Source of the DNA: Selaginella moellendorffii
Taxonomy: Eukaryota > Plantae > Lycopodiophyta
Assembly (NCBI RefSeq): GCF_000143415.4
Contig: NW_003314360.1
Coordinates: 363,572-425,386, forward strand
Reading direction: 5' to 3'
Length of the DNA stretch: 61,815 nucleotides
The position numbers were made by a program, and so were the translations under genes. Position 1 is the stretch's first letter; every line of letters begins with the position of its first letter. Positions 1 through 61,815 of this stretch are shown in pieces. Under the pieces are notes generated by a model. The model searched no databases and was not told the origin of the DNA. It saw only the letters and a program-made list of their open reading frames with translations.

Positions 1-430
1 TTCAAGACACACCCAGTTTGTACTTTCGCCGCCAATTCCGCGGCCCACTCCACCACCCACACGCAGCCCACTTGGCGTCCCGGGAGATTTCAGCACCACT
101 CTCCAACTGTAAGTGGCAGAGTAGCCTTGCTGCTACGATCCGCTGCACACACAGTGCACATTCGCCAGCGAGTCCGGCCTCGATTGTCACGGCCTCCATT
201 CGGCTTCAAATGGTAAGTCTCTTAGACGAAGTAGAAAATGGCATGAGGCCACATGCCATTCAGTAGCAACATTGGCATGCACCGATTGGGCTCTCGAGTG
301 CAGTCCGGTTACAGATGGCGTGTAGCCTCACGCCATCTTAGGATGCAGCCTCAAGACATCTGATGCAGTGGTGAATGGCGTGTGGCCTCACGTTATTTCC
401 AGCTGCTAGCTTTTCATCTGTCAGCTCTAA

Positions 431-3010
431 TTGTTGTGCATTTTTGAACAGGCGAGGAATTGCGTTCTTCTTCCAGCCACTGTCAATGTGGATGCAGAGA
501 AGGGGGAGGAGCTCACCAGTTGGACTTTCGGGATGGAAGGCGAGGATCTGATGCTGTACAACACAGATGGTGGGAGAAAAGAATGCATGGGGATCCTCAT
601 CCAAGTGACAGACACTCCATGCAGTTCCATGCAAGAATATGGACTGGCACTTGTGGTAGAGACAGCGTCCGCCTTCAAGATCCACCTTGCACATCCTAGC
701 GGCTTCCCGGAGGGGGGCAGCGGCTATGAGGAATTCCTAGAGGGAGCTAGGGAGAGGTTGTCCAGGAGGCCCACAATTTCAAAGACGCTGCGGGTCTATG
801 AAGATCACATGGAATCCACGGACCTCACCTACGGCGATGTTCAAAAACTATATTCCAACATTGAGCCGTTGAGAGTGCCTCCAGTTTGCGAAGCGAAGGG
901 GAAGGGGGTCGATCTGGAAACTACCCCGAAGCAGAAAAGGGTGGTCAAGCTCAAGCCGACGTCCGACTCTGCTGCTCCAAAAAAGAAGCTACTCGGTGAT
1001 GCCATTGCCTCGGGTTCGAACACTACACCCACCAAAAAGAAGAGCCGCAAAGAGCAGAAAGAGCAAGAAGAGGCAGCAAAAATCGTCGCAGATAATAGTA
1101 CTTGTTACTATTCCAACAAAGTATATACAATCGACGTGAGCCGTATCGAGATCCAAAGCAAATACAACCATAGGCTAGTATCTGATGAGTGGGTGGAGAA
1201 ACTGAAGCAGAAGATGCTGGCAAGTCCAGTAACACCCGACATCGCAGACGTGATCCCCTACTACCGAACAATGAAGGGCGAGACGAGGTTTCCAGACTTG
1301 ATCAATAGGAAGGTGTTGGACGATCAGAACATCCGGTTCTATGCCGTCTCCGGGCAGCATTCTAGCTTGGCGATGCAACAGATAGTTGTGGATATTATGG
1401 TGGGCGAGGAGGTGAAGAAAGTCTTCAAGACAAGAGTTGTCCGCCTGATAAAAGGCAACTCGCCCCTCCGATCTATCATATACATCTCCCACGCGCAGAA
1501 TGTCAAGCAAGAAACGTGCTACAAATCGGGTCTGCACGAGACATTGGCACGAACACGGAAGCTCTGGGTTCAACTGAAGAAGCCACAAAAACCAGGACAA
1601 GGACGTGCACTAGCAACTAGCGCCTGGCAGGTAAGCCTCGTTGCATGTGGCATAGCATGTGGCCTCACGCCATTTCCATTGCAGGAATTCTCGAGTCTTC
1701 TCTCGAAAACACTGGGGGTCAATGACACACTCAGCATCCATAACATTCTACTCGCGACAAAAGTTGTTTTTGACAAATGGGTAGATGTGCTAAGGAGGTA
1801 CCATGACGGGGAGTTGCTAAACTCAATGGGTGTGGAGGACGGCCGGAAGCCCAATGATTTGAAGCTCAACGCCTTGCGTTTCTCGCGGTCTCTAGACGAC
1901 GACGACCTTCTGACAGTGGCTAATGCTCTTCTACGTGGTGAGGTTGTCTTCAACAAGACCAAAATGACTCCCGGCCATATTGTGACATACGAGGACTTGT
2001 GCACGACTCTGAGAGCTCGTGCGCTATTGAAGGATTGGATCTTCGAGCAAGTGGCCGTGGCGAGGGTGAGCATCGACACCACGCAAGAGATGATGGAAGC
2101 GCTGGAGTTGTCAAATGAAGACATCGACGAGTACGTGAAGGGGGCCCCCAAGTTCATCGATCTGCTGCGGGATGCCACGAAAAGTAAAGCTGAGAAGTTG
2201 GATCAGTATCCAAATTTCATTAAGAGGGATGTCGACCGCCGGCTTCAGAAACAGCTCGACCCCGCAGCAGAGGCCTATCGAGAACCTTACCGGGTATACG
2301 TGAATTCGGATGAGGATCAAAGGTGGAGGAGCATCGTTTCCCGCGGAGATGAGCAGGTCAAGAACATCTTTTGTGTGATGGACTTCACAAACGAGGAGAT
2401 CACTCATGCAGACGAAGTCAGCTCCATCATTGACTTAATGGTGGGACTTGCGGAGGTGGAATCTTCAGTCCACTATATGATCTACGACTCCGAATCCTAT
2501 CACAAGTTCTAGAAGGCCTTGAACGAGGTGAAGGCTCGGTTGAAAGGCAAGGAGATGCGGGAGATCCATGGGATAATGGCTAAGAAGAAGATACCGACGA
2601 ATGTCCGCATCTTCACAGTCGCCCTTGTTATTGGTCCTGCAGCAGAGTGGGACTGGAGTGACTTCCCAGCTTCGTTCAACAAAGCCGATCGAATTGATCT
2701 GAGGGAGGTCAATTTACCCGTGCCTGAGGAACTGAAGACGGCTATGGAGCTTTCGAATCCAAAGAAAGCTCCAGGTGCAGCATGGGAAATGCTCAGCTGG
2801 GTCTTCAACGCAATAGCGGGTGACTCCAAGGGCAAATGCGTTGTCGAGTACAACTGCGGCGGACTATTCTTTCGAGCCGCACTACTCAAGGGTGTCCCGT
2901 GTGTTGCGGTGACAAACTCCATTGAAGAGGTGACTTCAATGGAGCATATAATTACAGTTGCCAAAGAAAAACAGTATCTTCTCTACGAACCTGGTGAGTA
3001 CGCACTTTAA
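431..3010 (+). pseudogene. ParB/Sulfiredoxin-like domain + degenerate N6/N4-methyltransferase fusion (copy 1); multi-exon, probably extending from before 1 to about 4100
   Basis: ParB/Srx-like segment VYTIDVSRI...RLVSDEWVEKLK...FYAVSGQHS. The C-terminal KCVVEYNCGGLFFRAALLKGVPCVAV resembles the motif-I region of beta-class MTases. In-frame GT-AG intron at 1631-1684. ORFs 431-2512 and 2519-3010 share a frame and are separated by one TAG. Pro/Ser-rich upstream exons. Confidence 0.6.
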
Positions 3011-3128
3011 GTTTAAATGTTATCTCACAAGCTCTGTATGCAGGAGCGTGGCCACCCCCAGATGCTGAAACGGCGTTAACAGCTACTGATGTTAGGCCGA
3101 GGTCACAACCTGCACAAGGTAAGGTCAC

Positions 3129-3724
3129 TGTAAGCAACCAAAGGGAACGACTCGAGAGACGATCCATTGGGGTTCAAATATAGAGGGAAAGGGCCCATGA
3201 ACAAGAGTGCACCCCCTTTTCCAATCGGTTAAGGGTCTTGGGATATTTGGGGTTAAGCGTCCTTGGGTTTGAATAGTACTGGGCTGGGTGACCTCCCGGG
3301 AAGTCCAAACTCAGGAGCTTACATTTGGTATCGGAGCGGTCTCGGGTCCGACTCTGTTGGTTGGCTTAGGGGAATCGCACCACATGTTGATTGACATCTG
3401 GCTGGTCCAGTTTGCTCCCACTGGGCTCGACCCGAGGGGTAGGGTGTCAAGAGAGCGAGGCTCTCGGGAGAGCTGCGGCTCTCAGCTTCCGTTCACGAGG
3501 GCGTGAACTTGCAGGGAAGCGTGGTGGATTGTAAGCAACCAAAGGGAACGACTCGAGAGACGATCCATTGGGGTTCAAATATAGAGGGAAAGGGCCCATG
3601 AACAAGAGTGCACCCCCTTTTCCAATCGGTTAAGGGTCTTGGGATATTTGGGGTTAAGCGTCCTTGGGTTTGAATAGTACTGGGCTGGGTGACCTCCCGG
3701 GAAGTCCAAACTCATGAGCTTACA
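3129..3724 (+). mobile_element. Cassandra TRIM (LTRs containing 5S rRNA sequence), intact and young
   Basis: 195-bp LTRs 3129-3323 and 3530-3724 (TG...CA, 1 difference seen). 5S-like core GTTAAGCGTCCTTGGG...TAGTACTGGGCTGGGTGACCTCCCGGGAAGTCC. PBS TGGTATCGGAGC at 3326-3337, purine-rich PPT and 5-bp TSD GTCAC (3124-3128/3725-3729). Confidence 0.95.
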
Positions 3725-4978
3725 GTCACGTGAGGCCTCACGCCATTTTGATTATAGATCGTTGTGAATATTCAGACACGAGGACTGAAAAGCGCACTGG
3801 TGGCGCGTCGAAGAAGGACAAACAGACAAGCAATAGGAAAAAAGGAGGTACAAATTATATTTGCAATGGCGTGTGGTCTCATGCCATTCCTTGCAGGAGA
3901 CACTTCTTCAAAGGCAAAACAGGCAAGCACCAGCCAAGCTCAAACTGACAGTGGTCATAAAAAGCGAAAGCACGTTGGACAGTCGTCGGGATCAGAGGCG
4001 TTTGATTCGAAAAGGAAGAAGGGCAACGAAAAGATGATAGGTAATGCCTCGCGGTTATGGCGTGTGTGCTCATGCCATTACGTGGTACTAGCCGGATCTA
4101 AATCGTNNNNNNNNNNNNNNNNNNNNNNNNNNNNNNNNNNNNNNNNNNNNNNNNNNNNNNNNNNNNNNNNNNNNNNNNNNNNNNNNNNNNNNNNNNNNNN
4201 NNNNNNNNNNNNNNNNNNNNNNNNNNNNNNNNNNNNNNNNNNNNNNNNNNNNNNNNNNNNNNNNNNNNNNNNNNNNNNNNNNNNNNNNNNNNNNNNNNNN
4301 NNNNNNNNNNNNNNNNNNNNNNNNNNNNNNNNNNNNNNNNNNNNNNNNNNNNNNNNNNNNNNNNNNNNNNNNNNNNNNNNNNNNNNNNNNNNNNNNNNNN
4401 NNNNNNNNNNNNNNNNNNNNNNNNNNNNNNNNNNNNNNNNNNNNNNNNNNNNNNNNNNNNNNNNNNNNNNNNNNNNNNNNNNNNNNNNNNNNNNNNNNNN
4501 NNNNNNNNNNNNNNNNNNNNNNNNNNNNNNNNNNNNNNNNNNNNNNNNNNNNNNNNNNNNNNNNNNNNNNNNNNNNNNNNNNNNNNNNNNNNNNNNNNNN
4601 NNNNNNNNNNNNNNNNNNNNNNNNNNNNNNNNNNNNNNNNNNNNNNNNNNNNNNNNNNNNNNNNNNNNNNNNNNNNNNNNNNNNNNNNNNNNNNNNNNNN
4701 NNNNNNNNNNNNNNNNNNNNNNNNNNNNNNNNNNNNNNNNNNNNNNNNNNNNNNNNNNNNNNNNNNNNNNNNNNNNNNNNNNNNNNNNNNNNNNNNNNNN
4801 NNNNNNNNNNNNNNNNNNNNNNNNNNNNNNNNNNNNNNNNNNNNNCGGTCTTGGAGCCCGGTACGGAGGCTTGTGCCCTAGGAAAAATGGCATGTGCCTC
4901 AATGCAGTTGAATTTTGTTATATTTATATACTATATAAAGGTTTGGAAACCTTATTTTACAAGTGGGATAATGACAAT

Positions 4979-5000
4979 TCCCACTTTAACGAAATAGAGC
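4979..5000 (-). repeat. Right terminal inverted repeat of the Sola-like element
   Basis: 21/22 match to the reverse complement of 44706-44727; abuts the point where the MULE reading frame is cut off. Confidence 0.7.
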
Positions 5001-5002
5001 TT

Positions 5003-7182
5003 ATATCAAATCTGATAGACATGCTTCATATAGACTCATCTTCCCTTTCTCTGCCTCAGAGGAACGCCAGGTCCAATGTTTACTCTCTGAGAGATTCACA
5101 GTTGGGGTGTATGCAAGATCCTCAAGTGGTTGATCCTTATAAAAAGATGATATTAAAAAGCAATAAAAAGAGAGGAAAAAAAGAAAAACCAACCTGAAAA
5201 GAGTGATGTCCCCATTGGAACATTCTAACTTCCCACCACCCCAACCACGACTCAAGTTGTGGTAGACAACTTACGTCAGTATGGCCATCTTCACGCCACC
5301 ACATTCGGATCTCGTTTGCTTTTGCCTCATGCTCTTCTTCAGAAGGTGCAGCCTGCCATTGTTTGCACAACTCCTTAAATGCTAATTGGAAATCTAGCTT
5401 GATAAGGTGGCAGTGTTGGTTTAGGCTCTGAGCCCAATGGAACTCACATGTCCTCTCACGACCTTCTAGGGGTAGACCATTCGCAAAGACTGCCCGGACA
5501 CCATTCCAATTAGCCCCAGCCCCATTTGCCATAAAACTGCGAAAGTTGGCAGTCTTACTAGTCCGCTTCAATACAATGTCGGAGAGGGACTTCCAAAATA
5601 TTTTTTGAGCCATTTGGTTTTGTACTTTAAACTCTGCCATTGCAATTGTCAAGTTACAACGTAGCCTATGAAAAGTGCAATGTTTAAAACCATTTTAAGA
5701 TAATGAGAAAAAAAACTACCTTGGATCATACACATGAGCTCCCATGGTTGTCCAACCTGCCACCCACTCCATATGGTCAAAATGTACCCATGCATTAGCA
5801 AGGTCACTCAACCCAAACATATCCATTCGAGAAACAAGATCCACACCAGAGGCAGGGCCCATAGTAGACATTTTGAAAACGAAGGGGCACTCTTGCTCAC
5901 TAACGACTTGATCTGGAAATAAACTCCCATGGATAAACTCATAAGGACAAGTCCATTTTAGTTCAAGGATTGAGTCGATTTTTGATTGGAGTTTCCCCTC
6001 TCGAGATTCACACATCCAAGACTTTATCCTAAATAAAACAAAATGTAAGAGAGATATTATTGAAAAGTATGTAATAATATTTTCATACCTTCTAAGGCTA
6101 GTTGCAGGTTGCACATGTCGTAGTAACTCCCGCAAGCTAGCCTCATCCAGTTGAGTATTCTTGTAGTCTGGATCAAGTAAAGTATTTGCGATAAAATCCT
6201 TGAGCACTGTCTTTTGAACATGCTTCGGAGTTGCAAATGAGTTTCTCACAGTCTCTATCTGCACTGCATCTTTGAAATGGTTGACTGAACTCCTTTGTAT
6301 CCCTTCCTGCATTGGATGTGTGTGCGTGCCAATATGTACTGTAGCTCTACCAACCTTTCCATCTCGTGGAAGAAAATAATACATCTTGGCCCCGCAGATG
6401 GCACGACACAATGGAGCATTCTTGCAAAACCGACACTTGAATCCAACANNNNNNNNNNNNNNNNNNNNNNNNNNNNNNNNNNNNNNNNNNNNNNNNNNNN
6501 NNNNNNNNNNNNNNNNNNNNNNNNNNNNNNNNNNNNNNNNNNNNNNNNNNNNNNNNNNNNNNNNNNNNNNNNNNNNNNNNNNNNNNNNNNNNNNNNNNNN
6601 NNNNNNNNNNNNNNNNNNNNNNNNNNNNNNNNNNNNNNNNNNNNNNNNNNNNNNNNNNGAGCTAACAAGAGGTGGTAGTTCAAAAAATATATTGCCATTG
6701 TATGTAGATGGGAGCTCATTAACAGGCCTATGCAGAAAGGAATGAACATTGATAGAGAGGCGGGAAAACTGGAAAGCGTTGCAAACAGCTTGGAATATCA
6801 GTGAAGTTGGAGTTTGGAAATTCTTGGCTTGCACTGGACTAACATCTCCACTAGAACTAGAAGAGGAAGAAATGATGACAACCGACTCTTACTTCACATT
6901 TACTTTAGCAGGATCACAGCCTCGCACTTTGATTGGAGATCCAAAAACTCGAATCTCTTTCGACTTGGAATGTTGCAAATCCCAATGTTGTCCACCTTCA
7001 CCTACACCCGAAAGAAGAAACTCCGATCGTTCAACTACACCAATGTTGTTGCGAATCACAGCTTCCAATGAAATAGAACCGAGAGAAAGATTGAAACATC
7101 GACAAAGAAAACTTTCTGAAATAAGACTCTGGGAGATAGAAAGCGGTGGGTGATCTTGGTAATGCAAAAGGAAGCCCTCCAT
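5003..7182 (-). pseudogene. Mutator-like (MULE) DDE transposase, multi-exon, truncated by the Sola-like insertion
   Basis: N-terminal CRFC...C...HIGTHTH zinc finger; WVHFDH (D1 region); FMANGAGANW (D2 region, D->N); CEFH CxxH motif; PTVNLSESKH (E motif); short GT-AG introns (e.g. about 5670-5718 and 5139-5194); one N gap. Confidence 0.75.
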
Positions 7183-7989
7183 TTTATTGCCTTTAGGTTT
7201 TGGAACTCTAAACTTTTATAACGAAATGTCACCTCACATGTGCTATGCCATTATGTGAAAAGATAGGGCGATTTTATTCTAGGATCTAACATCGAATAAT
7301 GTTGTTATAATAAATTCAGTATGAAGTATATAGGACTATGTTGTACAATATTAAAAGTCTATATATATTGAATTCAAAAACATACTCAAATTTATTATAT
7401 GCACTAACTTTTGGTAGAACGGAAAGAAATATCACCTCAAGCATATGCCATAATATGAAAGATAGGAATGATTTTATTCTAGGATCTACCATCAACCAAT
7501 TGTTGCCAAATAAATTAAAAAATGTACATATTTTCAGTACTTCATTAAAGCTAGAAATCATCACATTCTTCTGAACTCATTTAAATATATTCCATCTTTG
7601 TACTACCATCTATCACCTATAGTAAATTATCTATATACATTGCTTTGGAAATAACACCTTACGATTTAATAATCTTATATTTTCTAACAATTTCGTACTG
7701 TGATCAATTCAACACATGCGTCTGTGACATTATTTCACATTATGACATAGTCATATTAGAGCACACCTCCATTATTAAATTACAATTCAAAAGGACTTTG
7801 TCACGTAATCAAATCTAGGGTGGAATAGAAATTGTACAGTGCTAGATTTATTATTTATTGTACAGTGAAGATTTACTGCATCCATGATGAACGGCTGTGA
7901 TGAAAGTTAGGTTAGGGTTAGGGCAACTGCCGGCGTTAGGGTTTTACAGAAAGTATCGCAGGAGATTGGGAGTGACTGCGGGAACAGAA

Positions 7990-8513
7990 TGCCGCCAAGA
8001 GTAAGTTTTTTCTCCTCCTCCACTCCCTCTCCTCCACTCCCTCTCCTCCCCGCCCAGCGCCGCCACGCCCAGCGCCCCCGCGCCCACGCCATGCCTAGCG
8101 CCGCCACGCCGTGCACACCACGCCATGCTCAGCACCACCACTGCCCAGGGCTGCCGAGCGCTGCCCACTGCCATGCCACGCCCAGCGCAGCACTGCCTGC
8201 CCAGCACCGCCACTGCCATGCCGCCACTGCCGTGCCGCCGCTGCCCAGCATCGCCCATGCCACGCCACGCCACGCCAGCGCCGCACTGCCTAGGGCCACT
8301 ACTGCCCAGCATCGCCGCTGCCAAGTGCCCAGGCCGGGCATTTGGCTGGGTACTCCGCCTGGGCCGGCCAAGTCCACGCAGGCCAGCCAAGGCGCTTGGC
8401 TGGCAAAGGCGCCAAGTGCTTGTGCCAAATGCCCACGCTGGGCATTTGGCGCGAGCCAGCTAAGTCCAAGTGCCCAGGCCAAGGGTCCCCGGGCACTTGG
8501 CGCGCACCAGCCT
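7990..8513. repeat. GC-rich low-complexity tract with a cluster of hairpins, between the divergent MULE and ParB-MTase genes
   Basis: GCCAAATGCCC-acgct-GGGCATTTGGC, GCCAAGTGCCC-aggcc-GGGCATTTGGC, GCCAGCCAAG-gcg-CTTGGCTGGC and CCAAGTGCCC...GGGCACTTGG; GCCAC/GCCCAGC repeats upstream. Confidence 0.7.
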
Positions 8514-8721
8514 NNNNNNNNNNNNNNNNNNNNNNNNNNNNNNNNNNNNNNNNNNNNNNNNNNNNNNNNNNNNNNNNNNNNNNNNNNNNNNNNNNNNNNN
8601 NNNNNNNNNNNNNNNNNNGGGTGGCCCAATTCACCGGCGAACCGGCGCCTATACCGAGCCCACACCCTATTCCCCTCTTCTTATGCATTTATAATTTATA
8701 ATGAGTTTTTTTTATTTTCAG

Positions 8722-11700
8722 AAATGGAAGGAACTACAAAAGGAGAGGGATGTTGGATCAAAGAGAAGACATGAGGAAGATGAGATCCAAGATGACAATC
8801 AAGTTGACCTTCAGATAGAGATTTCCACAGCGACAACTCTACCGTCTTCCCAACCACATAGATCCAGTCCATATGCACCCCCACCACCGCCATCGATGCC
8901 ACCACCACCATTACCACCGCTACCACCGCCACCACCATTACCACCACCACCACCTTTACCTTCATCACCACCATTACCACCACCGTCATCACCACCATTA
9001 CCACCACCGTCATCACCACCATTACCACCACCACCGCCACCATCATCACCACCACCAGCACAACCATTGTCATCACTACCATTGCTGCCACAACCACAAA
9101 TGCCACTACTCTTAACATATTCACAAAATATGGCAGAAATGGAGCAGTGCCCAAGTGCGCCTGATGGCGGTGTTGGGCCCGAGTCAGGGGCTAAATCTGA
9201 TAATGGTGCTACTGGAGGTGTAGCTGAAGCTGAAAGAGAAGTGGAGCTACCTGAACACATTGTCGACAAGCGCTTCCAAGAGACAGTTTTGAGAACTAAA
9301 GAGAAGGCCATTCACATGACTCTAGAGTCTCTCAAGTGGGAAGGCCCGGGGCACATGATCTGAGAAATCCCACTATGTCGATTCACTTAGACAAGCATCG
9401 TTCGGTCTGCTTCACCACACTTCGTCAACATGGACATCTATAGTCTGTACAAACAGAATGGCCTTGGGACAAACATAGGTATGTTCCTTGTTTCGGTTTT
9501 CAAGCCAGGAACGACAAATACCCTCTCGGTGTCACCGGAAATCGAGAGGGATTGGGATGACATTTGGAAAATGAAGTCCCGCGAATTTGACAACAAGCTT
9601 ATAAGCCATCCTGAGACTCAACAATTTATGGGGAAAATGTTCTACATTATCGACGGGAATCATCGCTGGTGCGTGTGGATGAAGTGCATCCGAGAATGCT
9701 TCCGAGACGATCTTGTCTATCACATCAATGTTCCGGTTGGACATGTACACGCGAGAGGATCTCTAGATGTGGCAAGGCTTGTGATAGCTTGCCACAAAAT
9801 TAATGTGTAAGTACCTCTCCTTCTTCAATCACTTTTAACAATTTGTGTTTTGCAGACTGGGACAGTTTGCAGTGCAGAAACAAAGCCTAGTACATGATAT
9901 CAAGCAGATCTGGTTTCTTGCCAATCTCGACGAGGATGTAGTCCGCAGCCACTATGGTGATGATTTAGCATCACTTATTCGACATCAACGAGGTCGTCAG
10001 GATGCCAATAGATGGTACAAGAATCCAGTGGCTTTTATGACAGCTGTGTGGAGTAAGGTATGTTCTTTTAAGTATACTTCTTATCATAGAATGTTTGTGT
10101 TGTTTTCAGCCATTGGTGAAGGTTAAGCAAGATGCATATGCACAGTCGCATCGAGCTGAAAATGATCAAGAACTCTCAGAGCATTTAGTTGCAATTGACA
10201 AGAAAATCAACAGCACAAAGAAGACAAAGGTAAAGAAATTACTTAGTGTGGTTGACCCTCGACACCCAAAGGAGTGGTTCGATATTATAACAGAGATTGC
10301 TTGTCATGAAAGTAAGTATTGTTTGTATTTACATGAAGGTTCTCACAAAAGTTATTTTTTAGTGGGCAAGACTCCAGATGAGATTATTTACAACATCTCA
10401 AAGTCAAAGCTTACATATGAGGAACAGATACACATTCTGAACAACCTCAATAGCAGACTTAGGGAAGGAGAAAAAGGTTTGGATAGTATGATGGAGACTG
10501 TGATGAGGAGGACTGTCTACATTTCACAAACTGTATATGAAGGGGAGATGTTTCTAGCGCCTTTCATAGGGGATGATCCTGAACAACTTCCATTTAAGGA
10601 CTTCGTCACCATTGAGTTTACAAAACTTGGAGAGGACTACCTGCCAAAGAAGGCCACAAGCATGACTCTATTTGATAAACAACTTGGCCAACCTTACTTC
10701 ATGCGTCAAGCAGCTTTCAGGTAACATACAATTTCTCAACTATACTCAATTGTTTATATTCTATTATAGGTATCTCCAATATAGAGGCGTTCCTCTCGAA
10801 ACACCAGTATGCACACGCCTCATGAGGCATGGTGTGAGAGATGGAGGCATGTACCTGACAACAATGAAGTTTCCAGCAGCAATAAAGCGCACTTGTCCTT
10901 GGGAATTGGAGATGTCAGATTATGAACCAACCCACCATGAGGCTGCAAGAGGCAACAATGATGACGAAGATGATGGCCATGAGAATGTCGACCCTGTTGG
11001 TGCCAATGGCGAGCAGAGTGAAGATGGCGGTGAGAACGAGATTCTTCGAGACGAAGTCGAGCAAGAGAACTAGAACGTCCAAGAAGTTCTACCTCGACGA
11101 AAGCGAGCAAATCCACATCTGGAGGAATTAGTCAACAGTGATGATGATCGTCCAAGATGTCCCCGTAACCAAGGAACTTCTCGAGGTATATTTCATTTTA
11201 TTCTCTCCTTTTCTTAGTTCCTCAAAATGGTTGCAGCAAAAACTGTCGGGAGTAACTTCATTCCAGCTTGTCTTGATGCTCGAGAAGAGGACTTGGAGGA
11301 ACTTACATCTACCACACGCCACATGACGGTATGTAAATTTTTCTTAAGTTCACATCTTATCTTTGTCTTCTCCCCCTAGATTCACCCTGTATCTCCAGTG
11401 GCATTCCGTGGTGAAGTTGGGATCTTTATTGGCTCCTATAGTTCATTGATGGCATCTTTTGAGGAGGATGCTGAGAATATGGCTATCCGGCAAAAGTGGG
11501 AGCGCTTTTGTCAGAAGATCCATAGGCGACCGCTCAAGAGCACAAACTTCATGCTCTTTGACATGCCAGATGGTTTTCCAGACGCTAATGGTGATGTCCC
11601 AAACTGGAACAACCTGACTAAAGACCACTTGAAGGATGCATTCCTTTTGGTAGCAATTCTCCTTCACACAACCGGTCAAGTTGCCTTCATTCTCCTAAAT

Positions 11701-12241
11701 GACCCCCATTGGATGTCCTGCCTTATGAGGTATGCAAGTCGAGTCAACTTCAAGAGGTTCTCTTCCAGATGCATCATGGATAGTGTTGGGGTCGAGACCA
11801 AAGGTGTCCTAGGCATGCCAGAGAAGGTAAGAAATCATTTTCTATTTTGGTTATCTCTAAAGTTTTATTATTCAGGTTATGATATGGACCTACCATGTGT
11901 TTTGCAGAAAAGAAAATGATGGTTTTCGTGATAGTGAGCCTGCTGCAAGGGTTTTGCCAGGGTATGATAGCTTTACTGACATCATACTAAATCTCATAGA
12001 CGACGACATCCGCAACACATTGTCTGGGTATCGGTTCCGATCTCCATCGGCGATGCATGTCCTACTTGAGCTTTATTGCCCAACTAGAGGTGTTGTCATC
12101 GATTGCACAGCAGGTAGTGGTTCGATGGTCGAAGCAGCACATGACTCTGGTAGATCGGTGTTTGCGATTGAAGAATATGAGTTCTTCAAACGCCGTCTTC
12201 GAGGTTTTCGTCCTTCTCTATCAGTTGCCTCTAGGAGGTAA
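8722..12241 (+). pseudogene. Pro-rich + ParB/Srx domain + beta-class N6/N4 DNA methyltransferase fusion (paralog 2), multi-exon
   Basis: FYIIDGNHR is the ParB/Srx GxHR motif (about 9640-9666). FMLFDMPDG lies at the DPPY (motif IV) position. C-terminal RSPSAMHVLLELYCPTRGVVIDCTAGSGSMVEAAHDSGRSVFAIEE matches N6_N4_Mtase motif I. GT-AG introns at about 9807, 10058, 10721 and 11827. In-frame stops at 9361 (TGA) and 9388 (TAG). Confidence 0.8.
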
Positions 12242-12661
12242 TTTATGATGTTTTAAAAACTTATAAATAATATATATTTAGTTTTCTAGAAGTCTTCCTA
12301 GGTATGCATGGCACATCATATGCAATGTGTAAATTGAGGAGTGGTATGAAAAATCTATTTATTAATGATACATTAAAAGACAATTGAATGCAATGAGAAA
12401 GATGTGTCACATGTCAATGTGATAATGATTGTGACACTGATAGTGTCAGTGTAGCAGATAGCGACAGTGATAGTGTCAGTGACAGAGACAGTGTCAATGT
12501 CAGAGATGACAAAGTTACAGTGTCAGTCTGTCAAATTTCATAATTACTAGTATTATCAATTTATTATCTATAGGTAATACAATTTTGTTAATAAAAAAAA
12601 TTCGAGAAGGGGGGGGGGATGAATAATATCATAGTGTAAGAATTATTAGTGGCTGGAATTT

Positions 12662-13252
12662 TCAGTAGGATGGCCTAAAAATACCATATTCAGCACTTAT
12701 GGATGTAGGATTTACTAACGGAATATTGTTCCTCACCATGAAATGATAATGATTGTGTGTTCTTAACTCTTTCTTGATTTTCTTATACATCCATTTATGC
12801 ACACCTTCCACACCAATTCTTGGGCAGTTGTGACAGTGTTCTAGAAAAGTTTCTAGACCCATACAGCCTTCCGTTTTATCTAAATAAAAGTAGCAGATGG
12901 GACACTGGAGATAATATGTGTTCATTCTTTCAAAAGTTTCAACCATATCGGGAGCAAGATCTTGAAGAAACATCTGGCATCACTCTTGAAGCACATGAGG
13001 CAATCCATCTTTAGTAGCAACATCTAGAACATTATCTGGAAGAGGGATCTCTTGTTCAGTCACACTTGGGGCTACAAAAGAAAAAGCCTTACAACGATTG
13101 ATGTATGGAGGGAAGGGTGGAATGTTGGTAGAAGTTGGAGACGGAGGTGGAGACTCATATGAAATGCATGGGGGCCAAGTGCGAGTAGCAATAGCATTTT
13201 CCCTAGCCATTCCTACACTCTGAACAAATTGAAATTTCAATGTTGAAAGCAT
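12662..13252 (-). pseudogene. Small Cys/His-rich (CPIC...HCxxC) protein, tandem paralog A
   Basis: ORFs 12980-13252 and 12662-12973 are in one frame, separated by a single TGA; homologous to 13469-14035. Confidence 0.55.
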
Positions 13253-13468
13253 CCCTTGTTGGTATTTATACTAAGAAAAGATCTAGGGGTTCTTGAAAGT
13301 TTAAATTGTCAGTCTCAAAAATGGGACTTCAGAATTATAACAGTGTCAGAACCACTTGTATATATAATAATATCTTTATACATGCTAGAATAATATCATT
13401 CTCGAAAATATAAGATTTTCCACTTTACTCATAAAGAATTAACCTTTTGAAAAAACTATGCATGACTT

Positions 13469-14035
13469 TCACATTACATTAAAGGGTGGCCTAAATATCC
13501 CATATTCAACACTTACTGATGCAGTGTTCACCAATGAAATATTGTTCTCCACCATGAAATCATAATAGCTCTGTGTTTTTAATTCTTTCTTGATTTTCTT
13601 ATACATCCACGCGTGCACACCTTCTAAACCCGCTCTTGGGCATTTGCGACAATGCTCAATAAAATTTACCAAACCCATGCAACCATCTATCTTGTTTAAA
13701 TAAAAGTTGCATATAGGACACTAAAGATAATATGTATCTACATTAAACTCCCCTGCCATATCTGGAGCAAGATCTTGAAGAAAATATTGACATCACTCTT
13801 GAAGCATTGGAGGCAATCCAACTTTTTTAACAACATCATAAGGAACGAGTTTTTGTTTAGTTGCACTCGAGGTCACAAATGGAAGAGCCTCACAACAGAT
13901 CTCAAAATGAAAAGGAGGATTGTTGCGTAGAGGTGAAGGTGGATTATTGGTTGAGATTGGAGATGGAGGTGGAGACTCATATGAAAGGCCTTCAGGATCA
14001 AAAGTAAACTTCTTCCTAACCATTGCAACACACAA
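13469..14035 (-). pseudogene. Small Cys/His-rich protein, tandem paralog B
   Basis: Shares YESPPPSP, LQE*CQxFLQDLAPDM, CPIC, EHCxxCPR.G.EGVH.WMYKKIKKEL and EYGIFRP with paralog A; has an extra TAG before CPIC. Confidence 0.55.
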
Positions 14036-14464
14036 AAAGAATTAAACTTCCTAGCAATAAGAATTCTCTCATTAATATACTATATTTCAATCTCGGGAAT
14101 GATGTTTTATTATGACATAACACTATAGTGAATGATAATTGTCAGTCTTAGTAATTACAACCTACTATAAGAAACAAGTGGCTATAGAGTTTCAGAAGCT
14201 AAAAACTAGCATATAATTAATATGTAGCCTTATTTTATATAGTTGGCCTGCTATATATAATAATAGCGAATATACACAGGCACGCGAGTATGCCTTTTTG
14301 CAAGATTACCTTTCAATCCCAAAATCATATATAGATTTAATTCTTTGATTTGTCTACATCATATATCTTTGGAAAGACAAAACATATCAAAAGGAATAAG
14401 ATATATATAAAAAACTTACATTTTTTTATAATATTTTAGTGGATTACAAAAGCCATTGAAAGGT

Positions 14465-14710
14465 TTATAAAGTGGATTTATTAGTGCTTTCCGCTGTGCT
14501 ATCCATTTCTTCTTTTCTCTTGCTCTGGATTGTTGTTTCGGAAGTAACAAGAGCATTTTTATCAATAGTGATAGTGGTCTCCACATTCCCAGATGGGTAA
14601 TAAAGACCAGGCGTGTAATATGGAGATTGTGGTAGTGAAATAAAATTCACATTCTCACATTTATGTATGCTAGAACTACTTACAGATTTTTTGTCTTCCT
14701 TGCTTCCCAT
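14465..14710 (-). CDS. Small Ser/Thr-rich ORF ('ISLPxSPYYTPG'), unknown function
   Basis: Clear protein similarity to 45357-45629 (ISLPxSPYYTPG, NAxVTSETTIQSK, DSTAEST). Confidence 0.55.
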   Translation of the reverse strand: MGSKEDKKSVSSSSIHKCENVNFISLPQSPYYTPGLYYPSGNVETTITIDKNALVTSETTIQSKRKEEMDSTAESTNKSTL

Positions 14711-15218
14711 CTCTGTAAACCCTAAAGAATGAACGAGTGAATCAGTGTTTTGAATTATTTATATATTTCTGGTCAATTGTTGAAATGTTAAAATGTTGAA
14801 ATGTACAATAGAAATTTTCCGATTCATTCGAACTTCAATATTCCCATTTATTTGGGACCAATAAAGCCCAAAAATTTCTATGGGTTCAGACGAACTTCTA
14901 ATTCTAGAAATTGTATAAACTGCATTAGAAAGATTCAAAAAATAAAAATCTCTCTGAACCATTGATACTTAAACTCATAAATTTCAAGTTCATCAAAGAA
15001 TAACATTTTTCTGACTTAATATTTCCTTATAAAACTTATGGTTGACTATGTTGACTAGCATTGACTTGAGCTGAATTGAGCTCAACTCAACTTTGGACCA
15101 TCCCCTCTCGTCTTAGTCCTCATTCTTTTTCTCCATCTCCCATCCCTTGCTGCTCATCTCATCCTCCTCATCGTTCTCGTTCACATCCTCGTTCCATTCG
15201 TTTTTGAGAAGGGGGTGC

Positions 15219-15617
15219 TGTCAGGAATCCCCCAATTCTTGCCACATTCCTAACTCTCACCGGATTCCTGACCTGCAAACCACATTCCTGACTCTCGAGA
15301 CACTTCCCTATTCCTGACTCTCGAGACACTTCCCTATTCCTGACTCTCGAGACACTTCCCTATTCCCGACTCTCTGATTCCTGAGTCTCGAGCCACATTC
15401 TTGATGATGATGTGGCGTCTCCTCGACCTCAACTATATTTAGGCCGTCCTCAATCCAAGAGTGGTGGAGCTTCATCAACCTATAATATATATAAATTAGC
15501 CTTGTTCCATTTCTCCACAATCTGAATCAACGCCAATCTAAGGCCTTTTTTTTGTTTTCACTAGCTTTTCTCTTTGTCTTTTGCATTTTCCAGTCTTGAT
15601 TGTTGGGGGTCTTGACA
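15219..15617 (+). mobile_element. LTR (3' LTR of a truncated element) with an internal 26-bp tandem repeat
   Basis: TGTCAGGAATCCCCC...GGGGGTCTTGACA terminal inverted repeats; polypurine GAGAAGGGGG directly upstream; GAGACACTTCCCTATTCCTGACTCTC x3. Confidence 0.65.
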
Positions 15618-15619
15618 GC

Positions 15620-16645
15620 AGGCATATGGGACATTGTCGTGTGACCGAGAAGTTGCATAAGACTTTCTATTAGCTAGAGATTCAACGTGATGTTATCCAG
15701 GATCTATGTAGCTGTGTTTGGTGCCAAGCTCGTAATACTCCCCTTCATGCTGTAGAAGGACGGTTGGAGTCATTTGCAATTTCTCATTCGTTTGAGTTAG
15801 TGGTGTTTGATCTTATGGGACTTTTTCCACGATCGATTACTGGCAATGAGTATGTTATTTTTACTTTTAACTATTTGACTCACTAGGTGGAAGTTAGTGC
15901 TCTTACTAGTGCATTTGCAATTACTATTAAATATTTCCTCCTCAATCAAATGATGCTCCATCATTATTATCTAGAGTGGATTCTTTTGGATAATGGTCCC
16001 ACATTTATGGCTAAGACATTTCATGTTTTGATGTCTCAATTGGGGATATGCCACATTTTCACAAGTGCTTATCATCTACAATCAGACAATTTGGTAGAAT
16101 GGTTTGTTCGAACATTCAAAGGGATGATCGTGAAGTACGTGAACTTTCAGCATTTGGATTGGGATGGTTATTTGCCATCTCTTTGGTATGCATATGTCAT
16201 AAGGGTGTAGAGTTTGTTGGTGCTTCACTATATAAAGTTCTATATGATCATGATCCAATATTACTAATGGAGTTGGGTCTACCTTTGTGATTATTACAAG
16301 TTGCTGATGTTAGATCGTGGGATCAATATTTGACGAGCATTCTTCCACTTGTCCGAGAAGAGTCTGCTGAACACTTAGGTTGCATAAAAGTGGGACAACA
16401 ATAACACTACAACTCCCATCATTGTCCACCTACAAAGTATAAAGTGGATGACTTAGTGTTAGTCTGTTTTCCTCATCTTACGATATATGGTTTATCTAAG
16501 AGGCTTCTCACTCAGTGGAAAGGACTACATCAGGTGTTGTAGCAAGTTGGACCACAAGTTTATGAGGTTTAGCATGATGTCTAGTAGGTTGATCCTCCAA
16601 AAATTGTGCATGTGCAATGGTTGAAATGCTTCGTACAAAGGGATT
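15620..16645 (+). pseudogene. Degenerate Ty3/gypsy integrase
   Basis: FDLMGLFPRS, ILLDNGPTF and TSAYHLQSDNLVEWFVRTFK (rve motifs), with many stops. Confidence 0.8.
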
Positions 16646-19600
16646 AGGAATAATTAATACCACCTATAGATCCGCCGATGCCTCCTCTTGACGTTCCTCC
16701 AAATCTCAGCCCATCTACGAAAAAACCTTCCATTATTCCGAGAGGAGGGGATGATATGAGGTCCAAGTGTATGGCTACAATACCATATATTAATATTAGC
16801 GTAGTGGGATTTTGGTAGCCATTGAATTAGTTTCAATTCAAACCACTCGCTCTTGTCTATAAACTAGGGTTTTTGGGCTAATTTATATACATATTTTCTT
16901 TATTCCCTTTATTCACACACACACATATGTGTGTGTGTATTAGTGTAGTAGGATTTTGATAGCTATTAGATTTGTTTCAATTTGGACCATTCATTCCTAT
17001 ATATAAGCTAAGGTTTATGGGCCTAATTAATATGTATATTCCTTTATTTCATTTCTATATTCACATTGGTAGAGATGAGGGGCAACTTTGAGGAGTGGTT
17101 GAATTTGTGCTTTTGGTTTAGATTTAGTTTTTATAATATTTAGATTTCTTTTTTTTTATAACTTTTTAATTTTGTTCTATTATGGCTAGAATTTTATCAA
17201 GATCTTGTGGGATTGTGTATACACTGGTTTTAACCACCCTTGATAATGCTTTTCAATTGGCACAATGTTATGAAATATTATTTCTTCCACTTCTTGCTAC
17301 ACATCCTTTAGGTCCACTTCTTGTGAGAGATGGTCATGTTTTGATAGAAGTTGATATTGTTGTTGCTTGTGTTTAAGGACAAGGGCAAGGTCATAGCCTT
17401 GATGTTTATTATTGGGTATGTGATAAAGTTATCCATATGTATAAACATTTTCTGAATTGGCATTCTTTATTTCTTAGGTGGAGGCTTTAGCATCAATAAT
17501 GTCCTATTGGTGTTACTTTAGTGGAAAGTCTTGACATAAAAATTCTTTTAGGAAACAAAGAGTTGCACTAATAATGAAGGGTTCTTGTGTAAATAAGTCA
17601 ATGACCCCTCCATCCTTCTTTCAATTGATATAAATTTAAATTTATCTTTTATCACTCGGCTTGTTAGCATATGTTGCTATCTATAGTTGTATCATGTGGT
17701 AAAGCCAGTCTTTATTCTTTATGGCCATATACATGCATATGCACGGGATGAGGTAGATCTAACTATGAGTGTAGGAGATTTCAAGTTTAAACTTCAATCA
17801 TTATAGATGGTGCTAAGTCAAGCTTTTAACCTCATTTTTTGTATGGATTGGTTATAGTGCAATCATGGTAAATGTGACTTTGAGGCTTCTCCCCCTTGTT
17901 TCATAATTTTTTATATTTATTTCATTCCTCTCACTTTTTTTCCCCTTCGTCCTTTTGCTTCTACCTTTGCTTCCATCACTTTTGTGTTCTCATCACTTTC
18001 TATTGTATTTTCATCTTGCTCCTCTATTCCCTCTCTAGATCCCTCTGACAGTGTTTATGTTGCAAGGGTGGATTGACTCAAGAAGGAGTATGCTAATCTC
18101 TTTGATTTTGACCTGTCGTTTGGGGCTAGAATTGCAACATGCCATCCTATTCTAATTAGAGATGCTCATCTAAAGGTTTCTATTCAACATTGGTCACCAA
18201 AGAAAATCAAAATTTTACATGTGAACATCAATGGGATCTTAGAGAAAGGATTTTATCAAAATGTTTTAAAGTCCTTAGGCATGTAAATTTCATCTTATGA
18301 CGATAAAATATATATATCCATTTCCTAATATCCTATAGAGACTAATACAAACACTGGGTGTGCCACTTTAAAATTGAGCTATCTAGTGAAACTCTCCCTC
18401 ATCTAAAGCAACATTAAATATAAAGTAGAAGCATTTGTGGTTGTGACTATCATACCAAATCCAGATCCACAATCCCCCCCCTCCCCTTTATGCAGACCCT
18501 AGGATCAACTTTGGGTGGTGCCATCTCCATCAAACCTCCTTTTGGTCGCATCGTTGAAACATAGTAGCCATGCTTTTTGCCACTCCTCTAGCCTCTTTAG
18601 CTTCCTTTTGTCTTGAAGGATAGTATGATGTAGCTTTATTGTTGCTAGCACAAGTCTCCACCACTCCACCATCACCACTGATACTCTGACCTAGATCCTA
18701 TCAAAGTGAGCCCGATTGCATGCTTCCCATAAGGCCTAGACCCTCATCATGCACCATACCACCCATCTAGCATGGCCAAGAGCCTTCTATATAAGAACTC
18801 CCATCTTTGCATTGATCACATCCTAATGGACCTAGATCCCTTAACTTGTTAGATCAATTGTGGGAAGTTGGTTTAAAGCTAAAGTAGTTGTTTAGGTTCA
18901 AGGATACGACTTATCTTGAGTACCATATTTTTCGTGAAGGTTTGCAAGTTAATTTTGGCAAATTTTAAAGTTCCTTAATCCAAAGTGTATGAATGATGTG
19001 TAATGCTTTTTAGCTAAGGTGTAATATCTTAGTTATTTTGTTGATTATCTTTTTAATTATATTACACTATTGCGACTATTGTTAAAGTTATCAACATCCT
19101 CTTTTATCTAGTCTATAGACTGTGAGTGAGCATTTATGGATCTCAAAGAGTTATTAACAACTCCTTCAATTTTAGTATATCTTAATTACACTTGACCTTT
19201 AATTTTGCACATGCATGCTTTTAATATCAATTTTAGAGGTATGTTGATGCAAGAGAGTTTGAGTGTGCATGAGTATGTTTGGCTAGTGCCATCCTATTGT
19301 ATATATCAATTGTACATTACAACTAGCAGAGATGAATTATTCCCCAACAGAGAAAGAGTGTTTAACAATATTTTAGGGTTTCGAGAAGCTTTATGCATAT
19401 TTGTATGGTTCTCAAATATTACTAAAAGGCGATCATGTTATAGTTACTTCATTATTAAAGTAGAAGAATTTGGTTGGTTATATTGCTTAATAAACCCTAA
19501 AGCTTCAATGTCACGAATGTGACTTCGGGTATCAAAAGTTACTTGTCAACTAGTCCTTACGGACATTTTTACCTTACTGCCACGGCGGCAAAAGGTTGGT

Positions 19601-20118
19601 ATTGCTGGACCCTTCATTAGTCCCTCTTGTGCTAGTGGAGTTAACTGGGCATTTCAAGTGTACTTAGACTGGACGAGCATAAGGACGGAATTCCTACGTG
19701 TTATTAGCTAAACATACTTAGCCTAGTAAGGAGTTCCCGTCTTGTTATGTCTTGCACTGGCTAATAACAAGAACCCTCATGTATTGAGATTAATCCCTCA
19801 ATATCGCTGGATGATAGCTTACCGTGTCTGCTAAACACCCTCGCTATCATGTCCTTTGTGTTAGTCTCATTTCGATCCTAAATGCTAATTATGGAAAGTG
19901 TCTAGATTTGCTCATTTGGCATATCTACGGAATGTAGAGATTGTCCTAAACAATGGTGTTTGTCTCGTATCCAAATTCACAATCTAGTGCCATTCCATAT
20001 TTAGTAAGTTTCAAGCTTATCCTAGAGACTAACTCCTGATACTAAGGGAGGCTTGGGGTGAAAGCCCAAAGCATGTGTTCCTCAAGAGGGGGGGGGGGCG
20101 ACTATGGGGGGTTCCAAA

Positions 20119-20669
20119 TGTATAGTAGGGATAGTGGGTAGGTTGGGCATGATTGACCAACCTGAGGTATAGTCTAACTCCCGCTTGTATGTTTGTCCTT
20201 GTTTTGCATCCAGCTTGAGTCTAAGCCCAAGTTCCATTCCATGTTAGCTGGTGGAGTACCCATGTCCTTACATTAGGCCACCAGTATGCCGAAATAGCAC
20301 CAGATTCCATTTGGCTTCGTTTTGCATGCTAGTCCTAGCATTGGGATGTTGGTTGCTCTAGGATTGTACCAAGTCGCTCCGGGCTCCTGTCCTTTCGCTC
20401 CTTGGGCTATATGCTTGGGAGTTGCTCTGTGGTTCGGTTCCGTTGCTCCTACGTTCCATGCTTGGGAGTTTGGCACCATTCCTTCGTTCAGTGACCTAAG
20501 GCCCTGAACCTTGGGTTCCGTACCACTATCATTTAGACACATGGCATATGACACATGGCATGTGTCACATGGCATAAAGAGGGTTTAGGTTCCACTTTGT
20601 GGTGTTATCCTATAGTAAATTACCATAGGATAAAGGGTCAAAACCATGTGCACTACATTTGGTATCAAA
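20119..20669 (+). mobile_element. LTR flanked by a PPT-like G run and a tRNA-Met PBS; same family as 40087-40545 (inverted)
   Basis: Ends ...CACTACA followed by TTTGGTATCAAAG; GAGGGGGGGGG upstream; long reverse-complement similarity to 40087-40545. Left boundary approximate. Confidence 0.55.
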
Positions 20670-21477
20670 GGATGAGTCACATCATCATATATCACATATC
20701 ACATATCATATAACTTGATGGTACATGAAATCATCTCTCCCCCCACCCCCAACCCCTTGGTCCATATACTTTTTATTAAGTGGAACAATCTAATAAATTT
20801 TTGCCACTTATATGACAATCATTACTTATAAAAGACAAAAGGAGTTTATTTAAGTTGGCAAAATCTAAATTAATGAAATGGCATTTTTAATAGGGAGTAC
20901 TAAAGGGAACTTTAAATCTTAATTAAGGAGATTATTATAGAAGTTAAAATACTTATTTCTTTTACATAATTTCTTAAAGAATAACAATTTTATTAAAGAA
21001 AAATAAGTCCCAAAAAGATTTTTCCACAATAGAAACAATTCTAAAGATTATGTTACATACATTTTCTCTATCTATGCAAATTGCATTAACACTTGTCATT
21101 GACAAGAAAATGATTAACAAAGTTAGCCACCCTTACTGCTCTAAGAATCATTTAGGTTACAAAAGATTATATACCCCTACTTATGTATGAGAACTTAAAT
21201 TAACAAACCAAACTTGCTAGTAAGGTTTAAAATAAACTATTATAAATAATCAATTAAAATTTATCATAAATGTGACTATGGATATCTATCTATAAATCCT
21301 TTTAAATATTCTTCTATTATTGCCATAATCACTGTTGGTCCCAACCACATTCAGCCAAGATCCCAACCACTGCCAAACATGGTCAAACAGCTTCGTTCGG
21401 TGATTCCATTCAGTGATTCCAATGACAATTGTGCTTGTGGGGGCTAGAATTCCGATGCTATTGCAGCAATCACGGTC

Positions 21478-21745
21478 ATCACTGCATCTCCACCACTTTG
21501 CTGGTTCTCCTGCTGCTATGGAGTGATCCATCCACAAATCCTAGCAAGCCTACACCAAATCTGACCAAGAGGGCTATAGGAGTTGTGTCAATAACTCCAC
21601 TTCCTGCCAAGCCTACTTAGCATACCAAGCTTTTCAGAACAACACTCTCCAATCAGTTGGCCTTCACTTTTGATTGAGCATGGAGCAATTCATTGAGGCC
21701 TTGCAAATCATCCAGTCAACAACACTCGTCCCTCATCCCCTTGAA
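21478..21745 (+). pseudogene. Fragment resembling a LysM receptor-like kinase (LYK4/5-type) ectodomain start
   Basis: Hydrophobic signal-like TTLLVLLLLW, then (another frame, with stops) QAY...EGYRSCVNNSTSCQAYLAY...TLQSVGLHF...LIPLN, which follows the GYxC...SCQAYL...IPL pattern of LysM-RLKs. Confidence 0.45.
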
Positions 21746-24700
21746 CAGTAATTTGTGCCCTAAAATGGAAATTATGATTCCAATGATTCCAGCAATTTGA
21801 TTCTAGTGATTCTAGCACAGTTGAGCAATGGCACTTGATTGGGCATGGCCCCATGTTGCCAAACTCACTCCTTATGTTTCTAGCAAAGGAGCTAGATGTT
21901 GAAAATGTAATTATTGTGAAAAAATGTATAGTGATCCATTGAAACAAATTAAAGTGCATCTTGTTAAAATTTCTAAGCATGACATTGAAGCATGTAGTGC
22001 TTCAAACATTCCTGTTTAAAACTAAGTTCACCAAACGTTTATGGAGCAAAAACCCGCAAATACCCTTTTATTTTTACCTTTTACAGCAAATCTATAGAGT
22101 TGGCATTTTGATGGGGCATCTACTTCTAGAGCTGGTACACAGAGTGCTAGTCAATCCTAGCCTATAAGTGCTTCTGTAGGCCATGAGAGAACATTTGCTG
22201 ATCGAAAGCAAATGTGAGATGGCAACATTAAGGAAATGCTTGATGATGCAAGAAACATGAATTTAGATAATGTGATATCAAAGTTCATTTTCTTGAATTA
22301 TATACTATTCAATGTTATGAAAGCCTGTATTTTTATGCAATGATCACAACTACTTGTAGTGCTAGACCTAGTACTGCATCAAGGATTCTTGGTTACAAGA
22401 AGTTTTGTACTCAACTTACTCGTCACTATACTTTAATCAAGGAGAAGTTAGCTCCCTTTCATGATGGAAGGGCTCAATTTAGATGTACAATAGTGACTAA
22501 TGGATGGTTTGATATTCTAAATTTTATAAGTTATGGAATGAGTTATGGCAGGAGAGCAGAGCGAAAGGCTTCTCACAAGCTGCTCCGTGATCCTAGATTT
22601 CCACAAGTGATGGCTGATAGAGCACCTCACCAAGTGTGTATCTTTCACTTCCAACAGAAATGACCTGTCTCCACAAACACGAGCTATGAAAACATACACA
22701 GCAGCAAAAGCTTACGCAACCGTTAGGTAGCGTGTGTTCTATGACAGATCCCTCAGCCACCTTCTTCTCGTAATCCACTGCAAGAAAAAGATTGGGAGGA
22801 AATGTTGATTTATATAAACAATATATTTATTGTTAATAGTACAAGACTATACAATGGTCAGAGTTGTAATCTTAACATGGTTTATGATTACACATAACAA
22901 TTATTGTCAGTATGCGAGGATAATTGTCATAATCCAGGATGAAATTATATGGCGAAATTTTCAATGTGAAGACTTGGTGAGCTTAGTTGCATGGGGGCTT
23001 AGTGTGGCAGCTGGGTTCTGAGGTGACCGATGCGGAGCATGTATGTGCCTGCATGCCCTTCGGGTGCACACTGTCCCTAGATGTTCAAATGACGTTCTCA
23101 AGAGGAACAATGCTCCTTCCAACTGCAGATATGATAGCCTAGCAAGTGATTCACACTTTTGTCATACATTGTTATGGGAACATAACCTCAGAGAACATAT
23201 AATAAGTATACTAGCTATTTATTTGTATACATGGACCTTCATTATACTTCATAGTTACCTCTATTTAGTATTTTGGAAAGGATGTTAATACCAAAGGAGA
23301 AGAGAAGATTGATTTTTGGCTTTGAGAACAATTTAGACCAATCATTTTGGATGTTGGTGTTGAAAATATTATTTAAATCATTATTATCAGTTTTTATTGA
23401 ACTATTATTATCACTGAATGCAGTCACTATTATTATCACTATCTGTAGTGATATCACTAGTGATCAGTACTAATGTAGTGATGATACATTTGTAGTGATA
23501 GTGATTATAGTAATGTATGATCACATAATAATTATTAATAATGACTTGAATAACATTTCAACACCAACATCCAAAATGATTGGTCTAAGTTGTTCCCAAA
23601 GCCAAAGAACAATCTTCTCTTCTCCTCGATGCAGCACTTTTATTGTCATTGAATATGTTGGTGTTGAAAATGTTATTCAAGTCATTACTTTCGAAATAAA
23701 GCAAGTAATATCAACTTCTTAGTTATTAGCTTCATGATCTTCTCATAGTCATTTATGATCTTAGACACCCAATTAAACCTCCCAATATCCTCAAATAACA
23801 AGTCCAAAACATGGCACACGCACTGATTGTGTAAGATAAAGGGGAATTCTTTTCTCATATGTTCCCTGATACACAATATTTAAGTCCCATAATGATTATT
23901 AATTATTATAATGATTCAAGTCATTATTAATAATGACTTGAATAACATTATAATTATTAATAATGATTATTATCATTATCTATAGTGATATCACTAGTGA
24001 TCATCCATCAATAATGACTGATGGATGGTGTAATATAAAGAGTAAATCATTCATAAACTTCATAGTTACCTCTATTTAGTATTTTGGAAAGGATGTTGAC
24101 ACCAAAGGAAAAGAGAAGACTGATCTTTGGGTTTGGGAACAACTTAAACCAATCATTTTGGATGTTGGTGTTGAAAATGTTATTTAAGTCATTATTAATA
24201 ATTATTATGTGATCATACATTACTATAATCACTATCACTAATAGTAATTATCAAGTACACGTACTTTGTGCTCGTCGGAGCACACTACCTGGCTAGGGGG
24301 CTCCAGGCCGCATAATTGTGTATCAATGGGGGAACATATGAGAAAAGAATTCCCTTTTATCTTACACAATTAATGTGTGTGCCATGTTTTGGACTTGTTA
24401 TGAGGATATTAGGAGGTTTGATTGAGTGTCTAAGATCATAAATGACTATGAGAAGATTATGAAGTTGATAACTAAGAAGTCGATATTACTTGCTTTATTT
24501 AAAAAGTTTTGCTCTAGAGAACTTATGAAGCCTACAAAAACTTGATTCACTTACATTTATCTTATGGTCAACCATAAGATTCATAGTGAGTGTAGAATTT
24601 GAATTGTTGAAATGGTATAACACAAAAGATGCCAAAGATGTTCATACAAAAATTCTTAATGATGAATTTTGGAAGAATGCTTCTACTTTATTGGCTATGA

Positions 24701-24816
24701 TATTTCCTATTTTGAAGGTGTTACATCTTGTTGATCGTGAAGGTGCAACAACAGGATTAATCTATAAAGTAATGTATTATATAATTTAAGGATTTGAGCT
24801 TGCAGCTCAAGATGGG

Positions 24817-26167
24817 TGTAAACGACTAAATTTTCCATTCTACTTTAGTCACTTAACCACACCTCTGACCACTTGGAGGAGTCTCATTCACAACCTCCAT
24901 AAGTCCAATCCAGGACTTGGGACTTGCTAGCCCCGAGAATGGCATCCATGCCACTCAACATTTGCACTTGGTCCAAGTGCTCCACATGTCCGATCCCATG
25001 ACTGACACTCAAAGGTACCACCGACATAGTAGCCCGTTGTAAGCGACTAATTTTTCCATTCTACTTTAGTCACTTAACCACACCTCCGACCACTTGGAGG
25101 AGTCTCATTCACAACCTCCATAAGCCCAACTCAGGACTTGGGGCTTGCTAGCCCCGAGAATGGCATCCATGCCACTCAACCTTAGCACTTGGTCCAAGTG
25201 CTCCACGTGTCCATCCCATGATCGACACCCCAAGGTACCACCGATATATCGGCCCGTTACGCTAAGGCCATGCCCATTTACCTCGGTCACACTGGTGGTC
25301 CAACACCACCTACATTCCAATCCCGTCTCTCAAAGACTGGGTCATCCATCCATGAGTGATCATCCCAGATCCACTCCTTAACATCCTTAGGATGCCTATA
25401 GACATGGGGAATAGCCTTCCCCAATATCTCTATTCTGGTCCCCACCAAGTCCCTTTCTGTCCTTGGCTGTGTTCGCCAACACTGCCACTGGATCGAGGCC
25501 CACCGGCCCGACCACTAAGTCCCACTATCCTCTAGGACTTCCTCACTGTGTGACTGTGTCCTTGGTCACTACCCCAGAGGACTGCTCCTCTTCCTTTCCA
25601 CAGTCTGGGCCTTTAGGACAACATTTCGGAACATCGTGGCCTTACGCGAGCCACCTGGGTACTCTCCTCGCCTTCTGCCCTTGGGTGCTCTAGCCATGGG
25701 CTTAGAGCGGGTTCCGTTGAGCCACACCAGGTATCCAAGTAGGTAGTGCCACCCACACTTGGACTGGGAGCATCGGCCAGTCGATCTCCCGGGGGAACTA
25801 GAGCCGGCTCTTGAACACTTCACCAAGCTACCCCGCTTGTCGGTCCGTGTTCACTCTAGTCTTGGACTTCCCAGTGGGCAGCTCATCACCCAACACTGGG
25901 TCCGGCCTTCTTGGGCCAAACTGGCCTTTCCTGGCCAAACTGGCTCCACTGCAGTCCTCCCCCTTCTATACTTTTGGAGCTCACCAAACCCCCCAGGGTC
26001 TGGGAGACGAACGCTTTGGGCTTTCACCCTCTCAGGCTCTGGACTCGGACTCGGACTCAGACTCGGACTCGGACTCGGACTCGGACTCGGACTCGGATTC
26101 GGACTCGGACTCGGGCTCGGGCTCGGTCTCGGCCTCGGCCTTGGTCTCGATCTCGGTCCCGATCTCC

Positions 26168-26200
<33 letters not shown>

Positions 26201-26874
26201 CCGGTCTCGGTCTCGACTTTGGACTCCATCTCGGACTCCATCTCGGACTCCATCTCAGACTCCATCTCAGGTCCATCTCGGGTCCATCTCGGACTCCATC
26301 TCGGACTCCATCTTGGCTCCATCTCGGACTTTATCTCGGACTCCATTTCGGGTCCATCTCGGGTCCACCTCGGACTCCATCTCGGACTCCATCTCGGGTC
26401 CATCTCGGACTCCACTTCGGACTCCAACTCGGGTCCATCTCGGGTCCACCTCGGACTCCACTTCGGACTCCATCTCGGACTCCATCTCGGGTCCATCTCG
26501 GACTCCACTTCGGACTCCAACTCGGGTCCATCTCGGACTCCACTTCGGACTCCAACTCGGGTCCATCTCGGACTCCACTTCGGACTCCAACTCGGGTCCA
26601 TCTCGGACTCCACTTCGGACTCCAACTCGAGTCCATCTCGGACACTCCCACGTGTCATGTGCTGGTCCTTTTGGATCCCTTTTTGGAGCCTCGCCTTTTG
26701 CTCGCTTCGTGCTCGTTCCTCGAGCACTTCGTTGGGAGTTCCACTCCCGCTCTTGACTTTTCAAGTCGGAGCTTTTGGTCCAAACGTGTTACGCTCGTTT
26801 GGCTCTCGTTTCGGCCACTACCATGTGGCGCCCTTCCGGCTCCACTTTGGGGCCTAGGGATTTTGTGTCTCACA
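24817..26874. mobile_element. Solo LTR (about 2.06 kb) inserted in the hAT remnant
   Basis: TG...CA ends; exact 5-bp TSD ATGGG (24812-24816 / 26875-26879); its first ~220 bp is tandemly duplicated (24817/25038). Confidence 0.8.
26040..26645. repeat. (CTCGGA)n microsatellite grading into 12-, 24- and 36-bp higher-order units
   Basis: GGACTC, then GGTCTC, then GGACTCCATCTC, then GGACTCCACTTCGGACTCCAACTCGGGTCCATCTC blocks. Confidence 0.9.
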
Positions 26875-29046
26875 ATGGGGAGCTTGATGTAAATAAAATT
26901 GATGCAATTAAGTGTGTCTTTGTTGAAGACTAATATAGACCGAAAGCTTAATGGTTTGTGATGCATAGTTGTATGTACAGCACTACACATGTTTTGAATC
27001 CTTCATACCTTGAGCAAGATTCGGATGCTGAGGTAAGAAGTGATTTGCTGGATTATTTATTACTCTATTGCCATGGGAACACTTAACTGGAAGAGAAATT
27101 GGATGAGCAATTCAATATATTTTGACAAAGAATTGGAAGAGCTATTAATTAGGACTTGTTAAGAGCAAAGCAAAAAAAAAATTTCTAATGTATTGGTGGG
27201 AATTTTATGGATATGAAATGCCCAAGCTTGGGAAGTTAACATTTTATGTGTTGAACCAAGGAGTGTGCTCTTTTCCATGTGAGTGAAATTGGAGTAATTG
27301 GAACTTGATCTAAACCAAACAATGCAACTACTTACTTCTAGAGAACCTGAAGAAGTTAATTTATATGTATAGTAACACTAGAATGGTGAATTGTGTTAAA
27401 AATGAAGGAATAAAGTCCCTAGTGATTAATCTTGACACAATTCCAATCAAACCACAATGGATAAGGATTATAGAGATGCAAGTTAAGCTTAAATCTCTTG
27501 ATATAGAAGAGTTAGTTGAAGAAAATCTTCCATATAAGGATGTGATTGTTGAAGAAGATGCCAGAGATGTTGAATAAATTACTGAAAATGTTAAAGAAGA
27601 TGAATAATAGTTGATTTCTAATGCTTTAGTTTTTTTACTTTTATTAGTTTAGTTTTACTAAAAATGTTTTTTTTTTAATCAAAAAAAGTTTGTGAATCAT
27701 TTAGTTGTTCAGCATTTTCACCGCCAGTAAATAACCACTATCAGCCAGTTAGTCAATTGCTGTTTGGAGCAGTCAAAACTAAGTGTGGCCACAATGGCAA
27801 AACATTAATATTACTAATTAATCTAGAAAATGTGGAGATGAATGGTATAAAGGATTAATGTCCTCCACCATAGCGTGCTCATGGTCAAATTCCAGGAAAC
27901 CCAGCCTGACCGTTGCCAAAGGGTGTGTGGTCTCCAGTGGGTACCTATACCTCCAGCTTACCCTCTCAGAAATCATGCCCAAAGTCCTTCCTGCCCATTT
28001 GATTCTGCAATGTCGCAAAAGCTCTTCCCCTTGTTGAGCAAGAAATGAAAGCTGGGGCCAAACCTGCTGCAGATTCTCAATCTTCTTCTGCCACTCTGAT
28101 GGCAAGATTGTGCAGTACCTATTGCTCAAAGAAACATTCTTTAGCCTTGATCAAACTGGCAATGTAGGAGCAGACCTTTTGATAGAACCGTGTATGTCGT
28201 GAAGCTTGCGGGCAGTGGATTCTGACACATTGCCTCGTAGATCGCTCGCAGCGCCGTGCCGCGACATGGAAATTGATCCAAAGGAGGAAGGAAGAAGGGT
28301 CAAAAGGACGAAGAAGAGTATAAATAGAGTTAGGCGGCACTCGTCCTGTGGCTGCCCACTCTACATCCAGCTCAAGGTTCACGGATTCGCATAAGTTCCT
28401 TCTCCCATACAAGAGGATCAGGCAACAGCAGTGAAGTATCTCACTCGAGAAAGAAGAACTGAAAGAAGGAAGAGCTTTTGGCTCTGGCGCTGGCGCGCTC
28501 ACATCGATGGTCTCCAGTCTTTGATGAGATGGTTCCATCCATGGAGGAGCTTACGCATGCCCAGGAGAAGCTGCAACTTCAGCAACCAAAGGACTTGACG
28601 AGGCTGAGGAGAGGGCGATATCTTCCACGGCTACTGCTGGCGATCAAGACGAGGAGAATCACGTCACAGCTCAGGTGAAGCTTGGGATGCTGCTCGAGAA
28701 CTTGGGTCGGCTGGACAACAGCTTAAGCAAGCGTCCTCCACTGGCTCCACTATCACTGGTGCTACTCACTATGGGGCCGTCAAGTTCCTCCAGCACTGCC
28801 ACGTGATCTCTCTTCAAGCATCAATGGTTGCTGGGAGTTTAGAAAGTGGTGGAGTCCTGCCTCGACTGGCCATCCACTCTACTAGTCTCCCTATGGATTT
28901 GTCGCTTGAGCTGTGCATGGTTTGAACGGCTCAGGCTCGGCCTCGTCTACAAGCTCGTCACCAAGAAGCTCAAGCTGGCCAACCAGAACTTGTTCGCTGC
29001 TGGCTGTGCATCTCCGACGAGTTGGGGAAGTCTGGGATCATTGGTT

Positions 29047-30060
29047 TTAAGTTGGTGTCGCTGGATGGAGTTCCTGTGGAGTCTTTAGAGAAGCAGAGCA
29101 AGTATTGGAGTGAAGAAGATGATGATGTGGAATTGACTCAACTCTCTTGTAGACAAGAAGATCATTGAGTTGGTGCATGGCCTCTTGAATGTACCACGTG
29201 CTGTCTAGGACAACCACGCTGAGGTTTTTGTCTGCTACCTTGATCACAATACTATGATCATGTCGCAGCACAAGCACTACATACGTCTCCATCCTCTTAG
29301 AAAAGATCAAGGTCTTTTACAACAGGAGAGACGGTGGAGAAGGTCCTCTTGAATGCGGACAACGTGTCACTCCATGTGCCAGGAAGCAGGGGGAGGATCA
29401 AAGTTTGGATTGGGAACCTGAAACTTCGCTACTGTCCTTAAACAAATGGCAAGGGGTGAGGTATCTGTCCTTTGCTGTTGTTTGTCTTGTGATCTGGTGC
29501 ATCTGCCAGCATTTTCATGGTGTTACCTCGGAATTCCATGCTCCCTCTCCTTCCACATCTTGTCAAAGCAGCTCTGGACAAGAATCTTAACAGTGTCCTC
29601 CTTGGGCAGTGTCTCAGCCTTGGCTTGTGCAGTATCCTCTACAGCTTCCCTTTGCTTGTGAGCATTTTCTTTTTTGCTCTCCTCAACTCCATATGCCACT
29701 GCTCTAATTGCAGCTATCAACTGGTGCTTGTGGGCATTGAGAGTATGTGTGACAGCCTCTCGTTGTGCATTCCCACAAGCCTGCAAAGCACAGTGAACAA
29801 AATCATCCATTTGATCATTCAAAATGTTGAGAGAGTCTATGGTTGATGAAATCCACAAGGGTAGCAGCCTCGGTCTCTTGTGCCTTGAGCAGAGCAGCAA
29901 GAAGGTCCTTTAAGTATTGTTTGTGGATTGCTTTACTGCTAGCATCAAGGAGTTCCTAACCATGAGAGGTCATCTCAAGCTTTGGCATGCAAATGCGAAG
30001 GTCTTGAGGGAATTGCTTCTTATCACGAAGCTGAGTCGATCTCTTCATAGCGAGCCTAGG
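29047..30060 (-). pseudogene. Penelope-like retroelement RT N-terminal fragment
   Basis: LRHDHSIVIKVADKNLSVVVLDSTWYIQEAMHQLND..VYKRV matches the IKxADKG..VV..D...Y motif upstream of PLE RT cores. Confidence 0.6.
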
Positions 30061-30399
30061 TAGGTTTTGAGCTCATGAAAAACATAAGAAAAACATTGGT
30101 TCATCTTGAACCAACATTTTTTCATCTTTCAAATTTTGATTTAATTTATAGTTCCAAGTAAATCTGACTAATAAAATACAAATATAAATTTAGATCCAAA
30201 ACACTAAAAGCAATTTAAAAACTCTTTTCAAGCTTTATAACTATAAATCTTTACTTAGTAGATGTGATGGTCTATCTTAGTTTTTGCATAAAAATGTAAT
30301 AGATGTGCTTCCAAACTAAATATACCTTTCCCTTATTCTCCTTTTGTTTAAAATTTGGATAGGTATAGAATGGATTTTTGTAGATTTTGACAGTATAGC

Positions 30400-33300
30400 T
30401 TTTGATGACTCAATCACAACAATAAACTTCTTAACCACATCACTAATGTAATTTGTGATTATGTAGTTCAACTCCTTTATTAGCTTGATCTTCTCTTATG
30501 CACTTTTCAAAATGGAAGACCTATATTGTATAGCTTTTCTATTTCTAGCTGGTTGTGTATGCCAATCTAATGTTGACATTGGTGGCATAGCAATATCAAT
30601 AATAAGATTTGAGGAAGTTTTCAATTTGAAATCCGCTCCCTCCAGACTTTCAATTTCTTCTTTCAAAAGATTGCAACTTCACTCAGCTAGCCACTTTTTT
30701 AGCATAGAATCTAGCTTTGAAATAATTGAGTTGTGGATCTATCTTGTATGAGTAATATTAGTTCCACAACAAAAAATCCAACTTGACTAATAGCCCTTTA
30801 CCTTTAGATCTTGATAGCCCCAAAAACATAACATAGCTAAAAAACTTGAATTTAAGCACATAAATATGAGATATTAACCTTGACTCTTAATCATTCTAAA
30901 GCAACAAGCATTGCTCTTGGCACTGACTCTTAAACTACCCAGCTAATACGAAAAACTAGCTCATGAGCAATAACTTTCTTAACCTCTAGCACTAGATTTA
31001 CTTATGTAACAACTAACACCTCCTCCACTATGTTCTTTAGTTCTTTTTCGTTGTCGTAAAACAAAATGGTAGTTAAAATTTACATGGTGAGAGTTGGAAA
31101 GAGTGATGTTAGGCTTATCAAATGTCTATCAATGTTTTATATAGGTTATCCTTATGTCCCCAAGTGGTTTATAATTTGATTTTATAGGAGTTCTAGCAAC
31201 AATTTCCTACACCATCTTAAACATTAACCTTACTATTAGTGTTGTCCTTCTACCAAGGCTCTTGAAAATTGTCTAAGTTCATACTTATACTAGTAAATTT
31301 TACTTTTTATACAGCCAAAGCTTTTGATGATTGCTCAAAAGATCTAGTGAGGTCAAAAAGTGTAGCTTTATAAAGGGACAGTTGTCCTTTCCTTACTTTG
31401 GAAGCTTTCTAACTCTTTTTTATCACATTCAAGTGTTGTATTTTTCCTAGACTCAACCACTTGATGACATTGTACTCACACCAACAATTAATCTCTCTGA
31501 GAGAAAACTTACATGGAGAATATAATAGTTCCATTGAAATATTTGAACCTCCCACCATGCAAACTAGCATTCCATCTATGGAAGGCGTTCAATTGGCACT
31601 TTGTCTTATTTATGCCACTATATGTGCATTTCATTTGCCTTTGCCTCATACTTTTCTTTAATTAATGCATCCATCCATTCTCAATAAAGCTACTTAAACT
31701 TGTGATGGAAGTCAGACTTGATGCATTCGTAATCTTTGTTGACACTCTTTGCACAATGAAACTCATAACTCTTCTCTTTAGCTTATAACAATTGACTTTT
31801 GTCACTTCTAAACACTTGCCACACATCCAACCAATTAGCACCAATAGCATTTGCCATGAAACCATGAGTTTCTTCCTAATTTGATGTTCAACAACTTTGA
31901 ATATATATGTCCAAAAGATAGTTTGAGCTTGAAAATCTTAGACTTTGAATTTGGTTATAACTATAGTCAAATTGCATTGCAACCTATAGAAGAAATGGGT
32001 ATAATATAACTGGTATGAAATCTTAAAAAATGAAAAACCACTTACTTATGATCATAATATGGGCTCTCATAATTGACTAGCTTGAAACTTGTTTTATGTG
32101 GTTAAAATGGATTCAAGAATTAGCCAAGTCCCTATCTCCATTTATATCCATTTGCTACACAAGGTCTGTGTAAGCTCTTGAATTTGGACTTCCTCGGAAG
32201 TCACCTAACCTAATACTATTTAAACTTAAGGACATTTAACCCCAAATATCCCAAGACCCTTAACTGATTGGAAAAGGGGGTGCACTCTTATTTATAGGTT
32301 TTTTCCCTTTATATTTGAACCCTTATGAATCATTTCTTGAGTTGTTTTCTTTAGTTTCTTACAATCCACTATGCTTTCCTATAAGTTCGCGCCCTCATGA
32401 ATGAAAGTTAAGAGCCACAGCTCTCTTGAGAGCCCCGCTCTCTTGACACCCTACCTCTCATGGCAAGCTCCACCGGAGCAAGTTGGACCAGCCAAATGTC
32501 AATCAATATGTGGTGTGATTCCCCTAACCAACTAACAAAGTCAAACCCGAGACCGCTTTGATACAAAATGTAAGCTCCTGAATTTGGCCTTCCCGAGAGG
32601 TCACTTAACCCAATATTATTTTAACCCAAGGACATTTAACCCCAAATATCATAAGACTCTTAACTAATTGGAAAAAGGGGTGCACTCTTATTTATAGACC
32701 TTTTCCCTTTATATTTGAACCCTTATGGATCATTTCTCGAATTGTTCTCTTTGGTTGCTTACAATCCATACAAGAAGTAGGACCAAGGGTCAATATCTTA
32801 AAGATGAAAAGGCATTGACTGTTCGAAGTTATTTGGCTATTGAATAAGCTCCCATGAATAAACTCATAAACATTTTCTCTTTAGCTCCAAAATTGCATCC
32901 AATCCAAATTGAAGTTTTCCATCTTACCCTTCTCACATCTAATTCTTTATTTTGTAAAAAATAAAGTGCTATTAATGACAAAGTAGAGTTAAGTATTAAT
33001 CATATACCTTTTAAATTTGTTACAGGTTCTATATTTTGAAGCAAGTCTTTCAAACTGTTCTCCGTAAACTCTTTTTTGCTATCAGATTGTAACAACATGT
33101 CCACCATATAATCCTTTAGTACAAATTGTTAAACACACTTTGAAGTTGTAGCATTTTTTCTCCCAGCCAAGCAGCTTTCAAATTGGGAAAAGAATCATGG
33201 TAAATTCCTTCCTTTATTGTGTGTTGGTGGTGTCCAACATGCATTGCTACTCTACCTAAACAACTATCCTATAGAAAAAAGTGAAGAGAAGAAGAGCGGA

Positions 33301-33900
33301 AGCTATGATGGTGGATGACTCCAAGGATAGTCGTATATAATATCAAAGATATATATATACATGATGAAGAGACACACCTCTAGCCTACACATGGATCAGT
33401 GAAGTGGCACTCCTGCCACCTAGGATCATGTCATAGAGAGTGTATACTCAACAAAAAGTAGTACATCTTTGCATCGCAACATACTCGATACACAATTATT
33501 GCCCATACACATTTGTGGCATCTAAACTTTATAACAACCTTATCACGCCTAAGGGGATTGATCATTGAGCCTTCAAAGAAACACATATTCTTGCCATAAT
33601 AAAAAATGCATTTCACTCAAGTTGTTCACCACAATGGACTATGGACACGGATCCATTGAAATGGGAAAAGTGGGTTGTCTTTACCCTACACCAATATGTG
33701 GATCAAGACGTGTCTCCATGCCCCTCTTCCTTCTTAATAAATTAGCTAGTGGAATATATTACTGTCAAAATGCCTTATTCACTATTTCAAAAACTGGTTT
33801 AAAAGGAATGCACCTCTTTGTCTGGGAAGCTATATTGGGAAGCTCATCTTCTTTATTTTCATCATTGAAAAGAATAACTTCATCCTTCACTCCTTACACA
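30400..33900 (-). pseudogene. Second, strongly decayed MULE transposase of the 5003-7182 family
   Basis: FRCHKC...CDAKMYYFL (33431-33616) mirrors FKCRFC...CGAKMYYFL; also YEFIHGSLF-like DNA (about 32840-32870) and an FMANA-like stretch (about 31850). Boundaries approximate. Confidence 0.6.
32169..32763 (-). mobile_element. Cassandra TRIM, older C->T/G->A-decayed copy
   Basis: Reverse complement of 3129-3724; LTRs 32169-32363 and 32569-32763; no clean TSD. Confidence 0.9.
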
Positions 33901-35108
33901 ATTAGCTATGAAATTGATGCACTCTTCTCTCCTTGCTTTAGAGATCTTGTAATAAAAATCTCCTACCTTGTATATCTATCAAGATTCCATTAAATCCCAT
34001 TCTCTCCTACACCACTATTGAGAAGAATAGATTTTTATATCTAATTACCCTTATCACAACATATATTCTCTATACTAACTAATCCTGTCTTCAGCTTGAA
34101 TCTTCTTCATAGGAAGCTCTCTTATGTAACATTCTTAGAGAAAATAATTAGAGTCTCTTGATTGACCTTCAAGTAAAATTCTTTTATATCTTTTCCTTAT
34201 AAGATGTAGCACACATGAATTTAGAGCCAAACTCTAAGCCTATTGCATTGCAAAACAAGGGTTTGATACACTCTTAATTCTATAAGCACTAGCTCTTATA
34301 TCTAACACTTATATGCAAAATGGTGTTTAACACAATTTTGGCATATCGATGGTATAATACGAGGAGGAGGGTACCCTACTGATTAGAGCAATATGGAGCT
34401 TGGGCTTAAACCCAAGACAAATGTAGAATAAGGAATGACACAACCTATACAACTAACACCATTGTGTTCAGGACAATCTTTACAATAGATATGCCAAATT
34501 AGCAAATCTAAACACTTTTCACAAATAGCTAATAGAACCAAAACAAGACCAATACAAGAGGCTTGATAGTAAAGGTGTTTATCAAACATGGTAAGCTATT
34601 ATATAGTGAGTATTGAGAGACCAATCTCAATATTCTGGGGTTCCCAACACTAGTAAGTGCAAGTTAACAACATAAATTTCTTATCACTGTGTTAAATATG
34701 CTTTACTAAATAATAATTTAGGATTTCCTTCCTTAGTGCCCTTTCGATCTAAGTGCACATGTGCTAGCTAATTTCTCAAATAATTTAGGTGGAGACTATA
34801 AAGGGAACTAGTATACCGACCTCTTGCCGTTATGGCAGTAAGGAGTGAGTGTCTGTAATGACTGGCTAATAAGTATCTTTCGATACCTAAAGTCACATTC
34901 ACGATACAAGAGCACTTAGAAAAAATTTGGGGAGAAACTAACAAAAAAGAACAAAAATGCTATTTTTGTATTGTGAGCTTTAATTAGCTATGTCTTTAAG
35001 TTAATTATTTTAACAAAATATACAACCATTTAGAATCTAGAAATATATGATAATCTTAAAAGGCCACTTATAATAATTGTATAATTGATTATGAGACAAA
35101 TAATACTG

Positions 35109-35456
35109 TTAAAAAAACCACATATGAACCAACCTCTCCAAACTTGACTCACTCTTACTTCTCACAAAACAATGAAACTCTCTTGAAAGGAAGAGACCAT
35201 GGAAATGAGATGGAGAAAAAACAAATTCAAGTTTCTTGTCATGTGGTACAGAATCCTCTAGTGTATGATACCACTCAAGAGCTTTTCCTTTAAGTGTGTA
35301 TGGGAAAAGTATGGCTTGATGCTGTTCTTGATTGTTCATTTTGACAATCTGGTTGAATTGTTTTACATGTAATTCTGAATCTTCTGACTTACTTCTTGTG
35401 AAAATTGGATATGTAACCATGCTTCCAATTGTACTCATCGGATTGATGATTGCCAT
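35109..35456 (-). pseudogene. Ty3/gypsy gag fragment of another family
   Basis: YPIF...ELHVKQF...LFPYTLKGKALEWYHTL is the retrotransposon gag pattern. Confidence 0.6.
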
Positions 35457-35880
35457 AGGTGGTTGTAGACTTTGTTGGTTGAGTTGTTGTTCTGGTGAGT
35501 CCGGATTTGAGTAATCTGGTGCTGTGTATTCTGCTTCTTCAAATGCCTCAAATTCTGGGGCGTCTTTGATATTCAGTTCTTTGTTATCTTTAACTGGGTT
35601 GCTCGACTTGGCAACTTGAATTTGTTTATCCTTTTTGTCGTACTTGTTTAAAATTGTTTCTAAAATTTGTTGCTATTGTTGTTCTAATTTCTCTTTTATT
35701 ACCTCTTCCTTTTTCACTTCTCGATTCTTTTGTTGAAAATCTCTTTCTCGGATCTTGATTGAGTCTGGTTTCTATTTGTACATTTAGTTTGCTAAGTCTT
35801 CTCAACTTGAATGTCGAGGAAAGTTTCCTGAATTTGTGTTTCGCCTAAATTGTCTTGAGTCAATTGTTGTTCTTCATAGA

Positions 35881-36085
35881 TTGCAAAGTCAAGCTCTTAC
35901 GTCTTGAGTCTGTTGCAAGTTTTGATTTTATAGTATAAATGCGAAGTCAAGCTCTTACATCTTGAGTCTGTTGCAAGTTTTGATTTTATAGTATAAATGC
36001 GAAGTCAAGCTCTTGTGTCTTGAGTCTTTTGCAAGTTTGGTTTTGTTGTATAAATACGAAGTCAAGCTCTTGTGTCTTGAGTCTT
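35881..36085. repeat. ~58-bp tandem repeat (3.5 copies) in a retroelement leader
   Basis: GAAGTCAAGCTCTTRYRTCTTGAGTCT...TATAAAT repeated. Confidence 0.85.
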
Positions 36086-36773
36086 CAATTGAGTTTTTCT
36101 TTCTCAATTCTTCCCAAGTTTCTTCTCAAGGTCACTTTCCTGAGTCTAGCTTAGGAACGGTCTTGTATTTGAAAAATCAGATGGTGTAAGTATGCACTAT
36201 TAGCAAGTTCAGAAGCTTTTATCGTTGTCTTCACAGGGAAAAAGTGAGCCATCTTCGTCAAACGATCCACAACAACCCAAATAGCATCATTTCCTCGAAA
36301 GGTTTTGGGCAAACCAGTGATAAAGTCCATCGAGATGCTATCCCACTTATTCTCAGGTATACGTAAAGGATGATAGAGGCCAGCGAGCTTCTGATGATCA
36401 ACTTTGACAGCCTGGCAGGTCAAGCAACCACGTACGTACTTCTCAACATCTGACTTCATCCCAGGCCAAAAGAAATGCCTCTTCACCAACATATACGTTC
36501 TCAATACCCCCGGATGCCCAGCACTTGGCACATCATGACACTCAACCAAAATCCGTTTGATGAGTTTGTCAACACGAGGAACCACTACACGTCCCTTCTT
36601 CACCAGGATTCCATCTCATATTTCGAATGACGCAAACTTGTCACCCTTCAAATTTGTAGAGGCGTCCCTCAACAAAACCTTCGCGCGAATATCAGTGATG
36701 AAGGAGTCGAAGTCAGCAAACTCCTTAAGCTCATCCAAGAGATCGCTGGATAGCTTCACGAACGAGATAGAAT

Positions 36774-38861
36774 TTACCATCCTGGATAATGCATCAGCCA
36801 CCTTATTATCACCTCCATGCTTGTACCAGATCTTAACAGACATTTCCTGCAGGAACTCTTGCCAACGAGCAAGACGGCCTCGAAGATCCTTTTGTCGACG
36901 AGAGATTGATGGTCTGAATCCACATGGAAGTCCGATCCATATAGATAATGTCGCCATTCCTTCACAGCAGCAATCACAGCATATAACTCCTTGTCTCGAG
37001 TAGGCCAATTCCGCTGTGTGGCATCAAACTTATGGCTCATGTATGCAAGAGGATGCCCAACTTGAAGCAAAACAGCTCCAATAGCAATGTCACTTGCATC
37101 TGTCTCGACCACAAGAGGCTTTTCAGGATCAAAAATCTTCAACACCGGAGCAGAGATACAACATTGCTTCAAACGTTGAAATGCCACTTCACACTTCTCA
37201 TCCCAACCATGAATAGTAGCATGTTTCGACGTATTCTGAAGAAGATTAGTTAAAGGGGCTGCTATCCCTGAAAAGTCCTTCACAAATCGTCGAAAAACTC
37301 CAGCCATACCAAGGAAACTACGGAGATCATGCACTGTGGAAGGTATAGGCCAATCAACCACGGCCTGAATCTTTGCGGGATCAGCTCTCACTCCATGTAC
37401 CGAAATCAAATGCTCGAGATATCCAATCTCCTCTAAAAAAAACTCACACTTGGATAACTTCGAGTAGAGCTTGTTGTCCCTCAAAAGTTGTAAAACACTT
37501 TGCACATGCATCTCATGTTCCTCCATGGAAGAGCTGAATACCAGGATATCATCAAAATAATCAATTGCAAACTTTCCCAAGTAAGGTTGTAGAACTTGAT
37601 TCATCAATCTCTGAAAAGTTGCAGGAGCATTTGTCAAACCAAACGGCATCACTAAAAACTCGTAGTGACCTGTCCTTGTCCGAAATGCAGTTTTCGGAAC
37701 ATCCTCTGGCTTGACACAAATCTGATGATATCCTTGCCTCAAATCAATCTTCGAAAAATATCGAGCTCCACGAAGATGATCGAGTAAATCATCGATACGA
37801 GGGATCGGGAACATATTCTTCACTATCCTATCATTCAATCCCTTGTAGTTCACACAAAGACGCCATGTACCATCTTTCTTTTTGACCATCACCACTGGAG
37901 CAGCCCAAGGAGATTTGCTGATCCGTAACCACCCTTTCCGAAGGTATTTAGCAAGCTGCCTATTAATCTCCTCATCTTCAGTGGGACTAGTACGAGTTGG
38001 TTGTCGCTGAAAAGGAGCGGCTCTAGGAACCAAGTCAATCTCATGCTGAATTCCACGTTCTGGAGGCAAACCATCAGGTAACTCATCCGGAAATACGTCA
38101 TGGAACTCCTCCTGAATGGAATCCACTTGTGCCTCATGCCCACGAACGTACTCCAAATCAGTCATGATCAAATTAGAAAGAAACGGGTACACCACAAAAG
38201 ATCTAGCTATCTCATGCGAGCATGTTACCAACTCCAAAGCGTTAATCAATGGAGTATCACTATTGTCTGTCCCGACAATCTCTTTTATAGTGCCACCAAC
38301 TTCGATATGCAGAACATTACGCTGCCAATCGATTCTTGGCTTCCTGTCATAAAACCATTCCTTCCCAAGAATAACGTCTGTGCGACCAAGATCCATAACT
38401 TGGAACGAAGGATGGTCGAGAATCCTTTGAACCGTCAAAGGAACACTCAGAGCCCATTCACCGTAAACACGAGTGCTATGTCCATCTGCCATAACCACCT
38501 CGTAGATTACTGAACTCTTTTCCACAGGCAAACCAAGTTTCTTCACCACCTTAGAGCTCAAAAAATTATGTGTAGCACCTGGATCGAAAAGAATACTAAC
38601 AGCATGTCCTTGAATGTCCCCCTTGGCCTTCACAAGTTGATTGCGCATAGAACCATTAATCTCTACAGAGTTGATACGAACTCGAGACTTAGATTCTTGA
38701 ACTTTTGCCACAAGGTGTGGAAGAGCCACCACAGCAGATGCCTGAGCTGTATCCATGATGGATTCCACCACATTCACCTTAGCATTCTTTGATCCCTTCA
38801 CAAGAGGACAATCCTTGCCATGATGTCCAGCCTTATGACAACGAAAACAATTGCCCTCCAC
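36774..38861 (-). CDS. pol: Ty3/gypsy pol (zinc knuckle, protease, RT, RNase H)
   Basis: CFRCHKAGHHGKDC, DPGATH, KIDLRQGYHQI, MPFGLTNAPATFQ, YFDD, TDAS. Confidence 0.9.
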   Translation of the reverse strand: MEGNCFRCHKAGHHGKDCPLVKGSKNAKVNVVESIMDTAQASAVVALPHLVAKVQESKSRVRINSVEINGSMRNQLVKAKGDIQGHAVSILFDPGATHNFLSSKVVKKLGLPVEKSSVIYEVVMADGHSTRVYGEWALSVPLTVQRILDHPSFQVMDLGRTDVILGKEWFYDRKPRIDWQRNVLHIEVGGTIKEIVGTDNSDTPLINALELVTCSHEIARSFVVYPFLSNLIMTDLEYVRGHEAQVDSIQEEFHDVFPDELPDGLPPERGIQHEIDLVPRAAPFQRQPTRTSPTEDEEINRQLAKYLRKGWLRISKSPWAAPVVMVKKKDGTWRLCVNYKGLNDRIVKNMFPIPRIDDLLDHLRGARYFSKIDLRQGYHQICVKPEDVPKTAFRTRTGHYEFLVMPFGLTNAPATFQRLMNQVLQPYLGKFAIDYFDDILVFSSSMEEHEMHVQSVLQLLRDNKLYSKLSKCEFFLEEIGYLEHLISVHGVRADPAKIQAVVDWPIPSTVHDLRSFLGMAGVFRRFVKDFSGIAAPLTNLLQNTSKHATIHGWDEKCEVAFQRLKQCCISAPVLKIFDPEKPLVVETDASDIAIGAVLLQVGHPLAYMSHKFDATQRNWPTRDKELYAVIAAVKEWRHYLYGSDFHVDSDHQSLVDKRIFEAVLLVGKSSCRKCLLRSGTSMEVIIRWLMHYPGW

Positions 38862-38876
38862 CTTGTCCTTCTCTTG

Positions 38877-39824
38877 TTAGTCTAACCGATGTCTTTTTGC
38901 CTCATTGCCATCTCCACTCTTCGAGCTATGACGAAGCAACGGCCGTTTCTTCCCTGAGAATGAAGTATTGGTGGGTTGGTCATCACGTTGACCACCCCGG
39001 AGACCATCCTTTTGACCAACGTTGACCGAGTTGACCGACGGTTTGGGCGAAAAGATTTGAGCCTTAGTGATAGCATCAGTCAATGTTGCTGGAAAATCCT
39101 TCTTGACCTTCTGCTGCACATCCACCGAGCTCAATCCTTTGATAAAACATTGCACCTTTAGCAGCTCATTATAGGTGCCTGTGAGACTAAGGCAAAGATC
39201 ACGGAACTTGCGGGCATACGCATTCAAAGACAAAGTCCCCTGCCGGATCTCTAACAACTGATTCACGAGATCAACCTCTTCAAACTTCTTGACAAACGAA
39301 GCGCGGAAAACCTTTGTCAAATCAGTCCAAGAAGTCGACATTGGATTAGCTTTGATGTAGTTCTTCCACCACGAAGAAGCATGGCCCGTAAGCTTCGTCA
39401 CAAAAAAATCTATCTTCACCTTATCCTCACAAGAATTGTGAGACCAACAACTTTCCCACAATTCCAACCAAGAATCAACCTCTTGACTATCACAAACATC
39501 CAGTGATGATTTCCATTCCACGATACCATAATCCTTGGCATGCTTGACGTACCAATGGTAATCACGGACATGAGATTGATTCAACCCTTGAGGGTTCATG
39601 CGAAGCAAGAAATCCTTGATGAGATTGACGGAATCCTTAACCTCCTTTATGTCGCTCTGAACTGCAGAAATCTGGCGTCCTTGCCGCAGAATGACATCAT
39701 CAAGAGTCTCTTCGGCATCGTCATGGCTATCCTCACTAATGCCATACTCCTCATCAGGATCAATATCTTGCTCACCCGCCATCCCCAAAAGAACGTGCTG
39801 CTCCGATACCAATGAAACGAACAA
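38877..39824 (-). CDS. gag: Ty3/gypsy gag
   Basis: Retrotrans_gag motifs (LTGHASSWW, IRQGTLSLNAYARKF, FIKGL); in frame with pol. Confidence 0.85.
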   Translation of the reverse strand: MFVSLVSEQHVLLGMAGEQDIDPDEEYGISEDSHDDAEETLDDVILRQGRQISAVQSDIKEVKDSVNLIKDFLLRMNPQGLNQSHVRDYHWYVKHAKDYGIVEWKSSLDVCDSQEVDSWLELWESCWSHNSCEDKVKIDFFVTKLTGHASSWWKNYIKANPMSTSWTDLTKVFRASFVKKFEEVDLVNQLLEIRQGTLSLNAYARKFRDLCLSLTGTYNELLKVQCFIKGLSSVDVQQKVKKDFPATLTDAITKAQIFSPKPSVNSVNVGQKDGLRGGQRDDQPTNTSFSGKKRPLLRHSSKSGDGNEAKRHRLD

Positions 39825-40544
39825 GAGAGCGAACCCTAGGCCAACCTCCCAACCCTTAAGGCGTTACGGCCTTAAATCCCACAGGCCATGGAATATTCTC
39901 GGAATATTCCCGTAGTTCGTGTCAATATGTCATATGTTAAGAGTCATTTTATATATGATGAACACAAGAGTGATATAAGATGGGTGTGTATGGACTTAGG
40001 GCATGTTATCATTTTGGATCTTCTCCTCTTCCTGGTTTCTCTTCCTCCTGTCCTTTTCCTTCTCCATGTGTAGCATATGTGATCATTATAGTGCACGTGG
40101 TTTTTACCTTGTATTTTATGGTGATTTACCATAGAATAACCACAAAGTGGTACCTAAACCATCCATGTGCCACGTGCCACATCCTACATGTCTATAGACT
40201 TGAGTTTTAGGGCATTGGGCCACTGCATGAAGGAATAGAGTCAAACTCCCAAGTACGGAGCCAAGGAGCGACGAAACTGGAGCACAGAGCAACTCTCGAC
40301 CATACAACCCAAGAAGCATAGGGACAAGAGCATGGAATGATTTGAAATAGTCCTAGAGCATCCAACATCCTAATGCCAGGATTAGCACACAAAATGGAGC
40401 TAAATGGAATTTGGCACATACCGTTCGCCTAACGCGAGGATATGGGTACTCCACCAACTAGCATAGTGTGGAACTTGGGCTTAGACCCAAGCTAGATGTA
40501 GAACAAAGACAAACACGCAAGTGGGAGTTAAATTATACCTCAGA

Positions 40545-40954
40545 TTGAGGAACACACGCTTTGGGCTTTCACTCTTAGCCACCCTTAGTACAAGGAGTTA
40601 GTCTCTAAGATTAACTCAAAACTTATTCCCTAGCCATGTGTCATAGGGACTGCTGGTCAAACTCATCCCTGCTGGTCAACCACCCCACTGCACCAACAGC
40701 CGTGATTGCCCCACTTAACCCCCATTTAATCGCCCTAAGCACACCCCATAAATGCCCTTTGCTAAGTTAAACCCCCTCCCATGAACCCAATAAATTTAAG
40801 CAACACAAAATATGTAACAGAGAGGTGGTGGAGGCCTATAGGATTTTGAGGCCCTCAAAATCCACTAGGCCTCCACTAGAGACTAACATCTTAGAGACTA
40901 ACTCCTGGTACTAAGGGTGGCTAAGGGTGAAAGCCCAAAGCATGTGTTCCTCAA
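40545..40954. repeat. 67-bp inverted repeat pair enclosing about 275 bp (MITE-like or inversion)
   Basis: 40545-40611 vs 40888-40954; the same arm also occurs at about 20020-20086. Confidence 0.7.
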
Positions 40955-42109
40955 CCTGGCTCTTACTCATTGATTAAATCAGGATTAGCTTCATACCACA
41001 ACTTTATTATATTGTCTTTAATGTTTGAGGAGTTATCTTTACCTAGCCTCAATGCACATAAGAAAAGGCCTTTTAAATCAGTCTCAAAACCTAAGAACAA
41101 GAGAGGGTTTCATGGCCAATGTCTATACAGATTCTGTGCTTCAATTCCCAGATTTATTATCCACTAGGTGATGATCTCTTGCCCCAGCTAGCATTTACCA
41201 TCTAGACTGGAAATAGTTGAAGTTGAGTTTTGATCGATGCAGTATTTATGGCATGACATGGAGATGCACACATATTCCCTTGATCCAGGCGGGAAGAATC
41301 CTCAATAAGAGACAAATGAGATATGTTGAGAGACGGCTATAAAAGGAAGAGGATGACAACAGTAGTCTCATGCCTCTTGAAGCATTTAGGAATGTTTAAA
41401 ATGTTTAATTGTGTAGCTGAGTGTTGCACTCAGAGTGATTTATAGAGCTTTGATTGTAGCTCACAGTTCACCTCTGGAAACAGTGCATCCCTAAACAATC
41501 TGTTTACTAACTTGCAGCTCACTAGGTTCTTGATTGGATGAGACATAGGACCTCCTACCTTTGGTTTTGGCTCAGACTTTGCTAGGTCAAAACAGCCAGA
41601 GTGTTCACAGGTCTGCATAGATGGGATGTCGTCCTGGACACAGTACTACAGCCATTCTCATTGCAGGTTTAGGCCTGCTTTTGCTTCACTAGGTAGTTTT
41701 CTCCAGAGGGCAGTACATCTGGTTTTTGGTTTGCTGGGACTGGGATGGTAGTGAATATACCTAGAATATGCTTGGATATTCTAGGATATTCTACCAGCTA
41801 ACGGTTGGTATTCATTTAGATTAATCTGGTATTTATAATTTATAAACATGTTTATAATTTATAAACTTTCTTAAACCCTTTCTAGTATATTCTTTTTTAT
41901 TCTATCATCTAATGGTTGATATGCAATATAATTAATCTTGTATTTATAAATTACAAACATGCTTATAATTATAAACTTTATTTGATCAATTAGATTAATA
42001 AGTAATAATAAAACTACCATTAAGAAAACCAAGCGTTGCTACATGCAACGCGTAGCAATTTATTTGTATTAGTCCCTATAGGACATTTCCTCAAAACAAA
42101 TATAGGGTT

Positions 42110-44703
42110 GTTGCAAACCAAATAAATTCTTTACAAGCTCCAACCTCCCAACTCAAGGTGTTGCCTTAAATCCCCTAGGCCAATATTGTGTCATTCTTCT
42201 ATCCCTTATGAAAAAGCTACATATAGTAGCCTTGAAAAGCTAAATAAGCCTTACGTGATGAGAATCCAAAGCAATATGGCCATGGAGAAAAGATGTACAA
42301 ATATATGAAATTATCTAGTGCTCACAATACTATTGAGATAATTTAACACTGCCACCTCCTTTCAAAGATTATTGTGCATGCAATAGCTTAAGGAAGACCT
42401 TGTCACTAATTTTATACTCCTATGAAGATGATGTTTATGAATCAGTCTCTTCTCTCATTCTTGAGCTTATCTCACAGTCAACTTTGCCAACTCAAGTTTG
42501 TTTTCCATATCCTCTAAGAAATCACAAGTATGAGGCATTTGAACCATAGCCAAACTCAAACTCATGGGAGACTTAAGTTCATAGCTATACATACATGAAT
42601 AGTAACATGGAGCGCTATTATGAATAAACTGGAGTAAAAGCAAGTATTTTTTCCATACTCCTTATTGAGTCAAGTTTCTCATAAGCATATCTTCCAACAA
42701 TTGATTTATAAGCTCTATTTACCCATTTGATTATAGATGCTCACCATGCTCATACTTAGCTTAGTTTATAGCTTATCAAAAACCATTTTCTAAAACTTAG
42801 ATGTGAACTTAGGAGTAAACCTCATTGCCTCCTTCAACACAACCAGCAAAAACTTCATTGGATACTTAGGATGGCACTCCATCAACTAAGCCTATAGCAA
42901 TCAAGGCTGTTGTATTTTCCTAGAAAGTGGGACCATTAAGGTTTGCCTTAGAGATTGAATAATCAGTCTACAAATACCTAAATAAGTTTAGAAGTTTTAA
43001 TTTTTATCTTCATTGGGAAGAAGTGAGCCATGTTTCCCACTGATTGCCACCCATCTGCAGCTAACTCGCTCTCCCTAAAGCTAAAGCCACAAGCACCAAA
43101 CACAATGCAGTGCTGAGTAATGTGGCATGGATTATTTGGTCTCAAGCATGGGGTAGTGATATGGCAATACTAACAGAAATGTTTACTCCTCTTTGTTTGG
43201 GTTTTGGCCAACTTGACCACTAGGGTGATAAGTTGGGGAGATAGGGTTTTGGCTTTGGGTTTTGGGGAGTAGGGAATGGTTGATGTAGCCATATTCATCA
43301 AATAATCAATAACAACCCAAATAACATCATTTACTAAGGACAAACTAATGATAAAGTCCATTGAGATGTTATCCTATTTTTTCTTGGGTAGATGTGTAGA
43401 TAGAGGCTTGTGAACTTTTGATGATCAACTTTGATTTCCTGGTAAGTCAAATAACCATGTATGTACTTCTCAACACTTGACTTCATCCCAAGCCAAAAAA
43501 ATGCCTCTTCACCAATATATATGTCTTCAGTACCATTGGATGTTTAACACTTAGCACATCATGACACTAAACTAAGATCTATTTGATGAGTTTGTTAACA
43601 TAAAGAACCACTACACATCCTTTCTTTACCAAGATTCTATTTTATACCTTAAAAGGCACAAACTTATCACCTTTCAAATTTGTAGAGGTGTCCCTCAATA
43701 AAGTGATAAAGGAGTTAAAGTCAAAAAACTCTTTAAACTCATCTAAGAGATTGTTGGATAGCTTTTTAAATGAGATAGAATTCATCATCTTGGATAATAT
43801 GTTAGCACCATTAGATCTTGACAAATATCTTCTACAAGAACTCTTGTCAATAAGTAAATTGGCCTTGAAGATCTTTTTGATGACTGAAATATTAGAGAGA
43901 TTGATGGTTTGAGTCCACATCCATACATATAATATCACTATTTCTTCAAAGTAACAATCATGGCATACAACTCCTTATTTCAAGTAGGCCAATTTCACTA
44001 TATGGCATCAGACTTATGGCTTATGTATGTGAGAGAATGCCCAACTTGAAGCAATATGTCTCTAATAGCAATGTCACTTTAATTTGTCTCAATCACAAAA
44101 GAGTTTTTAGGATTAAAAATCTTCAAAAGACTCAACATTGCTTCAATCACTAAAATGATATTTGACACTTCTCATCCCAACTATGAATTTCAATATGTTC
44201 TAAAAAAGATCAACCAAAAGAGTAGATATCTTTGAGAAGTCTTTCACAAATTGTTGAAAAACTCTAGCCATACCAAAGAGATCATGCACTATTAAAGGTA
44301 TAGGCCAATCAAGCATAACTTGAATTTTTGTGGGATTAGCTGTAGTAAATCAAATGCCCAAGATATCCAATTTTCTCTAAGAAAAACTTGCACTTGGAAT
44401 AACTTTAAGTAGATTTTGTTGTCCCTTAAATGTTGCAAAACATTTTTACATATGTCATATTCCTCCACTATAAAGCTAAATACAAGAATATCATCAAAGC
44501 AATCAATAGTAAACATCCTCAAGTAAGGTTGTAAAATTTGATTCATCACCTTTGAAAAGTTGTAGAAACTTTTGTCAAACCAAACAGCATTACAAAAACT
44601 CATAGTGACCTGTCCTTGTTCAGAATGTAGTCTTTGGAACATCTTTCAGTTTAACACAAATATGATGATATGTTGCCTCAAATGAATCTTTATAAAGTAT
44701 TAA
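42110..44703 (-). mobile_element. Heavily decayed Ty3/gypsy copy related to 36201-39920 (RT-RNase H-IN + 3' LTR), cut by the Sola-like element
   Basis: 43290-44700 is colinear with 36250-37765 with pervasive C->T/G->A changes; PPT-like sequence near 42350; LTR-like CCAACCTCCCAAC...CCTTAAATCCC. Confidence 0.8.
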
Positions 44704-45356
44704 ATGCTTTATTTCGTTAAAGTGGGATTTATTCAGTAAAATGGGACTAGGTACAAATTTTCAAGTATTTGAAAATGACGTGAAATTATATGTTTTTTGT
44801 CCAGGGGCTAGACATATCTGGGGCATGGTGACTAGCGCGGTGACTTTGTGTCCAGACTGAGTCCATCTGGTTGTATAATAAATCTTATTGTCAAAGTGAA
44901 CAAGCCGAATCTGAAGCTAAAGAAGAGTGATGGCATGCGCGCACACACTATTTGTTTGTTCATTGAGCGTGTGGTGAGCTTTCCAAGATGAACGTCATTC
45001 CTATTAGCCAGACATATAACTTAATGGTGAGAACATTTAGATATTATTCAATGTTATCTTTTTCTAACGAATCTAATTGTGAAGGTATAGCAAGAGGCAT
45101 TGCTAGTCTGGAGAAGTCATTTAACTCATTTGATTTATTTTCATGAAACTAAATAACATTCATATTATTAAGGAATTTCTCTAGTACCTTTTTTTTACGA
45201 CATAGAGGCTTGCATTTCTTTCAAAGGTGATTTAGTAAAAGGCCTGAGGGCACATGCCATTCTATTTCTCAGACTGGTATTAAGATATACTAGTGCAAAG
45301 GGAAAAAGGTATTTGGTGATCAAGTAAATGGCATGAGGGCACACGCCATTATAAGT

Positions 45357-45629
45357 CTAAGCGCTAGTGGACACCTCCTTTTTGGTACTCTCAGCGGTAC
45401 TATCATCCTTCTCCGGGTCAGTTGTTTTGCTTTGGATTGTTGTCTCTGACGTTACTGGGGCGTTCTCGATAGTTGTTAATGTTGCCGTTTGTTCAATAAA
45501 ATGATCACCTGGAGTATAGTATGGGGAGTTTGGAAGACTTATATATTCTACATCTTCACTTATCTCCTTCTCCGTCTCCTTTTCTGCCTCACTTACAGAT
45601 TTTGTGCTTGCCATGAGAACGCTCTTCAC
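45357..45629 (-). CDS. Small Ser/Thr-rich ORF ('ISLPxSPYYTPG'), homolog of 14465-14710
   Basis: YISLPNSPYYTPG...NAPVTSETTIQSK...DSTAEST; followed by palindromes in the putative 3' UTR. Confidence 0.55.
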   Translation of the reverse strand: MKSVLMASTKSVSEAEKETEKEISEDVEYISLPNSPYYTPGDHFIEQTATLTTIENAPVTSETTIQSKTTDPEKDDSTAESTKKEVSTSA

Positions 45630-46353
45630 CCTAAAATATGGAGTTCACTGTGTTATAAAAGGAAACCAACACACACGCTGCAAGGGAATGATGGTACATA
45701 AAGCACGTAAGCCCACAATATGGGTTTATGTGTCATTAATATGGGCCACACGCCATATTATTAGATTTATGCATGTGTGATTGGTAAATGCATATGTCAC
45801 ATCATCTTTGTTTTACCTCACACACTATATCAGGCCTAATGAACCATATCACATGTGCGCACATGCTATATATATGGAGAAGTATTATGCAAGGATAGAA
45901 AAATTCAATGCATGATTGTGGAGAGCAATGGCATGAAGCCACATGCTAAATAACATTTTAGAGAAAGAATTAAAATAAAAACATGCAAACAGTACTGAGT
46001 GGACCAAGACTTAGAAGTGCACAATTGAATGAGGTATTTCTAATAAATATTTCACTCACCTCATATAGGAATGGCTACCACTCTCAAATGGCGTATCGCC
46101 TCATGCCATCACCTCGCAATTTGTTATAACAATCCGATGAATTCATATTCGGCTTGTTCACCTTGAACTTTAAGTAAGATTTGCTAGAACAACTAAGAAT
46201 TTATACTTGTTATTTGTATCATCTCACCTAGGAATGGCGTAAGGCCACATGCCATCACGCCTCCTCTGATTCAGATTCGGATTGTTCACCTTGAAATAAA
46301 ATACATTAGAAACTTAGTAAAGGAATATTAATGAATCTCACCTTGAACCCAGG

Positions 46354-49095
46354 TTATGAATGCTCTTGCTGCATCTCTTGCATGGTCTGGCAGGTGATGG
46401 TGGCACTCTGCTTCCGCATCCAACCATGCACAACATTATCCACCGATATGCTCATGCTGGGATCCCTTGGATTCAGCACCCATCTCTTTTCTAGGCAATC
46501 CTTCGTATATCCGGAACTTGGCTTGAACCACTCCACAGTTACATTGAAGGAGTTAGTTTCCGCGTCCTCCTCTGCATCAGTGATGCAGCGCCCCACCCAT
46601 ATCATTTGTTTTTTATTACTGGGTCTGACAAGCACGACCATTCCTTTGCAGACCTGTACTGGATTGAATGCTGAATCCGGCTTCTTGTTCCTCGGCCCAC
46701 AATAGTGATCCTCAACATCATTATCTGTCACTGCATTTCCAGAGGACATTGTTCCACTACTATCTGGTGCTCTGGGTTCTGGCCAAAAGGACTCTTCCAA
46801 TTCTTCATATACAACCGGCCCATTTTGGATAGCAGATATAATCTTCTCCCAGTATTCGAGCAAAGGCTTGCACCTCTGAAAATAGGATTCTCCACCAAAC
46901 ACCAACCCCCTCTTCCAGAAGGCAATATGCTGTCTAATCCCGGCCACTATACTTTCCTGGTCTTTGAGTCCATCCGGGTGCATCAGCCGTGGGGAACCCT
47001 GAGGAATTATAGGTTCCCCAGTTATGGGATCTCTCTTGAAGAGTTCAATGCCGTCCACTGGCAGCCACACTGTGTCCCATTCTCTCATCTTGTACCTCAT
47101 CACTGGAGCATCGTCACGCATGCTGAAATGAAACTGAAGAGGCTTGGAGTGGCCAATCAGCGTTTCGGATCCGTCCCTGATGTAGCCTCTTACAAACCCC
47201 TTAAAGTCTGGAACCTCTGTCACAAGTGCAGCTTCAACAATGCCTTTGATGCAATTTTGGAATTCATCGTAGAGTTGTGGGAGGGTGAGGACATTGGATC
47301 GCCGGAGGGACTCTGCCAGGTGACTGAACATGGCATCGACGTCTTCATGAGTGTGCCCAACCATGAGAAAGCCAAGTGTAACCGTTTCAAATATGCCTTT
47401 GGCAACAAGCATCGCCAAGTACGCGAAGACGTACATGTTTTTGTTCTCACTGCCAGCATTGTCTGTTTGGAGCAGAAGATGGGGTGGAAGGCCACATCGG
47501 CCGCAAGAACTTCCTTGAGATTCTGCTTCGTTTGGATGAGGTTGTGCATTCACCGGGCGACCAGCCTCGTCGGAATGGCATGAGGCCTCACGTGATAACC
47601 CTATAATCTGACGGCCAACATATTCACTGGGATGGCATGGGGCCCCACACGATACTGCAAGCCTTTGCTCCTCCTCCAGCTGAACCCTGTATGGGGTTCG
47701 ATCAACAAGGGCCTTATGCAAGGGTTGGCCGTTCAGCTCAGTCTGCGCACTTTGCAGAGACCTTAAGTGTTTTGCTAGGGACGCAATCATCATGTTTGCA
47801 CCCCCGCCACCCCATAGAGGTACAAAGAAGTTCCTATAGTTCTGGGCACCATGCCCATGAGCGATTATGCCAAATAGAGACACAGACAGCTGCATGGATG
47901 AAGAGATTGCCTTGGGGGCAGGATTGAGTCGAGGTAAGCACATCTTTTTCTAGTCCATTTTGTCGTGGATGATGCAGAGGTAAGAGTCAGGTCTCTCCAT
48001 GGAGAGAATCCTGTTATGATAATATGCAGTCCTGCAACTTCTCTGCTCGATGTTGTGGTCGAGCCGCCTTCTAACCAATGTCTCTCGCTCTTGAGCGATG
48101 CAAGAATTCTTCGACAAAGCCATTTTGATAGCAGTGCACTCGTCACACTTTGAAAAGCTGGAGTACTTTCCTATACTCACATCCCTGAACCTGTTGCTCC
48201 ACAATCTACTAAATCTAGATTGGCTCAGCTTCTTGTAGCCATTACTCTGGAGTTCCCGATTCACATCTTCCAATATGGCCCCCTTGGTATACATGGAAGG
48301 GAGAACTCGTTGGGTGTCTCGAGTTCCATCTTCTAAGAGGCGGGTTTTATGTGGTTGCTGTTCGCTACATGTCTCGACAAACCTCTTGAAGATTGCCTCT
48401 CCATATACAACATGACCCCTGGTTTTGTGAGTACTGTCGTTCCCATGGACTGCCTATTGAACCCTTTGTTCCTCGAACTCAGTTTTGATTCTGTAGAATG
48501 TGGTTCGAGGGACTCCATAAATGATTCTCCATGCCTTCATGCAGACCAAACCCCTCTGGAAGACCATGCCCCCCACCTGATGTTCTGAAGCATCAACAGA
48601 TGACCGTAATGCCTTATACACAAAATTGCGAGCTGCCTTCCAGGACAATGTCTTGTATCTTGCTCTCTCCTCTTCAATAGCATCCCAATCAGCATGTTGA
48701 CAGCACCTCCTCTTGCAACAAGCAACTGTCGAGACCATTCAAACCTCCATCGCCATTTTCTGCCTTTTCGGTTCGTTGCTCAGATCCCTTTGGCTGCGCT
48801 TTAGGAAGGTGTACTTTCTTTTCCCATGAAGAGATGTTCTGTCATCAGTTGTAGTGGTGTTTGATTGTGAATCCTTCACATTCTCAAACACTAAGTGCCT
48901 CAATTTCCACCGCACAATGCTTCCAATAGTCAGACTGTTTTCTTCTGTGTCAACAACCTCTAAAATCGCAACTCCAATATCATCCCAGCCCAATTCTTGA
49001 TTAGCAACCGCATCTCTTGGATCGACAACTGTGGCTAAGCCCTCAGCTACCACCTCCCCCTTGGGGTTGTTTAGAAACACCTTTGCCTGATCCAT
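46354..49095 (-). pseudogene. Sola1/DUF7869-like DDD transposase (about 910 codons, three nonsense codons)
   Basis: One frame with stops at 48739 (TGA), 48454 (TAG) and 47950 (TAG). Motifs CCKRRC, VCMKAW..YGV, FSKCDEC, IIHDKMD(Q), LQTDNAGSENKN and FLMVGHTHEDVDAMFS; C-terminal SH3/Tudor-like beta domain. Confidence 0.75.
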
Positions 49096-49947
49096 GTAGC
49101 ACGGTTTTAAGATCCACGGAGGGACATGCGTCGCANNNNNNNNNNNNNNNNNNNNNNNNNNNNNNNNNNNNNNNNNNNNNNNNNNNNNNNNNNNNNNNNN
49201 NNNNNNNNNNNNNNNNNNNNNNNNNNNNNNNNNNNNNNNNNNNNNNNNNNNNNNNNNNNNNNNNNNNNNNNNNNNNNNNNNNNNNNNNNNNNNNNNNNNN
49301 NNNNNNNNNNNNNNNNNNNNNNNNNNNNNNNNNNNNNNNNNNNNNNNNNNNNNNNNNNNNNNNNNNNNNNNNNNNNNNNNNNNNNNNNNNNNNNNNNNNN
49401 NNNNNNNNNNNNNNNNNNNNNNNNNNNNNNNNNNNNNNNNNNNNNNNNNNNNNNNNNNNNNNNNNNNNNNNNNNNNNNNNNNNNNNNNNNNNNNNNNNNN
49501 NNNNNNNNNNNNNNNNNNNNNNNNNNNNNNNNNNNNNNNNNNNNNNNNNNNNNNNNNNNNNNNNNNNNNNNNNNNNNNNNNNNNNNNNNNNNNNNNNNNN
49601 NNNNNNNNNNNNNNNNNNNNNNNNNNNNNNNNNNNNNNNNNNNNNNNNNNNNNNNNNNNNNNNNNNNNNNNNNNNNNNNNNNNNNNNNNNNNNNNNNNNN
49701 NNNNNNNNNNNNNNNNNNNNNNNNNNNNNNNNNNNNNNNNNNNNNNNNNNNNNNNNNNNNNNNNNNNNNNNNNNNNNNNNNNNNNNNNNNNNNNNNNNNN
49801 NNNNNNNNNNNNNNNNNNNNNNNNNNNNNNNNNNNNNNNNNNNNNNNNNNNNNNNNNNNNNNNNNNNNNNNNNNNNNNNNNNNNNNNNNNNNNNNNNNNN
49901 NNNNNNNNNNNNNNNNNNNNNNNNNNNNNNNATTAGTGGTACCACTA

Positions 49948-50139
49948 ATGGCATGAGGCCTCACGCTATCTTTGGCCCCTGCTAGCCTGTTGTTATATTC
50001 CTTTTGCCTTGCTGCAACTGTATATATTTTTGTGTGCGTGACTAGTCACCCATACAAAAATATATACAGTTGCAACAAGGCAAAAGGAATATGGCAATAG
50101 GCTAGCAGGGGCCAAAGATGGCATGAGGCCTCATGCCAT
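49948..50139. repeat. ~190-bp near-perfect hairpin capped by two 22-bp palindromes
   Basis: Arms TCTTTGGCCCCTGCTAGCCT...TATATTTTTGT / ACAAAAATATATA...AGGCTAGCAGGGGCCAAAGA centred on GTGACTAGTCAC. Confidence 0.9.
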
Positions 50140-50331
50140 CTTGATATACACACAGCTGCAGGCAAGTAAAAACATACATGACAATACGCTAGCCATGAAA
50201 TTGCAAGGGCCCAAGATGGCATGTGGCCTCATGCCATTTCTAAATGTGGTCCTAAGCCATTCCATGGTGAACATACCAGGAAGCACAAGTGCCGAATATC
50301 AAGAGGAAGCGGTAGCCACACCAAAGACAGT

Positions 50332-50520
50332 GCCGCTCGCAACACCGCAACTATTCGTAGCGCCGCTCGCAACACCGCAACTGCTCGTAGCGCCGCTCGC
50401 AACACCGCAACTGCTCGTAGCGCCGCTCGCACAAATTGCCACTCGTATAAACTGCCGCTCGCATAAACTGCTGCTCGCAATGGCACTCGCAATGCCGCAA
50501 CCGCTCGTAGACGCATAAAC
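50332..50520. repeat. 30-bp CpG-rich tandem repeat
   Basis: GCCGCTCGCAACACCGCAACTGCTCGTAGC x3 plus degenerate copies. Confidence 0.85.
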
Positions 50521-52151
50521 CACAGCTCACAACGCCGCTTACACAAGCAGCGCTCATTGCGCTCAGCGGAACCAAGAACACGGCGCACAAAAATGATAGA
50601 CCTAGGAATGAGTTCAAGAATTCAAAAATAACACACGCTTGAACGTCACATCAAATCCTCTGACAAACCAGATCTTATGATTCCTCTGACAAATTTCAAA
50701 CTGAGTAGCTTCTAGACTTTGCTGTCGGAGGTTGAACTTTGTCACATCATGTCCTTGCCTCGATCCAGCTGTGCCATGTCAGTGATTCGAACTTTGCCAT
50801 GCCATGTCAGCGATCCGCGCCAAGATTATTCGCCGTGTAAAGGAATAATTATGCTGTGTGTGTACGTCCATTTATGGCAATATAAGGCCACACGCCATTC
50901 AAAGAATAATGCTAGTCGAGCATTTTTTGGTGCATTTTTGGGTTCAAACTTGCATGAGCCCACACGCTATAAAGTTTACCTGTACCAAAAATAGAAACAG
51001 CTTTATTTACTTGGGAATTTAAGTGGTTGAGGCATTTTTAAACTTACAAACACATGCCCTACTTACGTTCCTTTGGTTGCTTAAAATTCAAAAATATTAT
51101 AAACCTTTCTTTTTGCATTTTCAATGTTTTCAATTATGGTTTTTGATTTTCGCAAGACCAGCCTAGTAATTAGCAATTCAGTAGCTTGATAAACATGCAA
51201 ATACAGAACTTGATGCAAAATCCTTTGATATGTTAGGACCATAAACACATTTCAATAGAGAGGGTCCTTTCATTTCATAACTCCTTACGTAGATCTTGGT
51301 GAAACCAGAGTTAGTGAAGTTGGTTTCAACATTGCTAAACATTGTAAGGCTCGTGTAGTCTCATGTGGTGTCCGATCGAGATGCTTCTTTGCAGGGTCAT
51401 TAAGAAGGACATTGTATACCATTCTTTATTTAGCTGAACATCTGGCATTTTTGGAAATACAAGATGCTTTGGAATATCCAATCATAAATGGTATAAATAT
51501 AGCGAGGGTATTAAATGATATCCCAATCCTGATCTTTCTTTTGGATTTCGCGTGCATGCAGTCCGAGGAATGATGACATTGCGGATTTCTTTTGGATTTC
51601 ACGTGCATGCATGCACGCGGCGATCCAGAAATTAATGGTGGCGCCCAAGTCCGACGAATGATGACGTTGCGGGATTACCAAACGTCGTGACATTTCACGC
51701 GTGTGAGGTTAGGTTTTGCATTTTGCTTCGTACTCGTGCTTGCACACTCGCGCTTGCATCGCGCTCCCACTCGCGATCACGCTCACATTCGCGCTCATCT
51801 ACCTTCTCTACAGGTTTCTCGTGTGCATCGGCGTCCACTTGAGCTTGCATCACACTCGCGCTCGCATCGCGCTCGTGTGCATTGGCGTCCACTTCAAGAC
51901 ACACCCAGTTTGTAACTTCGCCGCCAACTCCGCCGCCCACTCCGCCACCCACACACAGCCCACTTGGCATCCCGGGAGATTTCAGCGCCACTCTCCAACT
52001 GTAAGTGGCAGAGTAGCCTTGCTGCTACGATCCGCTGCACACACAATGCACATTCGCCAGCGAGTCCGGCCTCGATTGTCACGCCTCCATTTGGCTTCAA
52101 ATGGTAAGTCTTTTAGGCCAAGTAGAAAATGGCATGAGGCCACATGCCATT

Positions 52152-52183
52152 CAGCCAAGGGAACGGACTTGGAAGAATCAGCC

Positions 52184-52219
<36 letters not shown>

Positions 52220-52224
52220 ACTTT
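52152..52224 (+). rRNA. 28S (25S/26S) rRNA fragment, 5' half (orphon, non-functional)
   Basis: CAGCCAAGGGAACGGACTTGGAAGAATCAGCCGGGAAAGAAGACCCTGTTGAGCTTGACTCTAGTCCGACTTT matches the conserved eukaryotic LSU core with few substitutions. Confidence 0.92.
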
Positions 52225-53881
52225 GTCAATGGGGGCTTTTCATATTTATCCTCTTGAAAAACCATAGAGGTCTAGTTTCGACATGCTCGAAACTGGCAAA
52301 GAGCATATGGGGGGGTTGAGAAGAGGGGAGGATCCCTAGAACTAGAGTGCGGTTCGGTTCTGTGCAGATCAGATCAAGGAACTAGTGTCCGGTTCTGTGC
52401 TGCCCAAAGCCATGCCACTCACTCCGCAAACGCGTGCTCCCTATCCGTACTGGTGGTGAACTTCGCGCCTTATCCATGGTCCTCAGCCTCATCTCTCCCA
52501 TGTGGTTGCATCTACAGATGTGAAGGACTTGAGTCAATCGTGAGATCAGTGAAGGTACACCGCCCTTGCTTGATCTCCATCTGTATGACGCCTACAGTTT
52601 TCCAGAGATATAAGAAGCCCCTGGAGATGTACTGTCCTGGATCCCACAGTGCGGTGAACTGAGGAGGAGTGTGCCGTCTCCGGTAATGGTGATGCTGCTG
52701 CTGCCTGGGAGTCCTCTCCTCGCTGCTGTGTGACTGATCCCCTCCAACTGGGATTGCTGTTTCCAGCCTCCCATCAGGCCGTGCAAGTGTAGTGCCGCCA
52801 CGCCAGTCCCACGGCCTCATACCAGTGTAGCCGTACCCTTGGCACTATCCATCTGGAATCACAACCAAAGGCGAGCCGCTCCTTTCGGATCCGGGTTGAA
52901 GCTACGTTTCCGTACTCCAACAAGCTAGCCTGATGCAGCTTCTGACACGAGCCGTGCCCCTCGAAACATCCCATACATCAAATGGCGTTGCTCCGAGTGC
53001 CTTGATCATGGTGGATCCACAACCAAGGCAAGAAAGGGATCAGCCAACACAGCTGTACCGTACAAATTGGGACTTCAGTGTGCCGTCGAAAGTTGTTCCT
53101 TTGCCGATTGGGACTAGGTGTACAATCGGAGGGTAGGGAAGTGCTGCCACGTAGTTTGAAGGACCCGGTGCGTGTCGGAGAATAGTGTCCTTTGCATATT
53201 CAAACGAGCAGCCGTAACGGCGCCAAGCGAGTTGTCCCCTCCTTAGGTGGAGCTTGGCTCTCCGGACCCCAAAACTCCGAACCCCAAGTGAATGAGGAAG
53301 GAAGGACGCTGCCGATGAGGTTCTGTGCAGCTAGTGTCCTTGGAAGAAGTTCCAGCAACCGTGGACTCCAAAGCCCCCAACTTGAACCATGTTCCGAAAT
53401 TTGAACGTTTGGATCTTGCTCGTGAACCGTTGGATTGCCACGAAGTTTTGCTGGCGTGTGCTCCTTCGGAGGATCTATCTTCCCACCGTTGCGATCAGTG
53501 AAAAGGTACGTGGTTCAGCCGCCGCCGCAATCCCCAGGTCGTCCATAACCCTAGCCGCCACCAGAGATAGGGTCGCCTTGATCTCCTGATTCCTGGCTCC
53601 AAATCGCCTGTTCTTGGACTCAGAATGATCGTGGGGATGTGCTCTCTCCAGCCGTGAAAAAGAATCGTGGGAAATCCATGTGGAGAGCTCGCAGTGACTA
53701 AAAGAGTACTCTTGACGCTTTCTCGCTCATGGAACATGCAAATCCAGTGAAACCAAGGCACGGCTTGCTCTCAGCATCGTCCTTATTGCTCTCCTAGTCC
53801 TACTCCTACTCTGGATCAAGCACGAAAGTCGACTCTCAAGGCACTCCTCTTCTCGCTAAACTTAGGGTTTTTTTTCTCTCT
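52225..53881 (-). mobile_element. Unit A: non-autonomous retroelement family 1 (apparently full length, about 1.66 kb)
   Basis: Bounded by CTAGTCCGACTTT; its 3' end resembles the LINE 3' end incl. the GTTTCG-ACATGCT-CGAAAC stem-loop; no RT ORF; telo-box at the 5' end. Confidence 0.75.
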
Positions 53882-53910
53882 CTAGTCCGACTTTTCACTA
53901 GTCCGACTTT

Positions 53911-55994
53911 TTTTGTTAAACGGGGCTTTTATTCACCAGAAAACCAAAACTGGGCTGAGTTTCGTTAAGGCACGAAACCAGCAAAGAGCCGCGACAGAAA
54001 GTTTCGTCGTGCACGAAACCAACAAAGAGCAATAGGGGGGGTCTTCACGTGGAGGTACTTTGTAGAAAAACTCGCCGCAGACTTTTATCTCAAGCCATGG
54101 TCTTGAGTAGAGCCAGCAGAAAGATGATGGGAGAAGCTCCAAGTACCAAGGAACCAGCCTTTACGACTTGAGAGTAGAGTTACTGAAGAACTTGTCTCTC
54201 TTGATCCCTTAAGGAGAGACTCCAGGTGCCAAGGGGTCAGTGCTGAGAGGGGAGTTGCTCACAAGCTTGACGGCTCATGCTGTCGCGATTGTGGAATCCA
54301 GAACCCTGTCCAGTGGCGTCCACAATCACTCGTGAGTACTTGCCTCTCTTGATCCCCTCAGAGGGCATGCCTTACATCGTCTTTGTGCCTCGTCGAGTCT
54401 CTGAACTGAAGTGTATCTGACCATAAGTATTTCTTGAAACCTTGGAGGTACCCCATGGACGTACACTGCTCTCCCTTGGTTTCTTCTTGTGCACTTTCAT
54501 ATCTGCCCCCCGCTGTAAGCTGCTGATGATCGGACCCTACTGAGACTCAGTACCAATCTTGTCGCTCGTCGGTGTCGAGTGCTCTTGTTGGTGCCTTTGC
54601 TCTGGTCCATGTCTTTATCTTGAGTGTCTTCATAGCTAGGGCCAAAGAACTCATTCATTGTGACCACACTAAACACCCTCAATTGTCGTAGAGAAGCTGG
54701 ATGTTTGCCCAAGTGTTGGTGACGAAATCCTCCTCACGTGGGGAGCCTTGTTTCCAAACCTCCACCATTGTCGACCTTGAAGAAACCCACAAAGAGAACC
54801 ACCTCCTTGATAAGTCATCAAGATCGACAAACTTGAAGCAAGGTCGCGTACGACACCATCACTTCAAGCTCCCAATCCTTGGCAAGAATCACCTTACAAG
54901 TCTTGGGGATGAAGAGGATCTCCTTCACCTTGCTTGAGCTCACCACTGTCCATGGAGCAGGCCTCCAGACCCCCAGAAAGAAAACCGTGGAGTAACGAAG
55001 GACAAGTCTAAGCAGCAAGCCGAGGACTCAAATACTTAGATCTCCTTCCTCCACCGTTTGATCTTCCTGAAAATCTGAAGGCCGACTCTCCATATTCAGC
55101 TCCAACTTCTCACCGACGTGATCTCGAAACGAGTGCATTAGCCAGGAGAACCAGCCGCTCGAACTTACACTGGACTTCACTTGTTTGAACCATGAAACTT
55201 GAGCTGACAGATCTTGCAGCCCAGCCGTTAGATCTTCGTGAAACTTTGTAGGCGCAATCTCCCTAGCGTCTTCTAGCTTCTCACCAGAGCGATTTTTGGT
55301 CCGATGTCGCCTAAAGCAGCCACAGCTGACCCATTCTCGCCTCAAACCTTAGCCGCCCAAGTGCCTAGGGTCACTTGTATCTTCCCAGATCTTTATCCAA
55401 ACGGCCTGCATCTAGTGACAGAGTGTCTTTGCCTTGTAGAACCCCAGCCGTGGAGAAGAAAAGAGAAGCCCAGCCGGTGATGAGTGCCAGACGCTCAAAC
55501 TTCCACTGGCCCACACTTGCTTGAACCGTGAACTTCGAGCAGACGGATCTCGCAACCCAGCCGTTAGATCTTCTTGAAATCTTGTAGTTGCAGTCTCCCT
55601 GGTGTCTTCTAGCTTCTCACCAGAGCGATCTCAGATCAGATGGCGCATATAGCAGTCGCAGCCGACCCTTGCTCACCCCGAACCCTAGCCGCCGACATGA
55701 CTAGGGCCACTTCGATCTTCTCGGATTTCAATCCAAACGGCCTGCAGATAGCGACAGAGTGTTGCCTTGCATTGTAGGAGCCCAGCCGTGGATAGAACAG
55801 AGAAGACCAGCCAGTGATGAGAGCAAAACAAAAGATTTTTCGATGAAGTGCCCAATATTGCTTGTGCCTTCGATTCTTGAGGGGGCGCCTTGATTCAGCA
55901 GCTCACAGGACTTCTACACTACCTCCTCTACACTAGATCTGGCCACGGAAGTCGACTCTCAATGCGCCATCTCCTCCTCTCCGTCTAGGGTTTT
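53911..55994 (-). mobile_element. Unit B: non-autonomous retroelement family 2 (about 2.08 kb)
   Basis: Bounded by the same TSD; two GTTTCG-N7/8-CGAAAC..CAAAGAGC stem-loops at the 3' end; 5' motif AAGTCGACTCTCAA...TAGGGTTTT shared with unit A. Confidence 0.7.
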
Positions 55995-56030
55995 CTAGTC
56001 CGACTTTTCTAGTCCCACTAGTCCGACTTT

Positions 56031-56518
56031 TTGTCAATGGGGTTTTATTTAGTTTAGCCTCTATAAACCATAGAGTCCGATTTCGACATGCTCGAAACCG
56101 GGAAAGAGCTCTTCAAGATTTTTAGGGGGGGTGGGACGAGGGGGACGAAGTAGAACTGGTACTCGAGCCCGTGATGTCTGAGCTCCAAGCTTTCGAAGTT
56201 CCTGATGTGGAACTCTGTCGACTCGGGGAGGTACACGTGCTTTCGTTCCTGAACATGTGCTGCCAAATCCATATTGGTGGCTTCCACGTCCATTCTTCTT
56301 CTCCAGCCTCGCTTCTTCCTCTAAAAAACAGCCACAGCTTCTTCTCCTTCGCTATCTTCCCTTCCTCGCCTCGTTTGATCAGCGTGTCCAGGCGGGCCGC
56401 GAGTGAGACGATCAGTCTGGACCAAACCTTTGAGATAGTTGCTCGAGCCGAGGGGTCCGTGTCCTCGAACAGCCTGGCGCAGCGAGCCTTCCATATCTCT
56501 GCTAGTGTGCATCCCCGA
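56031..56518 (-). mobile_element. Unit C: 5'-truncated LINE 3' end (488 bp)
   Basis: Near-identical to 57543-58029; bounded by the TSD. Confidence 0.9.
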
Positions 56519-56531
56519 CTAGTCCGACTTT

Positions 56532-57529
56532 TTGTCAATGGGGGCTTTTCATATTTATCCTCTTGAAAAACCATAGAGGTCCAGTTTCGACATGCTCGAA
56601 ACTGGCAAAGAGCATATGGGGGGGTTGAGAAGAGGGGAGGATCCCTAGAACTAGAGTGCAGTTCGGTTCTGTGCAGATCAGATCAAGGAACTAGTGTCCG
56701 GTTCTGTGCTGCCCAAAGCCATGCCACTCACTCCGCAAACGCGTGCTCCCTATCCGTACTGGTGGTGAACTTCGCGCCTTATCCATGGTCCCCAGCCTCA
56801 TCTCTCCCATGTGGTTGCATCTACAAATGTGAAGGACTTGAGTCGATCGTGAGATCAGTGAAGGTACACCGCCCTTGCTTGATCTCCATCTGTATGACGC
56901 CTACAGTTTTCCAGAGATATAAGAAGCCCCTGGAGATGTACTGTCCTAGATCCCACAGTGCGGTGAACTGAGGAGGAGTGTGCCGTCTCCGGTAATGGTG
57001 ATGCTGCTGCTGCCTGGGAGTCCTCTCCTCACTGCTGTGTGACTGATCCCCTCCAACTGGGATTGCTGTTTCCAGCCTCCCATCAGGCCGTGCAAGTGTA
57101 GTGCCGCCACGCCAGTCCCACGGCCTCATACCAGTGTAGCCGTACCCTTGGTGCTATCCATCTGGAATCACAACCAAAGGCGAGCCGCTCCTTTCGGATC
57201 CGGGTTGAAGCTACGTTTCCGTACTCCAACAAGCTAGCCTGATGCAGCTTCTGACACGAGCCGTGCCCCTCGAAACATCCCATACATCAAATGGCGTTGC
57301 TCCGAGTGCCTTGATCATGGTGGATCCACAACCAAGGCAAGAAAGGGATCAGCCAACACAGCTGTACCGTACAAATTGGGACTTCAGTGTGCCGTCGAAA
57401 GTTGTTCCTTTGCCGATTGGGACTAGGTGTACAATCGGAGGGTAGGGAAGTGCTGCCACGTAGTTTGAAGGACCCGGTGCGTGTCGGAGAATAGTGTCCT
57501 TTGCATATTCAAACGAGCAGCCGTAACGA
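56532..57529 (-). mobile_element. Unit D: 5'-truncated copy of family 1 (about 1 kb)
   Basis: Near-identical to 52225-53219; bounded by the TSD. Confidence 0.9.
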
Positions 57530-57542
57530 CTAGTCCGACTTT

Positions 57543-59956
57543 TTGTCAATGGGGTTTTATTTAGTTTAGCCTCTATAAACCATAGAGTCCGATTTCGACA
57601 TGCTCGAAACCGGGAAAGAGCTCTTCAAGATTTTTAGGGGGGGTGGGACGAGGGGGACGAAGTAGAACTGGTACTCGAGCCCGTGATGTCTGAGCTCCAA
57701 GCTTTCGAAGTTCCTGATGTGGAACTCTGTCGACTCGGGGAGGTACACGTGCTTTCGTTCCTGAACATGTGCTGCCAAATCCATATTGGTGGCTTCCACG
57801 TCCATTCTTCTTCTCCAGCCTCGCTTCTTCCTCTAAAAAACGGCCACAGCTTCTTCTCCTTCGCTATCTTCCCTTCCTCGCCTCGTTTGATCAGCGTGTC
57901 CAGGCGGGCCGCGAGTGAGACGATCAGTCTGGACCAAACCTTTGAGATAGTTGCTCGAGCCGAGGGGTCCGTGTCCTCGAACAGCCTGGCGCAGCGAGCC
58001 TTCCATATCTCTGCTAGTGTGCATCCCCGAAGCGCATCAAAGAGCTCCTGGTGGAGGTGCGTAATGTGTGTCCGAGTTTGGTTGAGTTGATCAAAGTGTG
58101 GGGCCTCATTGTGTCTCCACTTCCATGCATCAGGATTCTTTGTTTTTCCTTGGATGAAGCTACCCCAGAGTGCTGATTCGTATGTGATTGCAGCTCCTCC
58201 GGTTGACGTTTGTTTGAGCACCGCTGCTGCACCTTCCCATACTTCCTGTGCTGCCGGACATTCCCATAAGATGTGTCGCTGTGTTTCTGTGGCGCCACAG
58301 GTCTTGCAGGCTGTGTTCGGAAGATGTATGGCAACCAGGGAGGGAAGACGTTCTTGTTGGGCCAGCCACATGAAGTAGCGGTTCTTAGCTGACCAGCGCC
58401 CTTTCCAGATCTTGTTGATGCAGTGTGAGTGGTTCCTGGAACGGATCTGTTGGGCCTTTGCTTTCCGGATGAGGGAGGATCGAGTTGGCACCCTGATCAG
58501 CTTGCGGCCCAGCTTGGTCTCGTACTGGAAGAAGTCCTTGCACGTGGTTCCCCTCCAATGCCACTCTGCAGGATCCCACTTGAGTTCGTCCAGGGTTTGT
58601 TGGCGGAACCAGTAGAGGCGGGCATATTGGTTTTTTGGGATCAGTGGATCAACGTTGGCAGTTTTTTTCTCCATTTGAATCACTCTGATCGGTTTGGCCC
58701 TGCTCATGTCGGGGAGGTCCTCGTACTCGGGGGTAACGATGGGGTACAAGCGTCCAGCCTGTCCTGCCTTGAAGACTAGTCCCGATGCCATGTTGGGGAG
58801 GGTGCATACGATCGATTCGTCCAGCTTCCACCAACGATGGTGTTGATCCTCTTGCAGGTTTAGTCGTTCAAGGCATGCGTGTTTGGCTGCTAAAAAGGCT
58901 GTCTGGAATTTACGCATCCTGTGTTCTGAGATGGTTAATCCGTAGAAAGTACTGATGCGGTCGCGATTGTGGGCCGTCTGGTTGGGCTGGATCATGGTGT
59001 CTGCCTCTGCGAAGGTTCTCATCCCTGCTCGGTGCAGGTCTCTACATGTCTGGTCCAGGCCGCGATCCTCTGAAGCTCCGAGCGTTTTACCGTTGACCGC
59101 GAAGAGTTTGCTTAGGAAAATTGGCTGCCGGTCCAGTTGTTCTTTGGTACGAGGTGGTTTACGTTCCAGCTTGCACTTGAATTGCCTCCAGAGCTTGAAC
59201 AGCTTTCCTGAGAACGTGTGAGCCTTTGTCATTTTGAGTTTGGTGTCTGAGAAGAGCCATTGTTCGTCTGGCGCCCAGTTTTGTCTGGTGTGCTCGTTCC
59301 TGTCCGGGAGGACTTTCAAAAATTGTGCTCGCAGCAGTATTCTCCATGGTTGGTGGCCAGGCATGAGCATCCTTGTGAAAATTTTGAAGAGAAGAGCCTT
59401 GCATTGTTCTTCGATGTCAATAATATTGAGGCCACCTTCGTGCTTTGGAAGTGTTACTGACCGCCAGTTGACCTTTGCTCCACCACGCGACACGCAGGAG
59501 GAGCCTTTCCAGACATAGGTTCGAATGAGTTGGTTCATTTCCTGGATCGTTCGCCTGTCCATGTTCCAGCATGCTGCCAGGAACCAGATCGCTCCAAGTA
59601 GGATGCTGTTAGCCACCACGCAGCGTGCTGAGAACGATAGTTTTCTGCTCGCCCAGAACTTGAGTTGATCCCTTAGTTTTGTTACTGCTTTTTGGTTCTG
59701 GGGTTCTGGATCATACTGGCGTCCCACTTGGAATCCAAGGTAGCGGGTGGTCTCTTCCGTGTCCAGCCATTTGAAGCCCAGCTCCGTGCCCCATGTTGGA
59801 GGTCTGCCGGGGGGGAGCCATAGTCCTACCGATTTGTGCCAGTTTGTTTTCGATCCCATGGCCTCATTGAAAAAGTCCAGGTCCCTTTTGACGCTTGAGA
59901 GGTTCTCCGGTGATCCCTCCACGATCAGGCTTGTGTCGTCTGCAAAGGCTGAGGAA
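57543..59956 (-). mobile_element. Unit E: 5'-truncated L1/Tx1-type LINE, ORF2 C-terminal part (RT from FADD, zf-RVT)
   Basis: AFADDT, NWHKS, RYLGF, LSFSARCVVANS, KVNWRSVTLPKHEGGLNI, CKTCGATETQRHILWEC and IWKARC..LF; frame open to 57634. Confidence 0.92.
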
Positions 59957-60029
59957 CTAGTCCGACTTTTTGAAATGACTTGAGAGGTGTAGAATAAGTG
60001 GGAGCTTCGGCGCAAGTGAAATACCACTA
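59957..60029 (+). rRNA. 28S rRNA fragment, 3' half
   Basis: CTAGTCCGACTTTTTGAAATGACTTGAGAGGTGTAGAATAAGTGGGAGCTTCGGCGCAAGTGAAATACCACTA directly continues the 52152-52224 LSU sequence. Confidence 0.92.
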
Positions 60030-61815
60030 ATGGTAAGTCTTTTAGGCCAAGTAGAAAATGGCATGAGGCCACATGCCATTCAGTAGCAACATTGGCATGC
60101 ACCGATTGGGCTCTCGAGTGCAGTCCAGTTACAGATGGCGTGTCTGTCACTTGGATCCAGCAACTGTCAATGTGGATGCAGAGAAGGGGGAGGAGCTCAC
60201 CAGTTGGACTATCGGGATGGAAGGCGAGGATCTGAGGCTGTACAACACAGATGGTGGGAGAAAAGAATGCATGGGGATCCTCATCCAAGTGACAGACACT
60301 CCATGCAGTTCCATGCAAGAATATGGACTGGCACTTGTGGTAGAGACAGCGTTCGCCTTCAAGATCCACCTTGCACATCCTAGCGGCTTCCCGGAGGGGG
60401 GCAGCGGCTATGAGGAATTCCTAGAGGGAGCTAGGGAGAGGTTGTCTAGGAAGCCCACAATTTCAAAGACGCTGCGGGTCTATGAAGATCACATGGAATC
60501 CACGGACCTCACCTACGGCGATGTTCAAAAACTATATTCCAACATTGAGCCGTTGAGAGTGCCTCCAGTTCGCGAAACGAAGGGGAAGGGGGTCGATCTG
60601 GAAACTACCCCGAAGCAGAAAAGGGTGGTCAAGCTCAAGCCGACGTCCGACTCTCCTACTCCAAAAAAGAAGCTACTCGGTGATGCCATTGCCTCGGGTT
60701 CGAACATTACACCCACCAAAAAGAAGAGCCGCAAAGAGCAGAAAGAGCAAGAAGAGGCAGCAAAAATCGTCGCAGATAATAGTACTTGTTACTATTCCAA
60801 CAAAGTATATACAATCGACGTGAGCCGTATCGACATCTAAAGCAAATACAACCACAGGCTAGTATCTGATGAGTGGGTGGAGAAATTGAAGCAGAAGATG
60901 CTGGCAAGTCCAGTAACACCCAACATCGCAGACGTGATCCCCTACTACCGAACAATGAAGGGCGAGACGAGGTTTCCAGACTTGATCAATAGGAAGGTGT
61001 TGGACGATCAGAAAATCCGGTTCTATGCCGTCTCCGGGCAACATTCTAGCTTGGCGATGCAAGAGATAGTTGTGGATATTATGGTGGGCGAGGAGGTGAA
61101 GAAAGTCTTCAAGACAAGAGTTGTCCGCCTGATAAAAGGCAACTCGCCCCTCCGATCTATCATATACATCTCCCACGCGCAGAATGTCAAGCAAGAAACA
61201 TGCTACAAATCGGGTCTGCACGAGACATTGGCACGAACACGGAAGCTCTGGGTTCAACTGAAGAAGCCACAAAAACTAGGACAAGGACGTGCACTAGCAA
61301 CTAGCGCCTGGCAGGTAAGCCTCGTTGCATGTGGCATAGCATGTGGCCTCACGCCATTTCCATTGCAGGAATTCTCGAGTCTTCTCTCGAAAACACTGGG
61401 GGTCAATGACACACTCAGCATCCATAACATTCTACTCGCGACAAAAGTTGTTTTTGACAAATGGGTAGATGTGTTAAGGAGGTACCATGACGGGGAGTTG
61501 TTAAACTCAATGGGTGTGGAGGACGGCTGGAAGCCCAATGATTTGAAGCTCAACACCTTGCGTTTCTCGCGGTCTCTAGACGACGACGGCCTTCTGACAG
61601 TGGCTAATGCTCTTCTACGTGGTGAGGTAGTCTTCAACAAGACCAAAATGACTCCCGGCCATATTGTGACATACGAGGACTTGTGCATGACTCTGAGAGC
61701 TCGTGCGCTATTGAAGGATTGGATCTTCGAGCAAGTGGGCGTGGAGAGGGTGAGCATCGACACCACGCAAGAGATGATGGAAGAGCTTGGATTTGTCAAA
61801 CTGAAGACATCGACG

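Follow-up and report, generated by a model that had tools for sequence, protein, structure and literature searches.

The 22-bp near-palindrome dispersed through a Sola1-type DNA transposon of Selaginella moellendorffii is, on balance, likely to be the family-specific binding site of the element's own ParB-like protein, as judged from the pattern of the sites and from structure models. The window, i.e. the whole stretch of DNA analyzed, comprised 61,815 nt (GCF_000143415.4, contig NW_003314360.1, positions 363,572-425,386, forward strand). The motif matched 19 times in the window at ≤3 mismatches, compared with 0 in each of 100 shuffles, and 25 times at ≤6 mismatches. All 23 positions listed by an earlier sequence-only reading were recovered at the looser threshold (3730 in register at 3725, and 50874 at 50877), two further sites were found at 45848 and 50949, and 50118 was confirmed as a perfect palindrome. 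Setting aside copy counterparts, a duplicate and a hairpin partner left 21 independent sites: 52129 and 61336 are the copy-2 counterparts of 238 and 1652, 60058 duplicates 52129 within a 55-bp duplication, and 49948 and 50118 are the two arms of a single 192-bp hairpin (49948-50139). All 25 sites lay inside a single Sola1-type (DUF7869) element of ~11.6 kb, which the window holds as two partial copies. The claim that 5003-44700 is free of the motif held in a matrix scan of 5001-44700, the ~40 kb separating the two copies (39,385 non-N bases), where the best score was 6.1 bits, compared with 10.7-36.3 bits for 20 sites scored leave-one-out; this restriction to the element was assessed within the window. 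The motif was also absent from all 80 related loci (best score 10.3 bits), and no exact match was found in the prokaryotic genomes or the viral contigs searched.

Conservation was limited to the 22 bp, in an 11+11 half-site architecture. The information content was 0.4-1.8 bits across the 11 half-site positions and ≤0.18 bits past the adjacent base, with T7 present in 41/41 halves and C5 in 38/41. The flanks of different sites were unrelated (median 18/60 identical), and shared flanks with another site were found for 5/21 sites, which is not a tandem-repeat arrangement. No covariation was seen between the arms, as positions 6/17 pair in 8/20 sites and 9/14 in 4/20. The centre was polar (AA or TT in 14/17, p=0.013) and variable, with GGCC intact in 10/21 sites, whereas the outer arms were conserved. 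Taken together, these features fit the site of a dimeric protein rather than a methylase target, a hairpin or an introner.

The transposase gene (46256..49135, minus strand) encodes a DUF7869 protein (PF25273, E=8e-43; 42 homologues), which we take to be the Sola1 transposase, and HDKMD, QxDN and GHTHEDxD are conserved as in a Sola1-type DDD transposase. It has a premature stop near 47950, its 5' end is missing in the N gap 49136-49931, and its last small exon appears to lie near 46256-46290; the homologue P0004, a near-identical copy, has a single open frame spanning both the stop and the variable loop described below. The left terminal inverted repeat of copy 2 (44706..44726, plus strand, 21 bp) matches the reverse complement of the right repeat of copy 1 (4980..5000, minus strand) at 20/21 positions, and the motif does not lie within these repeats. 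Homology to the decayed Ty3 copy flanking the left end stops at 44700. The repeat resembles by eye that of Sola1_NA as listed in Table 1 of PMC3845634, and its 15-bp core recurs 3' of the transposase in related loci L001 and L003. Sola1 elements are described there as making a 4-bp, AWWT-biased target duplication; the two ends here come from different copies, and the left flank AAAT agrees with this bias while the right flank TTAT does not. Both copies in the window are damaged, and the element has two N gaps of 739 and 796 bp. The upstream region of the accessory gene recurs in copy 2 at 51893..52154 (plus strand, site 52129; 95% identical to 1-263), and copy 2 continues at 60029..61815 (plus strand, sites 60058 and 61336) after a 7.9-kb insertion, with 98% identity to copy 1 over 1.66 kb and the counterpart of 324-471 missing.

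The accessory gene of copy 1 (452..4106, plus strand) has an uncertain start codon and one premature stop at 2510-2512, within which run X6 reads a different base at 2511. The predicted order is a ParB/Srx-fold domain (~1070-1520), a helical region, a degenerate beta-class methyltransferase fold (~2270-2990) and a Lys-rich tail. The protein is divergent: it had no Pfam match, the PDB sequence search returned nothing significant, and relatives of the ParB domain were found neither in the prokaryotic and viral collections searched nor by word-based protein search. Phmmer gave 17 matches, from which P0044, P0047 and P0057 were discarded as repeat artefacts. The best Foldseek match of the ParB/Srx model (pLDDT 75.6) was a site-bound Noc structure (7ol9, E=3.9e-5), with ParB next, and VIA gave Z 9.7 for PadC (rmsd 2.9, 100 aligned) and Z 9.2 for KorB. 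GxxR is the conserved nucleotide (CTP-binding) motif of ParB; its conserved Arg was absent in 12/12 sequences, which read GQHS in 11 and GQHT in 1. For the helical region predicted after the ParB domain, matches to the methyltransferase domain took up the VIA list (model 2, mean pLDDT 51.6) and no helix-turn-helix was resolved. In the same low-confidence model, the C-terminal domain resembled beta-class amino-methyltransferases, namely CcrM (Z 12.6, rmsd 4.4, 195 aligned) and PvuII (Z 11.0). Active beta-class N4/N6 methyltransferases have a catalytic D/S-P-P-Y and a SAM-binding FxGxG, compared with DFTN (DLRR, DATT or DSAN in relatives) and EYNCGG (equally altered in the aligned relatives) at these places. 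The predicted fold lacks the catalytic motif, and the domain is probably a pseudo-enzyme. No ParA ATPase was detected among 15 ORFs scanned in an element with N gaps of the sizes given above.

The sites were placed mostly outside coding DNA. According to our own gene models, 20/22 sites of the composite element were non-coding (p=6e-6), and coding DNA made up 5,626 of its 10,050 bases. Inter-site gaps were ≤1.5 kb, save one 2.3-kb gap containing 796 N. Seven sites lie 3' of the transposase (44930, 45239, 45328, 45848, 45928, 46088 and 46234; 44930..46255), three of which (44930, 46088 and 46234) sit in diverged copies of one ~80-bp unit, and five in the spacer that separates the divergent gene pair (49948, 50118, 50216, 50877 and 50949; 49948..50970). 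Three (238, 315 and 375; 238..396, plus strand) occupy the 5' region of the accessory gene, where their intron status is unsupported, and one degenerate site (4887..4908) is ~100 bp from the right end. Two others, 47575 and 47632 (47575..47653), lie in the transposase frame, in a variable loop preceding the LQxDN motif; the length of this loop varies greatly among plant-type relatives, and it is missing from the two animal proteins aligned. The proposed placement in introns and UTRs was right in that 20/22 sites are non-coding and wrong for 47575 and 47632, while the view that the element is loaded with sites without breaking its proteins was supported, as coding DNA is avoided and both coding sites occupy a length-variable loop.

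For the accessory gene introns, the 54-nt phase-0 intron with site 1652 (1631..1684, plus strand) corresponds to an exact 18-residue gap relative to the Selaginella protein XP_024528744.1. At its place 8/9 ORF-called homologues read [WF]-x-V and soon end, and the read-through peptides of distant relatives contain no translation of the motif. The position seems to be old and common to distant relatives and, given the exact gap, this suggests that the site entered an old intron. Further introns on the plus strand were predicted at 2994..3043 (50 nt, without the motif; frame analysis), 3119..3757 (site 3725; interrupted by a TRIM), 3848..3896 (49 nt, site 3866; frame analysis) and 4041..4091 (51 nt, site 4057; in frame, weakest support). 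The TRIM (3129-3724) carries 5S rRNA, 195-bp LTRs and a GTCAC duplication. The frame was open when these four were removed; stops appeared if any of the first three was retained, and none if 4041-4091 was retained. Among the introns proposed from sequence, homology thus upheld 1631-1684, an open frame on removal favored 3119-3757, 3848-3896 (not 3897) and 4041-4091, and three 5' introns were unsupported. The suggested check against RNA was negative: no spliced joint was seen in reads of 8 runs aligned to 1-3128 (none recorded as RNA), and contigs from 5 presumed-RNA runs spanned 298-341 and 371-402 unspliced. Run X12 had merely 2-3 reads over 211-630, contig X1 extended just 25 bases across the 1631 donor, and X3-X5 shared one truncated copy with many C>T and G>A changes and hence give little information on an active copy.

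A second ParB/methyltransferase-like gene (8722-12241), which had been put forward as a paralogue control for the introns, proved too distant for this purpose, and no motif family was found around it. Related loci carried their own, different motifs, with 9 copies in L001 and, in L059, 18 copies that extend across 11 kb and have flanks at background level, compared with shuffle maxima of 2. Palindrome families of at least 4 members occurred in 21/80 related loci (5 shuffles each); since many of these were tandem repeats or near the shuffle level, L001 and L059 alone were used. Such families, made of other repeats, also occurred in 2/8 control blocks of the window, so palindrome-family counts alone are weak. 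No ParB-like gene was detected in the 80 related loci, L001 and L059 included, by profile, Pfam, Atlas and hhalign searches; most of these contigs were short, and the Pfam part covered 76/119 long ORFs from 33/80 loci. The compact 3.9-kb element L006 had palindromes inside its long TIRs.

The motif marks the Sola1-type transposon end to end. If it is the ParB site, a dimer of the ParB-like protein would read its two unequal half-sites, and the protein would recognise and coat its own element. Coating would probably protect the element from silencing or ready it for jumping. The sites may have spread partly through local duplication and been retained where tolerated, in old ~50-nt introns, UTRs and one protein loop, and the methyltransferase part might be a pseudo-enzyme that serves as scaffold or reader. 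In favor of this reading are the confinement, the 11+11 structure, the unrelated flanks, the avoidance of coding DNA, the short inter-site gaps, the different motifs of L001 and L059 and the element anatomy, all observed, together with the predicted ParB/Srx and methyltransferase-like domains. Counting against it are the GxxR Arg absent in 12/12 sequences, the search for a helix-turn-helix that resolved none, the failure to find a ParB-like gene in the 80 related loci, the L006 TIR palindromes, which are placed as transposase sites would be, the motif-free surroundings of 8722-12241, the palindrome families in 2/8 control blocks and the damage to both copies. A bolder version is tentative and leans to the doubtful side: the land-plant transposon would possess its own ParB/parS-like system, in which a ParB clamp fused to a dead methyltransferase loads at sites no more than ~1.5 kb apart, those in introns and in a transposase loop included, spreads and shields the whole element from silencing, each Sola1 family having evolved its own site.

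The main rival is that the transposase binds the sites, as extended subterminal sites pairing the ends or for self-activation. The seven sites in the leftmost 1.6 kb and the TIR palindromes of L006, which has little room beyond its transposase, agree with it, and the AtMu1 transposase is reported to activate its own copies in a sequence-specific manner. However, sites are also found in the interior and in accessory-gene introns, the rightmost 800 bp contain a single site, and the 21-bp TIRs lack the motif; we consider this rival possible but rather unlikely. It is improbable that the motif works in RNA, as a hairpin, a splicing signal (with the CTCAY half as branch point) or a small-RNA source. 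Predicted folding surpassed that of shuffles in three of four introns with the site (z -1.9 to -2.7) but not in 1631-1684 (z 0.45), any palindrome folds, no compensatory change was seen and the central positions were mostly mismatched. In each of the four 3' introns with the motif, 16-20 nt separate the adenine of CTCAY from the 3' end, and similar candidates occur in the intron that has no motif (-17) and in 5/7 plausible introns of the second gene; this loose 5-mer is common, the majority of sites are outside introns, and orientation relative to strand was not significant (p=0.10). Serving as a branch point might be a secondary function of the motif.

A host transcription factor for which the element hoards sites for its own expression is highly improbable. 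Some halves (3725, 47575) contain CACGTG, the G-box, but no copies occur in the 39 kb of other DNA in the window, relatives have unrelated motifs, and sites of plant transcription factors are usually far shorter than this 22-bp, ~30-bit site. Introner-like intron gain, also proposed from sequence, has very little chance of being correct. The site lies 5-13 nt before the 3' end in 6/8 proposed or supported introns, and 5-nt direct repeats flank 2-3/20 sites; against this, the flanks are unrelated, the excess of direct repeats changed with window size and null (p 0.04-0.6) and was not robust, intron 2994-3043 is motif-free and the majority of sites are not intronic. For 1631-1684 this origin was largely refuted, as the position is apparently shared with distant relatives and not new to the lineage. 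Least credible of all is the suggestion that the element's methyltransferase acts on the GGCC core, for although the C-terminal domain has the CcrM- and PvuII-like fold, the core is intact in just 10/21 sites, the outer arms are conserved instead and the catalytic loop is DFTN.

The ParB-site reading has analogous algal precedents in Ectocarpus Sola1-1 and Bostrychia PAG3. Sola1-1_Ec32 (PMC12477816, available portion) is likewise a large Sola1 element with an opposite-strand gene combining ParB-like and N4/N6 methyltransferase parts, whose product has been suggested to bind the element's own DNA and to modify it. It belongs to a brown alga and is 21.5 kb long with 282-bp TIRs, whereas the Selaginella element is from a land plant, ~11.6 kb long, with 21-bp TIRs, a degenerate methyltransferase and a defined 22-bp site; a binding motif for Sola1-1_Ec32 was not found in that portion. 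ParB proteins bind inverted repeats, and PAG3, a ParB-like accessory gene of giant Plavaka DNA transposons in Bostrychia, adjoins arrays of such repeats proposed as binding sites (10.1101/2025.02.11.637652, as far as the available text goes). PAG3 differs in its EnSpm/Plavaka element, oxygenase partner domain and tandem arrays adjoining the gene, compared with single sites dispersed over the whole element, introns and a coding loop included. ParB-like accessory genes are a recurrent feature of large eukaryotic transposons, and an action on the element's own DNA has been proposed for them, with no tested site given in the accessible parts of these sources. The available parts of PMC4738411 and PMC5751038 hold nothing on sites, and the literature search returned no report on a Selaginella ParB and methyltransferase transposon, on DUF7869, or on DUF3723 with ParB.

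Bacterial ParB/parS, Noc/NBS and KorB (7ol9, 6sdk, 8qa8) share, on the model, the ParB/Srx fold and many palindromic sites on the DNA they mark; the Selaginella gene is eukaryotic and spliced, lacks the GxxR Arg, has no resolved DNA-binding domain, and no ParA was seen. In function, the candidate sites are best likened to the self-recognition motifs of VANC. In Arabidopsis VANC/VANDAL (PMC5735166, PMC10398659) and TnpA of Spm (10.64898/2026.08.24.746577), as far as those texts are available, an element protein binds a family-specific motif in introns, spacers and ends, and the motifs vary between families; here, too, the motif is family-specific and concentrated outside coding DNA. Those motifs are 8-10 bp, tandem or densely clustered, in Mutator or CACTA elements with demonstrated binding and demethylation, whereas ours is a mostly dispersed 22-bp dyad with a ParB-fold candidate, a putative binding site accommodated in ~50-nt introns and in one loop of a protein. 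As one element holds both an information-rich 22-bp candidate and a candidate protein, the ParB-site idea is directly testable. If true, it would possibly offer a compact orthogonal chromatin-targeting tool, and VANC-type self-recognition would then include, in land plants, a fold of bacterial origin.

With up to three mismatches allowed, 19 matches to the 22-bp motif were detected in the window, compared with 0 in 100 shuffles. At up to six mismatches the number was 25, which recovered every one of the 23 positions listed by the sequence-only reading and added 45848 and 50949. In leave-one-out scoring with the motif matrix, the 20 tested sites reached 10.7-36.3 bits. The maximum was 6.1 bits across 5001-44700, in agreement with the earlier claim of a motif-free stretch at 5003-44700, and 6.2 bits in the insertion 52155-60028. 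Four sites (52129, 60058, 61336 and 49948) were duplicates, leaving 21 independent ones. In this window, the motif was restricted to the element.

Sequence identity showed that the motif occurs in two incomplete copies of a single transposon, as 1-263 matched 51893-52154 (95%) and 472-2129 matched 60156-61815 (98%). The 21-bp terminal inverted repeat (TIR) was assigned at 44706 and 4980-5000 from the inverted pair and from its core, which two related loci also carry 3' of their transposase gene; a decayed Ty3 copy could be followed by homology as far as 44700, where it stopped. The composite element measured about 11.6 kb. Introns of about 50 nt, together with named relatives in Selaginella, Calypogeia and Riccia, pointed to a seed-free plant as the probable host. 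Its minus-strand gene (46256..49135) encoded a DUF7869 transposase, which we take to belong under Sola1, with plant-type relatives 35-40% identical. The accessory gene (452..4106, plus strand) was directed away from it. The inferred last exon of the transposase and the adjoining site were present as three diverged copies (44870-44960, 46080-46175 and 46226-46320), one of them inverted. Upstream of the transposase and adjoining an N gap, a 192-bp hairpin (49948-50139, 92% perfect) carried a motif copy at each boundary, and was possibly a small-RNA source or an assembly artefact.

The proposed placement of sites in introns and UTRs held as a preference, since only 2 of 22 sites were coding against 56% coding DNA (p=6e-6), but not as a rule: 47575 and 47632 lay inside the transposase reading frame, in a loop of very variable length, and the frame across them was also open in the near-identical transposase P0004. 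Short accessory-gene introns with one copy each had also been proposed. For 1631-1684, BLASTP against Selaginella moellendorffii RefSeq protein gave an 18-residue gap coinciding exactly with the predicted splice sites, and 8 of 9 plain-ORF homologues showed [WF]-x-V at this place and then ended early, while spliced models went on; this suggested an old intron which acquired its site later. The frame stayed open when four 3' introns, one of them motif-free, were spliced out, and CTCAY of the motif at the expected branch-point place in four 3' motif introns gave only a hint that it serves as the branch point. No spliced joint was found in 8 sequencing runs aligned to 1-3128. The proposed 5' introns gained no support from RNA and were crossed unspliced by contigs from five presumed-RNA runs, though three of these represented one decayed, truncated copy; the three 5' sites may lie in an untranslated leader instead.

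Information was limited to the 22 bp and weak flanking A/T, flanks were unrelated between different sites, the arms did not covary, the centre was polar (AA or TT in 14/17, p=0.013), and GGCC was intact in 10/21 sites. From these features we infer two half-sites of a dimeric DNA-binding protein. Local duplication was the origin of five sites.

The first folded part of the accessory protein was predicted to adopt a ParB/Srx fold (pLDDT 75.6; top matches Noc, ParB, PadC and KorB), and the usual ParB arginine was absent in 12/12 sequences. The C-terminal part was modelled, at low confidence, as a beta-class methyltransferase fold, whose catalytic motif was missing here and equally in relatives. 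In the Atlas, the protein lay near fungal DUF3723 proteins (0.96), with recognition under the tool's threshold, which makes this no more than a lead. DUF3723 proteins are Starship accessory genes; the language-model features of the 1070-2509 protein hint that this family is ParB-like, and a literature search found no paper naming both DUF3723 and ParB. An S. moellendorffii homologue (XP_024528744.1/XP_024536758.1; P0060/P0061), as annotated, was without the ParB domain and retained the helical and pseudo-methyltransferase parts, possibly as a domesticated gene.

On balance, we lean slightly towards a model in which a ParB-like dimer would bind the 22-bp sites, mark the whole element as self, and protect or prime it in the manner of VANC for VANDAL. 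Binding by the transposase was rated clearly less probable, but it stays a serious rival because no ParB-like gene tied to the palindromes of related loci was found by profile, Pfam, Atlas or hhalign in what are mostly short contigs, and because the compact locus L006 carried palindromes inside its TIRs. The window's motif was absent from all 80 related loci. Locus L001 had another palindrome (9 copies, mostly 5' of the transposase), and L059 had one CCTGGAGTC-type unit in 18 copies evenly over 11 kb (1-11400), coding and non-coding; the shuffle maximum was 2 in each. L059 was a multi-gene DUF7869 element, and its ORF 6811-8058 showed C5-methyltransferase-like motifs by eye and no Pfam match. 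Action of the motif in RNA was considered improbable, and binding by a host factor somewhat more so. Introner-like gain, suggested earlier, had very little left in its favour given the unrelated flanks, the lack of support on testing for insertion with target duplication, and an intron 1631-1684 apparently older than its site. Least probable was the proposed methylase target, in view of the eroded GGCC and the missing catalytic motif.

Several neighbouring elements were observed. The 7.9-kb insertion in copy 2 (52155-60028), flanked by a 55-bp duplication, contained a large-subunit rDNA piece (Rfam match 59957-60181, under gathering score) into which fragments of non-LTR retroelements, several in number, were interposed. 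A zf-RVT domain was present, and the recurrence of a 12-base rDNA word 8 times at the borders of these fragments suggested an rDNA-site-specific L1-type family. Just 5' of the accessory gene, an identical 40-bp stretch in both copies (106-145 and 51998-52037), resembling the 3' part of 25S/28S rRNA, was matched by very abundant RNA reads continuing into other sequence. Two TRIM elements (3129-3724 and 32169-32768; 83% alike, 5S-rRNA-like LTRs), of Cassandra type, were identified, one inserted at a motif-site edge. The segment 5137-12241 held another element, decayed but similarly organised, whose minus-strand gene (5137-6888) was transposase-like. Its divergently oriented gene showed the motifs DGNHR and DCTAGSGS, gave a weak N6_N4_Mtase match (E=2e-4) and kept the ParB arginine. 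No relation of this divergent gene to the accessory gene was detectable by profile, and no motif family was seen around 5137-12241.

Protection of an element by its own motif-binding protein is described for VANC and VANDAL (PMC5735166). Two further sources describe an Ectocarpus Sola1 element that likewise has an opposite-strand ParB-methyltransferase gene (PMC12477816), and inverted-repeat arrays adjoining a ParB-like gene in Bostrychia (10.1101/2025.02.11.637652). Neither a land-plant case nor a dispersed intronic site of this kind was found in the literature search. The element is not a VANC/VANDAL member, and it differs from ParB/parS in the missing arginine of one defining motif; by design, however, it would work like VANC or parS.

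What the first reader, a model, noticed from the sequence alone, without database searches (positions are those of the whole stretch)
52152..60029. 28S-rDNA-specific L1/Tx1-type LINE building a serial insertion array at one 13-bp site
Seen: a contiguous LSU rRNA fragment is split at CTAGTCCGACTTT, which recurs at 52212, 53882, 53898, 55995, 56018, 56519, 57530 and 59957. These repeats separate five co-oriented elements, all antisense to the rRNA. Each 3' end joins through the target T run, as expected for L1-type target-primed reverse transcription with a ~13-bp TSD. Known: R1/R2/R4 target nearby but upstream LSU sites in animals, and some Tx1 families are sequence-specific. Inference: a plant rDNA-specific APE-type LINE that regenerates its target with each insertion, giving a repeat-spacer-like chronological record. 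I do not recognise this target site from described elements.
Basis: partly seen in the sequence, partly recalled or inferred. Interest (0 to 1): 0.88.

Follow-up and report, generated by a model that had tools for sequence, protein, structure and literature searches.

The report
Spikemoss LINEs stacking at 28S site
In the spikemoss Selaginella, two old lineages of LINE retrotransposons and two non-coding passengers insert again and again at one 13-base spot of the 28S rRNA sequence, here inside a stray 130-base rRNA scrap; animal R1 elements behave this way, but I found no description of it for a plant LINE.

Summary
Eight exact 13-mers separate five antisense elements inside a split LSU rRNA piece.

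One correction: that piece is a 130-bp orphan, not an rDNA unit. It is flanked by a 55-bp duplication inside another repeat, and empty copies of that repeat exist.

The host is Selaginella moellendorffii. Unit E is a 5'-truncated APE-RT LINE of the L1/Tx1 group. A second LINE lineage (F; ORF2 57%, ORF1 24% identical) uses the same site. A and B are non-coding and share only an 80-nt stem-loop tail with E and F.

In independent loci, 12 of 17 family 3' junctions sit on the same 13-mer, three of them directly on Rfam-confirmed LSU rRNA. Five older copies are off target; one has a 13-14-bp TSD at a target-like site. A locus-specific T5 allele at the internal junctions supports serial insertion in place.

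Insertion order cannot be read, and arrays may also grow by duplication, so the 'chronological record' is unproven. The behaviour matches Drosophila R1 tandem arrays, but the clade, site (+161 from R2), orientation and kingdom differ. The only plant precedent found is the endonuclease-less Selaginella PLE-X. Repbase was not checkable.

The parts
52100..52154 (+). Left copy of a 55-bp duplication of host-repeat DNA that bounds the whole cassette
   Evidence: 100% identical to 60029-60083; single copy at the empty sites window 209-263 and L022; both copies share 3 differences from the window's empty copy
52152..52211 (+). LSU (28S/25S) rRNA fragment, left half; the first 3 nt (CAG) overlap the duplication
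   Evidence: 93-97% identical to Rfam-confirmed LSU in L002, L003, L005
52212..52224 (+). Target 13-mer / TSD copy 1 (T3), positions +149 to +161 from the R2 site
52225..53881 (-). Element A: apparently full-length 1.66-kb non-coding, non-autonomous element with an E-type 3' tail
   Evidence: longest stop-free frame 110 aa; only the last 80 nt match E; other copies in L004 and L006
53882..53914 (+). Two 13-mers with a 3-nt spacer (abortive insertion, inferred); T4 and T7 runs
53915..55994 (-). Element B: 2.08-kb non-coding, non-autonomous element with an F-type 3' tail, a doubled tail stem-loop and an internal 337-bp tandem duplication
   Evidence: another copy sits directly on LSU rRNA in L002
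55995..56032 (+). Two 13-mers with a 10-nt spacer containing a partial target copy (abortive insertion, inferred); T4 and T5 runs
56033..56518 (-). Element D: the 3' 486 bp of LINE family E, 5'-truncated
   Evidence: 99.8% identical to the 3' end of E
56519..56533 (+). Target 13-mer / TSD with T5
56534..57529 (-). Element A': the 3' 995 bp of family A, 5'-truncated, with one non-templated base
   Evidence: 9 substitutions against A
57530..57544 (+). Target 13-mer / TSD with T5
57545..59956 (-). Element E: the 3' 2.4 kb of an autonomous-type LINE, truncated at the FADD motif of the RT. The 773-aa ORF2 remnant (59955-57634) has zf-RVT; the 3' UTR is 89 nt
   Evidence: Pfam zf-RVT; 99% identical to 7-kb copies in L004 with ORF1, APE and RT
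57591..57611 (-). 3'-tail stem-loop shared by E, F, A and B (putative RT recognition signal)
   Evidence: 8 pairs, 95% of cells paired, 4 pairs with two-sided changes; slid controls 20-58%
59957..59969 (+). Target 13-mer / TSD copy 8, followed by a locus-specific G-to-T change that makes a T5 run
   Evidence: uninserted eukaryotic LSU reads TTT then GT in all 11 metagenome loci (that pattern also allowed TT)
59970..60029 (+). LSU rRNA fragment, right half
   Evidence: continues the left half in the alignment to L015
60029..60083 (+). Right copy of the 55-bp duplication

Best explanation
A Selaginella lineage of APE-endonuclease LINEs (families E and F, L1/Tx1 group) has acquired a strong but leaky sequence preference for one site in 28S rRNA DNA. 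Inferred mechanism: the endonuclease nicks the rRNA-sense strand after the T run (CTTT^GTG). The freed TTT end pairs with the terminal AAA of the element RNA and primes reverse transcription, so insertions are antisense. The opposite strand is cut 13 bp upstream, which duplicates the 13-mer. The element tails begin with GTC or GTT on the rRNA strand, so each insertion leaves a site that matches the native target over 15 bp and can be used again, building head-to-tail arrays. The non-coding elements A and B carry copies of the E and F tail stem-loop and are mobilised in trans to the same site. Here the substrate was a 130-bp orphan LSU scrap, which took five insertions and two abortive events in a short burst. 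So at most 60 bp upstream and 60 bp downstream of the 13-mer are enough, and an rDNA locus is not needed. Shown: anatomy, domains, TSDs, recurrence at other loci, shared tail. Inferred: nick positions, trans-mobilisation, endonuclease as the source of specificity, abortive events.
For: Same 13-mer at 12 of 17 family 3' junctions in nine other loci found through gene models, not through flanks. Three junctions abut Rfam LSU rRNA at the same base (L002, L003, L005). Relatives have ORF1, an APE with its catalytic residues intact, RT and zf-RVT; the best fold match is L1 endonuclease. 5' truncation points differ between loci, often with 1-2 non-templated bases. Three families are interleaved and no junction pair repeats in the window. 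The T run is 5-7 at all four internal element junctions here, matching this locus's own T5 allele, against exactly 3 at all 12 on-target junctions elsewhere (Fisher p=5.5e-4). The off-target copy in L010 has a 13-14-bp TSD, and its empty site shares CACAAAG and TAG with the target. The tail stem-loop shows compensatory changes.
Against: Five of 17 outside junctions (3 of about 7 independent loci) are off target. No copy was seen in an intact rDNA unit, and no fetched locus retains the downstream rRNA half. Two E copies in L004 share one 5' junction and are identical over the 486 bp compared, which points to duplication or assembly error there. The endonuclease hairpin loop is no longer than that of a grape L1 (15 residues), so no structural basis for the specificity was found. 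There is no biochemical test.
Confidence: 0.85

Rival explanations
1. Self-targeting rather than rDNA targeting: an ordinary T-run-cutting LINE landed once in 28S DNA, and its descendants insert next to their own copies or carry the 13-mer in their RNA, so the 13-mer travels with the element.
For: L001 and L004 arrays show no rRNA in the DNA fetched. Doubled 13-mers occur next to apparently full-length 5' ends (window A and B, L001 F).
Against: Three families (A here, B in L002, F in L003 and L005) each abut genuine upstream LSU sequence at the same base. E and F are deeply split. Off-target copies lack the 13-mer, so it is not part of the element.
Confidence: 0.05
2. The array was assembled in rDNA, or grew by unequal recombination, and was later copied as a block into this site. 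The 55-bp duplication marks that capture.
For: The scrap is centred on the target (60 bp each side). The 55-bp duplication is unlike the family's 13-bp TSD. L004 shows probable unit duplication.
Against: No repeated junction pair in the window. The LSU scrap carries about 3 private changes in 130 bp against about 0.4% in the elements (P=0.016 if captured together; this rests on degenerate LSU copies as reference). Capture of a founder with one element inside remains possible.
Confidence: 0.12
3. Assembly artefact: collapsed or chimeric repeats joined at the shared 13-mer.
For: The window has gaps elsewhere (1850 N). A and A', and D and E, are near-identical. No reads were available.
Against: No N in the array. 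Both flanks rejoin one host repeat with a clean duplication. A and A' differ at 9 sites. Junctions carry unique non-templated bases. Similar but different arrays occur on other scaffolds.
Confidence: 0.03

Closest known systems
R1 elements of Drosophila (R1 clade), tandem arrays (PMC2718515)
   Same: APE-type LINE aimed at 28S DNA. TSD of about 14 bp. Tandem arrays whose copies are separated by the TSD and form by re-insertion into it. Off-target copies at sites with 4-9 bp identity near the first nick. Multiple insertions into a short ectopic 28S piece (22 bp in the D. ananassae spacer).
   Different: Different site (first nick inferred at +161 from the R2 site; R1 is at about +74, from memory). 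Antisense to the rRNA (R1 is sense, from memory). L1/Tx1-group protein among seed-free-plant LINEs, not R1 clade. Plant host. Two autonomous lineages and two non-coding partners share one array.
Sequence-specific Tx1-clade LINEs (Tx1L, Keno, Mutsu, Dewa)
   Same: APE plus RT with L1-like architecture and sequence-specific insertion into multicopy RNA genes (PMC4640811). The element 3' end resembles the target.
   Different: Keno is reported only from animals and targets U2; from memory, Mutsu targets 5S and Dewa tRNA arrays, and none this 28S site. In my trees E and F do not group with the fish LINEs recovered, but no named Tx1 reference was available.
Selaginella PLE-X Penelope-like elements (PMC8557442)
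   Same: Same genus, targeted insertion at a precise 28S position; described in 2021 as the first plant example.
   Different: PLE-X is a Penelope-like RT with no endonuclease, whereas E and F are two-ORF APE LINEs. The PLE-X site is in a supplementary figure that the library does not hold, so whether the sites coincide is untested.
LINEs of seed-free plants (Adiantum and unnamed metagenome relatives, about 1450 aa)
   Same: Nearest proteins, 29-35% identical, with the same APE-RT-zf-RVT layout and no RNase H.
   Different: The three whose contigs were read (L007, L008, L023) show no rRNA flank or 13-mer, so the targeting looks lineage-specific.

Membership tests
L1 group (L1/Tx1) non-LTR retrotransposon | Two ORFs, with ORF2 = N-terminal APE, RT and C-terminal zinc-binding domain | tested here: met
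   Pfam Exo_endo_phos, RVT_1 and zf-RVT in L003 and L004; ORF1 of 680-750 aa, with a CCHC knuckle in F
L1 group (L1/Tx1) non-LTR retrotransposon | RT and endonuclease closest to L1-group proteins | tested here: met
   Best PDB matches are L1 ORF2p (E 2e-42, against 7e-16 for R2) and L1 endonuclease
L1 group (L1/Tx1) non-LTR retrotransposon | TPRT hallmarks: 5' truncation, TSD, priming at a T run | tested here: met
Tx1 clade sensu stricto | RT phylogeny inside the Tx1 clade with named references | tested here: inconclusive
   E and F form a 100/100 pair within a seed-free-plant group, apart from the fish and angiosperm LINEs recovered; midpoint root, no curated references
R1 clade | RT phylogeny inside the R1 clade | tested here: inconclusive
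   No R1 RT was available for the tree; all close relatives are L1-like, and no R1Bm or TRAS1 endonuclease appears among the top PDB matches, which argues against membership
R1 clade | Insertion at the R1 site of 28S | tested here: not met
   Site is +149 to +161 from the R2 site; the region around the R1 site is uninterrupted in L002, L003 and L005
R2 / restriction-like endonuclease elements | Single ORF with a C-terminal restriction-like endonuclease; insertion at the R2 site | tested here: not met
   N-terminal APE and two ORFs; the R2 site is empty in L003 and L005
PLE-X (Selaginella Penelope-like) | PLE-type RT with no endonuclease | tested here: not met
   E and F carry an APE and an L1-type RT
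PLE-X (Selaginella Penelope-like) | Same 28S insertion position | not testable with these tools
   Supplementary figure S5 of PMC8557442 is not held
Target-specific rDNA retrotransposon (functional class) | Most copies at one rRNA-gene position | tested here: met
   12 of 17 outside 3' junctions, and all E copies at least 95% identical to window E; small, non-random sample
Target-specific rDNA retrotransposon (functional class) | Copies resident in intact tandem rDNA units | tested here: inconclusive
   All LSU flanks seen are dispersed or damaged pieces; intact arrays were not among the fetched DNA
tRNA-derived SINE (for A and B) | tRNA, 5S or 7SL-derived head | tested here: not met
   No tRNA or Rfam match in A or B
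Non-autonomous LINE partner (for A and B) | No coding capacity; 3' tail shared with a partner LINE; same insertion signature | tested here: met
Existing Repbase family | Sequence match to a curated Selaginella L1/Tx1 entry with a noted target | not testable with these tools

The most novel reading that the evidence does not exclude
An undescribed plant guild of 28S-targeting retroelements: two anciently split L1-group LINEs and their non-coding partners share one regenerating 13-bp site that needs no more than about 130 bp of context. This would be an origin of rDNA targeting independent of R1 and R2 and the first for a plant LINE. Speculative extension (about 10%): their endonuclease supplies the nick that the endonuclease-less Selaginella PLE-X needs for its unexplained 28S targeting.
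Probability: 0.55. Interest if true: 0.78.

Novelty: new variant of a known kind. Interest (0 to 1): 0.66.

Why it matters
Target-specific LINEs are reported almost entirely from early-branching clades and the Tx1 and R1 clades (PMC4640811), and the only plant 28S-targeting element I found in the literature is a Penelope-like element (PMC8557442). A plant L1-group LINE with a defined site would show an independent origin of rDNA targeting from non-specific relatives, which makes it a natural comparison for how APE domains gain specificity. The orphan scrap sets an upper bound on the DNA context needed. The 80-nt tail shared with unrelated non-coding bodies points to the minimal RNA signal. The site sequence is conserved across eukaryotic LSU genes and family F has an intact ORF2, so it is a candidate plant-native system for site-directed insertion research. 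It also makes the open question of how PLE-X finds 28S directly testable.

Tried and rejected
Rfam found no rRNA in the window at either threshold, because the halves are too short; identity was established through related loci instead.

The 914-aa ORF 57634-60378 is spurious at its N terminus: its first 141 codons read through host repeat and antisense rRNA.

A metagenome scan for non-canonical sequence after the target gave 11 hits, none with a LINE tail at the site. A junction scan of prokaryotic genomes was empty. Three non-Selaginella relatives showed no rRNA flank.

I first read the T-run pattern as proof of rightward growth. Working through both directions showed that each fits, so I withdrew this (notes). 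Polarising A against A' with an older copy gave 3 versus 3 private changes, so there is no age gradient.

A and B are not internal deletions of E or F: they match only at the tail. Endonuclease hairpin length was not diagnostic. ORF1 has no Pfam match and no relatives outside Selaginella in a length-limited search. The bacterial promoter scan was uninformative.

Nine literature searches found no description of this family or site, but the library lacks most subscription papers and Repbase Reports. No human contig was met.
Full report
OBSERVATION. The 13-mer occurs exactly eight times, at the coordinates given, against about one chance match at two mismatches. The rRNA-like halves join into a contiguous LSU piece that aligns end to end with an Rfam-confirmed LSU locus. 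Five elements lie between them on the minus strand: A (52225-53881), B (53915-55994), D (56033-56518), A' (56534-57529) and E (57545-59956). D is the 3' end of E (99.8%) and A' is the 3' end of A (98.9%). Two of the 13-mers are doubled with only 3 and 10 nt between the copies.

The LSU piece is about 130 bp long and there is no rRNA gene in the window. The whole cassette is bounded by a perfect 55-bp direct repeat and interrupts a dispersed repeat. That repeat has empty copies, with a single 55-mer, at window 209-263 and in L022. The array is therefore in an orphan scrap of rRNA sequence. How the scrap arrived is unresolved. Short microhomologies at both ends (3 nt and 1 nt) fit either break repair with filler DNA or a retrotransposition event with a long duplication (inference). 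The scrap carries about three private changes in 130 bp, against about 0.4% in the elements, which mildly favours the scrap being older (the reference LSU copies are themselves degenerate).

WHAT THE ELEMENTS ARE. The closest relatives of the E protein are all Selaginella moellendorffii gene models, and L004 holds E copies 99% identical to the window's. Those copies are at least 7 kb long, with an ORF1 of about 700 aa and an ORF2 with APE, RT and zf-RVT. A second family, F, has an intact 1472-aa ORF2 in L003. It is 57% identical to E over the shared C-terminal half, 50% in the endonuclease and only 24% in the ORF1 core. Catalytic APE residues are present in both. The predicted endonuclease (pLDDT 88) matches L1 endonuclease best. 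In two trees E and F are sisters (100/100) within a group of unnamed metagenome LINEs and, in the second tree, fern LINEs, apart from angiosperm RNase H-bearing L1s and fish LINEs. No curated clade references were available, so L1 versus Tx1 stays open. A and B have no long ORF and match E and F only over the last 80 nt or so, A with E and B with F. They have no tRNA or Rfam head. All tails share an 8-bp stem with compensatory changes between families (relatedness can inflate the shuffle test). A and B resemble each other at their 5' ends.

IS THE SITE TARGETED? I fetched nine further S. moellendorffii loci through gene models, not through their flanks. Twelve of 17 family 3' junctions sit on the 13-mer (L001 three, L002 four, L003 one, L004 three, L005 one). 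In L002, L003 and L005 the terminal element abuts Rfam-confirmed LSU rRNA at the same base. With the window, three families (A, B, F) are each seen directly on upstream rRNA sequence. Mixed arrays recur: F, E', F', E in L001; B, E', E', E in L002; A, E, E, E in L004. Five junctions are off target: two in tandem in L006, one event seen in both L009 and L010, and one in L022. After merging likely duplicates (L003 with L005, L009 with L010) the count is four on-target and three off-target loci. The off-target E and A copies are older (87-93% identical to young copies), while every E copy above 95% is on target; the sample is small. The L010 copy has a 13-14-bp TSD, and its empty site shares CACAAAG and a downstream TAG with the rRNA target. 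The two L006 junctions resemble each other and the target at about 8 of 13 positions. This is the pattern described for off-target R1 copies (PMC2718515). None of the LSU flanks seen belongs to an intact rDNA unit, so residence in functional arrays is not shown.

MECHANISM. Shown: antisense orientation, joining at the T run, 13-bp duplication, variable 5' truncation with non-templated bases. Inferred from standard TPRT: a nick after TTT on the rRNA-sense strand, priming on the terminal AAA of the RNA, and a second nick 13 bp upstream. The tails read GTC or GTT where the rRNA reads GTG, so every junction restores 15 bp of native target. Serial insertion in place is supported by three points. 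The three families are interleaved. No junction pair is repeated. And the T run is five to seven long at all four internal element junctions, matching the T5 allele at this locus's right-hand site, whereas it is exactly three at all 12 on-target junctions elsewhere (p=5.5e-4). The doubled 13-mers are best read as abortive events; L001 has one that contains the first three bases of a tail. An alternative is that full-length RNAs carry a target copy at their 5' end.

THE 'CHRONOLOGICAL RECORD'. The T-run pattern fits growth from either end. A and A' carry equal numbers of private changes (3 and 3), and D and E differ at one base. Within each locus the copies are about equally diverged (window 99.8%, L001 96%, L002 94%), so each array formed in a burst. 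In L004 two E copies share one 5' junction although E extends further upstream in L001, which suggests duplication. The array is a record of insertions, but its order is not readable from these data, and the CRISPR-like analogy is only superficial.

COMPARISON. It works like Drosophila R1, whose tandem arrays are separated by a 14-bp TSD and which also colonises a short ectopic 28S piece (PMC2718515). It fails the R1 and R2 site tests: the 13-mer spans +149 to +161 from the R2 site. Reported target-specific APE elements belong to the Tx1 and R1 clades (PMC4640811). The one plant precedent found is Selaginella PLE-X, an endonuclease-less Penelope-like element called the first plant 28S-targeting element in 2021, with its targeting unexplained (PMC8557442); its site could not be read here. 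Three non-Selaginella relatives show no rRNA flank, and a metagenome scan found no insertion at this site in other eukaryotes.

VERDICT. A real feature. The array-building mechanism is known from R1, so this is a new variant of a known kind, apparently with a new site, lineage and kingdom. The main uncertainty on novelty is whether Repbase already records it. Confidence in the mechanism 0.85; interest 0.66.

Noticed in passing
L005:13246-15075: A separate 1.83-kb insertion interrupts the same LSU copy at a different position, far upstream of the R2 site. No ORF over 150 aa and no match in the other loci. It could be another rDNA-associated element.
   Followed up: partly
window 1-3128 and 50500-61815; L022:1340-5710: The host repeat is a dispersed, 97-98% conserved element with a 693-aa reading frame that has no Pfam match. 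Its class is unidentified.
   Followed up: partly
window 52128-52151 and 60057-60080: The 55-bp duplication ends in a 24-nt near-palindrome next to the left junction; a hairpin may have helped the break that captured the rRNA scrap.
   Followed up: no
L006:22899-25490: A third related LINE (66% nucleotide identity to E, E-type tail) sits in tandem with an old A-like copy at a non-rDNA site, so serial insertion also occurs off target.
   Followed up: partly
L002:15350-16758 and 20656-20774: The LSU piece is fused directly to an SSU rRNA fragment, with a 5S gene about 4 kb away: a rearranged rDNA orphan.
   Followed up: no
window 53866-53881 and 55984-55994: The 5' ends of A and B begin with a purine-rich stretch containing an AAACCCTA telo-box-like motif; from memory such motifs occur in plant promoters. 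Possible internal promoter.
   Followed up: no
L003:5209-7455 and L004:2937-4976: Both ORF1 proteins end in a weakly shared C-terminal region of about 110 aa with no database match. Only F keeps a CCHC knuckle.
   Followed up: partly
window 36774-39824 (-): Ty3/gypsy LTR retrotransposon gag and pol.
   Followed up: no
window 46354-47943 (-): ORF with DUF7869, probably transposon-derived.
   Followed up: no
window 6919-7012 (-): tRNA-Cys prediction.
   Followed up: no
window 19659-20092: Empty copy of the repeat that holds the off-target E insertion of L009 and L010.
   Followed up: yes

Follow-up and report, generated by a model that had tools for sequence, protein, structure and literature searches.

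Five retroelements lie head-to-tail within a short piece of 28S rDNA in the lycophyte Selaginella moellendorffii, and it is probable that L1-type LINEs using this 28S site copy two families of long noncoding elements in trans, by way of a 3′ UTR that LINEs and noncoding elements share. The DNA analyzed, hereafter the window, is a stretch of 61,815 nt from contig NW_003314360.1; coordinates without a prefix are positions in it, and L001−L007 are further loci outside it. These loci were obtained via LINE proteins, so the copies of the noncoding elements found there are biased toward LINE arrays in 28S.

Architecture of the Array

Positions 52155−60029 of the window correspond to ∼135 nt of 28S rDNA with all insertions at a single position, after the TTT of CTAGTCCGACTTT (about position 2440 of the Rfam LSU model). 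The left part (52155−52224, plus strand) ends in the target word at 52212−52224, matches LSU_rRNA_eukarya at model positions 2366−2446 (68 bits, E = 1e-16), and has 93% identity to the flank of L002, where LSU lies antisense. The right part (59957−60029, plus strand) begins with the same word at 59957−59969 and matches model positions 2428−2508 (42.8 bits, E = 1e-9); the overlap of the two parts, model positions 2428−2440, is the 13-bp duplication. These matches appear only when the pieces are searched alone: being too short, they leave a gathering-level Rfam search of the whole window with no rRNA. The piece lies outside any rDNA unit and is flanked by two 100% identical copies of a 55-bp direct repeat, made of an ATG and an intron-like stretch (52100−52154 and 60029−60083, both plus strand). 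A paralogue of this repeat region, at 108−280, has one repeat and no 28S.

The duplication CTAGTCCGACTTT is present in 8 copies in the window, against 0.04 expected, and borders every unit. All five elements within the 28S fragment are on the minus strand, antisense to the rRNA: in order of position, units A, B, C, and D and a LINE copy. C and the LINE are 5′-truncated LINE copies, and A, D, and B are noncoding. The stretch between A and B (53882−53914) holds two copies of the duplication with “ca” between them and four extra T after the second; that between B and C (55995−56032) holds a duplication, a partial one, and another complete one; and unit D is bordered by duplications at 56519−56533 and 57530−57544. 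The array was built by five separate insertion events.

At 20 junctions the element ends in GAC or AAC, followed by AAAGTCGGACTAG; the junction has 3−7 A, three of which come from the target, and a single 13-bp target word is used throughout. LSU sequence flanks the insertions in the window, L002, L004, and L005, with the LINE on the strand opposite to LSU in all four, and in L001 and L003 the target word is all of 28S that stands between the elements. The LINE had been called 28S-specific in a preliminary description of this DNA. The 28S flanks are borne out by Rfam; exclusivity is not, as at least one LINE copy and one A copy, both in L006, are at a non-28S site. The targeting of the 28S site is not absolute.

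The LINE Copies

The LINE copy in the window (57545−59956, minus strand) belongs to a lineage named here LINE-1. It is truncated at the 5′ side, so that its first recognizable feature is the RT motif FADD, with which it starts. Its identity is 96% to a full-length LINE of ∼8.4 kb (L003:9241−17628), which has ORF1 and an ORF2 with APE, RT, and zf-RVT. The C-terminus of ORF2 is open in the window copy (57634−59955, 773 aa) and includes zf-RVT (PF13966, E = 5e-9), a zinc-binding domain of plant-L1 type; the 3′ UTR that follows has 89 nt (57545−57633), with a hairpin within 57593−57621. Unit C (56033−56518, minus strand) is another 5′-truncated LINE-1, consisting of the final 486 bp, and is 99.8% identical to 57529−58030; its 3′ module (56033−56112) matches a covariance model of the tail with 88.9 bits. 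This LINE fragment sits inside the span covered by the preliminary description, 52225−57529.

In another full-length copy (L001:3662−6955), APE is followed by RT (Exo_endo_phos, E = 2e-16; RVT_1, E = 5e-27). The nearest solved relative of the LINE ORF2 is L1 ORF2p (E = 2e-38, versus 1e-15 for R2). By its domains and similarity, rather than by clade phylogeny, the LINE is assigned to the L1-type non-LTR retrotransposons. A relaxed L1 type, with long poly(A) and AT-rich loose targets, was excluded by the small number of A at the junctions (3−7) and the single target word. Two LINE lineages occupy the same 28S site, with ORF2 sequences ∼60% identical at the DNA level; the second, LINE-2, is absent from the window. 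L007 (RT 34% identical, ENA) was set aside, its 3′ end being unrelated.

The Shared 3′ Tail

Six matches to TTTCG-N6-9-CGAAAC-N2-4-SAAAGAGC, read on the plus strand, are present in the window (52276, 53960, 54002, 56081, 56585, and 57593), and shuffles contain none. The preliminary description was thus right that all units and the LINE end in a common motif, which unit B has twice. Matches to the covariance model are confined to these elements in 206 kb; of 36 matches to the pattern in metagenome contigs, some of them labeled as human-gut metagenome, the model confirmed none, which marks them as chance matches.

The ∼90-nt LINE 3′ UTR is present whole in A/D and in B, and because the ORF2 stop falls within the C-run, the shared tail is the entire 3′ UTR. 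The tail of A is 76−77% identical to that of LINE-1, and the tail of B is 73% identical to that of LINE-2, over ∼80 nt; the cross-matches reach 53−62%. A single LINE had been proposed as the partner of both. This has to be abandoned: there are two lineages, and A goes with the LINE-1 tail and B with the LINE-2 tail.

The hairpin in this tail has a stem of 10 bp, with 92.4% of the cells paired over 17 tails, and five of the 10 pairs vary on both sides. Stem covariation was a check set beforehand, and its outcome does not refute the proposal: the score is 0.363 versus 0.224 in shuffles, none of 500 reaching the observed value, and slid controls give at most 0.11. RNAalifold recovers the same helix unprompted, and it is also the centroid in single-sequence folds. 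The compensatory changes derive from ∼4 lineages only (young LINE-1, old LINE-1, A, and LINE-2/B), two of the changes are at CpG sites of decayed copies, and the stem core UUUCG/CGAAA is invariant and consequently uninformative either way. The 3′ stem-loop is kept by compensatory changes in these ∼4 independent lineages. A conserved stem with differing loops had been described; the stem stands, with 10 bp instead of 5−6, but the loops of A and the LINE are both GCAUG, and other loops are found only in the two B hairpins and LINE-2. Beyond the main hairpin, a candidate second one has marginal support in LINE-1 and A, where z is about −2, and is not significant in LINE-2 and B; it was set aside.

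Is the hairpin the feature that is recognized? The tail could matter through single-stranded words read by the RT or by the polyadenylation machinery (GCUCUUU, the AAUAAA-like signal, and CCCC-AUUGAC being the putative signals), with the stem kept for some other purpose, such as RNA stability. GCTCTTT, an A-run, and CC are indeed invariant in 17/17 tails, the unvarying stem core could reflect conservation at the sequence level, and whole tails fold only mildly better than shuffles (z from −0.7 to −2.4). However, the five variable stem pairs stay paired via two-sided changes, and the loops vary freely in sequence and length; moreover, the stringent LINEs studied experimentally read a 3′ stem-loop (PMC4176376, PMC3472496). 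Recognition of words instead of the hairpin is, on these grounds, unlikely.

The Noncoding Units

Unit A (52225−53881, minus strand) is a full-length nonautonomous element of 1657 bp, with AAACCCTAAG at its 5′ end, and is 97% identical to L003:7546−9195. It has a 3′ module (52225−52307), with the hairpin within 52276−52304, and an internal module, M (53360−53688). Unit D (56534−57529, minus strand) is a 5′-truncated A of 996 bp, 98.9% identical to A, with a covariance-model match of 97.4 bits. Unit B (53915−55994, minus strand), also full-length and nonautonomous, has 2080 bp, carries AAAACCCTAG at the 5′ end, and is 93.5% identical to L002:13291−15352. It contains 2.3 tandem copies of M (55026−55826), and its tail is composite: a distal part of LINE-2 type (53915−53992) and a proximal module with an older hairpin (53993−54046).

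No ORF longer than 105 aa and no RT was found in A, D, or B. ARAGORN detected 0 tRNA genes in them, and Rfam gave no match below E = 0.1, with a chance miRNA match as the only result at E up to 1. SINE identity was ruled out for A and B by the missing Pol III head and by their lengths, as SINEs are shorter than ∼700 bp and have a head that comes from tRNA, 5S, 7SL, or snRNA and holds an internal Pol III promoter. The first reading of these units, as elements devoid of RT and of a tRNA or 5S head and too long for classic SINEs, is therefore upheld.

Where do the bodies of A and B come from? Similarity to the LINE is confined to the termini of the elements, ∼10 nt on the 5′ side and ∼100 nt on the 3′ side. 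In a comparison resting on full-length LINEs from outside the window, blastn at word size 7 found no similarity between A or B and the bodies of LINE-1 or LINE-2. A tblastn search of A and B for decayed ORF1 or ORF2, in which the queries were the LINE-1 ORF2 and, for both lineages, the long ORFs that precede the APE/RT region, gave nothing below E = 0.3, and an nhmmer profile of the M module, run against all further-locus DNA, matched A and B alone and no LINE. The unrelatedness of these bodies to the LINE, already proposed, is supported. The two families are themselves related: they have in common a 335-bp module and, at 58% identity, ∼500 nt at their 5′ ends. At the 5′ end, LINE-1, A, and B also share a word of 8−9 nt chosen post hoc, AAACCCTA(A/G), which LINE-2 lacks.

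These searches bear directly on the idea that A and B arose from LINEs by internal deletion and are not foreign bodies with an acquired LINE tail. Both of their ends, the 3′ UTR and the short 5′ word, are common to the LINE, and SIDEs offer a known rDNA-specific precedent (PMC3414825). Yet the full-length LINE-1 and LINE-2 contain nothing of the A and B bodies by any of the three methods, and the matches stop at the termini, which leaves an origin by deletion quite improbable.

Independent copies elsewhere show identical termini and duplications: A at L003:7546−9195, B at L002:13291−15352, and a truncated A at L006:22899−23499. The duplications recur in these copies; at least one A copy, in L006, lies outside 28S. 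A/D and B are genuine families of nonautonomous retroposons, as first described: they show target-site duplications and 5′ truncation, and their body−tail junction is found again in the copies of L003, L002, and L006. A and B might instead be one-off chimeras, formed as the RT left a LINE tail for a cellular RNA template, or products of segmental duplication of the array; L1-type RTs are known to produce chimeras, and the array holds near-identical pairs (A/D, C/LINE). Such origins are largely refuted by the identical body−tail junction in four A copies, which lie on three contigs, and in both B copies, by the truncated 5′ ends of D and C, each stopping exactly at a target duplication, by the divergence of the A tail from LINE-1 (to 76%), which indicates a separate history, and by different neighbors at different loci.

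Proposed Mechanism

The anatomy of these families suggests that they hijack the LINE protein. The LINE APE endonuclease would nick the rRNA-sense strand, at a predicted position after GACTTT, and the exposed T-run would prime reverse transcription at the extreme end of the RNA. This end would read ...CCCC-AUUGAC in LINE-1 and A or ...CCCC-GUUUAAC in LINE-2 and B, followed by a short A-tail, and a second nick, presumably 13 bp away, would yield the target duplication. The ORF2 protein would choose its template through the ∼90-nt 3′ UTR, with its invariant GCUCUUU, 10-bp hairpin, U-rich stretch, AAUAAA-like signal, and CCCC terminus; A and B, carrying this module without LINE coding sequence, would be copied in trans. 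For A this would occur with a tail of LINE-1 type and for B with one of LINE-2 type, and the vestigial older hairpin upstream of the latter suggests a tail swap.

The site would be re-created by the 13-bp duplication together with the element-end GT-AA, which mimics the native GTGAA, so that new copies could accumulate in tandem. The antisense orientation would prevent these elements from riding on Pol I transcripts, and they would need a promoter of their own, for which the AAACCCTA(A/G) word might conceivably be a candidate element.

Comparison with Known Systems

Site-specific LINEs in animals are textbook cases. R1 and R2 lie in sense orientation and are cotranscribed with the rRNA, and R1 has an APE-type endonuclease and a ∼14-bp duplication, as here. 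The elements described here resemble both: they insert precisely, at a single conserved position of 28S, their 3′ junction is exact and lacks a long A-tail, and they are frequently truncated at the 5′ end. Unlike R1 and R2, they are antisense to the rRNA, which makes cotranscription by Pol I impossible, and they would regenerate their target, which would lead to tandem arrays. Their ORF2 is closer to L1 than to R2, in a comparison that covered L1 ORF2p and R2 and not the R1 clade, and their target is at a 28S position that we take to differ from those of R2 and R1. The endonuclease of R1Bm has been described (PMC1919474).

SIDEs are nonautonomous derivatives of R2 and R2/R1 that arose by internal deletion of the LINE (Eickbush & Eickbush 2012, PMC3414825). 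Like A and B, they are parasites at the 28S site of the LINE itself and keep its functional ends; unlike SIDEs, A and B have bodies devoid of nucleotide, translated, or profile similarity to the LINE outside the termini.

Long LINE-dependent nonautonomous retroposons are also known in SVA of hominids and HeT-A of Drosophila, which are kilobase-sized and presumably Pol II transcripts that LINE proteins copy. A and B share with them this size, the lack of a Pol III head, and presumably this way of being copied. SVA depends on poly(A) and on relaxed L1, whereas in A and B both the target and the structured LINE tail are specific.

The closest parallels in plants and algae are the stringent L1 LINEs whose tails are shared by SINEs: LINE1-1_ZM, partnered by ZmSINE2/3, and L1-1_CR (Ohshima 2012, PMC3472496). 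Common to these and to the present system are an L1-clade ORF2, no long poly(A), nonautonomous partners that carry the tail, and a conserved 3′ end of ∼50−100 nt whose hairpin shows compensatory changes. The differences are the 28S site specificity, the lycophyte host, and the two LINE/partner pairs at one target; furthermore, the partners here are not SINEs but elements of 1.7−2.1 kb with no Pol III head and a conserved 5′ region of their own.

Significance

The arrangement of LINE and parasite is familiar, but its plant, rDNA-specific, and antisense form is unusual. The searchable literature, Repbase itself lying outside it, names no plant LINE with specificity for the large-subunit (LSU) rRNA gene, and neither does the table of rDNA transposons in a 2024 review (PMC10946416); papers on these elements, or on how Repbase names the LINEs of Selaginella, were likewise not found. 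We tentatively raise the possibility of a first LINE system in land plants devoted to a single site in the LSU rRNA gene, which would depart from the animal R elements in four respects: it would be antisense and self-promoted, it would re-create its target through its 3′ end and so build tandem arrays, a ∼135-nt target outside rDNA would be enough for it, and it would support codiversifying parasites, long and noncoding, that switched between the tails of LINE lineages.

Two related LINEs with one target and distinguishable tails, each with its own noncoding passenger, amount to paired orthogonal systems of RNA recognition and offer a natural test of how a stringent RT chooses its template. 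The ectopic ∼135-nt target hints that a very short stretch of DNA may be enough for the endonuclease. For plant genome insertion, to which the animal R2 is now being adapted (bioRxiv 10.1101/2025.08.22.671877), an rDNA-writing enzyme native to plants would also be of interest.

Five elements inside a 28S fragment

Two short stretches of large-subunit rRNA lie on the plus strand within 52155-60029 of the window, corresponding to positions 2366-2446 and 2428-2508 of the Rfam large-subunit (LSU) model. Their overlap amounts to 13 positions, namely the word CTAGTCCGACTTT, which occurs eight times in the window (0.04 expected) and flanks every unit of the array. Five elements occupy the space between the two rRNA pieces, each in minus-strand orientation. 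A covers 52225-53881 (1657 bp) and B covers 53915-55994 (2080 bp); C (56033-56518) is the final 486 bp of the LINE, with 99.8% identity to it; D (56534-57529) is the final 996 bp of A, with 98.9% identity; and the LINE copy itself covers 57545-59956. The 5′ ends of C and D coincide exactly with a target duplication, as expected of 5′-truncated, target-primed insertions and not of segmental duplications.

The 3′ pattern that the preliminary description had assigned to these units is real: it has six matches in the window and none in shuffles. The observation as a whole is confirmed; its interpretation, that two non-autonomous families (A/D and B) hijack a 28S-specific LINE through a conserved 3′ stem-loop, is supported in part and needs corrections.

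Copies of the target duplication also occur in runs of two or three, spaced by 1-11 nt and with no element between them (window 53882-53914 and 55995-56032; on two comparison contigs, L003:9196-9240 and L001:12485-12521). Such runs could have arisen by aborted insertion or as scars of recombination.

Two LINE lineages

The LINE copy in the window has an open 773-aa frame that starts at the reverse transcriptase FADD motif and includes a zf-RVT domain. The proteins most similar to it, at up to 86% identity, are gene models of Selaginella moellendorffii, which marks the window as lycophyte DNA. The contigs of those gene models led to a full-length copy of this lineage, LINE-1, at L003:9241-17628: it spans ∼8.4 kb and comprises a leader of ∼760 nt, two long frames for ORF1, and an ORF2 that includes APE endonuclease, RVT_1, and zf-RVT domains. 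The solved structure nearest to ORF2 is L1 ORF2p (E 2e-38), with R2 well behind. Instead of the single LINE first described, there are two lineages. The second, LINE-2, is found on contigs L004, L005, and L001 (from 12522 onward); it has ∼60% DNA identity to LINE-1 in ORF2 and 51-53% protein identity. On L004, a 551-bp inverted repeat pair (4657-5207 and 17447-17997) flanks the LINE-2 copy region, and one arm breaks into the 5′ part of the LINE; this repeat may be another transposon.

A common tail with a covarying hairpin

What do the LINEs have in common with A and B? The ORF2 stop codon falls within the C-run, so that the LINE and A have in common the complete 3′ UTR (89 nt) together with a few codons. 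Alignment of 17 tails gives the order of its parts: an invariant GCTCTTT, a hairpin, a U-rich stretch, an A-rich signal-like stretch, and a CCCC terminus. The hairpin has a 10-bp stem and a 5-8-nt loop, is the centroid structure of single-sequence folds, and is predicted unprompted by RNAalifold; a second hairpin is marginal only.

The covariation check of the stem came out in favor of this structure. Across the 17 tails, 92.4% of the stem cells are paired, and five pairs have both members altered. Covariation scores 0.363, compared with 0.224 in shuffles (0 of 500 reach 0.363) and at most 0.11 when the stem is slid by 1-3 columns; the informative changes, however, come from ∼4 lineages, and the UUUCG/CGAAA core is invariant. 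The loop-closing pair changes from A-U to U-A between the LINE-1/A group and the LINE-2/B group, and in the lower stem G-C becomes A-U and C-G becomes U-A among young LINE-1, old LINE-1, A, and LINE-2.

A and B as non-coding partner families

With regard to the bodies of A and B, neither has an ORF above 105 aa, and the longest ORF of A is broken in its L003 copy. That these bodies are unrelated to the LINE was borne out: nucleotide, translated, and profile comparisons with full-length LINE-1 and LINE-2 gave similarity only in the final ∼100 nt and in a short word at the 5′ end. The lack of a tRNA head also held, since ARAGORN found no tRNA gene in A or B, and Rfam at E up to 1 returned a single miRNA match. 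The latter is a weak MIR533 precursor match inside B (window 54960-55083, minus strand; 24.6 bits, E 0.1, far under the gathering score) and is probably due to chance.

A recurs at L003:7546-9195 (97% identity), between two LINE-1 copies, and, truncated, at L006:22899-23499 (87%), and B recurs at L002:13291-15352 (93.5%); all of these loci were reached via LINE proteins, which skews the sample toward LINE arrays. The body-tail junction is identical in all copies found, and A and B are therefore true families. They are also related to each other, which qualifies their description as two families: their first ∼500 nt are 58% identical, and a 335-bp module present once in A is repeated 2.3 times in tandem in B. 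The short 5′ word, AAACCCTA(A/G), lies within the first 25 nt of LINE-1, A, and B and is not at the LINE-2 start. It resembles the plant telo-box, and as a candidate promoter cue it is only a lead.

To judge from the tails, A would pair with LINE-1 and B with LINE-2. The A tail has 76-77% identity to those of LINE-1 and 60% to that of LINE-2; for the B tail the values are 73% with LINE-2 and 53% with LINE-1. The upstream hairpin of B has the layout of A and of an old LINE-1 copy (C-run, 4-nt spacer, GCTCTTT), and its downstream hairpin and terminus are LINE-2-like. The simplest reading of these tails would be a single non-coding lineage whose original tail was of the old LINE-1 kind, with B later gaining a LINE-2 tail and leaving the old hairpin in place.

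A shared 28S target site, antisense to the rRNA

The 3′ end of the LINE abuts several hundred bases of opposite-strand LSU rRNA on L002, L004, and L005; in the window, too, the strands are opposed, with plus-strand rRNA and minus-strand elements. Consequently, LINE-1 and LINE-2 share one insertion position in 28S and enter it antisense to the rRNA. Twenty junctions show the last three nucleotides of the element, GAC for LINE-1 and A and AAC for LINE-2 and B, joined directly to AAAGTCGGACTAG, with 1-4 extra A at some window junctions; an AAUAAA-like word lies 11-20 nt before the element end.

Judging from these junctions, the first nick would fall on the rRNA-sense strand after GACTTT, the T-run would prime at the extreme end of a short-A-tailed RNA, and the second nick would lie 13 bp from the first. 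After insertion, GACTTT is followed by GTCAA or GTTAA; at the downstream junction of the window itself it is followed by TTGAA, and in the canonical plant sequence by GTGAA. Together with the duplication, the post-insertion junction would restore the target site, and this would account for the arrays of three to six elements in the window, L001, L002, and L003.

Specificity for the 28S gene, as originally proposed, needs qualifying: targeting is not absolute. At L006:22899-25495, a truncated A and an old LINE-1 copy with C-to-T decay are arranged in tandem within a Ty3-like element, away from 28S. The pair has a common decayed duplication of ∼16-20 bp, with an A-run at its start and CTAG at its end, unlike the 28S one.

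The rDNA beside the L002 array (L002:15350-16200 and 20656-20774) is a rearranged relic, in which ∼750 nt of antisense LSU is fused directly to SSU, with a 5S gene 4 kb off.

Comparison with known systems

Stringent LINEs are known to share their tail, including a compensated 3′ hairpin, with their SINEs; maize and Chlamydomonas provide L1-clade examples (PMC3472496), and in fish LINEs ORF2 has been shown to recognize the stem-loop (PMC4176376). The elements described here resemble the L1-clade cases in their L1-type ORF2, common tail, and compensated hairpin. In animals, rDNA-specific LINEs and their non-autonomous derivatives are known (R1, R2, SIDEs; PMC3414825); here, instead, the host is a plant and ORF2 is of the L1 type. 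Further differences from known systems are the insertion antisense to the rRNA, the regeneration of the target with formation of arrays, and the presence of two LINE/partner pairs on one site. The partners, moreover, are kilobase-sized, lack a Pol III head, and are not LINE-derived. The searchable literature holds no description of these elements, and among the transposons in rDNA tabulated by a 2024 review (PMC10946416) there is no plant LINE of the large-subunit gene.

Surroundings of the array

The array and its ∼135-nt 28S piece are flanked by two perfect 55-bp direct repeats (window 52100-52154 and 60029-60083), each consisting of ATG and an intron-like stretch, within a repeated gene or element. 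Two ∼96% identical copies of the latter are present (window 1-2700 and 51880-52154 plus 60029-61815), encoding a ∼690-aa protein with no Pfam match; the second carries the 28S piece, and the first has one repeat and no 28S (compare window 108-280). This mini-target implies that targeting may require no more than ∼135 nt, unless the whole array was transferred to this place en bloc.

The repeated host gene has short intron-like stretches (∼55 nt, GT...AG) in which a palindrome, ATGGCRTG-GGCC-CAYGCCAT, recurs (window 235-262, 320-345, 373-400, 1640-1675, 50870-50900, 52128-52150, 60057-60080, and 61330-61355); this word resembles a mobile or templated intron motif. Elsewhere in the window, the minus strand carries a Ty3/gypsy retrotransposon with gag, protease, RT, and RNase H (36151-39824) and an ORF with DUF7869 (46354-47943).
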